Shown: positions 1 through 64,000 of the stretch, in pieces
How positions within the stretch are numbered: the first letter of the stretch is position 1
Layout: each line of letters opens with the position of its first letter
Source of the DNA: Candidatus Latescibacterota bacterium
Lineage (GTDB): Bacteria > Latescibacterota > UBA2968 > GCA-2709665
Direction of reading: 5' to 3'
Length of the DNA: 64,000 bases
NCBI GenBank assembly: GCA_963667175.2
Contig: CAXXXF010000014.1
Coordinates: 334,072 to 398,071 of the forward strand
The notes under the pieces: generated by a model
Seen by the model: only the letters and a program-made list of their open reading frames with translations
The model's database searches: none
What the model was told of the DNA's origin: nothing
Made by a program: the position numbers and the translations under genes

Positions 1-1
1 C

Positions 2-718
2 ATCGATGGAAACGGCCATCTCGAACCGGTCTCACAGATCGTCCTGCACGAGGGATCCAGCGTCGACACGGGGCGGCAGGAGGCGCCTCACGTTCATTCT
101 GTCGTTCTCTCGCCCGATCACCGATTCGCGTTTGCCGCCGACCTGGGTATCGACAAGGTCATGTGCTATGAACTGGATGCGTCGTCGGCCTCCATCGAGC
201 CGACCGGGCAGGCGTTCGTGTCCACACGGGCCGGCGCGGGACCCCGGCACATCTCCTTCCATCCCGATGGCAGCAGGGCGTACGTGATCAACGAGCTCGA
301 CAGCACCATCGCCGTCTTTGACTACGAAGCGGAAACCGGATCCCTTGCCGAACGCCAGACCCTTTCCGCCCTGCCCGATGACTACGTCGGCGAGAACTTC
401 TGCGCGGACGTCCGGGTCCATCCGTCCGGCCGTTTCCTCTACGGCTCCAACCGGGGGCACGACAGCATCACGGTGATGGCGATTGACGGCGCAACGGGCG
501 AACTCTCGCCACTCGGCCACGAGCCATCCCGCGGCGCGTGGCCCTGGAACCTGGAATTCGATCCCGCCGGCAGATATCTCCTCGTCGCCAACCAGCGCGG
601 CAACGCGGTCTCCTGTTTCCGGATCGTCCCTGACACCGGCGCCCTCGATCCCGTCGGCAGTCCCGTTGAGGTACCGGGCGCAGTCTGTGTTGAAATTCCA
701 TCCCCGGCCGTTCGATAA
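2..718 (+). CDS. pgl: 6-phosphogluconolactonase / lactonase-family beta-propeller (5' truncated by window edge)
   Basis: Frame open from base 2: RQEAPHVH..., ADLGIDKV, GAGPRHISFHP, YVINEL, FLYGSNRGHDSI, LVANQ motifs typical of the YbhE/Pgl lactonase family. Confidence 0.85.
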   Translation: MDGNGHLEPVSQIVLHEGSSVDTGRQEAPHVHSVVLSPDHRFAFAADLGIDKVMCYELDASSASIEPTGQAFVSTRAGAGPRHISFHPDGSRAYVINELDSTIAVFDYEAETGSLAERQTLSALPDDYVGENFCADVRVHPSGRFLYGSNRGHDSITVMAIDGATGELSPLGHEPSRGAWPWNLEFDPAGRYLLVANQRGNAVSCFRIVPDTGALDPVGSPVEVPGAVCVEIPSPAVR

Positions 719-719
719 C

Positions 720-1940
720 ATGGCGCCATCCACCAACGACGGACCCCTCGCCGGATGTCGCGTACTGGAGATGGGCAGCACCGTTTCCGGCCCGTTCTGC
801 GGCCGCCTCCTGGCGGACTTCGGCGCGGAAGTCATCAAAGTGGAGCCGCCGTCCGGAGACCCGGTGCGCCAGATGGGCAGACGCAGCCGGGGCCGCTCGC
901 TGTACGCGGCCAGCATCCTGCGCAACAAACATCTCATCTCGGTGGATCTCAGAACACCCGGGGGTCAGGACGTCGTCAAGCGGCTGGTGAGCGCCTGCGA
1001 CGTGGTTGTCGAGAATTTCCGGCCGGGAACGCTGGAGGCGTGGAACCTGGGTTACGACAGCCTCGCCGCGGTCAACCGCGGCATCATCCTCGTCCGAATC
1101 AGCGGGTACGGACAGACGGGCCCCTACCGCCACCGCCCCGGATACGGCGTGACCAGCGAGGCGGTGGGCGGACTCAGAGAGATCACGGGCGAGCCCGACC
1201 GGCCGCCCAGCCGTGTGAGTATCTCCCTCACGGATTGCATTACGGGGCTGTACGCCGCATTCGGCGCGGTCATGGCACTCTTCTCCAGGAACCGAACGGG
1301 TCGCGGGCAGGTGATTGACGCGGCGCTGTACGAGGGGGCGTTCAGCTTTATGGAACCCCATGTCCCGGCATTCGCCGCGCTGGGGGCCGTCCCCACCCGT
1401 ACGGGGTCCAGGTTGCCGAACAGCACGCCGAACAACCTCTATCCCACGGCGGACGGGGACTTCATCCACGTCACCGCGGGCAACGACGCCACCTTCGAAC
1501 GCCTCGCCGCGTGCATGGGCGCCCCGCATCTTGCCGAAGACGAACGCTTCAGGACACCCACGGCCCGGTCGCGGCACGAGGACGACATCGACGGCATCAT
1601 CGCCGACTGGACGTCGGGGCGTCCGCTCACGGAACTGGAGCGCGAGCTGGACGCGAGTGCCGTACCTGCCGCCAGGATATTCACGCTGCGGGACATTTTC
1701 GCCGATGAACACTACCGTGCGCGAGATATGCTGGTGGAAATGCCGGATGACGTGCTCGGGTCGGTCACGCTGCCGGGCGTGGTGCCCGGTCTTTCGGAAA
1801 CGCCGGGCGCCGTGCGTTGGGCCGGGCGGGAAGTGGGGGTCGATACCAGGGACGTACTGACACGGGTCGCAGGATACGAAGCCTGTGAAATTCACGCGCT
1901 TGCCCGGCAGAAGACCATTTACGCGACGTCACCGCCTTGA
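720..1940 (+). CDS. Family III CoA-transferase (CaiB/BaiF)
   Basis: GPLAGCRVLE, GPFCGRLLADFGAEVIKVE, DVVVENFRPG, ISGYGQTGPY motifs; ATG at 720 directly after upstream stop. Confidence 0.9.
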   Translation: MAPSTNDGPLAGCRVLEMGSTVSGPFCGRLLADFGAEVIKVEPPSGDPVRQMGRRSRGRSLYAASILRNKHLISVDLRTPGGQDVVKRLVSACDVVVENFRPGTLEAWNLGYDSLAAVNRGIILVRISGYGQTGPYRHRPGYGVTSEAVGGLREITGEPDRPPSRVSISLTDCITGLYAAFGAVMALFSRNRTGRGQVIDAALYEGAFSFMEPHVPAFAALGAVPTRTGSRLPNSTPNNLYPTADGDFIHVTAGNDATFERLAACMGAPHLAEDERFRTPTARSRHEDDIDGIIADWTSGRPLTELERELDASAVPAARIFTLRDIFADEHYRARDMLVEMPDDVLGSVTLPGVVPGLSETPGAVRWAGREVGVDTRDVLTRVAGYEACEIHALARQKTIYATSPP

Positions 1941-1996
1941 AATGCAGTAAGCTGGATGCAGCAGGTGGCCTGGCGCCCGGTGTACAGGAGACACAG

Positions 1997-3562
1997 ATGA
2001 ACTGGCAGAAAGAAACCGATGAACTCGACGCGCGTCGATCCTGGTCCAGAAAGATGGGCGGGGCCGAGAACGTCGAACGCCATCACGGACAGGGAAAGCT
2101 CACCATTCGCGAACGCATCGACGCCCTGGTGGACAGCGGCTCGTTCACAGAGGTCGGGAGCCTCAGCGGCACAGGCGAGTACGACGAGGCCGGCAACGTC
2201 GTCAACGTGCAGCCCGCCCCCTACATCATGGGCGTGGCCCGCATCAACGGAAGACCCGTGGCCATCGGCGGAGAGGATTTTACCGTCCGGGGCGGCAGCA
2301 GTCCCGGCACCCACCGGCGAAAGGGCGGACAGGGCGGCTTTATTGAGGACCTTGCATCCAAGTATCTCATTCCGCTCGTCAACCTCGCGGACGGGGCCGG
2401 CGGTTCGGTCCGCGGCGCCGTAAAACGGGGGTACACCGTATTCCCCGGCGTCAGCAGTTTCGGCCGCTCCGTCCAACTCCTCGGCGAAGTCCCTGTTGTA
2501 TCCGCCGTACTCGGCAGCGCGGCCGGCGGTCCCGCCGGACGGGCCATACTCTCGCACTGGTCCGTCATGGTACGACGCACGAGCCAGATCTTCTCCGGCG
2601 GTCCGCCCCTCGTCAAGCGGGCGCTCGGGGTAGAGGTATCAAAGGATGACCTTGGCGGACCCCACATCGCGGTGGACGCGGCCGGCACGGTCGACAATGC
2701 GGTCGATACCGAACGCGAGTGCTTTTACATGATCCGGCGATTTCTCTCCTACATGCCCCAGAACGTATGGGAACTGCCCCCCGCCGAGTCCAGCGACGAC
2801 CCGGTTGACCGGTGTGACGAGGAACTGTTGTCAATCGTCCCAAGAGAACGCACCTCCCCCTATTCGATGCACCGCCTGGTCGAACTGGTAGTGGACAAGG
2901 GCTCCGTCTTTGAAATCCAGCCGACGTTCGGACGCGCGCTCATCACCTGCCTCGCCCGGCTCAACGGCCATCCGGTAGGAATCGTCGCCAACAACCCCAT
3001 GGTGTCCGGCGGCGCGATGGGCGCCGGCGAAGCCAAAAAACAGACCCATTTCATCGAACTGTGCGACTGCTTCCACGTCCCGCTGATCTTTTTCGTGGAC
3101 ATCCCCGGATTCATGATCGGCGCCGCCGCCGAGCAGGAGGCGACCCTGCGCGAAGGGATGAAAGCGGTCTTCGCGATTCACAGGGTCCGTGTGCCCATCC
3201 TCACCCTTGTGATCCGGAAGTGTTACGGCATGGCCGGAATGGCCGCCGGCGACATGGACGAACTGGACTTCAAGATCGCCTGGCCTTCCGGAGAGTGGGG
3301 CTCCCTCCCCATCGAAGGAGGCGTTGCCGCGGCCTACCGTCGGGATATCGCGAATTCCGAGAACCCGGAAGCCCGTGAGAAGGAACTTGAAGAGGAACTC
3401 CGACAGTTCGCGTCTCCATTCCGCTCCGCGGAAGCCTTTGCGGTCGAGGAAATCATCGATCCGCGCGAAACCCGCCCCTTTCTCTGCAACTTCATTTCCC
3501 TCACCCGCAACCGCCTCAAGAGCCTGCTCGGTCCCACCGATAAACGAGGCGTTTCGCCGTAG
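1997..3562 (+). CDS. Acyl-CoA carboxylase carboxyltransferase (beta) subunit
   Basis: GKLTIRERIDALVD, DFTVRGGS, FFVDIPGFMIG, IIDPRETR motifs; AGGAG RBS before ATG 1997. Confidence 0.88.
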   Translation: MNWQKETDELDARRSWSRKMGGAENVERHHGQGKLTIRERIDALVDSGSFTEVGSLSGTGEYDEAGNVVNVQPAPYIMGVARINGRPVAIGGEDFTVRGGSSPGTHRRKGGQGGFIEDLASKYLIPLVNLADGAGGSVRGAVKRGYTVFPGVSSFGRSVQLLGEVPVVSAVLGSAAGGPAGRAILSHWSVMVRRTSQIFSGGPPLVKRALGVEVSKDDLGGPHIAVDAAGTVDNAVDTERECFYMIRRFLSYMPQNVWELPPAESSDDPVDRCDEELLSIVPRERTSPYSMHRLVELVVDKGSVFEIQPTFGRALITCLARLNGHPVGIVANNPMVSGGAMGAGEAKKQTHFIELCDCFHVPLIFFVDIPGFMIGAAAEQEATLREGMKAVFAIHRVRVPILTLVIRKCYGMAGMAAGDMDELDFKIAWPSGEWGSLPIEGGVAAAYRRDIANSENPEAREKELEEELRQFASPFRSAEAFAVEEIIDPRETRPFLCNFISLTRNRLKSLLGPTDKRGVSP

Positions 3563-3863
3563 CGTCGCTACGCAGCCCCTCCGCCCCCAAAGCCACGTCT
3601 CCCCGGGTGAGACGGAAGACGGGAGAGGGGAGATAATGACATCGCGTCCACAGGATGACGATATGGGCTGGCGTTGTCAATTCATCAATTCGCGAAGACC
3701 TGTCTCCTGCGCGAAACCAATTATCGAGTGGGTTGTCCGACGAAAGGCGCCCTGTCAGGACGCGATAGATAAACCGCAGGCGGACCAACTCGTCTACCGT
3801 CTTCCGTCTCACCGCCTTAGTGTTACCCATGTCCCAGAACACCTTTCGGTAATGTATGTAATC

Positions 3864-3898
3864 TTGATATATTGTATGAAATCTTGTATATTTATACA
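3864..3898 (+). promoter_or_regulatory. Putative sigma70 promoter of the TA operon with overlapping palindromic operator
   Basis: TTGATA (3864-3869), 17-bp spacer, TATATT (3887-3892); palindrome TGTATA-TT-TATACA (3885-3898) overlaps the -10 box. Confidence 0.55.
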
Positions 3899-3927
3899 TA
3901 AACCAGATACCATCGAAGGAGGCATAT

Positions 3928-4242
3928 ATGCCGCGTGACAGGACGTTACACATCAAGCTCGATGAAGAGACGGACTCGATGCTCAGAAGATTGGCGGAGA
4001 TCCGCCGGAAGAGCAGAGGACAGCTTGTCCGGGACGCGATATCGGCATGTTATCAGACGGCGTTCGCCGAGTTGCCGCTCCGGCAGAGCCGGGCGCTCGC
4101 CGCCTATCGGGGCGGGTACATCAGCCTCGGGAAACTCGCCAGGGAAATGGGCATGCACGTGTTGCAGCTGAGAGCCTGGCTGAACGAACACGGCATTCCC
4201 CAGCGCAACGTGTACGGAGACGAGGACGCCGCACGTGCCTGA
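3928..4242 (+). CDS. Antitoxin-like protein, N-terminal ribbon-helix-helix plus UPF0175-like domain
   Basis: RTLHIKLDEETDSMLRRLA...SRGQLVRDAI (RHH) and YRGGYISLGKLAREMGM...LNEHGIP (UPF0175-like); GGAGG RBS; overlaps the PIN gene. Confidence 0.72.
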   Translation: MPRDRTLHIKLDEETDSMLRRLAEIRRKSRGQLVRDAISACYQTAFAELPLRQSRALAAYRGGYISLGKLAREMGMHVLQLRAWLNEHGIPQRNVYGDEDAARA

Positions 4243-4747
4243 ATCCGGCGCCCGTTCTTATCTCGACACCGTTACCCTGAGCAATTTCGCCCTCTCGGGC
4301 CGCATCGACGTGCTCGTTGCGAGATACGGACGGCGCGCAATCGTCCCGCAGCAGGTCCTCGACGAGATTGCAGACGGTATCGTCACGGGATATTCGGATT
4401 TGCGGGGGGTTGAGGCGGCGGTTGCAAACGGGGAATTCAGCAGCGCGGAAGGCTTCTCCGCGGAAGAACGCGAGTTCTACCGTAATCTGCTGCGGACCCT
4501 GTCGCCGGGAGAAGCGTCGTGCGTAACCCTCGCGCGAACCCGCGGGGGCGTTGTCGTCACGGACGACCGGACGGCCAGAAACCGCTGCTTCGATGACGGC
4601 GTTCCCGTTACGGGAACGATCGGAATCCTCAAAGCGTGCGTGCTGGATGGAATCCTGTCGCCCCGGGAAGCCGATGACGCTCTGCGAGCGATGACGGCTG
4701 CCGGATATTACTCAGCGGTCAGCAGTATCAGCGCCGTTGTCCGGTGA
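4235..4747 (+). CDS. PIN-domain protein (DUF3368-like), putative toxin
   Basis: YLDTVTLSNF, VPQQVLDEI, LSPGEASC, VVTDDRTAR, VTGTIGIL motifs. Confidence 0.78.
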   Translation: MPESGARSYLDTVTLSNFALSGRIDVLVARYGRRAIVPQQVLDEIADGIVTGYSDLRGVEAAVANGEFSSAEGFSAEEREFYRNLLRTLSPGEASCVTLARTRGGVVVTDDRTARNRCFDDGVPVTGTIGILKACVLDGILSPREADDALRAMTAAGYYSAVSSISAVVR

Positions 4748-6634
4748 CGAAGACACGCGGCCGGCGGACCGGCGGTTCATGAACGCGACGATTCCGGCAA
4801 CGAGGACGGCGGACCCCTGAATCCAGACCCGCAAGCCGCCGGAAGGGGTGAGAAAGAGGACAAGCGCCGCAGCGAGCAGGATGCCGCGCTGCCAGGGATT
4901 CAGAGGGGCGAAGCCGTACCCGGAGATAGCCGCGGCCAGTGGAAGAATCCCGGCGAACACGACGAGGACGTTGACGACGGTCGACGCAAGGTCCGTGGAG
5001 ACGAGAAGCAGTTCGGGATGCAGTACGAAGGCGTAGGGCAGGGCGAAACCCACCAGGGCGAAACGAAATGCCGCGAGGCCCGTGCGCATGATGTCCGCCT
5101 TCGCGATTGCGGCTGCGGTGTAGGCGGCCAGCGCGACGGGCGGCGTCACCATCGACATCATCCCGAAATAGAAGATGAACAGATGCGCCGCCAGGGGCAC
5201 AACGCCCAGTTCGCCCAGGACAGGGCCGACGAGCGTGGCCATCAGGAGATAGCAGACGGCCGAAGGCAGGCCCATTCCCAGGATGATTGTGGAAATCATC
5301 AACAGAATCAGGGCAAGGACGAGGTTGTTCTGCGCCAGCGGCAGAATGGCGCCGGGCAGCCTGGCGCCGACCCCCGTGAGGGTGACCACCCCGATGATGA
5401 TGCCCACGCAGGCAGCCGCCGCGATGAGGGACACGCCGCCGTGGGCCGCGCCCTCCACGGCGCGCAGCAGCGAACGGGGCCCCATGCGCGTCGACGGCTT
5501 CAACGCGGCCGCCAGGAGCGTGCAGACCAGGGCGATGCTGACCGCCCGGAACGGCGTATACCCGAGGACGATCAGCACGATCAGGCTCAGCAGCGCCACG
5601 AGGAATACAACGCCTGGGGCGCTCCGGGGGCGATCCGGGGGACGTTCATCGCCCGCGGCAACCCGGATGCGCCGGGCGTGAAAGTGGACGATCAGCAGAA
5701 GCGCGGTATAGTAGAATACCGCGGGGATGAGCGCCGCCCTGACGATCTCCAGGTAGGTGACCGCCGGATCGACCATCTCCAGCATCATGTAGGCGCCCGC
5801 GCCCATAATCGGCGGCGCCAGCGCACCGCCCGAACTGGCGGCCGCTTCGATCCCCCCTGCCGCCACGGGCCGGAATCCTGCCGAACGCATCATCGGAATT
5901 GTAAACGTACCGGTTGTGGCCGTGTTCGCGACCGCGCTCCCGGAAAGTGATCCCATGATCCCTGACGAGACGACGGCAACCTTCGCGGGCCCGCCGGTGC
6001 GCCTTCCGAAAAACCTGCGCGCGGTATCCAGTACGTACCCGGTCGCGCCCGTCCCTTCCAGCGTCGTGCCGAACAGAACGAAGAGAAAGACATACGTGAA
6101 CATCACCTTCAGCGCGATGCCGAACACGCCCTGCGAATGCAGAAAGGTCTGGGAGACAATACGCTCCCAGCCGTACCCCCTGTGAGGAAAGAGCCAGTCG
6201 GGCATGACGTGGCCCAGGGCGGCATACGCCAGGAACGCGAGAGACAGCAGCGGCAGCGTGGGCCCGATCGCACGGCGGGTCGCTTCCAGGATGAGAATCA
6301 GACCGACCAGGCCGACCGCCCAATCCAGCGGAAGTTCCAGACCCGCGCGATTGCCCAGACTGCGGCCGCCCAGCCAGAAGGCTTCGAAGACCGGTTCGGT
6401 CTGAATCACCACGTAGCCGAAGCAAAAGAGTACAGCGGCAACGAAAAGCAGGGCCAGTGGTCTTCTCCTGGCAACTCCGGTACCGACCTGCGGCTTCAGG
6501 AATACAAGACTCAAGCCCAACATGGCAAAGAAAGCCAGTTGGGCTTGAGGCGTCAGTCCCGGATAGTTGACCTCAGCCAGGACGAATAAACTCAGCAGGA
6601 CCGCCAGGATGCGAAAAAGCCATGTCTCGAGCAT
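4712..6634 (-). CDS. TRAP transporter fused 4TM/12TM permease (TAXI type)
   Basis: Highly hydrophobic; GGPAKVAVVSS, GSAVANT, GTFTIPMM, IEAAASSGG, TPPVALAAY motifs. Confidence 0.92.
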   Translation of the reverse strand: MLETWLFRILAVLLSLFVLAEVNYPGLTPQAQLAFFAMLGLSLVFLKPQVGTGVARRRPLALLFVAAVLFCFGYVVIQTEPVFEAFWLGGRSLGNRAGLELPLDWAVGLVGLILILEATRRAIGPTLPLLSLAFLAYAALGHVMPDWLFPHRGYGWERIVSQTFLHSQGVFGIALKVMFTYVFLFVLFGTTLEGTGATGYVLDTARRFFGRRTGGPAKVAVVSSGIMGSLSGSAVANTATTGTFTIPMMRSAGFRPVAAGGIEAAASSGGALAPPIMGAGAYMMLEMVDPAVTYLEIVRAALIPAVFYYTALLLIVHFHARRIRVAAGDERPPDRPRSAPGVVFLVALLSLIVLIVLGYTPFRAVSIALVCTLLAAALKPSTRMGPRSLLRAVEGAAHGGVSLIAAAACVGIIIGVVTLTGVGARLPGAILPLAQNNLVLALILLMISTIILGMGLPSAVCYLLMATLVGPVLGELGVVPLAAHLFIFYFGMMSMVTPPVALAAYTAAAIAKADIMRTGLAAFRFALVGFALPYAFVLHPELLLVSTDLASTVVNVLVVFAGILPLAAAISGYGFAPLNPWQRGILLAAALVLFLTPSGGLRVWIQGSAVLVAGIVAFMNRRSAGRVSSSPDNGADTADR

Positions 6635-6635
6635 G

Positions 6636-7670
6636 TCAGTTGGGCCAGATTCCGATTTCCCTGTAAAACCTGATCGCCCCGGGATGGAACGGTGTGCCGG
6701 TATCCCGAATCACGTTCCCAGGCTGGATGGCTTTGCCCGCGGGATGCTTCTTCACCACGTCCGCGCGGTTCTCGTAGAGAATCCTGGTAAACCGGTAGAC
6801 CGTCTCCTCGTCCAGGGCGGCAGGCGTCACAAGGTGCATCGAGCCCACGTTCATGCCGTCGAAGGCCTCCGCCTGGCCGCGATAGGTATTCGCCGGAATA
6901 CTTGCCGCATTGAAGAACGGATAGTCCCGGAACAGACGTTCTTTTTCGGGAACGCCGAAGGGTATGAAGCGGACGTCCTGCGAAGCGCTCGCCTGGGTGA
7001 TGGACGCCGTGGGCACGGCGCCGCCCAGAAAGGCCGCGGCGGCGGACCCGTCCGCGAGCATATCCACGGCGCCGGCCTGCGTATTGTGCAACGGGCTGAA
7101 GTCCTCGTAGGTGACACCGTGAGCATTCAGTATCGGCGCGAGGAAATACTCGAACCCGGCGCCGGCGGGGCCAACGACAACCCGTTTGCCCCTGAGATCG
7201 CCGATGGCGCGGATTTCCGTGCCTTCCGGCGTCACGAAGAGAGCGATATTCGGGGCCAGCGTCATCACGGCGTTGATGGCCTGCTTTTCGCCCCAGGCGC
7301 CCTCGCCCCGCACCGCAAAATACGATATCGCGGCATTGGCCAGCGCGAAATCCAGCTCCCCGCGCACGAGCCGGCGGATGTTCTCCTGCGTCCCCTTGGT
7401 CGCCTCCGCGGATACGTCCCACGACAGGTCGCCCGCGCGGTCGTCCACGACCTGCGCGATCGCGCCGCCGACCACAAAAAACGCGCCCCCCGGCGGCGCG
7501 GTGCCGACGCTCAGGAACCGGCGCTGGGGCTCGGTCGTTTCCCGCCCGCTGTCCGGCGCCTCGCATCCGAACGCAACCAGAAGGATTGCAATCGCTGCGC
7601 CGGCAACGCGTGTCATGCCCTCAAACCGGTCCATCGAATCTCCTCTCTCCATTCGGTTCCGTGTCTCCAA
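6636..7670 (-). CDS. TAXI-family TRAP solute-binding protein (true start may be a few codons downstream)
   Basis: Lipoprotein-like signal (LLVAFGC), GTAPPGGAFF, ATKGTQEN, DLRGKRVVVG, PFHPGAIRFYRE. Confidence 0.9.
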   Translation of the reverse strand: METRNRMERGDSMDRFEGMTRVAGAAIAILLVAFGCEAPDSGRETTEPQRRFLSVGTAPPGGAFFVVGGAIAQVVDDRAGDLSWDVSAEATKGTQENIRRLVRGELDFALANAAISYFAVRGEGAWGEKQAINAVMTLAPNIALFVTPEGTEIRAIGDLRGKRVVVGPAGAGFEYFLAPILNAHGVTYEDFSPLHNTQAGAVDMLADGSAAAAFLGGAVPTASITQASASQDVRFIPFGVPEKERLFRDYPFFNAASIPANTYRGQAEAFDGMNVGSMHLVTPAALDEETVYRFTRILYENRADVVKKHPAGKAIQPGNVIRDTGTPFHPGAIRFYREIGIWPN

Positions 7671-8969
7671 TCAATTCCGCGTGTCTTCCGCAATACAATA
7701 GAGGTGGCTGCGCCCCCGCAAATAGAGGTCGTCCCCCACAACAACCGGCGACGCCCCGCTCCCTTCGTCCAGGGTGTTCTTCGCCAGAACCTCGAATTCA
7801 GGGCCGTTCCTGACAACGAGCGTGGTACCCTCGAGGTCGGAAATGTACACGCGGCCGCCGGCGCCTACCAGCGACGCGTAGACGAAGCCCATCCCGTCAA
7901 TGCGTTCCGGCCCGAAGAGTGGCTTCCCGGTGCCCGCGTCATAGCAGGACAGGATCGCTCCCCGGCCCTTCATGAGAAACAGCCGGCCGCCGTAGAGCAG
8001 GGGTGACGACACATAGGGTGTGTTCCGCGCGATCGACCATACAACCGAGTTCGAACCCGAGACGTCGCCCTTCGCCCTGGCCAGATCAATTGCCTGCATG
8101 GCGGGGTCCCTGTGGCCGCTGGCCACGTACACCACCCCGTTTTCGTACAACGGCGTCGGAATCACGTTCGTCCCCAATCCGCCGCATTCCCAGATCAACG
8201 CACCGGTCTTCAGGTCGTAGCCACGGGTGCGGCGCGACGCGCTGACGATCACCTGGATCCGGCCGCCGTGGTCAATAGGCAGCGGCGTGGACCAGGAGGT
8301 CACCTCATCCCGCGCCTTGCGCCAGAGTTCCCTGCCCGACGATTTGTCCAGCGCGACAATGAATGAGTCCCCTTCGTGGTCCCAGTTGATCACCAGCGTG
8401 CTGCCGTGGATCATTGGCGAAGCCCCCTCGCCGAAAGCGGCCCTGCTCCAGTATTTGCCCAGATCTTTCTCCCACTTCAGATTGCCGTCCATGTCGAGGC
8501 AATAGAGCCCCTGCGACCCGAAATACGCAAAGAGGTGTTCCCCGTCCGTAATGCCCGAGGGTGACGCAAACGACGCCGTCCGGTGCATTCCCTCGTGCGG
8601 CCGGGCCTCCCGGACCGTCTTTTCCCAGATGGTTTCTCCGGTCCCGCGATCCAGGGCCAGGACCCTGTATTGAAACAGATTGGGCGGGGGTTGGCGCCTT
8701 CCCCCTCCGGTGTTCTCCACAACCTTGTCAGTCATGACGGCTGTCTGCACGAAAATCCGCTCGCCCCAGACAACCGGCGTTGCGTGGCCCAGACCGGGAA
8801 TGGGCGCCTTCCATCTGATATTCTTCCCTTCGCTCCACTCAACGGGCGGATTCGCCCCGTCGACCAGCCCGTTGCGGTTCGGTCCGCGCCAATGCGGCCA
8901 GTCTGACGCGGCCGGTCCGGTTGAAACCAGCAGACAGAAAACAGAAAAGGCCAGCGTCATCCGATTCAT
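7671..8969 (-). CDS. Secreted PQQ-binding-like beta-propeller repeat protein
   Basis: Signal peptide, DWPHWRGP, repeated W-x-x blades, SWSTP and YVSSP motifs. Confidence 0.85.
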   Translation of the reverse strand: MNRMTLAFSVFCLLVSTGPAASDWPHWRGPNRNGLVDGANPPVEWSEGKNIRWKAPIPGLGHATPVVWGERIFVQTAVMTDKVVENTGGGRRQPPPNLFQYRVLALDRGTGETIWEKTVREARPHEGMHRTASFASPSGITDGEHLFAYFGSQGLYCLDMDGNLKWEKDLGKYWSRAAFGEGASPMIHGSTLVINWDHEGDSFIVALDKSSGRELWRKARDEVTSWSTPLPIDHGGRIQVIVSASRRTRGYDLKTGALIWECGGLGTNVIPTPLYENGVVYVASGHRDPAMQAIDLARAKGDVSGSNSVVWSIARNTPYVSSPLLYGGRLFLMKGRGAILSCYDAGTGKPLFGPERIDGMGFVYASLVGAGGRVYISDLEGTTLVVRNGPEFEVLAKNTLDEGSGASPVVVGDDLYLRGRSHLYCIAEDTRN

Positions 8970-9245
8970 AACGCGCTCCTTTCACGACATAAGACCCCAG
9001 AAGCCCGACTTCGCGCCTTCAACTGAAGATACGCTCTGCGACTCCGGAATTGAACTCTTATTTTGGTTGCCAAGCCCCAGCCAAAAATACCTCACCATTC
9101 TTCCGCCGATTCATCCCGTCTCGCCGCGTTGCCATCGCTCGCCGACCTGGCCAGGTCGCCTGCGCTCTGGCGCCTTGCGAGACGGGCGACTCGACGGCCG
9201 AATTCAGGCAACTTATTTCCGGGACAGAACACTAGCGTGCAGGCC

Positions 9246-12200
9246 TCAGGCGCCTTCCCGTTTCAACGCCGGCAACAGCGGCGTCCTCAGCGCAACCAGA
9301 ACCCCCGCGGTACCGGCAGCCAGGCCCGCGCTGAAGATAAGGCAAAGCGTGGTCAGCAACGACGCCCACGGCAGGCCGCCGGAGGCATGGGGCACGGTTG
9401 TCACGATCGCCGCCGCAACGCCGATTGCCATGCCCCGCCACCATCAGGAATCCGTTCTCCACGCAAAGGAGTCCGCTCAGCAGCGCCCGGCGAAACCCGA
9501 GCGCCCTCAGCGCCGCCAGCTCGGCACGCCGTTCAACGACGTTACGCACCATCACGATCCCAAGTCCGATCGTCCCCAGGAGCACGCCCAGCCCGCCCAG
9601 CGTCTGAAACGTGGACAGGTACGTATTCTCCACCGTCCGGAAATGCGCGAGCCTGGCAGACGTCGGCGTCGCATCGAGACCGGCGTCCTGCAACCGCCGT
9701 TCCAGGAGGGCGCCAGTTTCTCCGGGCCGGTCGGTCTCCACAAGGAAATACCCGTACCCGCTCCGATCGGGGAAATGCGCGGTGAAATTCGCCTCCGATA
9801 CGAGCAGTTCACTCTGGAAGATGCTGTGCTTCAGCAGTCCGACGAGCCGCAGCCTGACGGTCTCGCCCGTTTCCGTCTGCATCGGGATCTCGTCGCCCCA
9901 GCTTCTTGTGGAGAATCCAGGTGACCGAGTTCGCGTCGCCAAATGCGGGAATCACGCCGGGCTCCGCCTGCCGCGTCAACAACGTCCACGGCGCCTCCGC
10001 CTCGTACAGCAACCGATCGAACGCGAAACCGCCCCGTCGAATCAACGTCTCGGGCACGCCCAGAACCCGGGGATGACGCGGTCTGTAGAGATTCAGGCAA
10101 CTCACGTCTTCACCGGGCAATACGCGAAACGGCATAATTCGCGCCCCGTCCAGAATCCGGGCATCCTCCGCGGAAAACCCCAGCTCGAAACGCCCGTCCG
10201 TCGAACCGGGATCGTGGTAGAGCGGCGCATCCGTTTCGGCGATGAGCTGAAATCCGCCCCCCGCCCGACGTCCGGCTGTTCAGCGCATCGCGGCCGGCAT
10301 CGGTGCGTCGATGGGCGCCAACGGCCACAACCACGAAACATGCGCAGGCGATCAGCGATGCGCACAGCAGACTCCGGCCCGGATTTCGCGCGCTGTTCCG
10401 CACACCCATCCTCCAGATTCCGGTCACCGCCGTGCGCCGTTTCCGCTGAAACCAGACGGAGAGCGCGCACAGGCCCGAAATCAGAAGAAATGTCCCGCAT
10501 CCGAAAAACAGCGCGATCGCGGCTTCGCGCCCTGCGCGCGGCACACCGGCAAGGCAGGCCGAGGCCAGTCCCAGGCTCGCGATCGCAACCACCTTCAAAC
10601 GGCGCCCGCTGCCGGCGGCCGCGTGGTGAACGGCGCCGGAGAGTAGCGCCCGAACGGGCATCCGGCCCAAACGCCGGACCGTCGTCAGAATCGTGAACAG
10701 AACCACAACCTGTGAAATCAGGTACCCGGCCGCCAGACCGGACCCGTGCACGTGCAGCGCGAGTTCACCGGTCCCGACGGCCGGAGCCCACCAGGTGCGC
10801 AGACCCGCGATCATGATCCATCCGTACGCCAGTCCTCCCGCGAGTCCGAGAAGGCCCCCCAACCCGGTCAGCCAGACCGCCTCGCCCATGAACCGGCGTC
10901 TGATCGCGCCCGCGGTAAAACCCGACGCCATCAGCACGCCCACCTCATCGGCGCGCTGCTCCACGCCAAGCCGGAAGAGGAGACCCACGAGCAGCGCCGC
11001 CGAGACAATCAGAAACAGACTGAAACCCACGAACAGCCCGCCGAAGTCGGTGGACCCCGACGAAGCCGCCAGCCCCTGTTTTCTCACGGGCTGAAAGGCC
11101 ATGCCCGCGGATTCGGGCGGGAGCGCCTCCCTGAGTCCGGAACGAAACCGATCGGCGGATTGCCCGGCGTCCAGTCCGGGCGCGGGACCCATCCTGACGG
11201 ACGTCAGGCTGCCGAATCGGCTTCGCCAGAGTCGTTGCCCCGTGGCGGACGACACGATGGCTTTGGGCGCGGCGCGATAGGCGTCCCAATAGGCTTCGTC
11301 CGCTGGTCGTATGCGCGTCAGGTCCACGGGGAAGGGCGGATCCCAGGCGTGCATGTCTTCCGCGTCGTGAAGACCCGGAAATGCCGGCGTCAACAGGGAA
11401 TCTGCGCCCAACCCTTCCATGGCGACGACGCCCGCCAGGCGTAACGTGACGTGACGCGTGCTCAGTGCTGGTCCGGCTTCGAAATAAGCCAGCTCGACGG
11501 CGTCGCCGGTCCCGGCGTGCAGGTCCTTCGCCGCCCAGGCATTCAGCAGCACTTCCCCCTCGCCGGGGACCGGCCCGGGGCGCCCGTCAGCCAGTCGCAG
11601 CTTGCCCACGCTCCCGACGTCCAACGCGGCAACCGTTGAATAGGGCAGAACGCGATCCCCGACCCGGATCGTATTGGCCAGGTACGTGAGGATCGCCATT
11701 CGCGGCATCCCCAGTTCATCCGCGAGCCCCAGAACCGTGTTCGCCACGTGGGGCTTCAGGAGAAACCCCGTGCTTTCCACCGCGAGGTAATCCGCATCCA
11801 CCCGCATCGCAAGCCCGAGATCATCCAGCGTTGCGGCGCGTGTGAGCGCGAGCCCCGGATCGCCGGCGGCCTGCGTGTCCTGCGAAACCAGGAGCATATT
11901 CACCCGGCCCGGCAGTCCAAGCGTTTCCTGCAACAGGGGAAGGGACACGAACGCATTGAGCGGCGTCCGCTGACGCGGGCGCAGACCGAAACGACCCATT
12001 CCCCGGTCGTGCACGACACCCGTGAGTCTGACGCGGACGGTCTGTATCGACTCCGAGATCCCGTCCCGCCCGAACAGAGACTCCCTGTGGACGTCGCCCG
12101 GCAGCTCGAACGAAAGCAGGACCGCATCGCCCACGCGGGCGTTCAGTTCGCTCCGCAGAGACTCGTTGGCGACAAACGGCGTCGCGGCCCCGCGTCGGGC

Positions 12201-12560
12201 GAGGTCGGGCGCGTTGGCATCGAACAGGCCGGCGAACCGGGAATCCACACCCAGAATGGCGACGCGGGAAGCGCGGGTCCCCGCGGTGGCGTGCACCGCC
12301 GATCCAGCGAGGGTCACCGCCGGCACAACGGTCAGTCCGCCATCCGCCGCCTCGACGTCCCGCGCGAGGTCCGTGCGAAAGAAGCGATCCGAAACGAGGG
12401 CGTGATCGATATCTCCCAGGCGGTCGAGGGTCAGGTCTCTCAGGCTTTCGCGTACCGAGTCGCCCACCAGCAGGGCCCCGGTGAGCACGGCGGTGGCCAC
12501 GGCCACGCCCAGCAGCACGGACAGATGAATTCGCCAGAAGAAGGTCAGGCTTCGACGCAA
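9246..12560 (-). pseudogene. Large FtsX/MacB-like ABC permease with three +1 frameshifts (pseudogene or sequencing error)
   Basis: One protein is spread over ORFs 10110-12560, 9809-10135, 9232-9942 and 9246-9431; removing one G from runs near 10260, 9898 and 9434 restores ...SGGGGFQLIAE..., ...HKKLGDEI..., ...VAGMAIG... Confidence 0.8.
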
Positions 12561-13204
12561 GTCCCCTCCCGCAACTCAAGGGTGCGTTCGAACCGTGCTG
12601 CCATTTCCGGACTGTGCGTGACCCCGATCAGGATCGTGTCCTCCCGGGCATGCAGTTCGAATATCAGGTCGCCGATTTCATCGGCCCGCGCCCGATCCAG
12701 GCTGCCCGTCGGCTCATCGCACAGGAGAAGCGCCGGCCTGTTGACCAGCGCTCGAGCCACGGCCGCCCGCTGGCGTTCGCCGCCGGACAGAGCGGCCGGG
12801 CGGTGGTCGGCCCGATGCGCGAGTCCGACCCGTTCGATCAGGTCCCTCGCCCGGTCCCCGTCGCCGGATCCGGCGTCTCCGGACGCGAGCGTGGGAATCA
12901 GCACGTTCTCCAGTACCGAATACTGCGGCAGCAGATGGTGGTCCTGGAACACGAACCCGATCCCGCGATTCCGAAAGCGAGCCAGCTCCTTGTCGGAAAG
13001 GGCGTAGGCATCCCGGCCGTCAATCACCACGCGGCCCGACGACGGCCTGTCCAGCGTGCCCAGAACGTGGAGGAGCGTGCTCTTTCCCGATCCCGACGGC
13101 CCGACGACCGCCACGGACTGCCCACGTCCCGTCTCGAACGAAACCTCCCTCAGAACGGACACGTCGCCATACTGTTTCGATACCCGCTCAGCCCGCAGCG
13201 TCAT
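12545..13204 (-). CDS. ABC transporter ATP-binding protein (LolD-like)
   Basis: Walker A GPSGSGKS, GFVFQDHHLL, LSGGERQR, LLCDEPTG. Confidence 0.93.
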   Translation of the reverse strand: MTLRAERVSKQYGDVSVLREVSFETGRGQSVAVVGPSGSGKSTLLHVLGTLDRPSSGRVVIDGRDAYALSDKELARFRNRGIGFVFQDHHLLPQYSVLENVLIPTLASGDAGSGDGDRARDLIERVGLAHRADHRPAALSGGERQRAAVARALVNRPALLLCDEPTGSLDRARADEIGDLIFELHAREDTILIGVTHSPEMAARFERTLELREGTCVEA

Positions 13205-13628
13205 CCTCCCCCTCCTCCGCTTCCTGGATCCGGTCCGCGATGGCGCCCGGTATGGGGACGGCGCGGAACGGCTCGCCCGGGGCGCACTCGCAGAACACCG
13301 TACTCAACCGGCCCCGGGCAATCCGGACGTCGCCGCGGCGGAATTCGAACCCGTACGTGATCGAGCTCGTCCCCTTTCTGACGACCTTCAAATGGACGTC
13401 CAGCACGTCTTCGAACCGTGCCGGTTCCAGATAGTCGCACGACGCGCCAACGCGGGGCCACCCCACCCTGCGCCCTTCCCATCGGGTATGCACGCTGGCG
13501 CCGAGCGAGCGCAGGAACGCGTGCTCGGCCGCCTCCATGAAAACGAAAAACCGGGAAAAGTGCACAATCCCGGCCATGTCCGTATCCGAAAACTCGACGC
13601 GTCGCGTGGTGCGGAATTCACATGGCAT
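13188..13628 (-). CDS. Hotdog-fold acyl-CoA thioesterase (4-HBA-CoA/YbgC family)
   Basis: RVEFSDTDMAGIVHF...E motif, YLEPARFED. Confidence 0.88.
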   Translation of the reverse strand: MPCEFRTTRRVEFSDTDMAGIVHFSRFFVFMEAAEHAFLRSLGASVHTRWEGRRVGWPRVGASCDYLEPARFEDVLDVHLKVVRKGTSSITYGFEFRRGDVRIARGRLSTVFCECAPGEPFRAVPIPGAIADRIQEAEEGEDDAAG

Positions 13629-13670
13629 AGGGTTTCCTCTCGAGGATGCACCGGTCCCGGCGTCATCCGG

Positions 13671-14171
13671 TCAGGACGCGGGCTTGTAGAGCGTCACCAG
13701 GCATCCGCCCAGCGCCGCCAGCACGATCCCCAACACAAACTGCCAGTTCAGACCGCCCCATCCGCCGGCAGGCGGGTGCATGGCCATCGACACCACCGCG
13801 TTTACGACGGGCGCGCCGGCGAATACGATCGACATCACCACGGCAGGGGTGCCCCGGGCGCCAAACGCGAGAAGGACCCCGAATGCGCCGATCGCGCCCA
13901 CGGCGCCGGCCAGCAGAGACCATGTGAAGCCGCGCGCGGGGAACGACCAGTCCGCGCCGTTCATCCAGAGGACAACCATCGATCCGATGACGGCGGTCAG
14001 CAGATAGGCCACGCCCACGAGCAGGAACGCCTTGTACCGTCCGTTCACCGGATCGGCCATTGCGATCTGCCCGGTATGCAGAAAAATCCCGTACAATCCC
14101 CACGACCCCACGGTCATGGCCGCAAAAATCAACCACGTGAACCCAGGCGTCGTTGCCTGCTCGGCCGGCAT
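13671..14171 (-). CDS. Small integral membrane protein (about 5 TM, EamA/DMT-like half)
   Basis: Five hydrophobic stretches, WGLYG and VMSIVFAGAPVVN motifs; AGGAGGAG RBS. Confidence 0.65.
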   Translation of the reverse strand: MPAEQATTPGFTWLIFAAMTVGSWGLYGIFLHTGQIAMADPVNGRYKAFLLVGVAYLLTAVIGSMVVLWMNGADWSFPARGFTWSLLAGAVGAIGAFGVLLAFGARGTPAVVMSIVFAGAPVVNAVVSMAMHPPAGGWGGLNWQFVLGIVLAALGGCLVTLYKPAS

Positions 14172-14231
14172 AGAATCTCCTCCTTCGTTCTCCGGTCCAA
14201 ATCGTCGGCGTGACCTCCGTAAACGGACCGA

Positions 14232-15524
14232 TCATTCCGCGACGAATTCTCGATAGACGTCCAGCATGGCGCCTGCCATGCGCCCGTCGCTGTACGTCCG
14301 GTGGACGGTCGCACGGCCCTTTCTGCCCATACCTTCCCGGGCCTCCCTGTCCCTCATCATACGAGAAAGGCCTTCCGCAAGCGCCGCCGGTGAGCCGGGA
14401 TCGACGAGGATCCCTCCTCCGGTCGACTCGACAAGCTCCGGAAACGCGCCGTGGCGCGGCTGGACCACGGGCGTGCCATTGGCCAGCGCCTCCAGCACGA
14501 ACAACCCCTTCGGCTCCCGGTACGGCGTCGGCACGGACAGGACGTGGACGCTGTTCAGGAATTCGATCTTCTGTTCCCGGTCCACCTCGCCCCGGTACTC
14601 GAACGCATCGGTTAACCCGAGGGAATCGATCCGCGAGACGACCTCCCGGAAATAGGACTTTTCGCGTCCGCCCAGATAACCCGCCGCCAGCAGCCTGACA
14701 TTCTCCGATCCGACCTGTTCCGCCAGACGCCCCACGGCATCGGCCAGAAGATGCAATCCCTTCTCGGGCGCGATGCGGGCCATGTACCCGACCGTAAACG
14801 GGGTCTCGGGAAGCGCCCGGTCGCCCTGCCCGTGGCCTTCCAGGCCGATGCCCAGGCGGACCACGCGGAAGCGTTCCCGGGGCGCAACCAGAACCGCTGC
14901 CATGGCATCCGCGTACCAGTCGCACGTCGCCACAAACGCGTCGACGTCGCGCGACCGGTCCCGAATCAGGTCTAACGCCTCGCTTCGATACGGTTCGATC
15001 AACCCCTCGAGGAAGACGTCCTCCCCCTGTACGGAACACAGAACGGGAACGCCCGTTTCCCGCTTCAACTCACGCGCCATGCCCAGAAACATGGAATTCG
15101 TCAGATGCACGAGGTCCGGCCGGAGGTCGTCTTTCAGCCATCGAACCAGCTTTTTCAGTTCCTTCCGCTGGGCGCCATGTTCTCCCTTCAGCATCGAGAC
15201 CGTAAGCGCGCCCAGCTCGCCGGCCCGGGTCGAACCGCTGAACCAGGAAAGCGATTTCAGCAGCGTGCGCCCGTTCATCATCCGGTCCACGAATTCCGGC
15301 GTGCTGCGAAAAAACGCCAGCTTCTGCTGCAGATAGACGTTGATTCCACCGTAGAACACCCGGTTGATGCTCGCGTCGGGTCCATCGGTCCGCAACGGCG
15401 TGTACGTCGGAATCAGCGTCAGGTCCACGCCCCTGAGCCTGAGCGCCAGGGCCAGCGTATTGTCGCTGATGCAACTCCCGCAAACCATCCCCGCGGCGCC
15501 CGCGGCGATATAGGCAATTCGCAT
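14232..15524 (-). CDS. Glycosyltransferase family 4
   Basis: MRIAYIAAGAAGMVCGSC N-terminus, GYMARIAPEKGL, EPKGLFVLEALANGTPVV. Confidence 0.88.
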   Translation of the reverse strand: MRIAYIAAGAAGMVCGSCISDNTLALALRLRGVDLTLIPTYTPLRTDGPDASINRVFYGGINVYLQQKLAFFRSTPEFVDRMMNGRTLLKSLSWFSGSTRAGELGALTVSMLKGEHGAQRKELKKLVRWLKDDLRPDLVHLTNSMFLGMARELKRETGVPVLCSVQGEDVFLEGLIEPYRSEALDLIRDRSRDVDAFVATCDWYADAMAAVLVAPRERFRVVRLGIGLEGHGQGDRALPETPFTVGYMARIAPEKGLHLLADAVGRLAEQVGSENVRLLAAGYLGGREKSYFREVVSRIDSLGLTDAFEYRGEVDREQKIEFLNSVHVLSVPTPYREPKGLFVLEALANGTPVVQPRHGAFPELVESTGGGILVDPGSPAALAEGLSRMMRDREAREGMGRKGRATVHRTYSDGRMAGAMLDVYREFVAE

Positions 15525-15527
15525 GGG

Positions 15528-15757
15528 AATTAACAATTGAGAATTAGGAATTAAGAGTTGCGAATTGAGAATCAGGATTTGGCGCTACGTCTGTCCTTCG
15601 CGGTCTTCTGAATCGCTGCGAGAAGCCGACAAAAGTTTCTTCAGCATCGGAGTGGATGCCAACGAACTCATCTTCGGACAAATAGCCGGTATCTTTCAGT
15701 AAACGCAACCAATAGCTGCTTTACAATTCTAAATTCTCAATTCTTAATTCTTAATTT
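15528..15757. repeat. AT-rich inverted heptamer (AATT[A/G]AG-type) arrays flanking a gene remnant
   Basis: Left array AATTAAC-AATTGAG-AATTAGG-AATTAAG-AGTTGCG-AATTGAG; right array is the reverse complement type (CAATT-CTAAATT-CTCAATT-CTTAATT-CTTAATT). Confidence 0.75.
15572..15720 (-). pseudogene. C-terminal remnant of a four-helix-bundle (23S rRNA IVP-like, TIGR02436-type) protein
   Basis: Reads SSYWLRLLKDTGYLSEDEFVGIHSDAEE then, after a frameshift, CRLLAAIQKTAK...stop; N-terminal half absent. Confidence 0.7.
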
Positions 15758-17012
15758 CATTTGCTTTTTCAAAGTGCGCAACGTCCTCGGGCAGATCGCA
15801 CATCTTCCCCATCGGTCCGAAGATCGGGGTGACGTCGTTCATGTAGATCTTCCCGCTCAGGATGTCCACGATGCCGTCCAGACACTCCGGATGGGCGTCG
15901 AGGAATCGGCTGAAGCTGAATTCCTTCGCGTAGAATGCGTACACCAGCTTTCGTATGGCTTCCATACCGGGAATGAACGCGTCGCCCCAGCTGCCCAGCC
16001 GTTCGGCTGAGAAATCGTCGTTCACAATGGCCTCGTGAATCGCGTCGGCAGCCATCTCGCCCGATTTGAGCGCCAGGAACACGCCGGACGAATACACGGG
16101 ATCCAGGAACCCGTAGGCGTCTCCAACCAGCACCCAGCCGTCTCCCGAGACCGAACGGGCCCGATAGGAGAAATCGCTGGTCACCTTCATGGGAAACAAC
16201 TGCCGGGCGCCTTTCAGCCGCTCCAGCATCGGCATGCATCTCTCCAGTTCCTCCTGGAAAATCTCCTGGCGCGTCCCCGCCCGCTGCCGCAGGAGATAGT
16301 CCAGGTCTCCAACCACCCCGACGCTGACAACGTCCCCGGCCAGCGGGATGTACCAGAACCACGCGTCCTTCGTGGTGGTGTGGAGAATCAGGGTCGCCCC
16401 CTCGTCGATCCCCGAGTCTCTGGACGCGCTCGCAAAATGCGTAAACAGAGACGCCTTCCTCAACGTGGGCTCTTCGGTCTTGATCCGGAGCTTGCGGGAA
16501 ATCAGGGCGCTGCGGCCCGTCGCATCCACCACCACGCGGGACGGGAGGTCGCGCAGGCAGCCGTCGCCGTATCTCGCCCTGACGCCGACCGCCCGATCCC
16601 CTTCGAAGAGGACCTCCTGAACGGCGGCCCCCTGCCTCACGCACGCCCCTTTCTCGCGGGCGTTTTCCAGCATCATCCGGTCGAACTCGCTCCTCAGCAC
16701 CTGCCACGTGACCGAACTCTCGTGCGGATCGTGTCGATGGAAGTAGAAAGGCGCCGACCCCCGGCCCGATGCGCCGAAAAACTGCACGCTGTACTTCCTG
16801 ACGAACGCGCTCTTCTTCAGTTTTTCGAGGACGCCCAGGCGTTTGAACGACCAGTAGGTTCCCGGCATCAGCGACTCGCCGATCTGAAACCTTGGAAATC
16901 GCTCGCGTTCGAGCAGCAGGACCCGATGACCATACCCGGCCACCAGCGCCGCGACCGTACTTCCTGCAGGGCCGCCGCCGATCACGATGACGTCGTAGGG
17001 ATCTGAACGCAT
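15744..17012 (-). CDS. FAD-dependent halogenase-like oxidoreductase
   Basis: GGGPAG FAD motif, RFQIGESL, WFWYIP (WxWxIP halogenase motif), GDAYGFLDPVYSSG. Confidence 0.82.
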   Translation of the reverse strand: MRSDPYDVIVIGGGPAGSTVAALVAGYGHRVLLLERERFPRFQIGESLMPGTYWSFKRLGVLEKLKKSAFVRKYSVQFFGASGRGSAPFYFHRHDPHESSVTWQVLRSEFDRMMLENAREKGACVRQGAAVQEVLFEGDRAVGVRARYGDGCLRDLPSRVVVDATGRSALISRKLRIKTEEPTLRKASLFTHFASASRDSGIDEGATLILHTTTKDAWFWYIPLAGDVVSVGVVGDLDYLLRQRAGTRQEIFQEELERCMPMLERLKGARQLFPMKVTSDFSYRARSVSGDGWVLVGDAYGFLDPVYSSGVFLALKSGEMAADAIHEAIVNDDFSAERLGSWGDAFIPGMEAIRKLVYAFYAKEFSFSRFLDAHPECLDGIVDILSGKIYMNDVTPIFGPMGKMCDLPEDVAHFEKANEIKN

Positions 17013-17021
17013 TCGATCTTC

Positions 17022-18299
17022 TCAGTTGCGATGGTCCGTAAACCGTTTCGCCTTCAGTTCGAACCTGGGCAGCGTGTTCAATTCGACCGCACGAACCCCG
17101 ACGCGGAACCCCAGCGTCCGTCTTGCCTCCCGCGCCACGGCGCCGGCAACGGCGTCCGGTGAGTCTCCCTTCGCTTCCAGGCGAATCTCCATTTCGTCCA
17201 GGGCGCCGCGACGATAAATGTCGACCGCGAACTCCGTCACTTCGGGAAAGGTCCTGACGACGTTCTCAACGGCGCTCGGATAGATGACGACCCCGCGTAT
17301 GATGATCCCGCCGTCGATACGGCCGACCACGCCGTTCTCCAGCCGGAGGAACCCGGACCCGCAAGGGCATGTCCCTTTCGCGCGCGTTACGCGGTCGCCG
17401 GTGCGGTAACGGATCACCGGCATCCCTTCGCGCCCCAGGTTCGTCAGGACCAGTTCCCCTTCATCGGCCTGCTCGCCGGAATCCGGATCGATCACTTCGC
17501 AGATGAACTCGGCCTCGTTCACGTGCAGGCCGTTCCTGGCCCGGCACTCGAACCCCCAGGCCCCCACCTCGGTGGCGCCGGCGTGATCATAGCACCTGGC
17601 GCCCCAGGCTTCCTCGATCCGCCGCCGCGTCGCCGGCAGACCGGCCCCGGGCTCCCCGGCGTGGATCGTGGCGCGGATGCTGGAGGCCGCGATATCGATC
17701 CCCTCTGCTTCGGCCACCTCGGCCAGATGCAGCGCGTACGTCGGCGTGCAGATCAGCACCGTCGCCCGGTGCTCTTCGATGGTATGTAGGCGCTGGACGG
17801 AGGACATCGAGCCGCCCGTAATGGCCATCGCACCGATCATCCGCGCGGCTTCATGCGCCGTCCAGAACCCGATAAACGGGCCGAACGAAAAGGCGAAGAA
17901 TACACGGTCCTCAGCCGTCACCGCGGCGCCCTCGAAAACCCGGCGCCAGCAGCCGGCGAACCAGTCCCAACTTCGCTGCGTGTCCAGCCAGCGCAGGGGT
18001 CTGCCCGTGGTGCCCGACGTCTGATGGACCCGGACGTAATCCGCCAGCCGAAACGTCAGATTGGACCCGTACGGCGGGTGTGCGTCCTGGTCGGCCGACA
18101 GTTCAGCCTTGGTTGTAAAAGGCAGCCACCGGTAATCTTCGAGGGTACGAATGTCATTGGGCCCGGAAATTCCGGCGCCCGCCAGCTTTTCCCTGTAAAA
18201 CGCGTTGTCCCGCATGACCGGAACAAGCAGGTCACGCAGGCGTTCAAGCTGCGATTCAACCCGTTCGTGCCTTTCCGGATCCGGGTGGACGGATCTCAT
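17022..18299 (-). CDS. Phenylacetate-CoA ligase (PaaK)-family adenylating enzyme
   Basis: HQTSGTTGRP, ICTPTYAL, AGEPG, YDHAGATE, IRYRTGD, GRID; ATG 18299 overlaps upstream stop (ATGA). Confidence 0.88.
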   Translation of the reverse strand: MRSVHPDPERHERVESQLERLRDLLVPVMRDNAFYREKLAGAGISGPNDIRTLEDYRWLPFTTKAELSADQDAHPPYGSNLTFRLADYVRVHQTSGTTGRPLRWLDTQRSWDWFAGCWRRVFEGAAVTAEDRVFFAFSFGPFIGFWTAHEAARMIGAMAITGGSMSSVQRLHTIEEHRATVLICTPTYALHLAEVAEAEGIDIAASSIRATIHAGEPGAGLPATRRRIEEAWGARCYDHAGATEVGAWGFECRARNGLHVNEAEFICEVIDPDSGEQADEGELVLTNLGREGMPVIRYRTGDRVTRAKGTCPCGSGFLRLENGVVGRIDGGIIIRGVVIYPSAVENVVRTFPEVTEFAVDIYRRGALDEMEIRLEAKGDSPDAVAGAVAREARRTLGFRVGVRAVELNTLPRFELKAKRFTDHRN

Positions 18300-20413
18300 A
18301 GCCCGACCTGGATGGCGCTGTACAGGCCGAACGGCGGCGCGGGGATCACCGACATCGCGCCGAAGCCTCGTGTCTCGTACTCGCGGTCGGTCAGGTTCCT
18401 GGCATTGATCCTGATCGTCGCCTGTTTGTACGTGTACGATGCCGAAGCGTCGAGCGTCAGCACGCCGCCGATGCTGAACCGATTGTCCTCGGCGATGAAC
18501 TGGCTGGCCACGTACCTGGCGCCCAGGCCCAGCTCGACGCCGCTGTCGAAGCCCAGCGCGCTCCAGACATTCAAGATATGCCTCGGCGAGAAGGCCGGTC
18601 TGTTGCCGGACCGGTCCAGGTGACGGAACTGCATCCCGGTGGGCGTGGGTACGGCCAGCATTTGCGTAAAGCGCGTCAGTTCCGCATTGGAAAACGCATA
18701 CGTCAGAAAGACGTGGCACCCGCCGCCCGGACGCGCCATCATTTCCAGTTCCAGGCCCCGGGACCGCTGGTCGCCGTCCTGTTTCGTCACACCGGTCTCA
18801 TCGGGAATGCCGATGCCGTACTTCCGCAGATCGAAGACGGCCACTGACGCGTGCAGGCGGTTGTCCACCAGGTACTTTTTCGCGCCCGCCTCGAATTGCG
18901 TGGCCGATTCGACGTCCCGCGGCCCCGCGATGAGGCTGGACGGCGGCGCAAAGGCCCTGCCCGCGCTGGCATAGAAAGTCAGATCCTCCGCAGGATTCAA
19001 CGCCACACCCGCCATCGGACTCAACTCGTTGAACGCTCTCGACGTGGACGTGACCGGGTCGTCGTACCGTATCCGATCGAAGCGACCGCCCACGAACGCC
19101 TGGAAAACATCCGAAAACACAATGCGGTCGACGACAAAGGGCGCAACGACGCCGCTGGTGGCATCAGCCGACCGCGACTGGTCCGGCACCTTGAAATAAG
19201 GGAGCGCGGCCGTCTCAACCGGTTCGAACAGATCGATATTCGGCAGGACCGCCACGTCGAGCGTAAACCTGTCCTGCCACCGCATCAGTTCCAGACCCGC
19301 CAGCAGTGTGTGCCTCGCCTTTCCCGTGGAAAAGGAAAACACGAGCTCGAACTGATTGCCCAGCGCCTTCTGCCTGTCGTCGAGGAGCAGCAACGTCCTG
19401 AACAGGTCCATGCTCCCTGCAGCATTGGGATACACACCGTTGAACAGCGTGCCGTTGGAGATCCAGGAGAAATCCGTGTAATACAGTTTATTGCGCAGCG
19501 TGACCTGCGGCGACAACCGGGTCTGCAGATCCATCCGTACCCTGAGGATCTCCTGGTCTGAAACGTCGAACGGAGACTGGTAGGACCGGGTGCGGGGCAC
19601 ATCGGCCAGTTGCCCGCCAGCCACGGGCAGCCCCGAATCCGACTTGTATTCGCTTGTCACGTATTCAAGATTCGCCGTCGCCGTCGTCTTTTCATTTCGC
19701 AAGGTGACGGCGGGGTTCAGCGCCCAGATCCCACTGTGCTTATCGTCACGGTAGTTGTCCGAGACCTGCCGGAGGCCGTTGAAACGCGCGGCCACCCCCT
19801 GCGCGGGATCCGCCCAGCCCGCATCGACGCTTCCGCGCAGACTCCCAAACGGCCCGTAAGCGGCCCTGGCCTGGAACATGGGCTCGAAGACGGGCTGCTT
19901 CCGGTTCAGATTGACCGATCCGGACAACGGATTGGCGCCATATAGAAACGCGCCCGGCCCCTTCAGCACCTCCACCCGGTCCAGGTTGTAGAGGTTGTAG
20001 AACGTGGCCTCCGGCTCGGACGCGCCGTCCGTCAGCACCAGCCCGCTCGACAGCGAGTCGAATCCGCGAATCACGAAGAAATCCGTCACGCCGAATACCG
20101 TCTGTACGTTTACGCCGCTCACGTTACGAAGCGCGTCGCCGAGGACCACGCCGCTCTGGTGGTCGATCAGGCCCCGATTGACCACGCTGACGCTCGCGGG
20201 CGTCTCGCTCAGCGGAACCGGAATCTTGCTGGCGACGGAACCGATCGTGGCCACCTTTTCCTTGCTCTCGGTCACCACGATCTCTTCACCGGCATAAACC
20301 GGAAGGTCGTCCCCGGCGTCCTCGTCGGCCTTGTCGTCCGCGGCAAACGAGGCGTTTACCAGCAGACCCAGAAGAACGGCAGCCACCAAACCCGTTCGGC
20401 ATAGAAACGACAT
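18296..20413 (-). CDS. TonB-dependent receptor (siderophore-receptor type)
   Basis: Signal peptide, EEIVVT, ETPASVSVV, FVIRGF, DRVEVLKGP, NLTDREY C-terminal motif. Confidence 0.9.
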   Translation of the reverse strand: MSFLCRTGLVAAVLLGLLVNASFAADDKADEDAGDDLPVYAGEEIVVTESKEKVATIGSVASKIPVPLSETPASVSVVNRGLIDHQSGVVLGDALRNVSGVNVQTVFGVTDFFVIRGFDSLSSGLVLTDGASEPEATFYNLYNLDRVEVLKGPGAFLYGANPLSGSVNLNRKQPVFEPMFQARAAYGPFGSLRGSVDAGWADPAQGVAARFNGLRQVSDNYRDDKHSGIWALNPAVTLRNEKTTATANLEYVTSEYKSDSGLPVAGGQLADVPRTRSYQSPFDVSDQEILRVRMDLQTRLSPQVTLRNKLYYTDFSWISNGTLFNGVYPNAAGSMDLFRTLLLLDDRQKALGNQFELVFSFSTGKARHTLLAGLELMRWQDRFTLDVAVLPNIDLFEPVETAALPYFKVPDQSRSADATSGVVAPFVVDRIVFSDVFQAFVGGRFDRIRYDDPVTSTSRAFNELSPMAGVALNPAEDLTFYASAGRAFAPPSSLIAGPRDVESATQFEAGAKKYLVDNRLHASVAVFDLRKYGIGIPDETGVTKQDGDQRSRGLELEMMARPGGGCHVFLTYAFSNAELTRFTQMLAVPTPTGMQFRHLDRSGNRPAFSPRHILNVWSALGFDSGVELGLGARYVASQFIAEDNRFSIGGVLTLDASASYTYKQATIRINARNLTDREYETRGFGAMSVIPAPPFGLYSAIQVGL

Positions 20414-20437
20414 TTGATTTCCTTTCCACGGATCCAA

Positions 20438-21655
20438 CTATCTGCCCTGCCTGAGATCCAGACAGACGATCTTACGCATGTCCCTGACGAACACGCGGCC
20501 GTTGGCCAGCGTCGGCATCGTCCAGCTTCGGCCCGTAAGCACCTGGGCGCCGGCCTTCTCCTTGAATCCTTCGGGCGTTGCCCGCGCCATCGCCAGCCTT
20601 CCGTTGTCGCTCAACAGGATGAGGTGCCCGTCCGCGTATATCAACGCCCCCTTGCCGTACCCGCGGTGTTTCCATTGCTCTTTTCCCGTCAGGGCTTCGA
20701 TACACTTCAAGATGGCGTTATCGAATCCGTAGATATAGTCCCCGACCAGCACGGACGTGCCGAAATGGTTCTTCATCCGCCGGCTTTCCCAGACTCTGGT
20801 CACCGTCATCCCGTCAGCGCCTCCCTCGATTCGCAGCAGGGTTGCGCCGTGGTCATAGCCCGAGGAAATGAAGATCTGATTCGGCGGCACGAAGATGGGC
20901 GTTGCGATATTCAGATCGTACGACGTCTTCCACGGGTACCTCCAGTACAGGGACCCATCCACCGGCGAAAGGCCGACCGCGGCGTCACCCGAAAAATAGA
21001 CCACCTGCCGCGCGCTGGCGAGATCCACCGCGATTGGCGATGAATACGAAGCCACGTCGTTCTGGGAAGCCCAGACGACTTCGCCGTCCGTCCTGCGCAA
21101 TGCCAGAAACGTGCCCTTGCGGGTGGCCGCCTCCAGGAATAACCGGTCGCCTTCCACCAGAGCCGAATTCGAAAAGCCGAACCGGGGAAACCGCCCGCCC
21201 AGCCCGTCGACCAGGTCCACGGACCAGATCATCTTGCCGTTCACCACGTTCAGCGCGTACAACCCGCCCTCCGCGCCCAGGACGTAGACCCGATCGCCGT
21301 CGACCGTCGGCTGCGATCGGGGTCCGTCGCCACCCTGCCATTCCTCGAACTTCGCACCTGTCCTGAACCGCCAGATTTCTTCGCCGGATTCTTCACGCAG
21401 ACAGATGACGAACTCATCGTCACCCTCGGCGAACATGGTGAAGACGCGGCCGTTCGCGACCGAAATGCCCGAAAACCCCTCGCCGAGGTTCTTCTTCCAC
21501 GCAACCGCCGGACCGCCCTTCGGCCATTCCTTAAGGAATCCGGTCTCGGTCGAGATTCCCGTTCGATCAGGACCCAACCATTGGGGCCAATCCGCTCGAA
21601 CAGATTGGACGTTGAGCAACAGAAAGACAACGGTCAAAACCGATATTTCACGCAT
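20438..21655 (-). CDS. Secreted PQQ-binding-like beta-propeller repeat protein
   Basis: Signal peptide, DWPQWLGP, GPRSQPTV, SYSSP, SWTMP. Confidence 0.85.
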   Translation of the reverse strand: MREISVLTVVFLLLNVQSVRADWPQWLGPDRTGISTETGFLKEWPKGGPAVAWKKNLGEGFSGISVANGRVFTMFAEGDDEFVICLREESGEEIWRFRTGAKFEEWQGGDGPRSQPTVDGDRVYVLGAEGGLYALNVVNGKMIWSVDLVDGLGGRFPRFGFSNSALVEGDRLFLEAATRKGTFLALRRTDGEVVWASQNDVASYSSPIAVDLASARQVVYFSGDAAVGLSPVDGSLYWRYPWKTSYDLNIATPIFVPPNQIFISSGYDHGATLLRIEGGADGMTVTRVWESRRMKNHFGTSVLVGDYIYGFDNAILKCIEALTGKEQWKHRGYGKGALIYADGHLILLSDNGRLAMARATPEGFKEKAGAQVLTGRSWTMPTLANGRVFVRDMRKIVCLDLRQGR

Positions 21656-21697
21656 CTTGCGCTAATCCTTTCTGAACAGTCCGGACGACCAGTATTC

Positions 21698-21725
21698 GTA
21701 GGGGCGACCGGCCGGTCGCCCCTAC
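21698..21725. repeat. REP-like perfect palindrome (GTAG class)
   Basis: GTAGGGGCGACCGG|CCGGTCGCCCCTAC, intergenic; related partial copy at 63972-63993. Confidence 0.75.
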
Positions 21726-21749
21726 ATCGGACGCCGGCTTGGGAGGGCT

Positions 21750-23096
21750 TCACGTGTACCTCGAATCCCGATAGACCTCGTGATAGAACTCCGGCAACAA
21801 CTGATCGACGCGCAATAGTCCATCACGGCTCAGAGTAATACGCTGCGCGTCGAAATCCAGCATGCCGAAATCTCTCAGCTTCCGGTAGGCTTCGCCAAAT
21901 CGTTCCAGGATATTCACGCCGAATTTATCCTGAAAATACGCTGTCTCGAGCCGTCCGAGCTTGAGTTGCAGGATCATTTCGCGTACCAGGCGCTCCCCGT
22001 CGGTGGGCAGGAAGGACCTGTTCAGCGGCAGGCGCCCCTGCATACATGCGTCTACATAGGGGTCCCACTGCGTGTGATTCTGAAAGTGTATCCCGCCCAC
22101 GTGCGAAAACGACGCGACGCCCGCGCCGATCAGGTCCGCGCTCCGCCAGAGCGCGTCCCGATAGACAAACCGCTTCGGTCGACCCTTCCTGACCATCGTA
22201 TAGGCGCTCGAGATCTCGTATCCGGCCTCGGCGAACGCGTCGATCGCATGGGCATGCCAGTCGCGCTTCGTGTCCCAGTCGGCAACCGTCAATCCGTTTC
22301 CATCCAGAAGCGTCCGGGAGTACGTCGTATTGAACGGCAGCTCCATCTGATAGATCGTGACACTGTCCGGGTCCAGGTCGATCGTGCCCTGCACCGTCTC
22401 CTTCCAGGTCCGCCAGGTTTCGCCCACCATTCCCGAAATCAGGTCCACGTTCACCTGTTCGAACGCCTGCGCCTTCACCCAGTCCATGGACCGGTAGATC
22501 TCTTTGCCGACGTGCGCCCGGCCGTTCTCCTTCAGGATCCCGTCGTTCAGATTCTCCAGCCCCAGGCTCAGGCGGGTCACGCCAATCTCGCGAATGGCCT
22601 CCACCTTCGGCTGCGAAAGCGTGCCCGGCTCACACTCGAACGCCACCTCTTCGGCGTCGTCCCACGGCAACACGGCCTTCAGCCGGTCCACCAGCGCCTC
22701 CAGGTGCTTCACGCTGATGTACGACGGCGTTCCCCCTCCGAAATAGACGAACTGCAGACTGCGACCGGCGATTCTCGGCATCCCGGCGTAATTTTCCACC
22801 TCTCGGGCCAGCGCATCCAGATAGAGCTGAATTTCGGAACTGTTGCGGTCCGTATACACGCGAAAATAGCAGAACTTGCATCGCTTCCTGCAAAACGGGA
22901 TATGCAGATACAGTCCGAGCGGCACATCCCCGGCCGAAGGATCCGAAACCTGGAACATCGCTTCGACCTGCGGGTTGTGCTCGTCCCGCCAGAACGAATA
23001 CGGCGGATAGTTGGACACGAAGACGCTGCCGACCGCGGTTTCCTTCCATTCCTTCCTGGAGGTCGCGGGTTCCGGAACGTGAACCTGGTTGCTCAT
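21750..23096 (-). CDS. HemN-like radical SAM protein
   Basis: LYLHIPFCRKRCKFCYF (CxxxCxxC), YFGGGTPS, RLSLG, NVDLISG. Confidence 0.9.
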   Translation of the reverse strand: MSNQVHVPEPATSRKEWKETAVGSVFVSNYPPYSFWRDEHNPQVEAMFQVSDPSAGDVPLGLYLHIPFCRKRCKFCYFRVYTDRNSSEIQLYLDALAREVENYAGMPRIAGRSLQFVYFGGGTPSYISVKHLEALVDRLKAVLPWDDAEEVAFECEPGTLSQPKVEAIREIGVTRLSLGLENLNDGILKENGRAHVGKEIYRSMDWVKAQAFEQVNVDLISGMVGETWRTWKETVQGTIDLDPDSVTIYQMELPFNTTYSRTLLDGNGLTVADWDTKRDWHAHAIDAFAEAGYEISSAYTMVRKGRPKRFVYRDALWRSADLIGAGVASFSHVGGIHFQNHTQWDPYVDACMQGRLPLNRSFLPTDGERLVREMILQLKLGRLETAYFQDKFGVNILERFGEAYRKLRDFGMLDFDAQRITLSRDGLLRVDQLLPEFYHEVYRDSRYT

Positions 23097-24250
23097 TCTC
23101 CCGCCTCATTGCCAAAACAGTACAACGTCCCGTCTGTGGCGCCGATCACGAGCCTCCCGCCGGCCACGCTCGGCGACGCCAGGACTCCCGAACCGGTCAC
23201 GAATTCCCAGCCCGGTTCGCCCGAGTCCAGATCCAGCGCAACGATCCTCCCGCCGGTCGTGCCCACGAACGCGCGTTTGCCCGCGATAACCGGCGAGGAA
23301 TCGACTCGGGAACGGAACGCGCGAATCCACAACACGTCGCCGTTGTCCGGACGCAGCGCGCGCACCATCCTGTCGCGCCCGGCGACAATCACGTGACCTT
23401 GCGCAACCGCCGGCGACGCGTAGTAGGGAAACTTCCGGGTGGGGTGTTCGTACCGCCACAGCACCTTCGCCGCCCGCAGATCCATGCCCAGGACCTGGTT
23501 GCCGAATGTTCCCGCAAAGGCCCGACCATTGCGCACGGCAACGCTCGCCGCCACGTAGTCGTACAGTTCCACCCTCGATACTTCCTCTCCGCCGGCCGCG
23601 TTCACCATCCGCAGCAGACCGTCGCATCCGGCGACAAGCGCGCGTTCGCCCCAGATGGCCGGGGTTCCGTGAACGTATCCCTCCGTCTCCAGCTTCCAGA
23701 CCAGCGACCCGTCCTCCGCATCGAGACAGTACAGGAACTGATCGTAGGACCCGAAGATCACCCGGCCTTCGTACACGGTGGCGGAAGAGATGATCTCTCC
23801 CCCGGTCCGATAGGTCCACAATCCCTTGCCAGACGTCGCATCCACGGCGTGAAAGCCGCCGTCTCCGTCTCCGAAGAAAACCGCATTTGCCGCCACCAGC
23901 GGGGAGGCCTTGATTTCTCCCCCGGCCGGGTATTTCCATTTCAACGCGCCGGTGTCGAAATCGAAGGCATAGAGATTGCCGTCCAGCCCGCCGACGAAAA
24001 CGGCGCCCTTCCGGATCGCCGCCGTGGACTCGATGCCCTCGGATACGCGGGCAGTCCACGCGACAACCGGACTGTCGGGCAGGGATTCCCGGGCGAGCCC
24101 CGTGGATTGAGCGTCGCCCCGGAACCGCGGCCAGGACGTCTCGGCGGTGACGCGGACGGGTACCGGTACGTACAAGACGCACAATAAGAGAAAAACGTTC
24201 CATCCGCGACCCACGTTTCGCCGCGCCCGAAATTCAATACGTCTCTTCAT
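23093..24250 (-). CDS. PQQ-binding-like (BamB/AfsK-type) beta-propeller repeat protein
   Basis: WPRFRGD followed by regular blades SSP-x-V...G..DG.LY..D...G...W; start chosen at ATG 24250. Confidence 0.85.
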   Translation of the reverse strand: MKRRIEFRARRNVGRGWNVFLLLCVLYVPVPVRVTAETSWPRFRGDAQSTGLARESLPDSPVVAWTARVSEGIESTAAIRKGAVFVGGLDGNLYAFDFDTGALKWKYPAGGEIKASPLVAANAVFFGDGDGGFHAVDATSGKGLWTYRTGGEIISSATVYEGRVIFGSYDQFLYCLDAEDGSLVWKLETEGYVHGTPAIWGERALVAGCDGLLRMVNAAGGEEVSRVELYDYVAASVAVRNGRAFAGTFGNQVLGMDLRAAKVLWRYEHPTRKFPYYASPAVAQGHVIVAGRDRMVRALRPDNGDVLWIRAFRSRVDSSPVIAGKRAFVGTTGGRIVALDLDSGEPGWEFVTGSGVLASPSVAGGRLVIGATDGTLYCFGNEAGE

Positions 24251-25349
24251 ATAGCGCCAGATAATCGGTTTCCCGGACCGGCCGTGGGTTGAACGTTCCC
24301 GTCCACTGGCGCGCCGCGGCGGACGCCAATTCGGGGAGCCGCTCCCGTTCAACGCGCAGTTCACGAAGACGCGCCGGCAATTCCGCCGCGCGTGCGAATC
24401 GCTCGATCCGATGGGCGAGCGCGCCGGCCGGCATCCCGAACCCTTCGAAGCGCGCCGCGTCCGTTTCCCCGTTGAACCGGATCACCGGCGGAAGCATCAC
24501 ACCGACCGCAACGCCGTGTGTAATTCCGTATCGGGCCGTCAGCGGGTTTGCGCACGCGTGGGCGGCGCCGAGCATCGCGTTCTCGATCGCCGCTCCCGCG
24601 AAATGCGCGCCCAGAAGCATCGCAGCCCTGGCGCCCGGATCCGCCGCCGGTTCGAGAGACCCTTCGAAGCCCGACGAGAGCAGCCGCCACGCCTCGCGCG
24701 CGTACATGCGCGACACCGCGTTCCGCTTTGTACAGACGTAACTTTCCACGGCGTGCGCGACGGCGTCTATGCCCGACGCGGCCGCAACGTGCCCTGGGAC
24801 GCTTGCCGTGAGTGCGGGATCCAGAATGACGCCTCGAAACCGCGCCCCGAGGTCGCCGCAGGCCATCTTCTCGTGAGTGTCCCGCGTGGCAATCAGCGCA
24901 TAGGACTGGGCCTCGCTTCCCGTCCCCGCGGTGGTCGGAATGCCGATCGACGGAAGCATCGGGCGCTTTGCCCCGCCCATCCCGCGGTAGTCCTCGATGC
25001 GCCCGCCGTTGGTGAGAATGAAATTGATCCCTTTGGCGCAGTCCATCGCGCTCCCGCCGCCAATCCCCACGATCAGATCGGTCCCGCCGCGCGCCCCGGC
25101 GAACGCCACCCCTGCGTCCACGTGGGCCGTTGTCGGGTTCTCCTCCACGTCGTCGAACAGAAAGACGTCGCGCCCCGATCCGCGCAGCAAGTCCAACGCC
25201 CTGTCCGCGATGCCCGCGCTGACGATCCCCGGATCGCTCACGAGCAGAGTTCGTCGTCCGCCCAGTCCATTCGCCAGTTCCGGGAGCTGCGCCAGCGCGC
25301 CCTCTCCGAAGATCACACGCGGTGCGGGATGGAGGTCGAAGGGTTCCAT
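24234..25349 (-). CDS. Iron-containing alcohol dehydrogenase
   Basis: GGGSAMD, PTTAGTGSE, DAVAHAVE, LGAAHACA, HGVAVG metal ligands. Confidence 0.92.
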   Translation of the reverse strand: MEPFDLHPAPRVIFGEGALAQLPELANGLGGRRTLLVSDPGIVSAGIADRALDLLRGSGRDVFLFDDVEENPTTAHVDAGVAFAGARGGTDLIVGIGGGSAMDCAKGINFILTNGGRIEDYRGMGGAKRPMLPSIGIPTTAGTGSEAQSYALIATRDTHEKMACGDLGARFRGVILDPALTASVPGHVAAASGIDAVAHAVESYVCTKRNAVSRMYAREAWRLLSSGFEGSLEPAADPGARAAMLLGAHFAGAAIENAMLGAAHACANPLTARYGITHGVAVGVMLPPVIRFNGETDAARFEGFGMPAGALAHRIERFARAAELPARLRELRVERERLPELASAAARQWTGTFNPRPVRETDYLALYEETY

Positions 25350-25359
25350 TCGAGGATAC

Positions 25360-26823
25360 CTACGCACTCCTTGCGAACTGAAAGGCGCGCTGACGGTAGA
25401 GATGCTCGAATAGATTGCCTTCGTGAGGCTGGTCCCACGAAATCCGGTTCGTGGGAATCGGCCCCGCGTTCAGCCGATCCACGTGCGGTGAATTCAGCAA
25501 CTCGCCGACGAGGTCTTCATCCTCCGTCAACACCGTGACCACGAGGCTGGGCCCGATCCGGTCCGGCAATCCGACCCGGGGCGCTTCAACCACGCTCGAA
25601 TACGGAAAGAGGTATTCCGTATTCGCCAGGGGGTGTTCAGGAGATTCACACCAGACCAGCGTCGGATTCAGGAACGTCAGGCCGTCCAGTTCGGCAAGCC
25701 GGTCGCCGCGCAGGCCCCCGGTCAGATCCTCCGCGCCACCGCTTTTCAGATGGACATCGATAACGTTTGAAATTTGGGCGGCAATCGCCGGATTGGAAAA
25801 GGCGGCAATCCGAGCTTGCGGGTCGTGCAGCGGCCTGGGCTCGATTCGCGCGAGCCGGCGCGCGATCGCTTCGGCAATCTCGCGGCCGTACGCAGGCGTC
25901 CAAACACCCGACGCGTTGATACAGGAACGTCCGCCGTTGGCCGCGATCGAAACCAGGATCACATCCAGATAATCCTCCCATCGGTGAACCAGGTCTTCGC
26001 CCAGAATCACCTTGCTGCGGCCCGGACCGTGGATCGAAACCCGCGGATCCCTCTGCCACGGTTCGACCGTAGCGCCGCCCCCGAACAAAAGGGAGCGCCC
26101 GCATCGCAGAAGGATTTCGTTGGCGCCAGCGTGCCCGGTCGGATAGATCCCGAACGCCTCGCGCGGACATCCCGCGGCAATAAACGCCTGTGCAATCCGA
26201 AAGGGCGTCCACGGGTCCTCACGGCCGGGCTTCAGTACCAGGGGCGCCTTCAGCGACGGCGACGGAATCCAGAGCGAATGCACGCCGGGCGAATTGCTCG
26301 GCAACACGGCGCCAAGGGCGTCGGTCTCGCAGACATAGCTCAGCGGCCGGCCGTTTTGCGGACCCCACCCCCGGTCAAGCACGGACAGATCCAGCTGGCG
26401 CGTCAGACCGGCGAGTACGTCGTCGATCTGTGAACAAGCCAACCGGATCTTTTCCATATTCTCCCGGCAGAGGGTCTCGGGAATCCCCGTGGTACCCGAT
26501 ACCTGGCGGACGTAGTCTCCGGGCGATTGCGACTCGTTGTGTAGCGGCAGGTCCGCCTCCGCGAACAGTCGGCCGGCCCGGCGCGTCACGGCTGCAAGAT
26601 CGGAGACGCTGAACGCCTCGAGTGCCCGTCTATTTCCTTCCGCGGCGTTCAGATCCCTCGCGATCAGACCCGGATTCGCGTGGCTCACGCGGACGAGGGG
26701 TTCCCCGGTCTGAACGTGCGGGACTTCCTGGACGTCCAGACTTGCGTATGGCTCTCCCGCTCGCAGAACCGGGATATGGGTCACGCCATCCTCCTGGTTC
26801 GTCAGTTCAGCCTGTGCCGTCAT
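25360..26823 (-). CDS. Aldehyde dehydrogenase-fold protein (GriD/EhpG-like acyl reductase)
   Basis: VLPSNSPGVH, LKPGREDP, HGPGRSK, NGGRSCINAS catalytic Cys, EYLFP; start at ATG 26823. Confidence 0.8.
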   Translation of the reverse strand: MTAQAELTNQEDGVTHIPVLRAGEPYASLDVQEVPHVQTGEPLVRVSHANPGLIARDLNAAEGNRRALEAFSVSDLAAVTRRAGRLFAEADLPLHNESQSPGDYVRQVSGTTGIPETLCRENMEKIRLACSQIDDVLAGLTRQLDLSVLDRGWGPQNGRPLSYVCETDALGAVLPSNSPGVHSLWIPSPSLKAPLVLKPGREDPWTPFRIAQAFIAAGCPREAFGIYPTGHAGANEILLRCGRSLLFGGGATVEPWQRDPRVSIHGPGRSKVILGEDLVHRWEDYLDVILVSIAANGGRSCINASGVWTPAYGREIAEAIARRLARIEPRPLHDPQARIAAFSNPAIAAQISNVIDVHLKSGGAEDLTGGLRGDRLAELDGLTFLNPTLVWCESPEHPLANTEYLFPYSSVVEAPRVGLPDRIGPSLVVTVLTEDEDLVGELLNSPHVDRLNAGPIPTNRISWDQPHEGNLFEHLYRQRAFQFARSA

Positions 26824-26873
26824 CCGCTCCCTGAGCTTGCGGTCCCTGAGTCTGCCGAAGGGTAGGCCACGGG

Positions 26874-27977
26874 TCAGTAAACGCCCACCACGACCGACTC
26901 CTGCATTTCGGAGAACAGTCCCAGATTCCTCACCCCGTCCCACGGAAACGCCCCGCTCGGTTCCGCCCGTTCGCCCTCGTCCCGTTCCAGAAACCGCGGC
27001 ATGAAGAACTCGCGGGTCAGCGTCGTCAGCATCACGCGGCCAACGGTGTTGTAATCCACCAGCCGGTCCGGATGATCGGGATCCACCAATTCGATCACCG
27101 CCCTGGGAACCGGCGGATAATAGGTGATGGCATAATTGTCCGAAGGCTCCAGCGGCTTGGAATACGCCAATCCCATCAATGTATTTCCGTAGGTCGGCAC
27201 GAAATCGATGCCGGGAATGAGTTCCTCCCTGGCGAACCGGTTGAACTGTGCGTCCATCTCGGTTCCCCCGCAGAAAATTCCGGTTATCCCGGCTTTCTTC
27301 AGCGAGATCTTTTCGCAGATCGCTTCGAGAAGCTTCGGGGTCGTGAACATACACTTCACATGGTCGTTCGCCCGAAGAATGGTCAGCGCCTGGTCGATCA
27401 CGTGCGCCTTGTAGAGATCCAGTTCCTGGAGCGCTCCCCGAGCAATCAATTTGTTCACCCACCTGGGATCCAGGTCCACCAGGAAACAGACCCCGCCGCG
27501 GATCTGGCAGAGGTATTCAACCGCCAGGCGCAGTCGCCTCGGACCCGTCGGACCCAGCATCAGCCAGTCGGCGCCCCTCGGAAACGTCTCGTTTGAAAGG
27601 TACCCGCTGAACGTCTCGTAGTCGATCTGAAAGTCATCCTGGCTGATCCGGTATTTCGCGACGCCCGTGGACCCTCCCGTCTCAAAGACAAACGTCCGCT
27701 TCCCGGCGCTTCCCCGGGGAATCCAGCGGCGCACCGGGCCCCCGCGAAGCCAATCGTCCTGAAAATGACCCAGAATCTTCAGATCCGCGAAACGACCGAT
27801 CTCCCCGCGTGGATCGAAATCCAGCCCATCCGCGAATTCCAGCCAGAACGGGCAGCCGGTTTCGGGATTGAAGTGCCACGCTACCGTCTCCCGAACGTGG
27901 GCATCCAGTTCGTCTCTCGCAATCTTGATTTTGTCGGCAATTTGCATGTTCTTCGCGACCCGCTCCTCAGTCGTCAT
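26874..27977 (-). CDS. Short adenylate-forming protein of the GriC/EhpF/LuxE-like group
   Basis: WHFNPETGCPFW, FETGGSTG P-loop, GGTE, YGNT, VDYNTVGRVMLTTL, FLERD; lacks the usual C-terminal subdomain; adjacent to ALDH-fold gene. Confidence 0.7.
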   Translation of the reverse strand: MTTEERVAKNMQIADKIKIARDELDAHVRETVAWHFNPETGCPFWLEFADGLDFDPRGEIGRFADLKILGHFQDDWLRGGPVRRWIPRGSAGKRTFVFETGGSTGVAKYRISQDDFQIDYETFSGYLSNETFPRGADWLMLGPTGPRRLRLAVEYLCQIRGGVCFLVDLDPRWVNKLIARGALQELDLYKAHVIDQALTILRANDHVKCMFTTPKLLEAICEKISLKKAGITGIFCGGTEMDAQFNRFAREELIPGIDFVPTYGNTLMGLAYSKPLEPSDNYAITYYPPVPRAVIELVDPDHPDRLVDYNTVGRVMLTTLTREFFMPRFLERDEGERAEPSGAFPWDGVRNLGLFSEMQESVVVGVY

Positions 27978-29067
27978 CCCGCCACGCGTCCAACGGATGC
28001 CGTCGGTCGGAAAGCGGCAGTGCAATCCGGCGTCCGCCTTCCCTGTGGGACTGGTAGATGCCCAGGATCATCTCGAAAGCCGTCCGGGCCGCTTCGCCGC
28101 TTGACGGCGGTTCCGTCCCTTCCTCGATCGCCGCGGCGATGCGGCGGTACATCCTGGCAATGGAATCCCGGGCCTCCGATCCTGCCGACTCGACGGGCGT
28201 CCAGTCCCCCTGGCCCCCCGGCAACCCTTCCATCGGCCTGGGCAGATGCCAAAGCGCCTGTCCAACGCTGCCGGAAGCGCGGACCGACAATTGCCCGTGG
28301 GTTCCGATGACGTCCACGCCGTAATTTGCGCTGTTGGGCGACGCGAATTCCAGGAAATGGATTTCCCCCAGAACGCCCCCCTCGAATCCGTACTGAGCCA
28401 CCGCGCGGTCGCCCATCACCAGCCCGGAATCCCTGTCCTTCGGCGACATCTCCTTTGCTTCCATGATGTCGTTGACGTCCGCCAGGCGTCCCTGAAAATA
28501 AACGCTGCCGGCGCACCACACGGGCCGGCCGCCGAAGCGCATCATCATATCCGCCACGTGCGTTCCCATCTCCGTAAACTCGTTTCCGCTACGCCGCCCG
28601 GACTTGTTCCGGCCGCGCACCAGCACGACCTCCCCGACGTCCCCGTTGCGTACCATTTCCCGCGCCTTCAGGACCGCCGAACTCTCGTGGCTCTGCTGGT
28701 TGACGGCAAGACGCGCGCCCGATGCCGCGGCCGCCGCGACCATCTCGTCCGCCTCTGCGGGGTCGATGGCAATCGGCTTCTCGCATAGTACGGATAGACC
28801 GCGCTTCAGCGCCGCCACGGTGGGCGCGTGATGCCCCCTGGTCTGGGTGGCCACCACGACGAGATCGGGCCGCGCCTCGTCGTACATCCGATCGAAATCC
28901 AGGAACCGCGCCGGCACGCCGTGCGCGTCTCCGGTCTCCCTGAGGGTCCCGGCAAACACGTCGCAGATCCCGGCAACCTCGAAGCCGGACAGCCCGCCAA
29001 TGACACTCAGATGCTGGCGCCCCATCCCCCCGCAACCGACCAGAACGACCCGAACCGTCTTCCCCAC
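27967..29067 (-). CDS. Gfo/Idh/MocA family oxidoreductase
   Basis: VGCGGMG, LCEKPIA, MGTHVAD; AAAGGAG RBS before GTG 29067. Confidence 0.9.
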   Translation of the reverse strand: MGKTVRVVLVGCGGMGRQHLSVIGGLSGFEVAGICDVFAGTLRETGDAHGVPARFLDFDRMYDEARPDLVVVATQTRGHHAPTVAALKRGLSVLCEKPIAIDPAEADEMVAAAAASGARLAVNQQSHESSAVLKAREMVRNGDVGEVVLVRGRNKSGRRSGNEFTEMGTHVADMMMRFGGRPVWCAGSVYFQGRLADVNDIMEAKEMSPKDRDSGLVMGDRAVAQYGFEGGVLGEIHFLEFASPNSANYGVDVIGTHGQLSVRASGSVGQALWHLPRPMEGLPGGQGDWTPVESAGSEARDSIARMYRRIAAAIEEGTEPPSSGEAARTAFEMILGIYQSHREGGRRIALPLSDRRHPLDAWRDDD

Positions 29068-29078
29068 GGCAGCTCCTT

Positions 29079-30167
29079 TCAATTCCCGTCTTCCCAGCCG
29101 TCCGGCGCCAGCCTGGACAGGGGATTCTGACGGTGGCATTCTTCCATCACCGCCACTTGCGCCGCGACCTGCTCCGGCGTAATGAACAACGGCGCGCCTT
29201 CGCGCAATACGTCGTACAGGTGGTCGTAATACGCCCTGGACATATACGTGAACGCTTGCTTTTCCTCCTCATCGGGCGCCCACGACTCCTCGGTCCAGGG
29301 CAGCTCCTCGCGGCAATAGCTCGGCCCCGGCAACGGGGACCGCAACAGCCTTTGCTCGGGCGCATCCGCTGGATCGAAATACCGCCACCTGATCCCTTCG
29401 GCGCCGCCCGCCAACCCGCCCCGTGTGCCGTAGACACGATACATGTCGTCGGAATACGGGTCGCACGAAGAGATCTCAAGGTCGATCGTGGGAGATCCGG
29501 GGCGCCGCAGCAGCACCTTGACGTGGTCCTCAGCGTCTCCGTACGTATTCGCCCGGTCCATGACGCAGTGCACCGATGGCTTCTTCCAATCCAGGAGGCA
29601 GAGGGCCTGGTCCATGGGATGGGGCCCGGTATTCAGCAGGTTGCCGCCATTGAACTCCTGCAGCGTCTGCCAGTCCCATCGGCGGGCGAACCCGTTGAAC
29701 GCAATGCGGATCTGCACGATGCGGCCCATGACGCCGGAACCGATCACCCGCTGTATCTGTTGAAAATGCGGCGCGTATCTCGACTGCTGGAACGGCGCGA
29801 AGACTCTGTCCGATCGTTCGGACGCCGCCACCATGCGCCGGAAGTCTTCCGTGCTGGATGCCAGGGGCTTTTCACACACGACGTGATGACCCGCGTCGAA
29901 CGCTTCCTCCGTGGTCCGCGTATGCATATGGCTGGGCAACGCGTTGACCACCAGGTCGAGGTCATCCCGCGCCAGCACGTCCCTGTAGTCCGCGTACGCG
30001 TCGCATTCGAACTCACGTTCCGCGCGGTCGCGACGGTCCCGCAGCAGATCCGACACGGCCGCAATCCGGTATTTCGCGGGGGACCGGACCAGCCACTCCG
30101 CGTGAATATCCCGACCGCTGCGTCCCTGGCCCAGAATGCCGACCCGCACACACCCGCTGCCTGCCAT
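29079..30167 (-). CDS. Gfo/Idh/MocA family oxidoreductase
   Basis: LGQGRSG, VCEKPLA, GGNLLNTGPHPMD; GGAGG RBS. Confidence 0.9.
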   Translation of the reverse strand: MAGSGCVRVGILGQGRSGRDIHAEWLVRSPAKYRIAAVSDLLRDRRDRAEREFECDAYADYRDVLARDDLDLVVNALPSHMHTRTTEEAFDAGHHVVCEKPLASSTEDFRRMVAASERSDRVFAPFQQSRYAPHFQQIQRVIGSGVMGRIVQIRIAFNGFARRWDWQTLQEFNGGNLLNTGPHPMDQALCLLDWKKPSVHCVMDRANTYGDAEDHVKVLLRRPGSPTIDLEISSCDPYSDDMYRVYGTRGGLAGGAEGIRWRYFDPADAPEQRLLRSPLPGPSYCREELPWTEESWAPDEEEKQAFTYMSRAYYDHLYDVLREGAPLFITPEQVAAQVAVMEECHRQNPLSRLAPDGWEDGN

Positions 30168-30194
30168 CTTTCCGGCCTCCATAGATGCTTAACG

Positions 30195-32732
30195 TTATTC
30201 TTCGCCCAGGTCCGCGTCCGCAAGCGCGCCGAGAAGGTAGGGCACGCCGAAAAACAACAGACTGATGTGCATCGGGCTCATTTCGACCGCCCCGCGGCGT
30301 TTCGGATCGTCTCCCCAGTCCTGGCTTTCGATCAGGACCTGCAGCACCGCCTGACCGATCTCCAGGTATTTCACGTTCCCCGTCAGCCGGAACGCGTAGC
30401 CCAGGTGCCGGCACAGGACGCCTCCGTACCGCTCCTGAATGGCTTTCTCCGCGTTCATGGCGTCGGGATAGCCACAGAACCAGTCCACGGCCCGGCGGTA
30501 GACCTCCTCGACGTCTTCCCTTCCGGTGAGCCGGTGCAGCAGTTCCAGGCCCACCAGAAGGTAATGGGTCTGATAGCCCTTCTGCTCCGAAACCGGCAGG
30601 ACCCTGTGAACCGACTTCGCGTCCCCCCTCAGCTTGCGAAACTCGGCATCGGTAAACGGTGAGGCCGTGCCCATCTCCACGGCCAGCGTGGTACCCTCGG
30701 TGGCCATGCCGTACGGCCGCTGGTCGGACAGCCGGTCCGCGGTGGAAATCTGAAACCGTTTGTGCCAGCTTCCATCGTCGTTCTGGCCCCGCGCAATCGC
30801 CTCATACACCTCGAGCGCCCGTGACTTGAAACGCGCCTCTCCCGTAACCTCGTACACGTAAAGCAGACCGCGCAACGCGTTCGATATGCTGCGCAGGCTG
30901 AAGCTGAACGCAGGGTCTTCCGTCCACCGGTATCGCGACAGAAACTCGCCCGCCTCGCGGATCACCTCCAGCGTTCGCAGGTCGCCCGTCAGGTAGTAAT
31001 GGTCCATCCAGCCGTCAAGAAACGTATGGGACGCGCAACTCTCATCTCCGAAATGGTCCACGCTATGGCGGAAACAGCCGCCCACCATATAGGGTCTGAA
31101 CGGGTGATAGTGGCAGGTATCCACGTCCACCGAATGCCGTGTCATGGCTTCACCGAGCAGAAAATACCCCGGCTCGCCCGTCCGCATGTACTGGATCCAG
31201 ACCCCGTGGCGCGGATCCCACTCGCTGTTGCACCACCCCCAGCGACCGTAGAACCGCCAGTCGTCGGTACCCTGGTCCCAGGCCACCAGCGCGTCGCCCC
31301 AGTCAAAAAAGCCGTACCAGGCGCCCAGTTCGATATTCCGTTGCAGCCAGTCGAGGAAGGCCGACATCATCCGCTCGGATTTCGGGAAACGTCCGGCGTC
31401 AAGGGGTTGAAACCCCCCCGTCGCTCCGCCGGCCGCCATTGAGACCGGATCCACAGATACGTGCGGCAGATCAAGCCATCCTCTCAAACGATCGGGAACG
31501 CTGTCGCTTTCCGATGCCCGGTAGAAGCAGACAAAGAACTCGGTTGTCTTGGACGTACCGGTGCCATCCGCGTAAACCCCCTCGCCGTCATCCCACGCCA
31601 CGGCCTCCGAATACCGTTTGAGCGAAAGGCGTTTCCCGTCGGGATCCTTCCAGCAGTACACGTCGATGCCGTCGCCGATGCCCGATACGCCAAGCGCTTT
31701 CGGGTATTCCTCGGGCATGTGGCGCAGGCCGACGCCAACGCCGACCCGTCCGTCCTCGCAGGTGATCCAGCCTTCGGTGCGGTCCCCTTCGGCGAGTGTT
31801 CCCGTGCGCCGGCCCTGACGCCGCTCCAGGCGGAAGTGATTGTGAAGCCGCTGGGAGAGCAACAGCGATTCACCGGCGTCCGCCACACCCGCGATCTCGC
31901 GGCTTGCGGCAACCCTGTAATTCACGGCGCCGGACAACGAGGCCGGCACGCGCAGACCGATTTCCTCCACTTCCGTCTCTCTCGGATTGCATGCCGCGAC
32001 CACGGTGTGCAGCACCCGTAACTCGGAACGGCCGGCATACGCGTAGATTCGAGTCACGAAACGAAACGGCCGATACCCCGCGTAGTGGTGCATCGGCAGA
32101 TCGGCCTCGAAAGCGCCTTCACACCGGATCACGGCCCGGAGCGGGCCGGCTTCCTCGACGCTCACGACGTATGAGGTCTCCGCGAGGGACGCCAGGCAGT
32201 CGCCGCCCATCCCGTAAATGTACCGCTTCCCTTCGTCGTCCAGAAACGACTCGCTGATCCGCACCCAGGCGTCCCCACCGGGACTTGCGACTTCCGTTTC
32301 CGGCGCAAACCCGCCGTCCGCGTCCGTCCTGCCCAACGCGACCGACTCCAACAGGGAAAACCGCCCGCGGTCCACGGCGAACCGGAGGGGACCCGTACAC
32401 ACAACCAGTCTCTCGTCGTCCTCCCGAATACGGACCTCCTCGCCAGGGTCAGCCCGTTCAACGCTCTGAAAGACGATATAGGACGACCTGCCACCCGGCG
32501 GCACATCCGCCTGAAAGTCCACGAGGACCCACTTCAGACTCCCGTCCGGCCACCGACTCAACGTGCGAAACTGCGCGGCCACGGGTCGGCCGTCCGCGTC
32601 TTCCACGCCCAACCGGGCCGGATCCTGAACGGCGCCGCTCGGAAACGGGACCCCCCGCGTCACCGGCCAATTGCAACGTTCGACGCCGGCAGTTTCAACC
32701 ACATGCAACCCGACTGCGACACGTTCCTGCAT
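30195..32732 (-). CDS. Large protein resembling exo-rhamnogalacturonan lyase (PL26/YetA-like)
   Basis: PVTRGVPFP...WPDGSLKW N-terminal barrel, EEAGPLRAVI, WYGFFDWGD, WCNSE, AMTRHSVDVD. Confidence 0.65.
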   Translation of the reverse strand: MQERVAVGLHVVETAGVERCNWPVTRGVPFPSGAVQDPARLGVEDADGRPVAAQFRTLSRWPDGSLKWVLVDFQADVPPGGRSSYIVFQSVERADPGEEVRIREDDERLVVCTGPLRFAVDRGRFSLLESVALGRTDADGGFAPETEVASPGGDAWVRISESFLDDEGKRYIYGMGGDCLASLAETSYVVSVEEAGPLRAVIRCEGAFEADLPMHHYAGYRPFRFVTRIYAYAGRSELRVLHTVVAACNPRETEVEEIGLRVPASLSGAVNYRVAASREIAGVADAGESLLLSQRLHNHFRLERRQGRRTGTLAEGDRTEGWITCEDGRVGVGVGLRHMPEEYPKALGVSGIGDGIDVYCWKDPDGKRLSLKRYSEAVAWDDGEGVYADGTGTSKTTEFFVCFYRASESDSVPDRLRGWLDLPHVSVDPVSMAAGGATGGFQPLDAGRFPKSERMMSAFLDWLQRNIELGAWYGFFDWGDALVAWDQGTDDWRFYGRWGWCNSEWDPRHGVWIQYMRTGEPGYFLLGEAMTRHSVDVDTCHYHPFRPYMVGGCFRHSVDHFGDESCASHTFLDGWMDHYYLTGDLRTLEVIREAGEFLSRYRWTEDPAFSFSLRSISNALRGLLYVYEVTGEARFKSRALEVYEAIARGQNDDGSWHKRFQISTADRLSDQRPYGMATEGTTLAVEMGTASPFTDAEFRKLRGDAKSVHRVLPVSEQKGYQTHYLLVGLELLHRLTGREDVEEVYRRAVDWFCGYPDAMNAEKAIQERYGGVLCRHLGYAFRLTGNVKYLEIGQAVLQVLIESQDWGDDPKRRGAVEMSPMHISLLFFGVPYLLGALADADLGEE

Positions 32733-32949
32733 GATTGGCATCTCCAGATCATCAAACAAAACGATAGACAGGATGGACCTGCCTGCTGAAGCAGGCGAGG
32801 CAGGCAGGATAAAAACACTGGAGTCGAGAAAACAAACAACCCGGCATCGTGTACTGTCAACAGTTTCACGGTGTTCCGGCCGTCTGCATTTTGATGTTTG
32901 CCTTTGATTCAAGCTGACGGCCGATAGCTGATTGCTGACTGCTACCGTT

Positions 32950-34233
32950 TTATTGATCCGACAGATAAGGAATCGTCAACGGGCCGTCCGGCAGCACCGC
33001 CACCCTCGCATGGCCGCCGACCGCCCGGATTTCTTCCCGAAGGGTCGCCTCCAGATCTTCGACGGCGGCCAGCTTGCACGCCTCGATATCAGCCCGATCC
33101 AACCTGGAATAAACGCCCACGTCGACGCGTTCGAGAATGGCAGCCAGGGTCTGCGCCTGCCACTGGTCCGGAATGGGTTCCCGGTCGCGCACCGCCTTCA
33201 GGACGTCCCGGGGCCCCTCTCCGGCCCGCATCAATTCGGCGAAGTTCCCGTGATCCGGCACGCCGTCGCTGCACTCGCTGGCAACGAGCACGGTCCCGCC
33301 GTCTTCCACGATGCGGGCGGCCGCCGACATGCCCTTGACGGCCTGGTAGAGGTTCTGGTCCAGCGGGTACCCGCTGTTCGACGTCAGCGCGACGTGGAAC
33401 GGCCTGTCGACCGGCGCCATCGAGGCCGCCCTGGCGGCGTCGCACCCCCGTCGATGGGCTTCCAGGTAGTTCCCCGCATAGAACCCTGATATCGCCTTTT
33501 CGTCGTTCAGCGTCACGTTGACCAGGAAATCCGGCGGACACAGCGCAACGGCTTCTCGGACCTCCCGTTGCAATGGGTTCCCGTCGAGCACCCCCCATGT
33601 ACTCATCGGATTCGCAATCAGGTCGGACCGATGCAGCCGATAGATCGTTTCGACGCCCGCCACTCCCGGCGCCACGCCCTTCGGCCCACCCGAAAAACCG
33701 GCGAAGAAATGGGGCTCTATGAATCCCAACACAATCCGCTTGTCCGCCTCCACGTACGCTCTGTCCAGCCATACGTCCGTTCCGCATGCGGACCTGCCCA
33801 CGCGCACGTTATTCGATCGGTCGTACGCGTCATGATTCCGGATCCTCAGCCGGTCGGCAACAGCGCTTCCGAACATGCCCTCGATTTCCGCGTCCGTATT
33901 CGCCCGATGCGTGCCGTTTCCCAGCAGCACCGAGACCTGGTCCCCGCGCGCCGGCAGGGCTTCCAGAATCCAGGGAATCAACTGCCGGTTGGGCACGGGG
34001 CGGGTACCGTCGGAGGTGACGATGACCACGTTGTCCCGCGGTGAAACCAGTTCGCCGAGGGGATCCGAGGCGACCGGATTCTCGACCGCCTCCCGAAAAC
34101 GAGATTTCGGATCCGGAATCGCTCCCTCGAAGGAAGGACGTATCACCTCCCATTCCGCCAGGTCGGGGTCCGCACTGACGCTCACGCTGCCGCGCCCGAA
34201 AGCGACCTCGACCCGATGTTCATCAATGAGCAT
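32950..34233 (-). CDS. larA: Nickel-pincer-dependent lactate racemase family protein (substrate unknown)
   Basis: SDGTRPVP, GTHR, NHD, EPHFFAGFSGGPK, GYPLDQNLYQAVKG, DQWQ motifs. Confidence 0.85.
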   Translation of the reverse strand: MLIDEHRVEVAFGRGSVSVSADPDLAEWEVIRPSFEGAIPDPKSRFREAVENPVASDPLGELVSPRDNVVIVTSDGTRPVPNRQLIPWILEALPARGDQVSVLLGNGTHRANTDAEIEGMFGSAVADRLRIRNHDAYDRSNNVRVGRSACGTDVWLDRAYVEADKRIVLGFIEPHFFAGFSGGPKGVAPGVAGVETIYRLHRSDLIANPMSTWGVLDGNPLQREVREAVALCPPDFLVNVTLNDEKAISGFYAGNYLEAHRRGCDAARAASMAPVDRPFHVALTSNSGYPLDQNLYQAVKGMSAAARIVEDGGTVLVASECSDGVPDHGNFAELMRAGEGPRDVLKAVRDREPIPDQWQAQTLAAILERVDVGVYSRLDRADIEACKLAAVEDLEATLREEIRAVGGHARVAVLPDGPLTIPYLSDQ

Positions 34234-34777
34234 CACGATCTCCGATTTTGGCGGATCCTCGTCCACTGCCCGACACCTCCCGTCGCCAGCGAAATCTACG
34301 GCCTGCACGTCCCTTTGTCAAGCACGGCAGGTTGTCTCGAAGCCATTCGGGCGGGGTACCGACCGAACCACGCGATACGACGACGGGCGGTCCAAGACTC
34401 CCTCGCGAAAGCGGGTGTGCGCCACGTAGACGTAAGGCTGTCCGGCTCGGTGATTGCGTTGACATGCGAATGGGCATACGCTATATTTCTCGAATTCCAC
34501 CGCACCGTCACCGTCTCACCGGTCTCAGGCCTCCGCTTCCCGAAACCCGCCCTTTCCTGTCTTATCGATCTGATGCAGGGACAGGAATACCAACCATTCA
34601 CTGCTCCTGGCAGTCACTCTGTTTGCCTTTTCCTGCACTGTTGTATGATGTCCGCCGTCTTCTGTTCGCCGTTTTTTCTTCGTTTTCTCGTTCTCTCGTT
34701 TCTCTGTGTCTTCGTTTCTTCGTATGAGTTCGTTGTCACTCTCGTCGGTGCGTGCAGTACGTCACGGTTTGAATCCT

Positions 34778-35521
34778 ATGTCGGAAACGATTATCGTCGT
34801 CCCGTGTTATAACGAAGCGGGCCGCCTTCCCATTGAAACGTTTCGTGGATTCGTCAGAAGGACGCACGGCATCAGGTTCCTGTTCGTCGACGACGGCAGT
34901 ACTGACGCCACGGCCGAGGTCCTGTCTTCGCTGCAATCCTCGGACACTGGTTCATTTGACGTACACACCCTCACGGAGAACTCCGGCAAGGGCGAGGCCG
35001 TACGGCAGGGATTCCTCAAGGCATTCGAATCCGACCCCGACTACGTCGGATTCTGGGACGCGGACCTCGCCACGCCGCTGGAAGCCATTCGGGAATTCCG
35101 CGGCGTCCTGGACGACAGGCCGGACGTCGAGATGGCCTTTGGCGCACGGGTGCGCCTTCTGGGTAGGGCAATCAGCCGCAACCGGTTGAGGCACTCTCTG
35201 AGCAGACTGTTCGCGATTGCCGCCTCCCTGTTTCTTCGCGTGGACATCTATGACACGCAATGCGGCGCGAAACTGTTCCGGGCAACGCCGGGGCTGCCCT
35301 CGCTTTTTCAGGATCCCTTCGCCACCCGATGGATTTTCGACGTCGAAATCATCGCCAGGTTGATGCGCGCCAGAGCGGGTACGCAGCGACCGCAGGTGCG
35401 GGACGTCGTGTACGAGGTCCCCCTTTCGGAATGGCGGGACGCGGCGGGATCGAAAATCAGGGTTCGCGACTTCGTCATTGCGATTTTCGGTATGATCGAA
35501 ATCTTCCGCAGATATCGATAG
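34778..35521 (+). CDS. Glycosyltransferase family 2 (polyprenyl-phosphate glycosyltransferase-like)
   Basis: VPCYNE, VDDGSTD, NSGKGEAVR, DADLATP, DTQCGAK, WIFDVE. Confidence 0.9.
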   Translation: MSETIIVVPCYNEAGRLPIETFRGFVRRTHGIRFLFVDDGSTDATAEVLSSLQSSDTGSFDVHTLTENSGKGEAVRQGFLKAFESDPDYVGFWDADLATPLEAIREFRGVLDDRPDVEMAFGARVRLLGRAISRNRLRHSLSRLFAIAASLFLRVDIYDTQCGAKLFRATPGLPSLFQDPFATRWIFDVEIIARLMRARAGTQRPQVRDVVYEVPLSEWRDAAGSKIRVRDFVIAIFGMIEIFRRYR

Positions 35522-35576
35522 GTTCGAGGCTGGTATCGACGCTATTTCCACGATCAAAGAAGATCGGGGCGCGTAC

Positions 35577-37754
35577 GTGCTCCTTATCTTCATCCTGGTT
35601 GCTTCGGCAGCGCTCCGGTTCTATGGAATCGGCTGGGGAACCGACCCTGAAACCGGCAGGTTTCACGCCTTCCATCCCGATGAACGCACGGTTGTGGAAA
35701 GCGCCGGCCTGGTGGGCGTGGAAGTGACGAGGGCGGTTACGGCCTATGCCAAGGGTCCTGCCTACGTCCTGTGGACTCTCGCCAACGGCGCCGGCTTCGT
35801 CGTCGGAATTCAACCGTTCGACAAAGAGGACAATCGGTCGGTGAGATTCACCCACCTCATGGGTCGCGGAATCTCCGCGACGCTGGGCATCCTGACGGTG
35901 TGGGTCGTATTCGCCATCGGCCGCCATCTGGCGGGCATCCGGACGGGCGTGCTTGGCGCGGCCTTTCTGGCGTTTTGCGCCGGGCATATCCAGCAGTGCC
36001 ACTTCTATACCGTGGACGTGTCCCTCGCGTTCTGGACGACCCTCGGCGTCTACCTGATCCTGAAACTGCCGTCCCGCCGTACTCCCCTCTACCTGGTGTG
36101 CGGGTTGGTCTGCGGCATGGCGGCGGGCACACGGCTGATGGCGGGCATGCTGTGTCTGCCCTTTCTGCTGGCGCACGTATGGCCCGCGCAGACGCCGTTG
36201 GAGACCGGAGGAGATCAACGCGGGAAGCGGAAACGAAGGCTGAATTGGATGGCGGCCGGGGCCCTATGGGTCCGGGACCGTCTGAAACGGACGTTCACCC
36301 CGCGAACGCTGCTTTGCGCAGCGGTCGTGGTTGCGGTTGCGGTGGTCTGCGAACCCCTCCTGCTCAAGCCCGGCGAGTTCTTCAGTTCGAAAGACATGCG
36401 GAACTTCCTGCCCAGCCTGAAGATCGCGAAAGGCGAGACGGTCCGCATCTGGGCCCTCTACGATTACGCCACCACGTCTTATCTGTTCTTCGTCACCCAC
36501 CTGTTCCGGTACGCGCTGGGAACGCCCGTGGAAATTGCGGCCCTGTGCGGGATTGCGCTGGCCCTATGGAAGCGGCAGAGAGGTTGGTGGATTCTGTTGG
36601 CCTGGCTTGCGCCGTACTTCTATATGGTGGCCGGGCTACACACCAAACCCCTTCGATATACCATACCGATGCTACCCCTTATGGCGGTGATCGGCGCATG
36701 GGCCTGCGTCGAGGCAGCCGATTGGATGCGCCGGCGCCGGAAACAGTTCTGGGTCTACGCTCTGCCCGTGGCGCTGGTGGTGATTCCCACGGCCGCCTAC
36801 GGCATCGCGACGTCGCGCGTCTACCGTTCCAGCAGCCGGTTCGAGGCTGCAGGATGGATTGAGCGGAATATCCCCGAAGGGGCTGGTGTGCTGACCGAGC
36901 GGGGCGGGTATCCGACGGCCTGGATGGCGCCGGCGGACCGGTACAAGCGCAGGCTCGACGAGGCTGCCTGGTTTCTGTCCGCCGACGGCAACCTGCCCTA
37001 CGAGGCGCACGTCGAATTCATTGAGAACCGTCTGTCCGGCATCGACTGGATCGTCGTGATCGAGGAAAACCGGACGATACCGTTCAGGAACGTGCAGCGG
37101 CGATTCCCGATCGCCCACGCCTACTACCGCCGCCTGTCCGAACAGGCCCTGGGTTTCGAACGGGTCGCGGAATTCAAGGTCGCCCCGGAAGTCCTGGGAT
37201 TCACCTATTCCGAAGCCGACGCCGAGCCCACGATCACGGGATTCGACCATCCCCGCGTTGTGGTGTACCGGCGTACCAGCACGAACCTGCGGGAACTGCT
37301 CGATCGGTGGAAGGCGGATATCCGGACGGATCCGGCGCTCCCGGACAAATACGTCATCGACGGCGTAGACGCCTACCGCCGCAATGACTGGAAGGAAGCG
37401 GAAAGGGCTTTCAAGCGCAGCCTGAGGGTGAAGCCGGAGTTTGCGCTGGGACGCCTTCTACTGCGCGAGGTATATCTTGCTGAGGGCAGACAGGCCGACG
37501 CAAAGAGGGAACTTCGCAGGATTGCCGAATCCGGGCTGTCGGCCGGCGCGTACGTCGGGCTGATCCGGGTTGGCCTGACGGAAAGGGGAGCGACGTACCT
37601 CGAGAAATACCTCGAATTGTCAAAAAAGAAGCTAACGGACGATCCCGTTCTGCAGCAATACGGCTGGCTGATCCATAAGATCAATGCGGAACAAAGTGCG
37701 GCGCGCGATGAACCGGCTCAAGTGTCGGAAAGCAAGGCGCCGCCGTCGAACTGA
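35577..37754 (+). CDS. ArnT/PMT-like (GT-C) membrane glycosyltransferase with C-terminal TPR
   Basis: FHPDE motif after TM1, HFYTVD, multiple TM segments, RYTIP, TPR-like AERAFKRSLRVKP. Confidence 0.75.
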   Translation: MLLIFILVASAALRFYGIGWGTDPETGRFHAFHPDERTVVESAGLVGVEVTRAVTAYAKGPAYVLWTLANGAGFVVGIQPFDKEDNRSVRFTHLMGRGISATLGILTVWVVFAIGRHLAGIRTGVLGAAFLAFCAGHIQQCHFYTVDVSLAFWTTLGVYLILKLPSRRTPLYLVCGLVCGMAAGTRLMAGMLCLPFLLAHVWPAQTPLETGGDQRGKRKRRLNWMAAGALWVRDRLKRTFTPRTLLCAAVVVAVAVVCEPLLLKPGEFFSSKDMRNFLPSLKIAKGETVRIWALYDYATTSYLFFVTHLFRYALGTPVEIAALCGIALALWKRQRGWWILLAWLAPYFYMVAGLHTKPLRYTIPMLPLMAVIGAWACVEAADWMRRRRKQFWVYALPVALVVIPTAAYGIATSRVYRSSSRFEAAGWIERNIPEGAGVLTERGGYPTAWMAPADRYKRRLDEAAWFLSADGNLPYEAHVEFIENRLSGIDWIVVIEENRTIPFRNVQRRFPIAHAYYRRLSEQALGFERVAEFKVAPEVLGFTYSEADAEPTITGFDHPRVVVYRRTSTNLRELLDRWKADIRTDPALPDKYVIDGVDAYRRNDWKEAERAFKRSLRVKPEFALGRLLLREVYLAEGRQADAKRELRRIAESGLSAGAYVGLIRVGLTERGATYLEKYLELSKKKLTDDPVLQQYGWLIHKINAEQSAARDEPAQVSESKAPPSN

Positions 37755-37769
37755 ACGAGGCACGGTGGC

Positions 37770-39638
37770 TTATTTCGGGAGCGTCACGATTCGCTCGTTC
37801 CCGTCCCCAAACACCACGCGGGCTGTCACCCCGGCATCCCCCGCCGACGCCTCGACCTCCGGCCGATCTGAAGCGTCCCCCGCGTGAATCGCCCACAGCA
37901 CCTCGATTTCCCGGCACGGATGAAACGGCCCGAACCCCCGATATTCAACGCCGACGCGATGCCGGCGGTACTGGTTGGATTCCGTGTACGCGCTGGTCCG
38001 TTTCACGTCGCTCATCCGCCAGCACTCCATGTGTTCCGGAATCACTCTTGAGAGAGACAACGTCACGCCGTTCCGCCGGAATTCGGTCAGCCGCTCGTCG
38101 CCGGATACCTCCGCCCGGTGATGAAACAGCCACTCCAGGATCCGGGGTTCCTCCGACGAGACCCGGTCGTAGACCAGGACCACGTCCGGTTTCAGAAAAG
38201 CAAGCGTGCGAAGATAACGATCCAATTTCCCACCGTATGCCGCCGTTCCGTCGCCGACGGCTACGTCCACCTCCCCGCCCGCATCGAAAGAGACGATCCT
38301 GCCCGGATACTCGGCGCCGTAGCGCTGACCCTCCCCGTCCACCATCAGCGTATTGTGGCCGATCGTCCCGTTCCCGTCGAAGTTCCACCGCTGTCCGCCG
38401 GCGCTGTCGAAAAATCCCAGGTCGTGGCCGTACGGCCAGATCCCCTCGTCGATCAACAGCCGTTCTCCGCGCGAGGAGACGACGAACGAGTTCGCGTCCA
38501 GCTGCGAATGGCCGACCGCGCTCGAACCCGACTTCAATCCGACAAACGTGGCCCGGTCATCCCACCCGCTACGCATGGTCACCACACCGGTCGTCGGATA
38601 ACTTCGGGACGTCTCCTCCGGAATCGCGTCTGCCAGCGACGGGTCGTCCCAGATCACGCGTTCCACGGTTGCGTGGTCGCTTGCGCGCGCGGTTCTGGCC
38701 CAGTCACCTCGTCGGCGCAGCCCGGCCAGCAGCAGCAGGGTATCCAGACTCGCGCCGAGGGAGATTCCATTGTCATTGAAATTGTAGACCTGCCCGTCCG
38801 GTTCGGTGACGTGTACGATGTAGTCGCCCGTTATGCGCAACGCCGGATGCTCGAACAGGTCCACAGTGCCGCCGGTCGCCCGCTTCAGTCCGACGCCGAA
38901 TTTGACGCCGTGTCCCAGCGTGCCCAGCCAGTATCCCGGCCCTTCTGCCCAGTCGCCTTCAGGAGGCACGAAATCCAGGATATCCAGACATCCCGCCAGC
39001 GCCGCCGGCAGGACCGCGTCCAGGTCGGAGATCTCTTCGGCGCACGCGAGGGCCGCCGTACCCATTTCCCCGCAGCACATGATCTTCCAGTTCCAGTGGT
39101 AGTCCGGACTGGACCAGTGCGCGTCCTGTTTTTCCCACGTCTCCAGAAACCGCGCGACCGTGTACGCGTTGATCCGTTCTGAAATCGACGTTGCCGCATC
39201 GTCCGGCCATGCCGACGCGCAGAGATCCGTCGAAATACCGATCGCCGACGCCACGTTCAGCATGGCGTGATCGCATCGCATGGGCCGGTGGGGCCGCGCC
39301 ACCCACTCCTCCGGCGGAAACGAGAACATCACTTCCACGCCCTCCAGCGCCCTGGCCGCGAACGCCTCGTCCTCCAGGATGAAAGCGGCACTCGCCAGGG
39401 CCCGCAGCGGCGTCTGGCAGAAGTACGGAAGCTCCGGCTCGGCGCCGAAGAGATCTTCGCTGGCAGACGCTTCTCTCGCCGCCTCCGCAAGCTTGTCGAC
39501 AAACCCCGGGGTCGCCCTCGCCCGTTCTCGAGCCCCGTTCACCTCCTCAGCGCCCAGAAGTACTCTCGGCCGCGTCTCAGGCGGCGCCACCGTCGCATTC
39601 GCCAGCTTCGCGAGCAGATCTTCAGAGAATGGTTTCAT
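37770..39638 (-). CDS. Heparinase II/III-like family protein
   Basis: HWNW, WAEGPGYW, YNFND, MRSGW, HSQLDANSF, LLIDEG, HNTLMVDG. Confidence 0.8.
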   Translation of the reverse strand: MKPFSEDLLAKLANATVAPPETRPRVLLGAEEVNGARERARATPGFVDKLAEAAREASASEDLFGAEPELPYFCQTPLRALASAAFILEDEAFAARALEGVEVMFSFPPEEWVARPHRPMRCDHAMLNVASAIGISTDLCASAWPDDAATSISERINAYTVARFLETWEKQDAHWSSPDYHWNWKIMCCGEMGTAALACAEEISDLDAVLPAALAGCLDILDFVPPEGDWAEGPGYWLGTLGHGVKFGVGLKRATGGTVDLFEHPALRITGDYIVHVTEPDGQVYNFNDNGISLGASLDTLLLLAGLRRRGDWARTARASDHATVERVIWDDPSLADAIPEETSRSYPTTGVVTMRSGWDDRATFVGLKSGSSAVGHSQLDANSFVVSSRGERLLIDEGIWPYGHDLGFFDSAGGQRWNFDGNGTIGHNTLMVDGEGQRYGAEYPGRIVSFDAGGEVDVAVGDGTAAYGGKLDRYLRTLAFLKPDVVLVYDRVSSEEPRILEWLFHHRAEVSGDERLTEFRRNGVTLSLSRVIPEHMECWRMSDVKRTSAYTESNQYRRHRVGVEYRGFGPFHPCREIEVLWAIHAGDASDRPEVEASAGDAGVTARVVFGDGNERIVTLPK

Positions 39639-39957
39639 TTATTGACTCCTTGATCGAACGTTCGCCACATTTCGTTTCGCACTTCAGCGATATCTTCAGA
39701 AGTTATTGGTTTCGCCTGTTCCCACAGGCCTTCGGGATTGAAGAGCTTCCCTCGATTGCAGTTCTGAGAAATGGGTACCTGTCCCATAGGGACGAGTTTA
39801 AATGCCAGGCCGCTCTCTTCGGTAATAATAACCTCCGTCCTCCGCCATCAGGAAACTTGCTTATGGAACAAGCGTTTAAAATACTACTTGACAAATCATA
39901 ACTATTTGCCCGATGTTCTATGGTTTTTTAAACTGCCCTATCTTACGTGGGGGGTGC

Positions 39958-40806
39958 ATGTCTTTAGCAATTGTATTTAAAGGAACAGATGGAATTGTAA
40001 TGGCAACAGACAGTCGAATTACTATGACAAGCAGTCAGAAAATCGGAGACGTTGAAAGGGAAGTATTTTCTACCTATGACAACACAACGAAACTTTTCGG
40101 CCTCAACCATGACCGTAAATACGGATCGATTGTGGCTGGTGTTGTCACCTATGGATTAGGTGCAATTGGATTGGAAAAACCAAGAACAGTTTTCAGCTAT
40201 GTGTCTGAATTTGAAAAGATCATTTTTGAAGAAAATGAAATGGGTGACGCCTTCACAATGTCATTGTTGGCGATGGGGCTTAGTTTATTTTTTAGTACTG
40301 AATGGCAAAAGACCGGAATGCCAACGGCTGAGAAATATGAAGGACCAGATATTTATTTTAAGATTGCTGGATTTGACAAGGATGAGCCTTATGGCAAAGT
40401 GTTCGGCTTCTCCATACCTTCCAGTCCTGAACCCGAAGAAGAATTCATAGGAGCAAATTTCGGCGTTATTCCTGGTGGACAAACAGAATTTATGGAAAGG
40501 TTGTTAAACGGCTATGATCCCAATCTACCGTCATATCTTAGAGAATCCGGGATGGATGAGAAAACAAGCGAGACTTTTTCAAAAAACCACATTGGCAAAT
40601 TAGCGATTCCCATACCCTATCAGTTCCTTACACTTCAAGATAGTGTTGATTTCTCTGCATTTCTAATAAAAACCACGATGCTGCTGCAATCCTGGAGTAT
40701 TGGCATTAGAGGAGTTGGTGGCGCTATTGATATTGCTACCATTACCAAAACCCAGGGGTTTGACTACATATCCAGGAAGCAGATCGTTACTCCAACCTTT
40801 TCATAG
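39958..40806 (+). CDS. Proteasome-beta-like Ntn-hydrolase fold protein
   Basis: MSLAIVFKGTDGIVMATDSR (N-terminal Ser after Met removal, DSR motif), TTKLF, VGGAIDIATIT; low GC. Confidence 0.6.
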   Translation: MSLAIVFKGTDGIVMATDSRITMTSSQKIGDVEREVFSTYDNTTKLFGLNHDRKYGSIVAGVVTYGLGAIGLEKPRTVFSYVSEFEKIIFEENEMGDAFTMSLLAMGLSLFFSTEWQKTGMPTAEKYEGPDIYFKIAGFDKDEPYGKVFGFSIPSSPEPEEEFIGANFGVIPGGQTEFMERLLNGYDPNLPSYLRESGMDEKTSETFSKNHIGKLAIPIPYQFLTLQDSVDFSAFLIKTTMLLQSWSIGIRGVGGAIDIATITKTQGFDYISRKQIVTPTFS

Positions 40807-40816
40807 GGGGAATAAC

Positions 40817-41008
40817 ATGGGCCCTTACGAACGTTCAATCGAAATCAAGACGCGCACAGTTTATTTTGGTGAGGAACACTGGCAAAAAGCAACAGAGGGA
40901 CTCACTTTTCTTGGATATCCTTCAGGTATTCAAATAAGAAGTGGTATAATGTTTCCAGAAGACACGAGCACAAAGAAAACGGTCAAGACAAAGGGAAAAT
41001 TTCATTGA
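40817..41008 (+). CDS. Small hypothetical protein (63 aa)
   Basis: AGGGGG RBS, ATG 10 nt after upstream stop, followed by a terminator-like hairpin. Confidence 0.45.
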   Translation: MGPYERSIEIKTRTVYFGEEHWQKATEGLTFLGYPSGIQIRSGIMFPEDTSTKKTVKTKGKFH

Positions 41009-41020
41009 ACTATTCCCGCT

Positions 41021-41063
41021 CACAGCAAAACGGCCCGATCAGAGATCGGGCCGTTTTGCTGTG
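41021..41063. terminator. Bidirectional intrinsic terminator-like hairpin
   Basis: Perfect 20-bp inverted repeat CACAGCAAAACGGCCCGATC-AGA-GATCGGGCCGTTTTGCTGTG between convergent genes. Confidence 0.7.
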
Positions 41064-41332
41064 TAATTCGCTCTACGTTGGCGTTTTAGCAAACGCCAAC
41101 GAAACTACAAAACAGACCATCTCTGTCAAGTGAAATCGTCACCCATCTATCACAAATTCAACCGAATTGTGGACTGCGCCCGGACCGAGCTTTTGGAATA
41201 AACCGTCCAAAGGCTGGCCGGTTAGACAAGTGCGCCAGGAAACGGGGAACGGAATCATCGACAGATGGAACTGTTAGAGTCGCAAATCATCACTCAATGT
41301 CCTGTTGGAGCCGGACATGTTGATAGGTAGGT

Positions 41333-41749
41333 TCATGGCCCTCGAATATCTTTCGCCCGATCCACAATGGATGACACATCATCAATGTTGAACACAGGCG
41401 GCCCACCTGGACCGTGTCCCATTTTCAGTTTTCCCCCGTCCTTCCTCATATCCTTGTAGTAACAAAACCACATATCCTTTACCGGGCTTTCCGGCGTATT
41501 GCTCATCAAGAACACAAAGAGGCTGTAAACATACCTTTCGCCAACCCAACCCGGTTTGAGGATACCCTTCAAATAAGGTTTCCAATTCCCGCCTTCCTGA
41601 AGATCGAATTCCTTTTCGATATATCCGTTCCGCTTGCAATGCCAACAAACGAATAATCCTTTCTTGTCCAAATGACACATGAGTTTTACAATGTTTCCCG
41701 GTTTGGTGGTTTCTCTACAATGCGGGCGGTAGATTGTCCAAGTTGACAT
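41333..41749 (-). CDS. Hypothetical protein with CxxC-like motif
   Basis: Open frame MSTWTIY...CWHC...WFCYYKD...GHGPGGPPV. Confidence 0.5.
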   Translation of the reverse strand: MSTWTIYRPHCRETTKPGNIVKLMCHLDKKGLFVCWHCKRNGYIEKEFDLQEGGNWKPYLKGILKPGWVGERYVYSLFVFLMSNTPESPVKDMWFCYYKDMRKDGGKLKMGHGPGGPPVFNIDDVSSIVDRAKDIRGP

Positions 41750-41828
41750 GGCGGGTGCTTTCCCTACGTTAGATCGACTTACTACCCATTTACCCTTCTG
41801 ACACGGCCCTCTAATTCTGTTGAAGCGT

Positions 41829-42056
41829 CTACTCGGGCAGGTACCATGGTTGTCCTGGTCCGTCTTGGTGTATTCGCCCATCCATTTTAAGTTTGTGCAG
41901 GACGCCTCTGACGAGGTAGTTTCTTTCAATTTGAGGTAGTAGCAGCCTGTCTTGAATCTGGCGGGGTTGTGCTTCCCCGCCGATTTCTATTAGGCAGTCG
42001 AAGACCGCTCTTTCCAGAAGTCTTAGTCCGTTTCTGGCCTGCTCGATGGTCGTCAT
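41829..42056 (-). CDS. Small winged-helix-like protein
   Basis: AAAGGAG RBS; pattern AQPRQIQDRL...LVRGVLHKLKMDGRI...W. Confidence 0.5.
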   Translation of the reverse strand: MTTIEQARNGLRLLERAVFDCLIEIGGEAQPRQIQDRLLLPQIERNYLVRGVLHKLKMDGRIHQDGPGQPWYLPE

Positions 42057-42075
42057 TTTTTTCTCCTTTTTCTCT

Positions 42076-42580
42076 TGTTAATGATCGCCCATATGCGGCC
42101 ACTGCGAGAGCGGCCTAATCAGGCCACCTGGCATGCGATTAAGGTTTCGGACTTGCCGGCAACGTTTCTACCTTCTTTCTGTCTCCCCGACAGTCAGTAG
42201 GGAAGAACATGGCCAACCGGAGGTTCGAGAAGTATCAGTATCGCCAGGCATTGACGCGTATGCGGTTGGGCGATTCGGATCGTGCGATCTGGGTCGGCGG
42301 AAGGCCGGTGCGCTTCGTGAAGTGAGTAGCCATGAGGGATGGTTGGATGCTTCCAGCGTGTCGCCCGACGATGCGACGCTGGCGCAGGTTGTTCAGGTTC
42401 CATCCTCGCGGCCTCAGTCGGCCTCGTCGGTCTTACCCTACCAGGATAAGGTGACGGCCTGGTGGCGTCAGGGTATCCGGGGTACCGTCATCCACCAAGC
42501 CCTGGTGGATACTTACGGCTATGCCGGCTCGTATTCTTCCATCCGTCGTTTTCTCCAGCAGCTAAATGGGGCTCATCTCG
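42076..42580 (+). pseudogene. istA: IS21-family left end and truncated, frameshifted IstA transposase
   Basis: TGTTAATGA end with repeated GGCCAC; ATG 42209 MANRRFEKYQYRQALTRMRLGDSDRAI, then GYAGSYSSIRRF in another frame; no DDE core. Confidence 0.7.
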
Positions 42581-42708
42581 ACGTCACCTTCCGTGTTCTG
42601 GTACAATCTCAAAAGCTTGCAAGACTCACTCTGAGCTCGGTACAGAATTCCAGGTCCATCAACGTAATATAACTCTCTCGCGGGGACTGGTACAAGCAAT
42701 CAGTTTGG

Positions 42709-43359
42709 TCAATCATCGGGGAGCACAGGTACCGTTGCTGGGTCTTTCCGCTTCTTTCTATATTTGCGGACATAGCGCCTGTTAATCCAGATAATGAAGA
42801 CAACCCCAATGGCCCCCCAAGAGACAGATGCAATGATAACGATGCAAAGTGCTGGGTAACTACACCAGCACTGTCTGCTATACCAGAAGAACGCAATAAT
42901 AACGATGGTAAGGAACAATACAAGACCAGATACGTGGGCATGGTAGATACCCGGCAACAACCAGAAGTTAGCAAGACTGCACCAGCGAATTCTTGAGGGC
43001 GCGTCTCCACGAGCTGGTCCATAGACGCCCCATCCAAGGGCATGCTCAATGCAGTGCTGAACGTTTTGAAGGTACCTGAATGCGTATCCGAGCGCGGCTA
43101 GATACCAACTCGCCCAAAGAACCGCACCGTAAGAGAGTAGCGAGGCAATGACAAGCATCGCGCACGATCCTGGTTCGCCTTGCCTCTCGTCATTTGCTAC
43201 GTTCCAAAGCACATAGCCGTAACCGGTGCTTACGACTACAAGCGCCCAAAAGAAGCGCGGACTTTCCGACAGCCGGGCATTCAGTTGTTCAGAGATCGTA
43301 CGGTGAAAGCCAGCTAACTGATCGCGTTTGCGACCAGGCCAATCTTCACTAACAGTCAT
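42709..43359 (-). CDS. Hypothetical 4-TM membrane protein
   Basis: 216-aa ORF with four hydrophobic segments and a basic C-terminal tail. Confidence 0.6.
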   Translation of the reverse strand: MTVSEDWPGRKRDQLAGFHRTISEQLNARLSESPRFFWALVVVSTGYGYVLWNVANDERQGEPGSCAMLVIASLLSYGAVLWASWYLAALGYAFRYLQNVQHCIEHALGWGVYGPARGDAPSRIRWCSLANFWLLPGIYHAHVSGLVLFLTIVIIAFFWYSRQCWCSYPALCIVIIASVSWGAIGVVFIIWINRRYVRKYRKKRKDPATVPVLPDD

Positions 43360-43960
43360 TGCACAATATTCCCTTCTGACTCATCAACTGTTGACCTGCA
43401 CCCAAGTGTGGCGACCCGGTCGTAGGGACCTGCAAAATTGTCGGGCAAAACCACAGTATTGATATTTGCCTGAATAAGCGAAAAGACAAGAAAATAAACC
43501 CCTGAACTTATCAATTCGCTCGGGGGTTTGTTGAGTTTGGTTCACCGGTTTCGGGCGGCCCATCACCATTATATCTTCTACCATTACCAATCATCGGAAG
43601 CAAGTGAAATGAGGGCAAGGATTCCGATTGAACCCGAGGCGATCTCATAAAAACCACACAACTACCACGATACAATTATACTTAAAATCGATATAAGAGA
43701 CAACCCTACATTTATTGGTTTTCGCTAATCTCACAGACTCCATCGACCAATCGTCCACACTGCCCTTGGGAGTCACTCCCGATTCCGGCCGCATCAGGAT
43801 TTTCGTTGTATTCTGAACTAATGTCGTTGAAATCAACCGAATATACATCGAACACACCGGTTTTAAGTGGATAATTCAGGTTCACTGTTCACGGAATGTG
43901 AACAGAAAGAGATGTGCATTCGAACGGACGTAATTCTACATTTCTCAACGCCTTACGAGG

Positions 43961-45475
43961 CTATCGATTGCTAGTTTTCTTGCGAATCACGGTTAACCAT
44001 TGCTGTATGACATCCGCATCGGGATGATCGGGTTGGATTTCAAGTGCTTTTCCAAAACGCGCCTCGGCCAAGTTATATCGTTCTATTTTGATATATAACG
44101 CACCCAGATTCACGTATGTTTTCGCGAGATGATGCTCCAACTCCATTGTTCGGGCGTACTCCATGTAAACTATCGCTTTATCAATTTCCCCAAGGTCACT
44201 ATAAACCGCTCCAAGATTCAAATACGGCAATCCACTATTCGGCGACAATTCAGCCGCCTTTGCATAAAACCTGATCGCCTTGTAAGGTTCCCCCAATTCC
44301 CTGCACTGATTTCCCACCATTGTCCAACGATTAGGGTTTGTTGGATCACCGTTTATGGACTGTTCATAAGCCTCCAATGCCCTGAGCGTATCGGCTTGAG
44401 CCCGATAATACTTACCGAGGGTGATGGACGCGTTCACCTGAGCATTTCCCTTCAGGCATCCTGTATTGTGTGTGAACCGAGTTTCCGCCTTAATCGGATC
44501 TGCATTAACACCGATCCAGAAGACAGTATGAATCAACGCCGCCCCACAAACAGTCAGCATACTCTGACGAGACCTGTCCCTGGCAATTAGCGCCACCCAC
44601 AACAAAAGCGGGACCGAAGGTAACGAGAAAATGTCCCAATCTCTAAAAGCCCCGATCTCAGCATTGTCAGCAAACGTAGAACCGAGGGAAAATAGAAACG
44701 CAATCAGTAGAAACGGATAATGGCTAAAGTGTCGTCGCCGAAACCAAAATACCGCCAGGTACGCCGCAGGAGCCACCAGTAACTGCTGATTCAGAAAATC
44801 AACAACGTGGGTTATCGAAAAGACATTGTAGTGTTTGTCCTTTGTTGTTTCTCCAAAAAGCGGGAGAAAGTTACGTTCGCCCGTCCTGCCTACATACTCT
44901 AAGGGTGTAACACCACATATCAGAATCAAAGCAAAGGAACATGCAAAGCAGCAAAGCAAGGCAAAGACGATAATGGGCAAGGAACTCATTTTGTCTCGCC
45001 AAAGACGAAACCCCACGTACAGCAACGACGGCATAAACACAAGGAAAGCCTGATGCAGGGCAAATAGAAATCCAAGAATCAAAGCAGGAATAACAATCGG
45101 CCAGCGCCCCCCCAACGCGCGCAATCCTGCATAGAGATACAGCAACAGCCCGGCAGGATAGAGTGCGTAAACTTCAACATAACCGAAGAACAATTGCATG
45201 TATCCAGCCGTCAGCAAAAACGCCAAAAGAATCAACCTGTCTTGAGTCGTTTTGCTTAACGCACCTGCGATGAATAGTGACACCCACACATACAACAGCC
45301 CCGATACATAGGAGTAGGCACGAAACGTATTCTCAACCGTCCCCCAGAAATGACTACCCGCCCAGCGCAGTGTCCGTATTAGCGCGAAACTCAGAGGCGC
45401 GCGAGGGGATTCCTCAAACGTGGGGGTGTCCCAGCGATCTAACAGGATATATCCATCACCCAAAAAATGACGTTC
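43961..45475 (-). pseudogene. 3' part of a multi-TM (GT-C-like) plus TPR protein interrupted by IS110
   Basis: Begins ERHFLGDG at the IS junction; FFGYVEVY and RDWD motifs, many TMs, four to five TPRs; N-terminal part at 47090-47341. Confidence 0.7.
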
Positions 45476-45574
45476 TGACGAAAACAGTTGTCATGCCCCT
45501 TTGGGGCACCCATAATGATGAAAATGGTTGCGTCAACAGACTTGTGTGGTAGGTTGTTGGCCACCATAACCCTT

Positions 45575-45719
45575 GGCTGGTCGAAGGTCGTTTTGTAGAT
45601 GGTGCTATGAGCCTGAAAAACAGTTGGACCTGGGTATCTGGAGGTATCCATTATTGTCGCCCCCTGTAAAGGGAGAGCCCGCCAAGTAGACTCTTATCCC
45701 AGCAGATACCCGACCAGCC
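45575..45719 (+). ncRNA. Candidate IS110 bridge RNA
   Basis: Nested stems GGCTGGTCG/CGACCAGCC, AGGTC/GACCT and GGGTATCTG/CAGATACCC give two internal-loop hairpins upstream of the recombinase. Confidence 0.5.
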
Positions 45720-45742
45720 GGATCAGACACAGGAGGCCTGCG

Positions 45743-47050
45743 ATGCATGTCATCTACCCTTGTTGCGCTGGTTTGGATGTCCACAAAAAGACGGTCGTTG
45801 CCTGCCGGATGAAGGCCGAAGGGTCAAAGCCGAGCCGGCGAGAGGTAAAGACCTTCTCCACAATGACCCGGCAGTTGCTGGCGTTGAGCGATTGGCTTTC
45901 TCAGTGGGGCTGCACCCACGTGGCGATGGAAAGCACCGGCGAGTATTGGAAGCCCATCTTCAACGTGCTGGAAGCCAACTTTGAAGTCTTGCTGGTCAAT
46001 GCGCAGCACGTCAAACAGGTGCCAGGACGCAAGACCGATGTCCGGGATGCTGAGTGGCTGGCCGGGCTGCTGCAACACGGCTTGCTCAAAGCGAGCTTTA
46101 TCCCCCCTGCCCTCCAGCGGGATTTGCGTGATCTGACGCGGTATCGCACCACATTGGTGCAGGAGCGCACCCGGGTGATCAATCGGGTGCAGAAGGCTTT
46201 GGAGGGCGCCAACATCAAGCTGTCCAGTGTGGCCAGCGATACGCTGGGCGTGTCGGGTCGGGCCATACTAAAAGGGCTCATCCAAGGCCAGGAAGATCCA
46301 GCAGCGTTAGCGGAGTTGGCCAAGGGCCGCTTGCGCAACAAGAAGGCCGACCTGGAGCAGGCGCTGACCGGCTTTTTCCGACCCCACCATCGCTTTTTGT
46401 TGAGCCACTTGCTGGCGCATCTGGACTTTCTGGAAACACAACTTTCTCAGCTGTCCGACCAGATCGCTCAACACATTGAGGCGATGGGTGTGCCCCCAAA
46501 AGACCCGCAGCCTCCTTCGGGCGGTTCGTCCAAGCCTGCGCAAGCTTCTGGGCTCCTTCCCAATCAGGCCATGGCCTTGTGGGATACGATTCCTGGCGTC
46601 AACCAGACCGTGGCCGAGGTTATGGTGGCCGAAATGGGCGTGGATATGGGCCGCTTCCCCACCCACCGGCATCTGGCCTCCTGGGTCGGCTTAGCGCCGG
46701 GAAACCATGAAAGCGCAGGGAAACGTCAATCGGGGCGCACCACCAAAGGCAATCCTGCGTTGCGTCTTGCCCTCGTCCAAGCGGCCTGGGCGGCCTCGCG
46801 CACCAAAGACACTTATCTGTCCGCTCTCTATCGTCGGTTGGCCGCACGACGGGGCAAGAAACGCGCCTTGGTGGCAGTGGCTCATTCCATTCTCACAGCC
46901 GCCTATCATATGGCCTGTCACACACAACCCTATCAAGATCCGGGCAGCAACTATTTCGATCAGCGCAAGAAACACGACGTTGTCTCTCGGCTCTCCCATC
47001 GCCTGGAAAAGTTGGGGTACAACGTTGCGCTTACGCTACAAGCTGCTTAA
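45743..47050 (+). CDS. IS110-family DEDD recombinase/transposase
   Basis: GLDVHK, VAMESTG, RKTDVRDA (DEDD), TIPGV, HESAGK (catalytic Ser), AVAH; AGGAGG RBS. Confidence 0.95.
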   Translation: MHVIYPCCAGLDVHKKTVVACRMKAEGSKPSRREVKTFSTMTRQLLALSDWLSQWGCTHVAMESTGEYWKPIFNVLEANFEVLLVNAQHVKQVPGRKTDVRDAEWLAGLLQHGLLKASFIPPALQRDLRDLTRYRTTLVQERTRVINRVQKALEGANIKLSSVASDTLGVSGRAILKGLIQGQEDPAALAELAKGRLRNKKADLEQALTGFFRPHHRFLLSHLLAHLDFLETQLSQLSDQIAQHIEAMGVPPKDPQPPSGGSSKPAQASGLLPNQAMALWDTIPGVNQTVAEVMVAEMGVDMGRFPTHRHLASWVGLAPGNHESAGKRQSGRTTKGNPALRLALVQAAWAASRTKDTYLSALYRRLAARRGKKRALVAVAHSILTAAYHMACHTQPYQDPGSNYFDQRKKHDVVSRLSHRLEKLGYNVALTLQAA

Positions 47051-47089
47051 ATAAAAGAAAAACAACAGGATTCTTCGAAATCTGAAAGG

Positions 47090-47341
47090 TTATTTTCTAA
47101 GTAGAACAAAGGCGACTGACGCAATCAATAAAACGCCCCACCAACTCATCTCCCACGTGGGCCAACGGATAATCAACAGCCCCGTCGAACAAAGCACAAA
47201 AGCCGCAATCCCAAATTCGCCCTCAAACAACAAAAAGTCTAAACCCCAAAGTTTGCACGACGGCCACACTGCGGGGACTAAATGAAGAAACAAGAATATA
47301 GCAATAGGAATATGACGTATCATCACGGGATGGAAAATCAC
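47090..47341 (-). pseudogene. 5' part of the IS110-interrupted membrane-TPR gene
   Basis: 83 aa with three hydrophobic segments, stop codon at the IS110 right end. Confidence 0.6.
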
Positions 47342-47377
47342 GGATAGGATAAGGCCACAGCTGCCGCGCTACCCTAT

Positions 47378-48929
47378 CAGTCCGTTGAAAAAACGGGATT
47401 TCAGCGAAGAATCGTGGAAAAGAGGGTAGGGTATGTTTGATGTGTGTTGCGTGTCGGCAATGGGCACTAAGTTTTCAAATAGGGAAAGAATGCGGAAAGA
47501 CGCCGTGAAATTGTTTTACGGGCCTCGAGAGCGCGTTTGAGGCGATGAACAAAGGTGCCGAATGCCGATAGCAACCCATGCAACGCCCTCGGGGTGCCCT
47601 TGCCGGTGATCTGTCGCATCACGAGGGAGAGATTGAAAGCGCCGCCGTGTATACACAGCCGTTTGTAGATGTTGGTGTGGCCGCGCAGGTGCGTGCGACG
47701 CATCCCCCCGGTTTCATAGGTGTGCGCAAAACTGCGTTCTGCCACCTCGGCGCGCTGCCGCTGCAGGGCGCGCCCACGGACGCCTCGTATGCGCCGGCGA
47801 TTTGCATACACCGCCATCTTGGCCGCCGCATCCTTTTTCCAGTTTCGCCGTCCGCGATCCGGTTCCGAGACGTAGCTGCGGATCTTTGCCGTCTTCAAGG
47901 TCTTCATGGTGTGATTGCTGTGATATCCCTTATCCGCCACCACTTCGCGAAGTGCCGTCTTGTCATCGATGTCCCCGACCGCTTGCAGATTCCGGTCGGC
48001 TTGGTCCAAACTCCCGCCCAGCGACTCGGTGTCCCCTTTATCGGCGCCACATACCGTTATGGCCACCAGCGCCTGAGTGTCCAGATCGACCGTATGCTCG
48101 GCCTTGTGAGCCAAATGCGTGCGTCCGTCCTTCATCTTGGTAACGCGGGCATCCGCATCATGGGGATGTTCCCAGTCCTTGTTGGAAGCCTTATTCGTGC
48201 GCTTCTTGTCGAGCCGGGCCAGGTCCTGCTTCGTCGGGGTTGGGATGCCTTCGGCCCGGGCCAGCCCTTCCAGATACTCGTGGTAGGCTTTGCCCGTGTC
48301 CCGCCGCACGATGCTTTTCATCGCCGCGTTGGCTTCCAGCGTGGTGGCGTCCACCGCCACCGTCTTGCCCTTGAGCAGGTCGTGGCCGACCAACACCTTC
48401 AGCACAAACGTGAAGACCGCTTCGTGCACCTCCACCGGCAAGCGCTGCCTTATGCGCGACAGACTCGAGTGATCCGGCGGCGATTCGCTCAAGGGAATAC
48501 CCAGAAAGCGGCGCAGACAAAGCGAATCGGCAACACGCCAGGCGATGCCCCGCTCCGAGCTCAAACCCTCGAAATAGCCGATCATCAGCATGCGGAAATA
48601 CACCCCGGGAGCGATACTGGGACGCCCCAACGTCTCCGCGTAATACGGCGCGCACTGCCCTTCCACAAAGGGATCGAAACCACCCTCGGACAGCAGCCTG
48701 TTCAGGCGCGTGTAAAACGGATGCCCAGGACCCTCGGACAGCGTGCTGGAAGGCACCCACATTTCCTCCTGATGACTTTCTTGACGCCTGCTCATCGACA
48801 TCACCGACCTCCTTCAACACTCGACTTCTCTGCTTACTGCACGTTTCCTCTATCTTACCAACAAACACATGACACAAACAATACTTTTTTGACCATGACT
48901 TCGAAAATTCATACTTTTTCAACAGGCTG
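47378..48929 (-). mobile_element. IS1182-family insertion sequence
   Basis: Terminal IRs CAGTCCGTTGAAAAA and CAGCCTGTTGAAAAA; 4-bp target duplication CTAT at 47374-47377 and 48930-48933. Confidence 0.88.
47467..48804 (-). CDS. IS1182-family DDE transposase
   Basis: GRPSIAP, SERGI, PDHSSLSR, VDATTLEANA, VADKGY, AERSFA. Confidence 0.9.
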   Translation of the reverse strand: MMSMSRRQESHQEEMWVPSSTLSEGPGHPFYTRLNRLLSEGGFDPFVEGQCAPYYAETLGRPSIAPGVYFRMLMIGYFEGLSSERGIAWRVADSLCLRRFLGIPLSESPPDHSSLSRIRQRLPVEVHEAVFTFVLKVLVGHDLLKGKTVAVDATTLEANAAMKSIVRRDTGKAYHEYLEGLARAEGIPTPTKQDLARLDKKRTNKASNKDWEHPHDADARVTKMKDGRTHLAHKAEHTVDLDTQALVAITVCGADKGDTESLGGSLDQADRNLQAVGDIDDKTALREVVADKGYHSNHTMKTLKTAKIRSYVSEPDRGRRNWKKDAAAKMAVYANRRRIRGVRGRALQRQRAEVAERSFAHTYETGGMRRTHLRGHTNIYKRLCIHGGAFNLSLVMRQITGKGTPRALHGLLSAFGTFVHRLKRALEARKTISRRLSAFFPYLKT

Positions 48930-49318
48930 CTATGTGCCGATATAGGGTGAGGCAACTCCACCTCCGAGTTTAGCGTCGCACATTGGGCGGAGAGGAGCAC
49001 AAGAGATGAGGTCAATAACCGACGTTGTAGGCAATGGCACAGAGCGGTCTTTGGTTGTGGAAGGCCCGCGAGGGACCTCCAATATTCGGAGGCAAGATCC
49101 GGAAGTGACGGTGCGTGCGAAGCGTCGTCGTCTGAACTTTCACCCTTCTTAGGTGTGGCCGCGTTCCGATCGCCGATCCGCACCTGGTAAACAATGACCG
49201 CGAACCTGGACCACCGATCATTGTCGTAAGCAAATTCCGTCCACGCCAGAATGCTGGGCCGCCGGGTCCCTCCCGCGATGGAGACGGCTATACCGTCCGC
49301 CGACCTGCGCCTTGCGCA

Positions 49319-49870
49319 TCAACCGGATTGATGACCGACAGCCTCGTCCACCAGCGGGGCCAGATCTTTCCACGCCTCAAGGACTGTCTCCACGAGGTGG
49401 TTGCGGTACACCTTGAGGTTGTCACCTTCCCAAAACCTGCCAGATGGAGCATCCACGTCCTTGAAGGCCGGCCACCATATCGAGGAACGTGGATATGAAG
49501 GACGCGCCGCACGGGTAAAGGGCGCCCTATAGCGCTCATCATTCGTCCTGACTCCACAGATCAACCAACCGTCCGCAGAAAAACGCGCGGACTTGCTGTT
49601 CCATTCAAGTCTCACATCCGGGGCTCCACCACCCTCAGGCCAATCTTGCCGGCGCAAACCGAGCCCCGGCCAGGCTCCGTCAGAGAAAAACGACTCGACA
49701 CCGCTTTCGGCGATCCGGCAGCACCTGACAGCCGCTTCAAGATCGTCCTTGAGGCTGCGGTAGAAGCCATCCACGAACTTGCAGACTTCGACTTCCAGGC
49801 GTGCCCACTCCCTGATCATTGTTTCGTGCTCGAGATAGAACTTGATCTGTTCGTTTTCGATCCGGTTCAT
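49319..49870 (-). CDS. Hypothetical protein translationally coupled to a PD-(D/E)XK nuclease gene
   Basis: 183-aa ORF, ATGA overlap with upstream stop, AAGGAG RBS. Confidence 0.65.
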   Translation of the reverse strand: MNRIENEQIKFYLEHETMIREWARLEVEVCKFVDGFYRSLKDDLEAAVRCCRIAESGVESFFSDGAWPGLGLRRQDWPEGGGAPDVRLEWNSKSARFSADGWLICGVRTNDERYRAPFTRAARPSYPRSSIWWPAFKDVDAPSGRFWEGDNLKVYRNHLVETVLEAWKDLAPLVDEAVGHQSG

Positions 49871-50574
49871 CCAAATTGCTCCTTGAGTGTAAGCAGGTAG
49901 TTCCTGACGACATCGTCCGCCGCAGGGCGTGATTCACTCAATGCCGCCTCCAACATCGCCCGTAGTTCGGGCCACGAAAGGGTCCTGAAAGAACATCGCT
50001 CAACCGGTGTGGTCGCCGTGAGGGGTCTCCGGCCTTCGGGAGTCAAGAACAGGAACAGCGGCCCGCTTTCATTCTTGAAGTTCTCGTACAAGTCCTCGCA
50101 CTGGCTGGGCTGCTCTGACGCGTCGACCTTGCTCTCGATGACGAGCGTGAAGTTGTGGCCCCACACGACGAGGTCGGCCTCTCTGTCGTTACGCCACTGC
50201 GAGAAAACCACCCTTCTGACTGGCACAGGCGCGCGCACCGGGGCGCCCGTGCAGTGTGCTACAATGCGCCTGACGAGTCCACAACCGAGGCCGTGCCGAC
50301 CCGTCGGCGTCAGGAGCCATTCAAGCATGCGAGAATGGGTATTCTCATGCCGTGCGAGACCGATGATGTTGAGAAAGTCTGCTGGTCCGGTAACCCACCG
50401 CCCGTCCGAAACGAGACGGTAGTACACGCATCGCATCTCCAGGATGGCTGCATGCCAAGTGGCCAGAATCCCTTTCGTCCGGCGCGCGGTTATCTCTTCC
50501 CATTCGCTATCCATCGCACGAATCTGCGCTTTCCACACGCTGAGTCGAGAAACCGATGTGACCTCTCTGGGCAT
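49867..50574 (-). CDS. PD-(D/E)XK nuclease superfamily protein (PDDEXK_4-like)
   Basis: ENTHSRMLEWLLTP..HGLG, EADLV...VIESKV, EQPSQC..Y, FLTPEG. Confidence 0.8.
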   Translation of the reverse strand: MPREVTSVSRLSVWKAQIRAMDSEWEEITARRTKGILATWHAAILEMRCVYYRLVSDGRWVTGPADFLNIIGLARHENTHSRMLEWLLTPTGRHGLGCGLVRRIVAHCTGAPVRAPVPVRRVVFSQWRNDREADLVVWGHNFTLVIESKVDASEQPSQCEDLYENFKNESGPLFLFLTPEGRRPLTATTPVERCSFRTLSWPELRAMLEAALSESRPAADDVVRNYLLTLKEQFG

Positions 50575-50643
50575 GGCGAATACCTAAACGTGTTGGGAAT
50601 ACACAGAATAGTGCCGTACGAAAACAGCGTGCCAGAAATTCAT

Positions 50644-50847
50644 CTACTGGTAACGTCCCCTGTATTTCCCTTCAAACAACTGAAATGTCCGAAATTCTGT
50701 ATTCTTGACATTCCACCCTTTACCTCGGGCGTGTCCGATACGGGCACGGGCTTGGAGCTCTGTTAATCCCATTTTCTCTGCTATCGTCCCGATTTCTGCT
50801 CCGTTTGAATACCTTTCCAGCACCCGTACGACCTCCAACTTTTGCAT
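50644..50847 (-). CDS. Small HTH-like protein
   Basis: GGGAGG RBS; IGTIAEKMGLTELQARARIGHARGKGW pattern. Confidence 0.5.
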   Translation of the reverse strand: MQKLEVVRVLERYSNGAEIGTIAEKMGLTELQARARIGHARGKGWNVKNTEFRTFQLFEGKYRGRYQ

Positions 50848-51578
50848 ACAATCCTCCCAATAATACAGTGTCGATCCTTACCTTATTTCCTTGTGAAACG
50901 CACTGCGCTTTTCCGCCTTAACCATTATCGTATCATCCGTGCCGATTACAGACCATCGCATACCGAGTACACTGACACGCCGGGGAGTTTCTTTTTGTGC
51001 TCATCTTGCCCCTCGTCAAAGCGCGCGAAACTGCGACAACCGTGTCTTCCACCCAAGCCCGTTCCGCTGTCCACTTTGGTAAAACATGCCGAAAAAGATC
51101 CGCCACGAGATGTGCACGGGTGGAAATTTGCATATCGGTAAGAGAACGGCCCTTCCAATCCAACGACGGAAAGTAACGCTTCCCCCTGTAACAGGATCGC
51201 CTGTCACAAAAAAAGGGAACTACAGAAGTGATCAAAGGGGGCTGTTATGGAATTGCTCTTTGACAACATCGCGACCCTCATTTTTGTTGTGGGCCTCTAT
51301 TTGGCGGATAATACCTTCTCGAAACCGGCAGGAAGATACAAGGGCCCAAGGGATTAGGGTATCGTGTTGGGGTTATACAACGGCGGGGGCAGGAAGGTCT
51401 TTGTGGGCTTCGGCTTTCGTTCTGCCGTAGCCTTTGAGGCCGTCATATTGGGCAACACATTACGTGCAGCCACGCGAGGTTGTGCTGGGTACGGATTCCC
51501 TGACGTCTTCCAATCATTCTTTTCTTGATTGCCGTGTTAGCTTTCTGAGTCTCATAGCGTCTCATTGGCGGATAACAT

Positions 51579-52238
51579 TCAACGCTTACCCCTTGCTGAT
51601 AATGCAAGCGGAAAACCTATTCCAACCTTCGACGATAGCGTCCTGTGGTTCGTCTCTTCGCCGTCCAACAATATGGGGTTGGTGTCATGGCTATATGTGA
51701 CGTCCCATGATAGCCATGCATTGCCGACTTTCTTGCTCACACCCAACCCGCCGACGAGGGCGAATCTGCTCGTTCCAGTAATACTCACGTTTAAGTCGGG
51801 ATGGTCGCAGTCTACGTCTGCTGACACCCCTCTTATCCTCGCCCTCACGTTGCACCCCACCTCGATACCTGCAAAGCCGCCACCGAGAATATATGCGATT
51901 GTGTTGTTATCTTCATGTATGGGTATCTTGCCAAGACCGGAAAGCTCCACGTATCGCGCGCGGATACCTCCCGAGAAGTTACCCAGTATGGCGTCACCTC
52001 TCACAGTGGCGTCAATCCCTTTGTTGGTTATCGTAGCGCCGAAGAGGGCGTGGAAGCCCATTGGCTCTATCGACGCACCAAATAGGGGTGCTATGCGCGG
52101 GTTCACGGTCTCCCCTCGCCCTGGGGTGATGTTTGTCATGGTTGACCGAGACATGCCCGCGTGCGCCATGACAATCGCCTCTCCATGTGCATTGCCTGCG
52201 AATGTGAGCAAGGCAATAAAAGCCACGACCTTGTGCAT
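51579..52238 (-). CDS. Secreted or outer-membrane beta-strand-rich hypothetical protein
   Basis: Signal peptide (AHG-EA), alternating amphipathic strands, GGGAG RBS. Confidence 0.55.
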   Translation of the reverse strand: MHKVVAFIALLTFAGNAHGEAIVMAHAGMSRSTMTNITPGRGETVNPRIAPLFGASIEPMGFHALFGATITNKGIDATVRGDAILGNFSGGIRARYVELSGLGKIPIHEDNNTIAYILGGGFAGIEVGCNVRARIRGVSADVDCDHPDLNVSITGTSRFALVGGLGVSKKVGNAWLSWDVTYSHDTNPILLDGEETNHRTLSSKVGIGFPLALSARGKR

Positions 52239-52274
52239 CTGTTGTCTCCCTTCCTAATAGAAATCTGTTGAAGC

Positions 52275-52620
52275 GCCGATGAGAGCGCGGAAAAATGGTT
52301 CATACTGCGACGCTGGCCGGACGGTGTGAAATGTCCCAGATGTGACAGTGACGACATACCGAGAACAATGACGCACGAGAGCATGGACTTCGCCTGCCGC
52401 CCGTGTCACGGAATTTCTCTACCAAATCCGGGACGGTGATGAGCAACTCGAAGATCGGGTATCACAAATGAGCAATTGCCATATACCTGATGCTTGTGAA
52501 TCGGAAATTTATCTCCAGTATCCACTTGGGGCGCGTCCTGGGTATTTCCCAGGGTTGTGCCTGGCATCTTGGACACCGCATCCGAGAGGCGTGGAGCGAT
52601 GATCCACCTAAATTCACCGG
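52275..52620 (+). pseudogene. IS1595-family transposase N-terminal remnant
   Basis: WFILRRWPDGVKCPRC zinc ribbon, FACRPC, GTVMSNSK, ISSIHLGRVLGISQGCAWHLGHRIREA with frameshift and internal stop. Confidence 0.75.
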
Positions 52621-52654
52621 ACCCGTCGAAGGAGTTATATTCCTGGAGCTGTGA

Positions 52655-54580
52655 CTATGGATCTTGTGCGCCAGTAAGCCAATGCCGAATCCAAGCCGCC
52701 AACCGATCCTGGAGGCTAGCTCGGTACTTGAAAACATAAAAGCCGAAGATTAGGCTCGATAGATTTAGCGCCACAAGTAATAGGTTTGCGATGTGGAGGA
52801 CGGGCTCAGGATATCCTGACCAAGAAAAGCCCATCACGGTTATCAAGGCAATTGATAGAATACTCAAGAACCCCTTAGTGATTAAAGACGCGAGTTTTTG
52901 CGCACGTTGGTGAACGTGAATTTGCAGATTCCTTTGTCTTTCCGTAGCAAGTTTGGCTTTTGTAGTCTGCTCTTTTGCGACAGAGGCATAACTAGCCCTG
53001 ACGCGTGCAATGACTTCATCCATGCTATCTGAGTCAATATCGGTATCGTCCGTAGAATGATCTTCGAGTCGTGAAAGGCCAACATCTGTAAATTGGTTCA
53101 CCAAAATTGCCGCAGTTTCGTCAGAAGAAACCACTCCAGAATCTTGGAGATCCCGCAAATGGCGTTTAAACTTTCCCCAAGTCTTGGGAGATGGCTGTAA
53201 AGCAGCGGAGCAAAGAGCGATAAGCTCATGTATTTTTAACTTTTGCCCGGCGGCTGGAAATTTGAGCCATGCGGCGTTCGAAATCGCGAAATGGTGAACT
53301 ACGGGTGGAACTACCCTGTCAGCTTTCCCGTTACGATGCTCCGTGTCAAGTTGTCGACGATACCATTCAGTGACATTCCTTATTACAAGCCCTGTTGCAG
53401 AAACAAAAATGGCTTTGGCGTCGTCGATATCTTCAGGTAAAATCGAGCGCCGCAAAGTAAGGACAGACGCGACACAATCGACGTCATGCCAAACTCGTGG
53501 TTCGTACTCTGGCGCGTCGGTTTTCGCCAGGCGTCGCGCCAAGTCACTCTCATCAAGTGTGTAGCGGGGTATACGCGAAGGGACCGGCTTTATAGTAAGA
53601 CCCGCCTCTTGTACGGCTTGGTTAAGTAGTGCGGAGATCTGGACCACATCTGACGGAGTGTATTGGTTTATTAACAGAAATCGAGTAAGTGCATTGGGGT
53701 TAAGGGAATTCCGACCCTCGGCGGTGCCCAAGCGTTGTTGATAGAAGGATAGAAGGCCCCTAATTTCTTTAATCGTAGCGTCGAATACTGCTACGCGAGC
53801 CCCCGCGCGTTTGAGCATTGCGATCATTTCGTTAGTGGCGACTTGAGAGGCCTTTCCTTGGTATCCGAGGGCTTGCAAAACTAACCGTGTATCGAGATAA
53901 ACAGCGAGATCCTTGAACTTTCGTTTGGCAGAGCCGATGTCATTGAGAACAAGAGCGTTTTGTAAAACAAAACCTTCAAGCATCCGCTGGAGTATCGAAG
54001 TAAGGCGGTCATTCAACGGAACGACATCTTTGACGAATCTAATTAAGAGGCGACTCTTGCCGTGTGAACGTGATTCTCCAAAATCTGTTCGATCTTGATA
54101 GGAATCATCCAAGACCATTCCGACGTGATTTCGTTCGAGGAACTCCAATAGTAGAGCTAGCGCGTCTTCATCAGTCTCGACCGGTTGGGAGTGGTCGGCC
54201 AGAAAGTTCCGCAATTGTGATGTAAGCTGAGAGTGTTCCGCGTCAATTTTGGCTTTCGCTTCAGGGATGTTCGATTGTGGAAAATCGTGCCTTCGGAAAT
54301 ATCGTCCGTATTGCCGACTGACAAGCCCACCCTTGGTGGTACGACTGAGAAGGGTCCGTAGTGTATGTCTCGGCACGGCTAATCCGTGTCTAGATAGCAT
54401 GGAGCTTCTTACCTCCTCAACTTGAAAGTCCTCCTTGTCGAGGCTACCAATAGCGTCGATTAGAAAGGGTTGAAACATACCGATGTGATCTTGTCCCTGA
54501 TCGAAGTTGGCCTTCAATAGTGCGACGGTGGCTAGGCCGCGAGAAGCTGAGTCCGAAGGTTCAATTACAGTAGTATTCAT
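52655..54580 (-). CDS. Hypothetical protein with PIN-like motifs and two C-terminal TM helices
   Basis: VYLDTRLV..ALGY, ATIKEI, WHDVD, AIFVS acidic motif spacing; C-terminal hydrophobic pair. Confidence 0.6.
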   Translation of the reverse strand: MNTTVIEPSDSASRGLATVALLKANFDQGQDHIGMFQPFLIDAIGSLDKEDFQVEEVRSSMLSRHGLAVPRHTLRTLLSRTTKGGLVSRQYGRYFRRHDFPQSNIPEAKAKIDAEHSQLTSQLRNFLADHSQPVETDEDALALLLEFLERNHVGMVLDDSYQDRTDFGESRSHGKSRLLIRFVKDVVPLNDRLTSILQRMLEGFVLQNALVLNDIGSAKRKFKDLAVYLDTRLVLQALGYQGKASQVATNEMIAMLKRAGARVAVFDATIKEIRGLLSFYQQRLGTAEGRNSLNPNALTRFLLINQYTPSDVVQISALLNQAVQEAGLTIKPVPSRIPRYTLDESDLARRLAKTDAPEYEPRVWHDVDCVASVLTLRRSILPEDIDDAKAIFVSATGLVIRNVTEWYRRQLDTEHRNGKADRVVPPVVHHFAISNAAWLKFPAAGQKLKIHELIALCSAALQPSPKTWGKFKRHLRDLQDSGVVSSDETAAILVNQFTDVGLSRLEDHSTDDTDIDSDSMDEVIARVRASYASVAKEQTTKAKLATERQRNLQIHVHQRAQKLASLITKGFLSILSIALITVMGFSWSGYPEPVLHIANLLLVALNLSSLIFGFYVFKYRASLQDRLAAWIRHWLTGAQDP

Positions 54581-55277
54581 GCGAAATCTCGTGGATTGTT
54601 CTGGAGATTGTCAATGCTCAATACAACGGGACAATTCGGAATGCTGATGAGTTACGGATTGTCACGGCATGCTGCGAAGGCCAGGTGCTTACCTTAACTT
54701 GACCGGTCTATTACTTGAGACGGTGGATCTTTCAAGTGCTGCCGTTCGTCCTATTTCTTGGAGCAGCTGTGTCGCAAATTGCGTCAGCGGAACGTGTGAC
54801 AATATAACGAGGATTTGTTGAATTGAGGGGTTTTTTTTGAATGAGACACAGTGTTGCGACAGATAGGTGATGCATCAGGGAACCGGCAGCACAGGATCAA
54901 GCGCTTGTGTTTCCTGTCTCGCATGCATCAGCAGGTGGGCTTGCGGGCGGGGTGAATGGCGAACACTCAATGGTTCATCCCATGCCGAACGAAATCCTTC
55001 GTCTGCCCGACGGCTTCCTCAGGAAAACAGTACGGGTAATCGAGCGGTAGAAGCCGTCATTGCGGTCTTCGGGAGGAACCCTCGTCGGGCGCCACGTCAG
55101 CATGAACGTGTGCGGAGATTGGATGCAGATGAGGAAGGGCGTACTTAGACGAGCGTTGGCAGTCAGGATGTATTGCGATTGGATAGGCGAGAATGTTCAA
55201 GCGGTAGATACGGCATATCGCGGTGAGACCTACACTAAGGGCCGTACGAAAAAACAATGAGAGACGAAACTCAAAGC

Positions 55278-55388
55278 TCATCGCGATGGGCGATCCGGTG
55301 GAAAGAGATGTTGTACGGGAGAGCGTAACCCAGGCAGTACGTCCCTGCCGTCGAAGGCGTCATCCGTTCCCAGCACGTCAACCTGCCG
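55278..55388. repeat. Degenerate direct repeat copy 1 (Uma2 3' end)
   Basis: Shares TCATCGCGAT, CGATCCGGTGGAAA, GGGAGAGCG, GGCAGTACGT, GGCGTCATCCG, CAGCACGTCAACCTGCCG with 63843-63952. Confidence 0.85.
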
Positions 55389-55754
55389 CGCGGAACGGTA
55401 GACGTGGAACATCCGCGTTTCGGGTTTCAGCAGCCAGACCTGACGGGTTCCGGGATATCCGGCATTGGTGAACTTTGGCGGCGGGTCAATTGTCCCGATT
55501 CGATATGCGGTCGGAAACCCAATTCGCAAGCCGTAGATAACGGCGTTCGGTCGCATAGCAAGCAACTGTTTCGTTGCTACCAGATCGTCTGCGTCGACTT
55601 TGTATGAACCTGTTTCGATGTCAATTGCCAGGAACTTGCCTCGATGTCCTGTATTCAACCGGTCACGGATCTGCTTCACAAAAATGGCTTCACCTCGTGA
55701 CTCTATTTCTTCGGCGGTATAATCTGAATAGGACATATCAATTTCCTCGGGCAA
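55278..55754 (-). CDS. Small conserved-type protein fused to a Uma2 (DUF820) C-terminal remnant
   Basis: RGEAIF...GKFLAIDIETGSY...RIG followed by GTRQVWLLKPETRMFHVYR...DVLPGL typical of Uma2 C-termini. Confidence 0.55.
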   Translation of the reverse strand: MPEEIDMSYSDYTAEEIESRGEAIFVKQIRDRLNTGHRGKFLAIDIETGSYKVDADDLVATKQLLAMRPNAVIYGLRIGFPTAYRIGTIDPPPKFTNAGYPGTRQVWLLKPETRMFHVYRSARQVDVLGTDDAFDGRDVLPGLRSPVQHLFPPDRPSR

Positions 55755-55828
55755 TACAATCTCGTTACGAAAAATCAGATCCGACAGTTGGGGCCGTGAA
55801 GAACCGGATATTGGTTCCGGTCGATAGA

Positions 55829-58800
55829 TTAGTTCCCTTCAAATCGAAGTCGTGGCAGACCGCGGCGGTCCACGAGCCGAATGCGGTTCTCGGCAGCCAG
55901 ACGCTTCGCCTCTGCCGTGAAACCGGCGCCGTTCGTCACGACCATCAGCCGTGCTTCGCCGCGAATTGCGTGTTCGTACGCAGGAAGTGAATTCAGCACT
56001 TCCTCGACCGCACTCCGACCGCACTTGGCCTCAGGCTGCATGTGTTTGCACTGTACAAGGATCGTGTGCAGTTCATCACGACTGCGTGATAGCGCCACGC
56101 CATCTGCACCAGCGTCGCCGCTTCGAGGCGTTTTTCGGGTGGCGTAGCCGGCTACAGAGAGTTCCTTGAGTACCCATCCTTGAGTCCACTCCGAAAAGTC
56201 AAAATCGGCTCCGACAAGGTTGTAAATGGTGTTTTAGTCAGAAGCAAACCGAAACAAGAATTAATATAAAACTATTATAATTAATGATTTATGTGGATAT
56301 GGCTAATTTCGAAAAATGGTCGTACCTGACCTAAATTGGTGGAAATTGCGGAAATCTCACTTTTCGGAGTGGACTCATCCTTCAAAAGTCTCAGGCTCCA
56401 ATAAACCGACGTCTATCTGATCGCCCCGCAAATCAGTCGCAGCATCGCCGCGACGCGCTTCCGTAATGGTGGTTCGATAGAGATCGCCTACGTCTCCTTT
56501 CGTCGCCGCTGTCGGTGCGAGCACCCGTCGGTTCATCTCCCGTTTGTTTTCGATCAGGCTGTCGAGTTTGACGTCGAAGCTGTAGTCTCCAAATTCCGGG
56601 TGACGAGCAATAGGAAGGTACACGTGCACCGTCCGCTGCTGGCCAATACGAAAAGTCCGGTCAGTGCACTGATCTTCGACGGCCGGGTTCCACCAGCGGG
56701 AGAGATGAATGACATGGTTTGCTGCGGTCAACGTCATGCCGACGCCGCCGGCACGCGGCGACAGAATCATCACGTCGAACCCCTTCCGTCCCTGGAATGT
56801 GTCGACCCGCGCCTTGCGGATCCTTCCAGCCACCGACCCATTAATGACGAGCACGTCCTCGGACAATGAAAAACGGCGTCTCAGCGCCCCAACGAGGAAG
56901 TCCTGCATCCAGCGCGCCTCCACGAAGAGCAGCGCTTTCTGTCCCAAGTCTTCGATCCGATCCAGAATCCGGAACGCCTCGGACAGCCGTGCAGACGCCA
57001 GGATGTACTTGTCGGTGTCGAACTCGCCCGGCGCCGCCGGGTGCAGCGAGATGCTTCGAAGTTGATGGAGCGTCTGTAGCATGTTTCTGTCAGTTCCGCC
57101 GTTCATCACGATCTCCGCGTACGCTTCGGCCTGCCCTTTCGGCATCTCCACTACGCGTCTGTGCACCTCCTTTTCCGGAAGTTCCGGGATATGGTCCTCC
57201 TTGAGCCGCCGAAGCATTAGCGCCGGCGCCTCGGACTCGGCCGTCAGCCTGTCGTGCAACTCCGCGAGCGCAACGGCGCCGTCCTCGCCGGCCGCTTCGT
57301 AGCGCTGGCTGAATTCCTTCAGGGTCCCGAACATCCCCGGCTCCGCACGGTCAACCATCGACCAGATGTCTCCTGGTCGGTTTTCAACAGGGGTACCAGT
57401 CAACAACATGGTGAAATCGATGTTCATTGCCAGCGCCGCATCGGTGAGGCGTGCACCGGGATTCTTGATCTTCTGAGCTTCGTCGAAGACGCCCGCGCGC
57501 CAGTGTACACGGCCAAAGCTATGCTGATAGTCACGCAGGGTCTCATAGGTGGTGAGCACCCAGTCGGCGGTCTTCAGGGGATGGAGGTTCAGCATCGGTT
57601 GTCCACCAACGAGCTCGCCGCCACGTCTGTAGGCGCCCTCTCTGAGATCCCTCAAACCAATGCCATAGGCTTCGACGACATGCCCTAGTCCGGCACCGGA
57701 AAGATGCTTATCGTGTTCGTCCATCCAGTTCCGGAGCAAGCCCGTCGGTGCGACGACAAGGAAAGGCAGATGCGGCAAGCCCTCTGTTTCGGAGTGAGCT
57801 TTCAGACTTGAGAGAAAAGCCAGAGCTTCAAGCGTCTTTCCGAGGCCCATATCGTCAGCGAGCAGGGCGCCCCAGTTTCCAGCTTCCCAGTGACAGCACA
57901 GCCACGAGAGAGCCTTTTGCTGGTGTTGTAGAAGCTCGGTCTGCAATGCGGGGGCGGCGGCCAGGATGCCGGGCCTGCAGGGCCTGCGTTCAAGGCGGAA
58001 CTGAATCTCATCCAGGTTGTCGATGACTTCCAGAACCTGATTCGGATCTGCGGGTTCGACCGGTTCAACGCTGTCTGTTTGCTTGCGTTTCGGCTTCTGG
58101 ATTGACCGAGAGAGCAATTCCTCAAGGGCACTGAGAGTGGCCTTGTTCGCGGGGATTTCGAGGGGCTCACTCTCGATCGTGATCTCAACGGTCGATTCGC
58201 CGCACTCGACCGCTTTCTCAAGCCGATCGCAGACACCGTCCAGCGCTTCTGGCGGAATAACCACACGCCTTCCGTCGATAGTAATCCCCATTTCGTCGGG
58301 CGGCAACCAAGGTTCCTTAGCAAGCTTTATCCAGGGGAGCACCTTGTCGACCCAGATACCGACGCCCTTCACACGTTCGCTCAATCCGTCGTCGCTGAAG
58401 ACACTGTCAAGTTCGACCTCGTCGCTGTCGTCTTCATCGAATGCTCCTCGAAGGTACCCACTGACGTTACGCAGGAAATCACGGCGCTCGTCGGCACTCA
58501 CGTCCTGAGCGTGCCGCACCACGCCCAGAGCCCGTTCAACCTCCGGTGTCAGAACGACATAGCTGCCGCCCCCGGCGAGGTACCGTTGCTTCACCCTGGA
58601 CAGGCCGCGAAATCTCCTTGCAAACTCCTTCTGACGGGCGAGCGGTAAAGCACCAGCGAACACCTGTTCCTCCTCACCCGCCGCGTTGACGCGGGTTTCG
58701 CGCCGGCCGACGACCGGATCGAAGTCGGGCTCGCCGTCGTCGTTCACGAACGGATCGAGTTCAAAGCTTGACGCCACGGATATTTTCAGCGACCTCAGGT

Positions 58801-59422
58801 TATCATCGCTGACAACGGTGTCGTCAGGCAGCATCTCCGCGACCCGTCCCCAACGGAGCATACGGGCTTCGAGATCTTTCTTGTCGGCCCGGTTGAAGCG
58901 GTCAATGGCGTCGGCGATGGAGTACAGCGGGTCGAGCAGCACGAAGTCGTCACCGCCAACGCGAAGCCAAGCGCCATCGCGCTCAACCCCAAGGACGCGG
59001 CGACCGTGCCGGACGTAGCCGCAACGGATTTCGAAATCGGAGTCGTGAATGGCACCGTTCGCCAATATCTCGAGTGCAAAGGGTGCAGCATCGGGAAGAC
59101 CGGTGTACCGCAATTCGTCTGACGTCAGTCTGGCGACCGTTTTCCACGAGACGCAGAGCGCCGTCCCGTTGTCGCATTCAGTCGCACCGCCGTCGTCGCG
59201 CAATCGAATCAGGGCGCCGGCGCCAGACGTCGCGGCTGCATTCGCGGTCCACTCCGCCACCGGGAACGGAGGATCCCCAGCCATTCTTACAATCAGGCCG
59301 GCAGGCGTCGGATTGTTTAGAAAGAGGTTCGTCAAGGCAAGTTTTCCGCTACCATGTGATGTTCGCATCCACCGGCCTGGACCACAAGTGTCCCGTTCTT
59401 GCGTCCGCCAGTGTCTGCGCAC
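55829..59422 (-). pseudogene. zorD: Zorya ZorD SNF2 helicase with C-terminal Mrr-like nuclease, interrupted by a MITE (start may be ATG 59284)
   Basis: LADDMGLGKT, DEAQKIKN, LTGTPVEN, WWNPAVEDQCTDR; ...ETFEG|WVLKEL...SGDAGADG...VQCKH continues in frame across the insertion. Confidence 0.85.
56182..56376. mobile_element. 195-bp MITE (non-autonomous IS derivative)
   Basis: Perfect 18-bp terminal IR GAGTCCACTCCGAAAAGT; 6-bp target duplication ATCCTT (56176-56181, 56377-56382); AT-rich interior, no ORF. Confidence 0.9.
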
Positions 59423-59458
59423 CCGTGATAAAACGGTACGACTCTATTTACCTATGAG

Positions 59459-61267
59459 CTACGGCCGGGACTTACTTCTTGCGATAATGAAACGCAAATT
59501 CGTGATCGTCGAATCCAAGCGATCGAGCACTGTCTTCCCGTTCGTCCCGTAGCCTGGTACTCCGTGTTCGCCTACGTACGCCGTCCAAGCTGGTGAGGTC
59601 ACGTCCATGAAGTCTCGAAGGTTTACCTGAAACTTGCGTGAGGCCATTACGGCGTTCCGAACCTTCTGCAACTCCCGAAACGCTTCTGCGGCTGTTTGTC
59701 TTCGAATGGTCTTCGGCTGCCGGTCACCAGGGCTTGTTGCTACTGCCTGACTTCGTGAACTGCGGGGCGATGTCGCGGCATGCAGGTTGCGATTGGTTTC
59801 GCGTTTTCGCAATCGGTCTGGGAAATACTCGGAACGAGCGATCTCGACGCCCGTATTTTCACGCAACCATTGAGCTATTTTGTCCTGCCAGCGGCCAACT
59901 TCGCTACGGAAATGCGGTTGCGAAAAGTCCGATCCATTTCTCAGGTCGTCACCAAAGTAGACGTTTTCTTGATACAATTCGGGTGCGTTGCTATTGCCAT
60001 CAAGCCATATCCTGCAACTACCGTTATGGCTCCATTCGGCGATCGTCACGCCGGGCATGCGCAGAAGAAGAACCGACTGGTCGCCCTGAGCTCCCCGAAG
60101 GTCGGCGGTCGTTTCGGTCTCGTCCTTCTTCATATTCATCTTCCACAGGGAATCTTTCGCGTGCGGACCCAATACGAACCAGATGTCGTCTATCAAGCCC
60201 TCTCTGTGAAAAGCCCGCCAGAAAGCCTCCCTATATCGCCAGTGTCGATCGAACGCGGTTTCCTTGACGAGCAAGAAGAACTGCTCGAGAGCGCGTTCCA
60301 CGAGCCACCTTATCACGACCCGGCGGATCTCGTCGGGAATTCCTGACCACTTATGTCTTCCTGACCCAAGACGAGGATCGCGGAAATGGCGCAGGAAAAA
60401 TGGCTGAATGCGTTCTCGCGTCGCGGGATCAGGTGGACTGTCGACAAAGGGTCTGAGTAAAGCCACAGCGACTTCGGAGCGCATAGGCAAATTGTCGAAA
60501 CGCAGTTTACCCTCGCATTCGAGGAGCGTAAGTAAGCGAGAGAGTCGCTCGGCATCAAGGCGCTTCTGATTTAGTAGCGATTCGGCGCGCGGGAGGTAGG
60601 CCCGGATGCCCGAAATTAGGAAACCGGCGCGTGCGAGACCGGCATCGAATCCCGCTCGGAACAGGACGTCGTCAACGGCATCAGATGCCGAGACTATCTT
60701 CTCCACGAACGACACGCTACCATTTCTTTCAAGGTATCCGAAATCCAGGCATCGTTGCTTCCACTTTTGCATGGAAGGGAGAGAAGAGCGGTCGTCTTCG
60801 ACCGTTTTTCGCAGCAGGCCGAGAAGAGGTTCAAAAGTGGGCAGATCCACCGGATAGACGCGCAAGAACTCGTTTAGGAGCGCACGCACGGACCCCGTTC
60901 GTTGGCCACCGGACAGCCAACTTCCGTATTCCCGCACGATGCCAGGCTGACAACCTAACCAACCATTTGGATCTTGGTGTCGAGAAAGACTGTCGTTCAT
61001 CGACGAATAAAACAGTATCCACGGAAGCCGCCTGAGGTCGCGTAAAGAGACTCCTTCAAGCGAGTGGTCGCGATGCCATGACTCCCTGACCCGCCTGTAC
61101 AACGCAACCAGGTCGTATGGTTCCGGCTCCTTCATCTCGACATCTCGAAGCTGCTTGCCCACTTCGATAGCTGCAGCGCGAATTTGGCGAGGGGCGAACG
61201 TGGATTCGGTCTTGACGACGTCAGTCCAGCGCTCCAGTGAATCCTTTAGAGAGGAAGTAGTACTCAT
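59459..61267 (-). CDS. zorC: Zorya ZorC, EH-signature domain protein
   Basis: FRDPRL, WRYREAFW, TIAEWSHNGSCRIW motifs; position between zorB and zorD. Confidence 0.85.
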   Translation of the reverse strand: MSTTSSLKDSLERWTDVVKTESTFAPRQIRAAAIEVGKQLRDVEMKEPEPYDLVALYRRVRESWHRDHSLEGVSLRDLRRLPWILFYSSMNDSLSRHQDPNGWLGCQPGIVREYGSWLSGGQRTGSVRALLNEFLRVYPVDLPTFEPLLGLLRKTVEDDRSSLPSMQKWKQRCLDFGYLERNGSVSFVEKIVSASDAVDDVLFRAGFDAGLARAGFLISGIRAYLPRAESLLNQKRLDAERLSRLLTLLECEGKLRFDNLPMRSEVAVALLRPFVDSPPDPATRERIQPFFLRHFRDPRLGSGRHKWSGIPDEIRRVVIRWLVERALEQFFLLVKETAFDRHWRYREAFWRAFHREGLIDDIWFVLGPHAKDSLWKMNMKKDETETTADLRGAQGDQSVLLLRMPGVTIAEWSHNGSCRIWLDGNSNAPELYQENVYFGDDLRNGSDFSQPHFRSEVGRWQDKIAQWLRENTGVEIARSEYFPDRLRKRETNRNLHAATSPRSSRSQAVATSPGDRQPKTIRRQTAAEAFRELQKVRNAVMASRKFQVNLRDFMDVTSPAWTAYVGEHGVPGYGTNGKTVLDRLDSTITNLRFIIARSKSRP

Positions 61268-62145
61268 GGCGTTCCTTCTCCAAATCGCTCGCGGACTTCC
61301 TTCTGAACGTCAAGTTCCCGAGACGGAACCAACCCCTCGGGAGGTTCGAGGAGGAATCTCAGGTCAATGCGCCGGTTCTCGCCTGCCCGATCGGAGTCGT
61401 GGGTCACGGGCCGGGTGAAGCCGTATCCGCTCGTACTCAGAATCGGGAAGTTGTCAGCGCTCAACAGGCGCTCCACCCTGGGCTCGCATGCGACGATCAT
61501 ACGGTGAACGGTCGCCGCACGCATTGACGACAGCTCAAGATTGTCCTGGAAGCGGTTGCCGGCCGCAACCGGTACGTCGTCCGTATGACCTTCAATCAGC
61601 AAGGTCTCGAGAAGCCAGGGGAATTCCTGCTTCCTGCATTGATAGGTAGCCGGATCGGCAGGCGGCTGACAGTACGCAGGTGGATCGCTGCGATGCCCCG
61701 CGACAATGCGGCCGTCATCAATGTGAGACGGCGCCTCGGCCCCGGCAGGTGAGACGTAGCACGGCACTACCTCGGCGATGGCTTGCGAGAGAAGACCGAC
61801 GTTTACGTGATGTTCGGGTACTGGAACCTCACTACCTGACGGAAAATTGATCGCATTGTCCGAGAGCCGAAGGACACCCTGGTCGGCCAGCACTTCGACC
61901 CGCATGCCAGCTTTCTCGAGTCGGCTCTTGATGTCCCGGAGCATGCGGGTGCGCGTCTTTTCCTCGGCTTCCAGGTCTTCTACTCTCTCTTCTTGTTTTT
62001 TTGTGACGTTGGCTAGTTGATGTGCGAATACCGCCAGCATGATGATGAAGATAAATATGAGAGCCGAGACGAGGTCGCTGACACTTGCGAGGTAGCTGTG
62101 CCCACCCTGGTCTTCATCCGGCGACAGCCTGGATTTGTCGATCAT
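61264..62145 (-). CDS. zorB: Zorya ZorB, MotB/OmpA-like protein
   Basis: SVSDLVSALIFIFII TM with conserved Asp, IEGHTD, NLELSSMRA, NRRIDLRF. Confidence 0.9.
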   Translation of the reverse strand: MIDKSRLSPDEDQGGHSYLASVSDLVSALIFIFIIMLAVFAHQLANVTKKQEERVEDLEAEEKTRTRMLRDIKSRLEKAGMRVEVLADQGVLRLSDNAINFPSGSEVPVPEHHVNVGLLSQAIAEVVPCYVSPAGAEAPSHIDDGRIVAGHRSDPPAYCQPPADPATYQCRKQEFPWLLETLLIEGHTDDVPVAAGNRFQDNLELSSMRAATVHRMIVACEPRVERLLSADNFPILSTSGYGFTRPVTHDSDRAGENRRIDLRFLLEPPEGLVPSRELDVQKEVRERFGEGTP

Positions 62146-63761
62146 TAACGCGATTCCGGAAGCCGCGGGATCAGATCTTCAATCGCCCCGCTTAGTTCTG
62201 CGGTTGCGCTCGCAAGCTGTTGGACAGTATTCGACGTGGTCTTGTCAAGTTCGTTGGCAAACTCCTTCACCTGTGCGCAATATCTCGACAGCCCTTCGTC
62301 GATCTGTCGGAACACGGCTGCAAGTGACTCGTCGATGTTTTCGAATCGTTCCTGATATCGCGTCCAGGCGTTTGCTATCGACTCCTGGTGCTGCTCGAGC
62401 GCGTTTACAGCCATGTCAACGCGGCCGACTAGCTCGCTCGTCCTTGCCAGCGACTCGGCGGTCCTGTCGCTCGCTTCTCGGATCTCACGGGCGGCCCGTA
62501 CGACGGGTCCCGCCGCAGATTCTATATGCCGGTGCGTGGATTCTATGGTACTGCGCAGTTCATTGAGCCTTTCGACGAACCCCGTCATGCCGCTCAAGAC
62601 CTTTTCACTCCGCTGCGTGGACTGATCGAGTCTCTCCGTTGCGGACTGCAAGTGCCGAGTTACGGACCCTACCGTATCAGACATTTCAGCCGAAGCCGAC
62701 GCGCTGGATGTCGTCATACGTTCTGCCATATCTACAGAAGCGGCCGCGACAGCGCTTGTGATGTTACCCAGCGACTCTTGCAACGTCTTATTCATGGCAT
62801 TTGCGTTTTCATCCATCGAGGTCCTGACCGCTGAAAGGACCGAATCGAGCGCCGCGCGGACGTCATGCTGCGACTGAGCCATTCCGGAAACCGAATCCTG
62901 CAGCGTACGGTTCAAGTCGGCGACGATCGACCCCATCTCCTCGAATTGCGATCCCGCACCCTCTTGCATAGCGGCCGTGAACCTTTCGAGCGCATCGTTG
63001 ATCATACGACCGCTATCAGTAGACCGGTCCGCGCGAAGTTGCTCGACTGCTTCTATCAGTTGCTCGAGCTGCGGCGCCAAGCGCCCGGCGATCTTCTCAT
63101 CGAGCGCCTTCTCAAGAGAGAAAATCAACTCGGTGTTAAATCGTTCGAGTTGAGTCGTCGTACGCCTCGCCTGCTCGAGTTGTTGCAGCGCAACACCTTC
63201 CGGCGTCACCCGCTCCAAACGTGACTCAATGGCTCCTACCCAATCAACTAGCGCTATATGCAGTCTTCGAGTGACAGATCGCTCGCCAACCACAAAAAGT
63301 ATGGAACAGACGATTCCGACAATTGACGTCCAGAACGCCAGCGATGCCCCGCCCAGAAGCTGCTGTAGGGCACTGGTGATCTCGCTCGGATTACTCGAGG
63401 CAAGACCGGAGCTCGCCGCTCCGACGCCCGCTGCCAGGCCGAGAAAAGTCCCAAGAATGCCCATTCCCGTCAGCAGATTCGGGACCGCCTGGTAGAAACC
63501 GGTTGATATATTGGGAAAGATAATGGTGGCGTCATTCAGATACCGTGACACGTCACCGGTGTTGCGGATGGGATCGCCGGACTCAGGTTCAGGAAGAAGC
63601 AGCGTCTCTACGAATTCCGTCCACGGAAGACCCAGTGCCTCCTCGACATGGCGATTGTAGTTTTCAAACGCGTCGACGAAATCCAATGCTCCGTTAACAT
63701 CTGTCAGTTCCTTTTTCGCATTACGCAGCCTGCGATACAGAGGAACCGCGCTCCATGCCAT
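62145..63761 (-). CDS. zorA: Zorya ZorA, MotA-like protein with long helical tail (first TM possibly in a shifted frame upstream)
   Basis: PNLLTGMGILGTFLGL and AFWTSIVG TM motifs followed by ~350 aa coiled-coil tail; overlaps zorB start. Confidence 0.88.
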   Translation of the reverse strand: MAWSAVPLYRRLRNAKKELTDVNGALDFVDAFENYNRHVEEALGLPWTEFVETLLLPEPESGDPIRNTGDVSRYLNDATIIFPNISTGFYQAVPNLLTGMGILGTFLGLAAGVGAASSGLASSNPSEITSALQQLLGGASLAFWTSIVGIVCSILFVVGERSVTRRLHIALVDWVGAIESRLERVTPEGVALQQLEQARRTTTQLERFNTELIFSLEKALDEKIAGRLAPQLEQLIEAVEQLRADRSTDSGRMINDALERFTAAMQEGAGSQFEEMGSIVADLNRTLQDSVSGMAQSQHDVRAALDSVLSAVRTSMDENANAMNKTLQESLGNITSAVAAASVDMAERMTTSSASASAEMSDTVGSVTRHLQSATERLDQSTQRSEKVLSGMTGFVERLNELRSTIESTHRHIESAAGPVVRAAREIREASDRTAESLARTSELVGRVDMAVNALEQHQESIANAWTRYQERFENIDESLAAVFRQIDEGLSRYCAQVKEFANELDKTTSNTVQQLASATAELSGAIEDLIPRLPESR

Positions 63762-63842
63762 CTTAAAGCGAAAAATAAAGTGATCGCTATAATGGCCAGG
63801 CAGTAATACGTGACGAAATTCTCTGTGAGAGCAAATTCGAGA

Positions 63843-63952
63843 TCATCGCGATATTCGATCCGGTGGAAAAAGATGCTGTATGGGAGAGCGAAGCCGGGCA
63901 GTACGTTGCTGCCCTCAAGGGCGTCATCCGATCTCAGCACGTCAACCTGCCG
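63843..63952. repeat. Degenerate direct repeat copy 2 (Uma2 3' end)
   Basis: Encodes RQVDVLRSDDALEGSNVLPGFALP on the minus strand; matches 55278-55388. Confidence 0.85.
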
Positions 63953-63971
63953 GCTACGCCTATTCCGACAG

Positions 63972-63993
63972 GTAGGGCGACCCTTGTGGTCGC
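63972..63993. repeat. REP-like hairpin (GTAG class), imperfect
   Basis: GTAGGGCGACC-CTTGT-GGTCGC resembles the palindrome at 21698. Confidence 0.5.
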
Positions 63994-64000
63994 ACGCGCT

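Follow-up and report, generated by a model that had tools for sequence, protein, structure and literature searches.

A conserved two-module gene system of mostly uncultured bacteria with a probable role in converting a carboxylic acid to a tailored, sugar-tagged small molecule and moving it through the cell envelope

Introduction

Do some 15 closely packed genes of very different families form one biosynthetic unit, and what could such a unit make? The question is raised by a locus in a window of 64,000 nucleotides (the whole stretch of DNA analysed) from a Candidatus Latescibacterota bacterium. An initial annotation had described about 15 co-directional genes between 7671 and 27977, many of them overlapping or abutting, including an acid-reductase pair, three propellers and a LolD/FtsX exporter, and knew of no characterised pathway with this gene set. 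We found no matching characterised pathway in the literature either.

Results and discussion

Organisation of the locus

Sequence searches of Pfam, NCBIfam and PDB recovered all the gene families named initially, all on the minus strand. There are 15 close-packed minus-strand genes from 27977 down to 7671, which are listed here in order of transcription together with an inserted repeat and the two importer genes that come next.

26874..27977, minus strand: EhpF/GriC-like stand-alone adenylating enzyme, 367 aa, ANL N-terminal domain only
25360..26823, minus strand: ALDH-fold partner, 487 aa, presumed EhpG/GriD-type reductase
24234..25349, minus strand: iron-containing alcohol dehydrogenase (Fe-ADH), 371 aa
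23093..24250, minus strand: exported propeller 1, 385 aa, signal peptide
21750..23096, minus strand: HemN-like (class C) radical SAM enzyme, 448 aa
20438..21655, minus strand: exported propeller 2, 405 aa, signal peptide, directly before the receptor gene
18296..20413, minus strand: TonB-dependent receptor, siderophore-receptor subfamily
17022..18299, minus strand: PaaK-like aryl/acyl-CoA ligase, 426 aa
15744..17012, minus strand: flavin-dependent halogenase, PltA/CndH/CmlS type, 422 aa
14232..15524, minus strand: GT4 glycosyltransferase, 430 aa, conserved N-terminal CxxC
13671..14171, minus strand: half-size DMT/EamA-like membrane protein, 166 aa, about 5 TM
13188..13628, minus strand: hotdog (YbgC/4HBT-type) thioesterase, 146 aa
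12545..13204, minus strand: ABC ATPase, LolD/MacB/YbbA type, 219 aa
9246..12560, minus strand: fused double-FtsX permease of a type VII ABC machine
9071..9232, no strand assigned: copy of a dispersed repeat, about 150 bp, between permease and propeller 3
7671..8969, minus strand: exported propeller 3, 432 aa, signal peptide
6636..7652, minus strand: TAXI-family TRAP solute-binding protein
4712..6634, minus strand: fused TRAP permease, DctM-type, 640 aa

From the first gene to the PaaK-like/halogenase junction, the distances in bases (negative for overlaps) are +50, +10, -17, -4, +94, +24, -4 and +9, and from there onward +219, +60, +42, -17, -16, +276, +18 and +1. Genes overlap at five junctions, in one case as ATGA, where the start of the PaaK-like ligase gene overlaps the stop codon of the receptor gene, and several other genes nearly abut. 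Upstream, a Gfo/Idh/MocA gene overlaps the EhpF-like gene by 11 nt. Downstream, the TAXI-TRAP importer directly follows propeller 3, and the operon most likely continues through it to 4712. The locus and its three propellers are thus present as first described, but the system is wider than 7671–27977, because it includes this importer and a pair of larger exported propellers (propeller A and propeller B) that are encoded here on another contig. The operon is real, comprises about 17 genes and is inherited as a unit.

The assembly reads the permease in four frames, with shifts near 10257, 9896 and 9433. These frameshifts are most likely assembly errors, because at every one of the three sites a single base is missing from the contigs of all three DNA runs (X1–X3). 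Without the three bases there is a single frame of 1103 aa, 73.5% identical to the permease of another locus (L092), which, like that of L093, is one ORF of 1106 aa. The repeat at 9071..9232 is skipped by the contigs of the same three runs and of X18, and at least 10 near-full copies, 85–97% identical, occur in the same genome; it is an insertion and lies outside the system. Contigs of one RNA library, which may also contain DNA, are 90–95% alike to the locus, a weak sign of expression.

Distribution and co-inheritance of the two modules

At least 540 species genomes, mostly from uncultured bacteria of several phyla, encode relatives of the EhpF-like enzyme (59–91% identity across phyla) beside the same neighbours; the enzyme belongs to at least 8000 protein clusters. 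Gene order is kept in loci labelled Latescibacterota, Gemmatimonadota, Acidobacteriota, Planctomycetota and Calditrichia. In most phyla, module A is made of propeller A, propeller B, the EhpF-like and ALDH-like genes, Fe-ADH, propeller 1, the HemN-like gene, propeller 2 and the TonB receptor. Module B holds the PaaK-like ligase, the halogenase, in some cases DUF3311 with an SSS symporter, then GT4, the half-size DMT protein, the hotdog thioesterase, the ABC ATPase, the double-FtsX permease and a propeller, and in this clade also the TAXI-TRAP importer. The stretch is one copy of this conserved two-module, multi-phylum system. Per-gene presence was counted in a sample of 80 loci: the ALDH-fold gene lies immediately 3' of the EhpF-like gene in 70, Fe-ADH was found at 55, propeller 1 at 47, a same-strand orthologue of propeller 2 (at least 40% identity) at 34 and the receptor at 33.

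We then counted co-occurrence in 121 genomes of the same phylum. The EhpF-like gene is present in 59 and absent from 62, and it shares 57 genomes with GT4 (59 genomes in total) and 57 with the halogenase (58 in total). The SSS symporter occurs in 42 genomes, all with the EhpF-like gene. TAXI orthologues occur in 43, and 42 of these encode the EhpF-like gene, often unlinked (the 43rd is G079). Within one genus (g14), the EhpF-like, GT4, halogenase and SSS genes are all found in the same four of eight genomes, and five genomes (G062, G017, G028, G065 and G092) retain both modules although they lie 0.3–3 Mb apart. Propeller B is encoded in 5/5 cluster-positive genomes and in 0/5 cluster-negative ones (96–98% complete). 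Related genomes are not independent, and separate gains and losses are therefore fewer than these counts suggest.

The initial annotation had made its proposal depend on a conserved neighbourhood. We found synteny across phyla: homologues are not scattered, and they are co-inherited even when unlinked. That unrelated small operons merely lie side by side is extremely improbable. Internal promoters could lie in the gaps of 94, 219 and 276 nt, the cluster is split between two places in some genomes, and unrelated sugar-metabolism genes abut it upstream in this clade. Yet the two halves are kept or lost together across the 121 genomes, within the single genus and even when megabases apart, and their order is conserved across phyla. 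A chance mosaic is already contradicted by this co-inheritance.

Gene content varies between lineages. A short form, found in Bryobacteraceae, Terriglobia and Pyrinomonadaceae, has only the EhpF-like and ALDH-like genes, GT4, the ABC machine and propellers, without halogenase, radical SAM enzyme or ligase. Its content suggests a core of acid reduction, glycosylation and envelope handling, to which methylation, halogenation and the CoA steps add tailoring. The halogenase, the PaaK-like ligase and the hotdog thioesterase vary by lineage. For example, one locus (L096) has neither ligase nor hotdog, and another (L039) has no halogenase within reach. The genes are dispersed in Poribacteria (G007) and in one Phycisphaerales genome (G009). 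In a Calditrichia genome, an insertion of NRPS genes separates GT4 from the ABC ATPase, in keeping with small-molecule chemistry.

A predicted two-protein acid reductase

The first two genes had been read as an acid-reductase pair, and our searches bear this out. Among PDB chains, the first enzyme has a single clear relative, EhpF (3l2k/3hgu), at E 1.3e-40. The alignment is full length (residues 23–353 on 19–351 of the 366-aa chain), and the ANL C-terminal domain is absent from both proteins; the Pfam AMP-binding match is weak. Like EhpF, the enzyme is a stand-alone ANL N-terminal domain of equal length, and an ALDH-fold gene with a catalytic Cys comes next. This partner matches Pfam Aldedh at E 1.7e-9 and PDB ALDHs weakly, and a GGRSC Cys motif can be read in its translation. 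From these matches, the prediction of a two-protein acid reductase is sound. The third gene has matches to Pfam Fe-ADH (1.1e-43) and ADH_Fe_C (7e-32) and scores under all NCBIfam equivalog cut-offs.

Besides the PltA/CndH-type halogenases, the closest characterised parts are EhpF/EhpG of the D-alanylgriseoluteic acid pathway in Pantoea agglomerans and GriC/GriD of grixazone biosynthesis in Streptomyces griseus, both two-protein ATP-dependent aryl-carboxylate reductases. The EhpF/EhpG reaction was reportedly proposed by Bera et al. in 2010. Unlike in these pathways, no phenazine or 3,4-AHBA genes adjoin the pair here, which is joined to Fe-ADH, GT4, an ABC machine and exported propellers. As described in PMC10179220, GriC activates 3,4-AHBA as its acyl-AMP, which GriD then reduces to the aldehyde; a table of PMC11278526 shows ehpF and ehpG as neighbours. 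We found no match in the present genome to the GriH-type 3,4-AHBA synthase family PF01959 or to a type III PKS family, and Pfam and NCBIfam revealed no scaffold-making enzyme in the cluster.

Tailoring enzymes

The halogenase matches PDB entries of its type at 1e-49 to 1e-65 (8zop 6.8e-65, PltA 1.4e-57, CndH 6e-57, and also CmlS). It carries the motifs GGGPAGS (GxGxxG), WFWYIP (WxWxIP) and GFLDPVYSSG (FxDPxxSxG), and the Lys of its RKY aligns with KKF of PltA; we take this to be the conserved Lys that has a role in flavin halogenases. The motifs and the aligned Lys liken it to the PltA, CndH, CmlS and Bmp2/Mpy16 type, and the assignment by sequence is sound. It is not the CmlS equivalog (208.7 bits against a cut-off of 900). 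Known enzymes of the PltA/CndH/CmlS type act on aromatic or enol substrates. Unlike the settings of these enzymes, the cluster has no carrier protein or flavin reductase.

The radical SAM enzyme matches Pfam Radical_SAM and HemN_C, has CRKRCKFC as its CxxxCxxC motif, and finds HemN (8e-31) and the methyltransferase NocN (6e-25) in PDB. Its scores for the named HemN, HutW and HemW families (175.8 vs 324.95, 174.7 vs 400 and 154.5 vs 205.4) place it in the superfamily only. The PaaK-like ligase matches 4r1l at 8.4e-59 and Pfam AMP-binding and AMP-binding_C_2; it is family-level kin of phenylacetate-CoA ligase PaaK and not that enzyme (TIGR02155 208.3 vs 646.3, NF041878 245.5 vs 700). The hotdog protein matches Pfam 4HBT (1.1e-11) and stays under the TIGR00051 and TIGR02799 cut-offs. 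The GT4 matches Glycos_transf_1 (8e-29); an alignment of 11 orthologues (A1) shows an intact EX7E motif, nearly invariant Cys in CGxC and an invariant C163.

Proposed pathway

Judged from these homologies, the system probably converts a carboxylic acid to a tailored, sugar-tagged small molecule that is moved through the cell envelope. To its specific form (reduction of the acid to the aldehyde and on to the alcohol, followed by C-methylation, halogenation and glycosylation, with handling by the type VII ABC machine and propellers and uptake by TonB, TRAP or SSS proteins) we assign a probability of about 0.5. In the cytoplasm, the EhpF-like enzyme would adenylate a carboxylic acid that is probably aromatic or heteroaromatic and rich in electrons. 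The acyl group would pass to the Cys of the ALDH-fold partner, be reduced with NAD(P)H to the aldehyde, and then by Fe-ADH to the alcohol. C-methylation of the ring may fall to the class C radical SAM enzyme and the addition of Cl or Br to the flavin halogenase; the PaaK-like ligase and hotdog thioesterase could handle a CoA thioester of the acid. GT4 would then attach a sugar, and the glycoside would cross the inner membrane via the half-size DMT protein. In the periplasm, the type VII ABC machine and the exported 8-bladed propellers, one with a lectin-like domain, would act on the glycoside, and the receptor with the TRAP or SSS importers may re-import the product or the precursor acid. The two grounds for a presumed aromatic substrate are the EhpF/GriC precedent and the halogenase. 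The order of the steps and the molecule class (product, cofactor or envelope part) are likewise our proposal from homology.

Transport proteins and alternative readings

The 166-aa membrane protein has no Pfam or NCBIfam match; its ESM-atlas features score 0.97 to clusters automatically named DMT permease, and it is 62–93% identical in other loci. The export step leans on this protein because type VII ABC machines are not known to transport small molecules from the cytoplasm.

The LolD/FtsX exporter proposed at first is better described as a type VII, MacB/LolCDE-like ABC machine whose double-FtsX permease is fused into one chain of 1106 aa. The ATPase (Pfam ABC_tran, motif GPSGSGKST) scores 249.6 bits against the LolD cut-off of 307.75 (TIGR02211). 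The permease matches MacB_PCD and FtsX; its single chain has 10 TM and a first periplasmic domain of about 480 aa, a fused layout that presumably resembles YbbP. LolCDE itself is rejected, given the LolD score, the fused permease and the lack of a LolA-like gene in the cluster. A LolD/YbbA-like ATPase and a permease with MacB-type periplasmic domains and FtsX modules are shared with MacB, LolCDE, YbbAP and DevBCA. Unlike those systems, the cluster encodes no MFP, LolA or TolC partner, and the exported propellers are the only candidates for this place.

Known type VII ABC systems have membrane or periplasmic cargo. GT4, the ABC ATPase and the double-FtsX permease are the invariant core and stay adjacent even in the short form. 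The locus could accordingly assemble an envelope glycolipid or surface component: GT4 would glycosylate a membrane-bound acceptor, the half-size DMT protein flip it, the ABC machine extract it and the propellers deliver it to the outer membrane, loosely as in Lol or in the export of heterocyst glycolipids by DevBCA. We hold this to be unlikely. No MFP or LolA partner is encoded, yet in several phyla the gene after the permease encodes a propeller, as such delivery would have it, and the available text of the preprint discussed below gives best gene matches to BrtI, of the exporter cassette of the halogenated glycolipid bartoloside. However, the cluster has no lipid-building genes, its halogenase type points to aromatic or enol substrates and the EhpF/GriC precedents to aryl acids, and importers with a TonB receptor fit poorly with a one-way assembly line.

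The receptor has plug and barrel domains, no STN signalling domain in Pfam, and a score above the siderophore-receptor cut-off (TIGR01783, 263.1 vs 223.5). It raises a narrower form of our main reading, in which a metal-binding phenolic glycoside is made and exported and its metal complex retrieved through the receptor and an inner-membrane importer. Siderophore clusters have the same exporter, receptor and importer layout, the SSS and TAXI importers are co-inherited with the cluster, and the Calditrichia variant has NRPS genes. We nevertheless consider such a metallophore cycle doubtful: Pfam and NCBIfam found no NIS, NRPS or catechol- or hydroxamate-forming enzymes in the window, the receptor lacks the signalling domain, and no receptor is within reach in the short form or in the Phycisphaerae loci examined. 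The importers, moreover, are of the TRAP and SSS types, which are not known as the usual siderophore permeases. Without an NRPS or NIS synthetase or chelating-group enzymes, the cluster in the window does not classify as a siderophore biosynthetic cluster; NRPS genes appear only in the Calditrichia variant.

The TAXI protein scores 245.9 bits against a cut-off of 84.35 (TIGR02122), and the TRAP permease, with a DctM match at 1.1e-79, also comes after the TAXI gene in three other genomes (G001–G003). Two carboxylate-type importers, TAXI-TRAP and DUF3311 with SSS, are tied to the system by neighbourhood and co-inheritance, and no scaffold-making enzyme is encoded. Both observations would suit the uptake of an environmental aryl or heteroaryl carboxylate, to be reduced, tailored and glycosylated for salvage, storage or detoxification and passed on or out. 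The PaaK-like ligase and hotdog pair is reminiscent of the first steps of aryl-acid catabolism. Still, this appears quite unlikely to us, as there are no ring-cleavage or beta-oxidation genes, GT4, halogenase and C-methylating radical SAM enzymes are biosynthetic and not catabolic, and neither importer is within reach in the short form.

The exported propellers

Each system has five distinct propeller families. Propeller 1 matches Pfam Beta-prop_ACSF4 (200 bits, cut-off 133) and PQQ_2, and propellers 2 and 3 match PQQ_2 at 4e-39 and 1.3e-27. The orthologues of propeller 3 in G001–G003 (61–82% identity) come after the permease. The model of propeller B (pLDDT 85) superposes on YxaL with Z 37.0 (rmsd 2.2, 335 residues aligned), on BamB with Z 33–35 and on PQQ alcohol dehydrogenases with Z about 29; it thus has the 8-bladed PQQ-like fold of BamB and YxaL. 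BamB is rejected as an identity for the five: the best BamB score is 162 bits against 285.2, and by inspection their signal peptides have no lipobox Cys. The presence of five families is a further difference from BamB. Propeller A differs from both BamB and YxaL in its C-terminus, predicted (pLDDT 92) to hold an Ig-like and a ConA-like lectin domain.

Many polar residues of propeller B are invariant, among them PHN and DPEHGE. Such residues, together with the fold shared with PQQ dehydrogenases, are the basis of a further reading, which we regard as very unlikely: the operon may make, export and salvage a new small periplasmic cofactor or ligand for its own five co-inherited propellers, quinoprotein-like but with a non-PQQ cofactor, the TonB receptor and TRAP/SSS importers playing the part of PqqU. 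We retain the tailored glycoside as the preferred reading.

Related clusters and significance

A recent preprint (Loureiro et al., bioRxiv 10.64898/2026.08.03.742642, Aug 2026) describes orphan 'Halo_AMP' clusters of sponge microbiomes, a class whose definition asks for a flavin halogenase together with an AMP-binding enzyme. According to the available text, these clusters frequently have PQQ-like domains, with TonB transporters, GT, TE, rSAM and ABC genes, and among their sources are Acidobacteriota (16%), Latescibacterota (9%) and Poribacteria (8%). Our locus has a halogenase and two AMP-binding-type genes within 11 kb, in line with the definition of the class, and its composition is similar to that of the clusters described in the text of the preprint, which sorts them into 20 groups. 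It differs from CC A, the architecture studied there in depth, which has P450s, absent from this cluster. The acid-reductase pair, the halogenase-less short form and occurrence outside sponges are not treated in the available text.

The system is carried by almost uncultured phyla that abound in soils, sediments and sponges, and no rule of the standard cluster finders covers it. It combines a rare two-protein acid reductase with a halogenase, a presumably C-methylating radical SAM enzyme and a sugar transferase. It is also unusual in pairing a type VII ABC machine with five distinct exported propellers as its only candidate periplasmic partners. Because the two unlinked modules are so closely co-inherited, any cultured carrier would allow a direct test of the hypothesis. 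The product, once found, would name a widespread, possibly halogenated metabolite and would assign a function to a large group of 'BamB-like' or 'PQQ-like' proteins, and it might reveal a new working mode of MacB-type machines.

Gene order and extent of the cluster

Gene order was obtained from Pfam and NCBIfam scans together with PDB sequence searches. Every real gene of the stretch is on the minus strand, and G+C in the cluster region is ~60-67%.

Genes of the cluster, in the direction of transcription, with the evidence for each identity
27977-26874, minus, EhpF-like adenylating enzyme (Pfam, PDB search)
26823-25360, minus, ALDH-fold protein (Pfam)
25349-24234, minus, Fe-ADH (Pfam)
24250-23093, minus, exported propeller 1 (Pfam)
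23096-21750, minus, HemN-like radical SAM enzyme (Pfam, PDB search)
21655-20438, minus, exported propeller 2 (Pfam)
20413-18296, minus, TonB-dependent receptor (exceeds the TIGR01783 cut-off)
18299-17022, minus, PaaK-like ligase (Pfam, PDB search)
17012-15744, minus, flavin-dependent halogenase (NCBIfam, PDB search)
15524-14232, minus, GT4 (Pfam)
14171-13671, minus, 166-aa membrane protein, half-size DMT (ESM-atlas features)
13628-13188, minus, hotdog thioesterase (Pfam)
13204-12545, minus, LolD/YbbA-like ATPase (Pfam, NCBIfam)
12560-9246, minus, double-FtsX permease (Pfam and frame reading)
8969-7671, minus, exported propeller 3 (Pfam)
7652-4712, minus, TAXI-TRAP importer (after propeller 3, at +18 and +1 nt)

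The 14 junctions from the EhpF-like gene to propeller 3 measure +50, +10, -17, -4, +94, +24, -4, +9, +219, +60, +42, -17, -16 and +276 nt. The initial annotation had placed about 15 same-strand genes of named families at 7671-27977, and the three types of search confirmed these families. Its unit was right in gene content but too short, as the TAXI-TRAP genes follow downstream. On the upstream side, a Gfo/Idh/MocA gene overlaps the first gene.

Rfam at gathering thresholds gave 0 matches in the window and four other loci, hence no riboswitch clue, and a promoter and terminator consensus scan of 8200-28199 returned nothing exceeding shuffled controls. The 94-nt gap separating the HemN-like gene from propeller 2 contains a perfect G+C-rich palindrome at 21697-21727. 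This gap has 42 short matches in the same genome, with raised contig depth, and the palindrome looks like a REP-like element. Elsewhere in the window, G+C falls at 40001-46000 (~6 kb) from ~0.60-0.65 to 0.45-0.50 and then stays at 0.50-0.58 to the end, a possible island or stretch of foreign DNA.

Integrity of the permease gene

The permease spans four frames in this assembly, with shifts near 10257, 9896 and 9433, each of them next to a run of G, and is a single 1106-aa ORF in two relatives. Contigs of three DNA runs (two studies) have exactly one base fewer at each of 9433, 9896 and 10257. When the three bases are omitted, one 1103-aa permease frame results, 73.5% identical end to end to a relative's permease. 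Given these missing bases and the single frame, the simplest explanation of the frameshifts is assembly error, or at most a strain difference, and the population carries an intact gene. Since the three shifts lie beside G runs in one gene and are absent from the other runs' contigs, homopolymer errors are the suggested explanation of these sites. The other cluster genes that were read had no frameshifts.

The gap between the permease and propeller 3 contains, at 9071-9232 (~160 bp), a copy of a dispersed ~150-bp repeat with at least 10 near-full copies in the genome (85-97% identical). This segment is skipped by contigs of four other runs, including the three without the extra permease bases, a pattern suggestive of a small mobile (MITE-like) element whose presence varies between strains.

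Conservation across phyla

Our scan, with one genome per species, returned at least 582 candidate stretches, of which at least 540 encode relatives of the EhpF-like enzyme. In the best 80 of these the identity of this protein is 59-91%, and the submitters' labels are Latescibacterota, Gemmatimonadota, Acidobacteriota, Planctomycetota, Poribacteria and Calditrichia. The protein itself is represented by at least 8000 protein-database clusters, mostly unnamed or 'PaaK-like'.

We counted neighbours within 10 kb on each side of these 80 loci, so that the counts of later genes are lower bounds. ALDH-like genes were present in 70/80 loci, Fe-ADH in 55, propeller 1 and the HemN-like gene in 47 each, propeller 2 (same strand, at least 40% identical) in 34 and the TonB receptor in 33. 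All five genomes with extended loci also encode the halogenase, GT4, half-DMT protein, ATPase and permease; the PaaK-like ligase and the hotdog protein occur in four of them, and propeller 3 with TAXI-TRAP in three. A short form in Bryobacteraceae, Terriglobia and Pyrinomonadaceae comprises only the EhpF-like, ALDH-like, GT4, ATPase and permease genes, flanked by propellers. The neighbourhood is conserved across genomes: the gene order recurs in several phyla rather than being scattered.

The EhpF-like tree largely tracks phylum labels (9 label changes, against a minimum of 5 and a shuffled-label mean of 32), and short-form Acidobacteriota cluster with Planctomycetota. The nearest relatives of the window's genome are MAGs labelled Latescibacterota. 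Within one genus, three loci (L001, L005, L006) and three others (L002-L004) carry conflicting labels, Gemmatimonadota versus Candidatus Latescibacterota. The EhpF-like proteins of the MAGs in conflict are ~90% identical to the window's and their gene order is the same, and one of the two labels is probably wrong.

Upstream neighbours in other clades (DUF6785, PhyH, SAICAR synthetase, GT2, PMT, TPR) revealed no shared regulator or precursor enzyme. In one Calditrichia genome, an insertion of NRPS genes separates GT4 from the ABC ATPase (locus L101, 18445-19998; locus L102, 382-5295); these genes encode an A-domain protein, a C-A-T module and two alpha/beta hydrolases. As an elaboration specific to this lineage, they could be of use in identifying the scaffold.

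Two modules inherited together

Co-occurrence was analysed in 121 genomes sampled evenly from the phylum, that of the window included. EhpF-like genes were found in 59 genomes, GT4 orthologues in 59 (57 with EhpF-like), the halogenase in 58 (57), the TAXI protein in 43 (42) and the SSS symporter in 42 (all 42), counts that overstate the number of separate events, as related genomes are not independent. The exceptions are few. Two genomes with EhpF-like lack a GT4 match (88% and 75% complete), and the two with GT4 but not EhpF-like have weak matches (36% and 44% identity). One genome (G079, 84% complete) has the halogenase without EhpF-like, along with a partial GT4 match; it is also the 43rd TAXI genome. 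In one genus (g14), EhpF-like, GT4, halogenase and SSS occur in the same 4/8 genomes. Across the phylum sample, propeller B, one of a larger pair of propellers, was present in 5/5 cluster-positive and 0/5 cluster-negative genomes (the latter 96-98% complete).

In five genomes (G062, G017, G028, G065 and G092), 0.3-3 Mb of the same chromosome separate the EhpF part from the halogenase-GT4 part. There, propeller B adjoins EhpF and the halogenase adjoins GT4, as does SSS in G092. The pattern across the 121 genomes resolves the system into two modules that are retained jointly, one from propellers A/B to the TonB receptor and the other from the PaaK-like ligase to propeller 3. It also rules out a chance mosaic of unrelated operons, even allowing for kinship.

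Enzyme identities and proposed pathway

We propose that an acid is reduced to an alcohol, methylated, halogenated, passed through CoA steps, glycosylated, handled in the envelope and taken up again, and we give this reading as a whole a probability of about one half. Judging from the gene content of the short form, the core would be reduction, glycosylation and envelope handling, with the remaining steps as tailoring.

Homology establishes the first enzyme as an EhpF-type stand-alone adenylating domain, and the adjacent ALDH-fold protein as its partner with a catalytic cysteine. The reaction proposed for EhpF and EhpG, on phenazine-1,6-dicarboxylate, is that of the grixazone pair GriC and GriD. 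GriC forms the acyl-AMP of 3,4-AHBA, which GriD then reduces to the aldehyde (PMC10179220). In the cluster, the EhpF-like and ALDH-fold pair would convert acid to aldehyde and Fe-ADH would convert aldehyde to alcohol. We rejected LuxE/LuxC for the first pair: neither Pfam family matched, and EhpF is the sole clear structural relative. The genome (95% complete) has no match to PF01959 (GriH-type) or PF02797 (type III PKS), both of which matched control genomes.

Ring C-methylation, followed by halogenation, would come next. The radical SAM enzyme is of class C, equidistant from HemN and the methyltransferase NocN and under every named equivalog cut-off. Haem degradation of the ChuW/HutW kind by this enzyme and the receptor was discarded, as the match is under the cut-off and haem genes are otherwise absent. 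The flavoprotein carries halogenase motifs; nearest to it are PltA, CndH, CmlS and one recent halogenase structure. We rejected a protein-tryptophan hydroxylase of the QhpG/LodB type, which scored 133 and 112 bits versus 209-223 bits for halogenases, and we saw no precursor peptide gene. The PaaK-like ligase and the hotdog protein would serve CoA handling.

GT4 would glycosylate the product. Among 11 orthologues, its EX7E motif is intact, a nearly invariant AAGAAxMxCGxCxxDN replaces the usual glycine-rich motif at the N-terminus, and a third cysteine, C163, is invariant (window 14232-15524). These cysteines may form a metal or redox site in a glycosyltransferase. With a sugar transferase beside an envelope ABC machine, the cluster might also be an envelope glycolipid line, which we regard as unlikely. 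In the proposed pathway, the half-DMT protein would move the product across the inner membrane, and its processing in the periplasm would be the task of the propellers together with the type VII ABC machine.

Propellers and importers

The initial annotation counted three beta-propellers. There are three in the window, but the system is wider. In most phyla, two larger exported propellers, A (~720 aa) and B (~480 aa), lie directly upstream of EhpF-like, and in the window's genome the pair is on another contig (C3:522016-525681). The predicted model of propeller B (pLDDT 85) has eight blades; its closest structures are YxaL and BamB, and it also resembles PQQ alcohol dehydrogenases. Many polar residues are invariant among 23 orthologues (e.g. 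PHN, DPEHGE). The PqqC profile TIGR02111 had no match in this genome, and likewise none in control genomes. That the product is a new cofactor for the propellers strikes us as very improbable. The last 290 residues of propeller A are predicted (pLDDT 92) to fold into an Ig-like and a ConA-like lectin domain; the best structural matches are the galactocerebrosidase lectin domain, CBM66 and sialidase CBMs, and no Pfam family matched at E up to 5.

The window's clade has a different block directly upstream (27967-34308), with two Gfo/Idh/MocA oxidoreductases, a PcRGLX/GH127-like protein and a LarA-like racemase. Its Gfo/Idh/MocA end overlaps the EhpF-like gene by 11 nt. The block occurs in 11/80 loci, all of this clade, and occupies the position of propellers A/B in other phyla.

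Uptake, of either the product or the precursor acid, would fall to the TonB receptor with the TRAP or SSS importers. A pair of DUF3311 and SSS symporter genes adjoins GT4 in seven loci, including genomes where GT4 is otherwise isolated, and is 62-68% identical across phyla (46% in one of the seven). No SSS orthologue was found in the window's genome or in any sampled genome of its family. PDB searches with the TAXI protein returned only unnamed or 'immunogenic protein' TAXI structures, hence no ligand clue. Receptor and importers could also be read as parts of a metallophore cycle, which is as doubtful as the glycolipid line, or as serving an external acid that is taken up and remodelled, which is slightly less probable again.

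Occurrence in sponges and relation to known systems

No characterised pathway in the literature matched the cluster, in agreement with the initial annotation. Only one preprint, of August 2026, touches this kind of cluster. It describes 'Halo_AMP' clusters of sponge microbiomes, defined by a halogenase and an AMP-binding enzyme, with frequent PQQ-like domains and TonB, GT, TE, rSAM and ABC genes; sources include Acidobacteriota, Latescibacterota and Poribacteria, and no products are reported (bioRxiv 10.64898/2026.08.03.742642). The focus group described there carries P450s, whereas the window's cluster has none. Two sponge-metagenome runs contain 94 and 106 contigs at least 99% alike to the window. 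One metatranscriptome library (X18) has contigs 90-95% alike on eight cluster parts, including the propeller 1/Fe-ADH junction, which hints only weakly at expression in a relative. We do not take these contigs as proof because such libraries can contain DNA, and cluster parts without contig cover are uninformative.

The cluster is real, conserved and wider than first drawn, and consists of known families in a combination without characterised counterpart. Its most unusual feature is the association of five exported propellers and two importers with an acid reductase, a sugar transferase and a type VII ABC machine.
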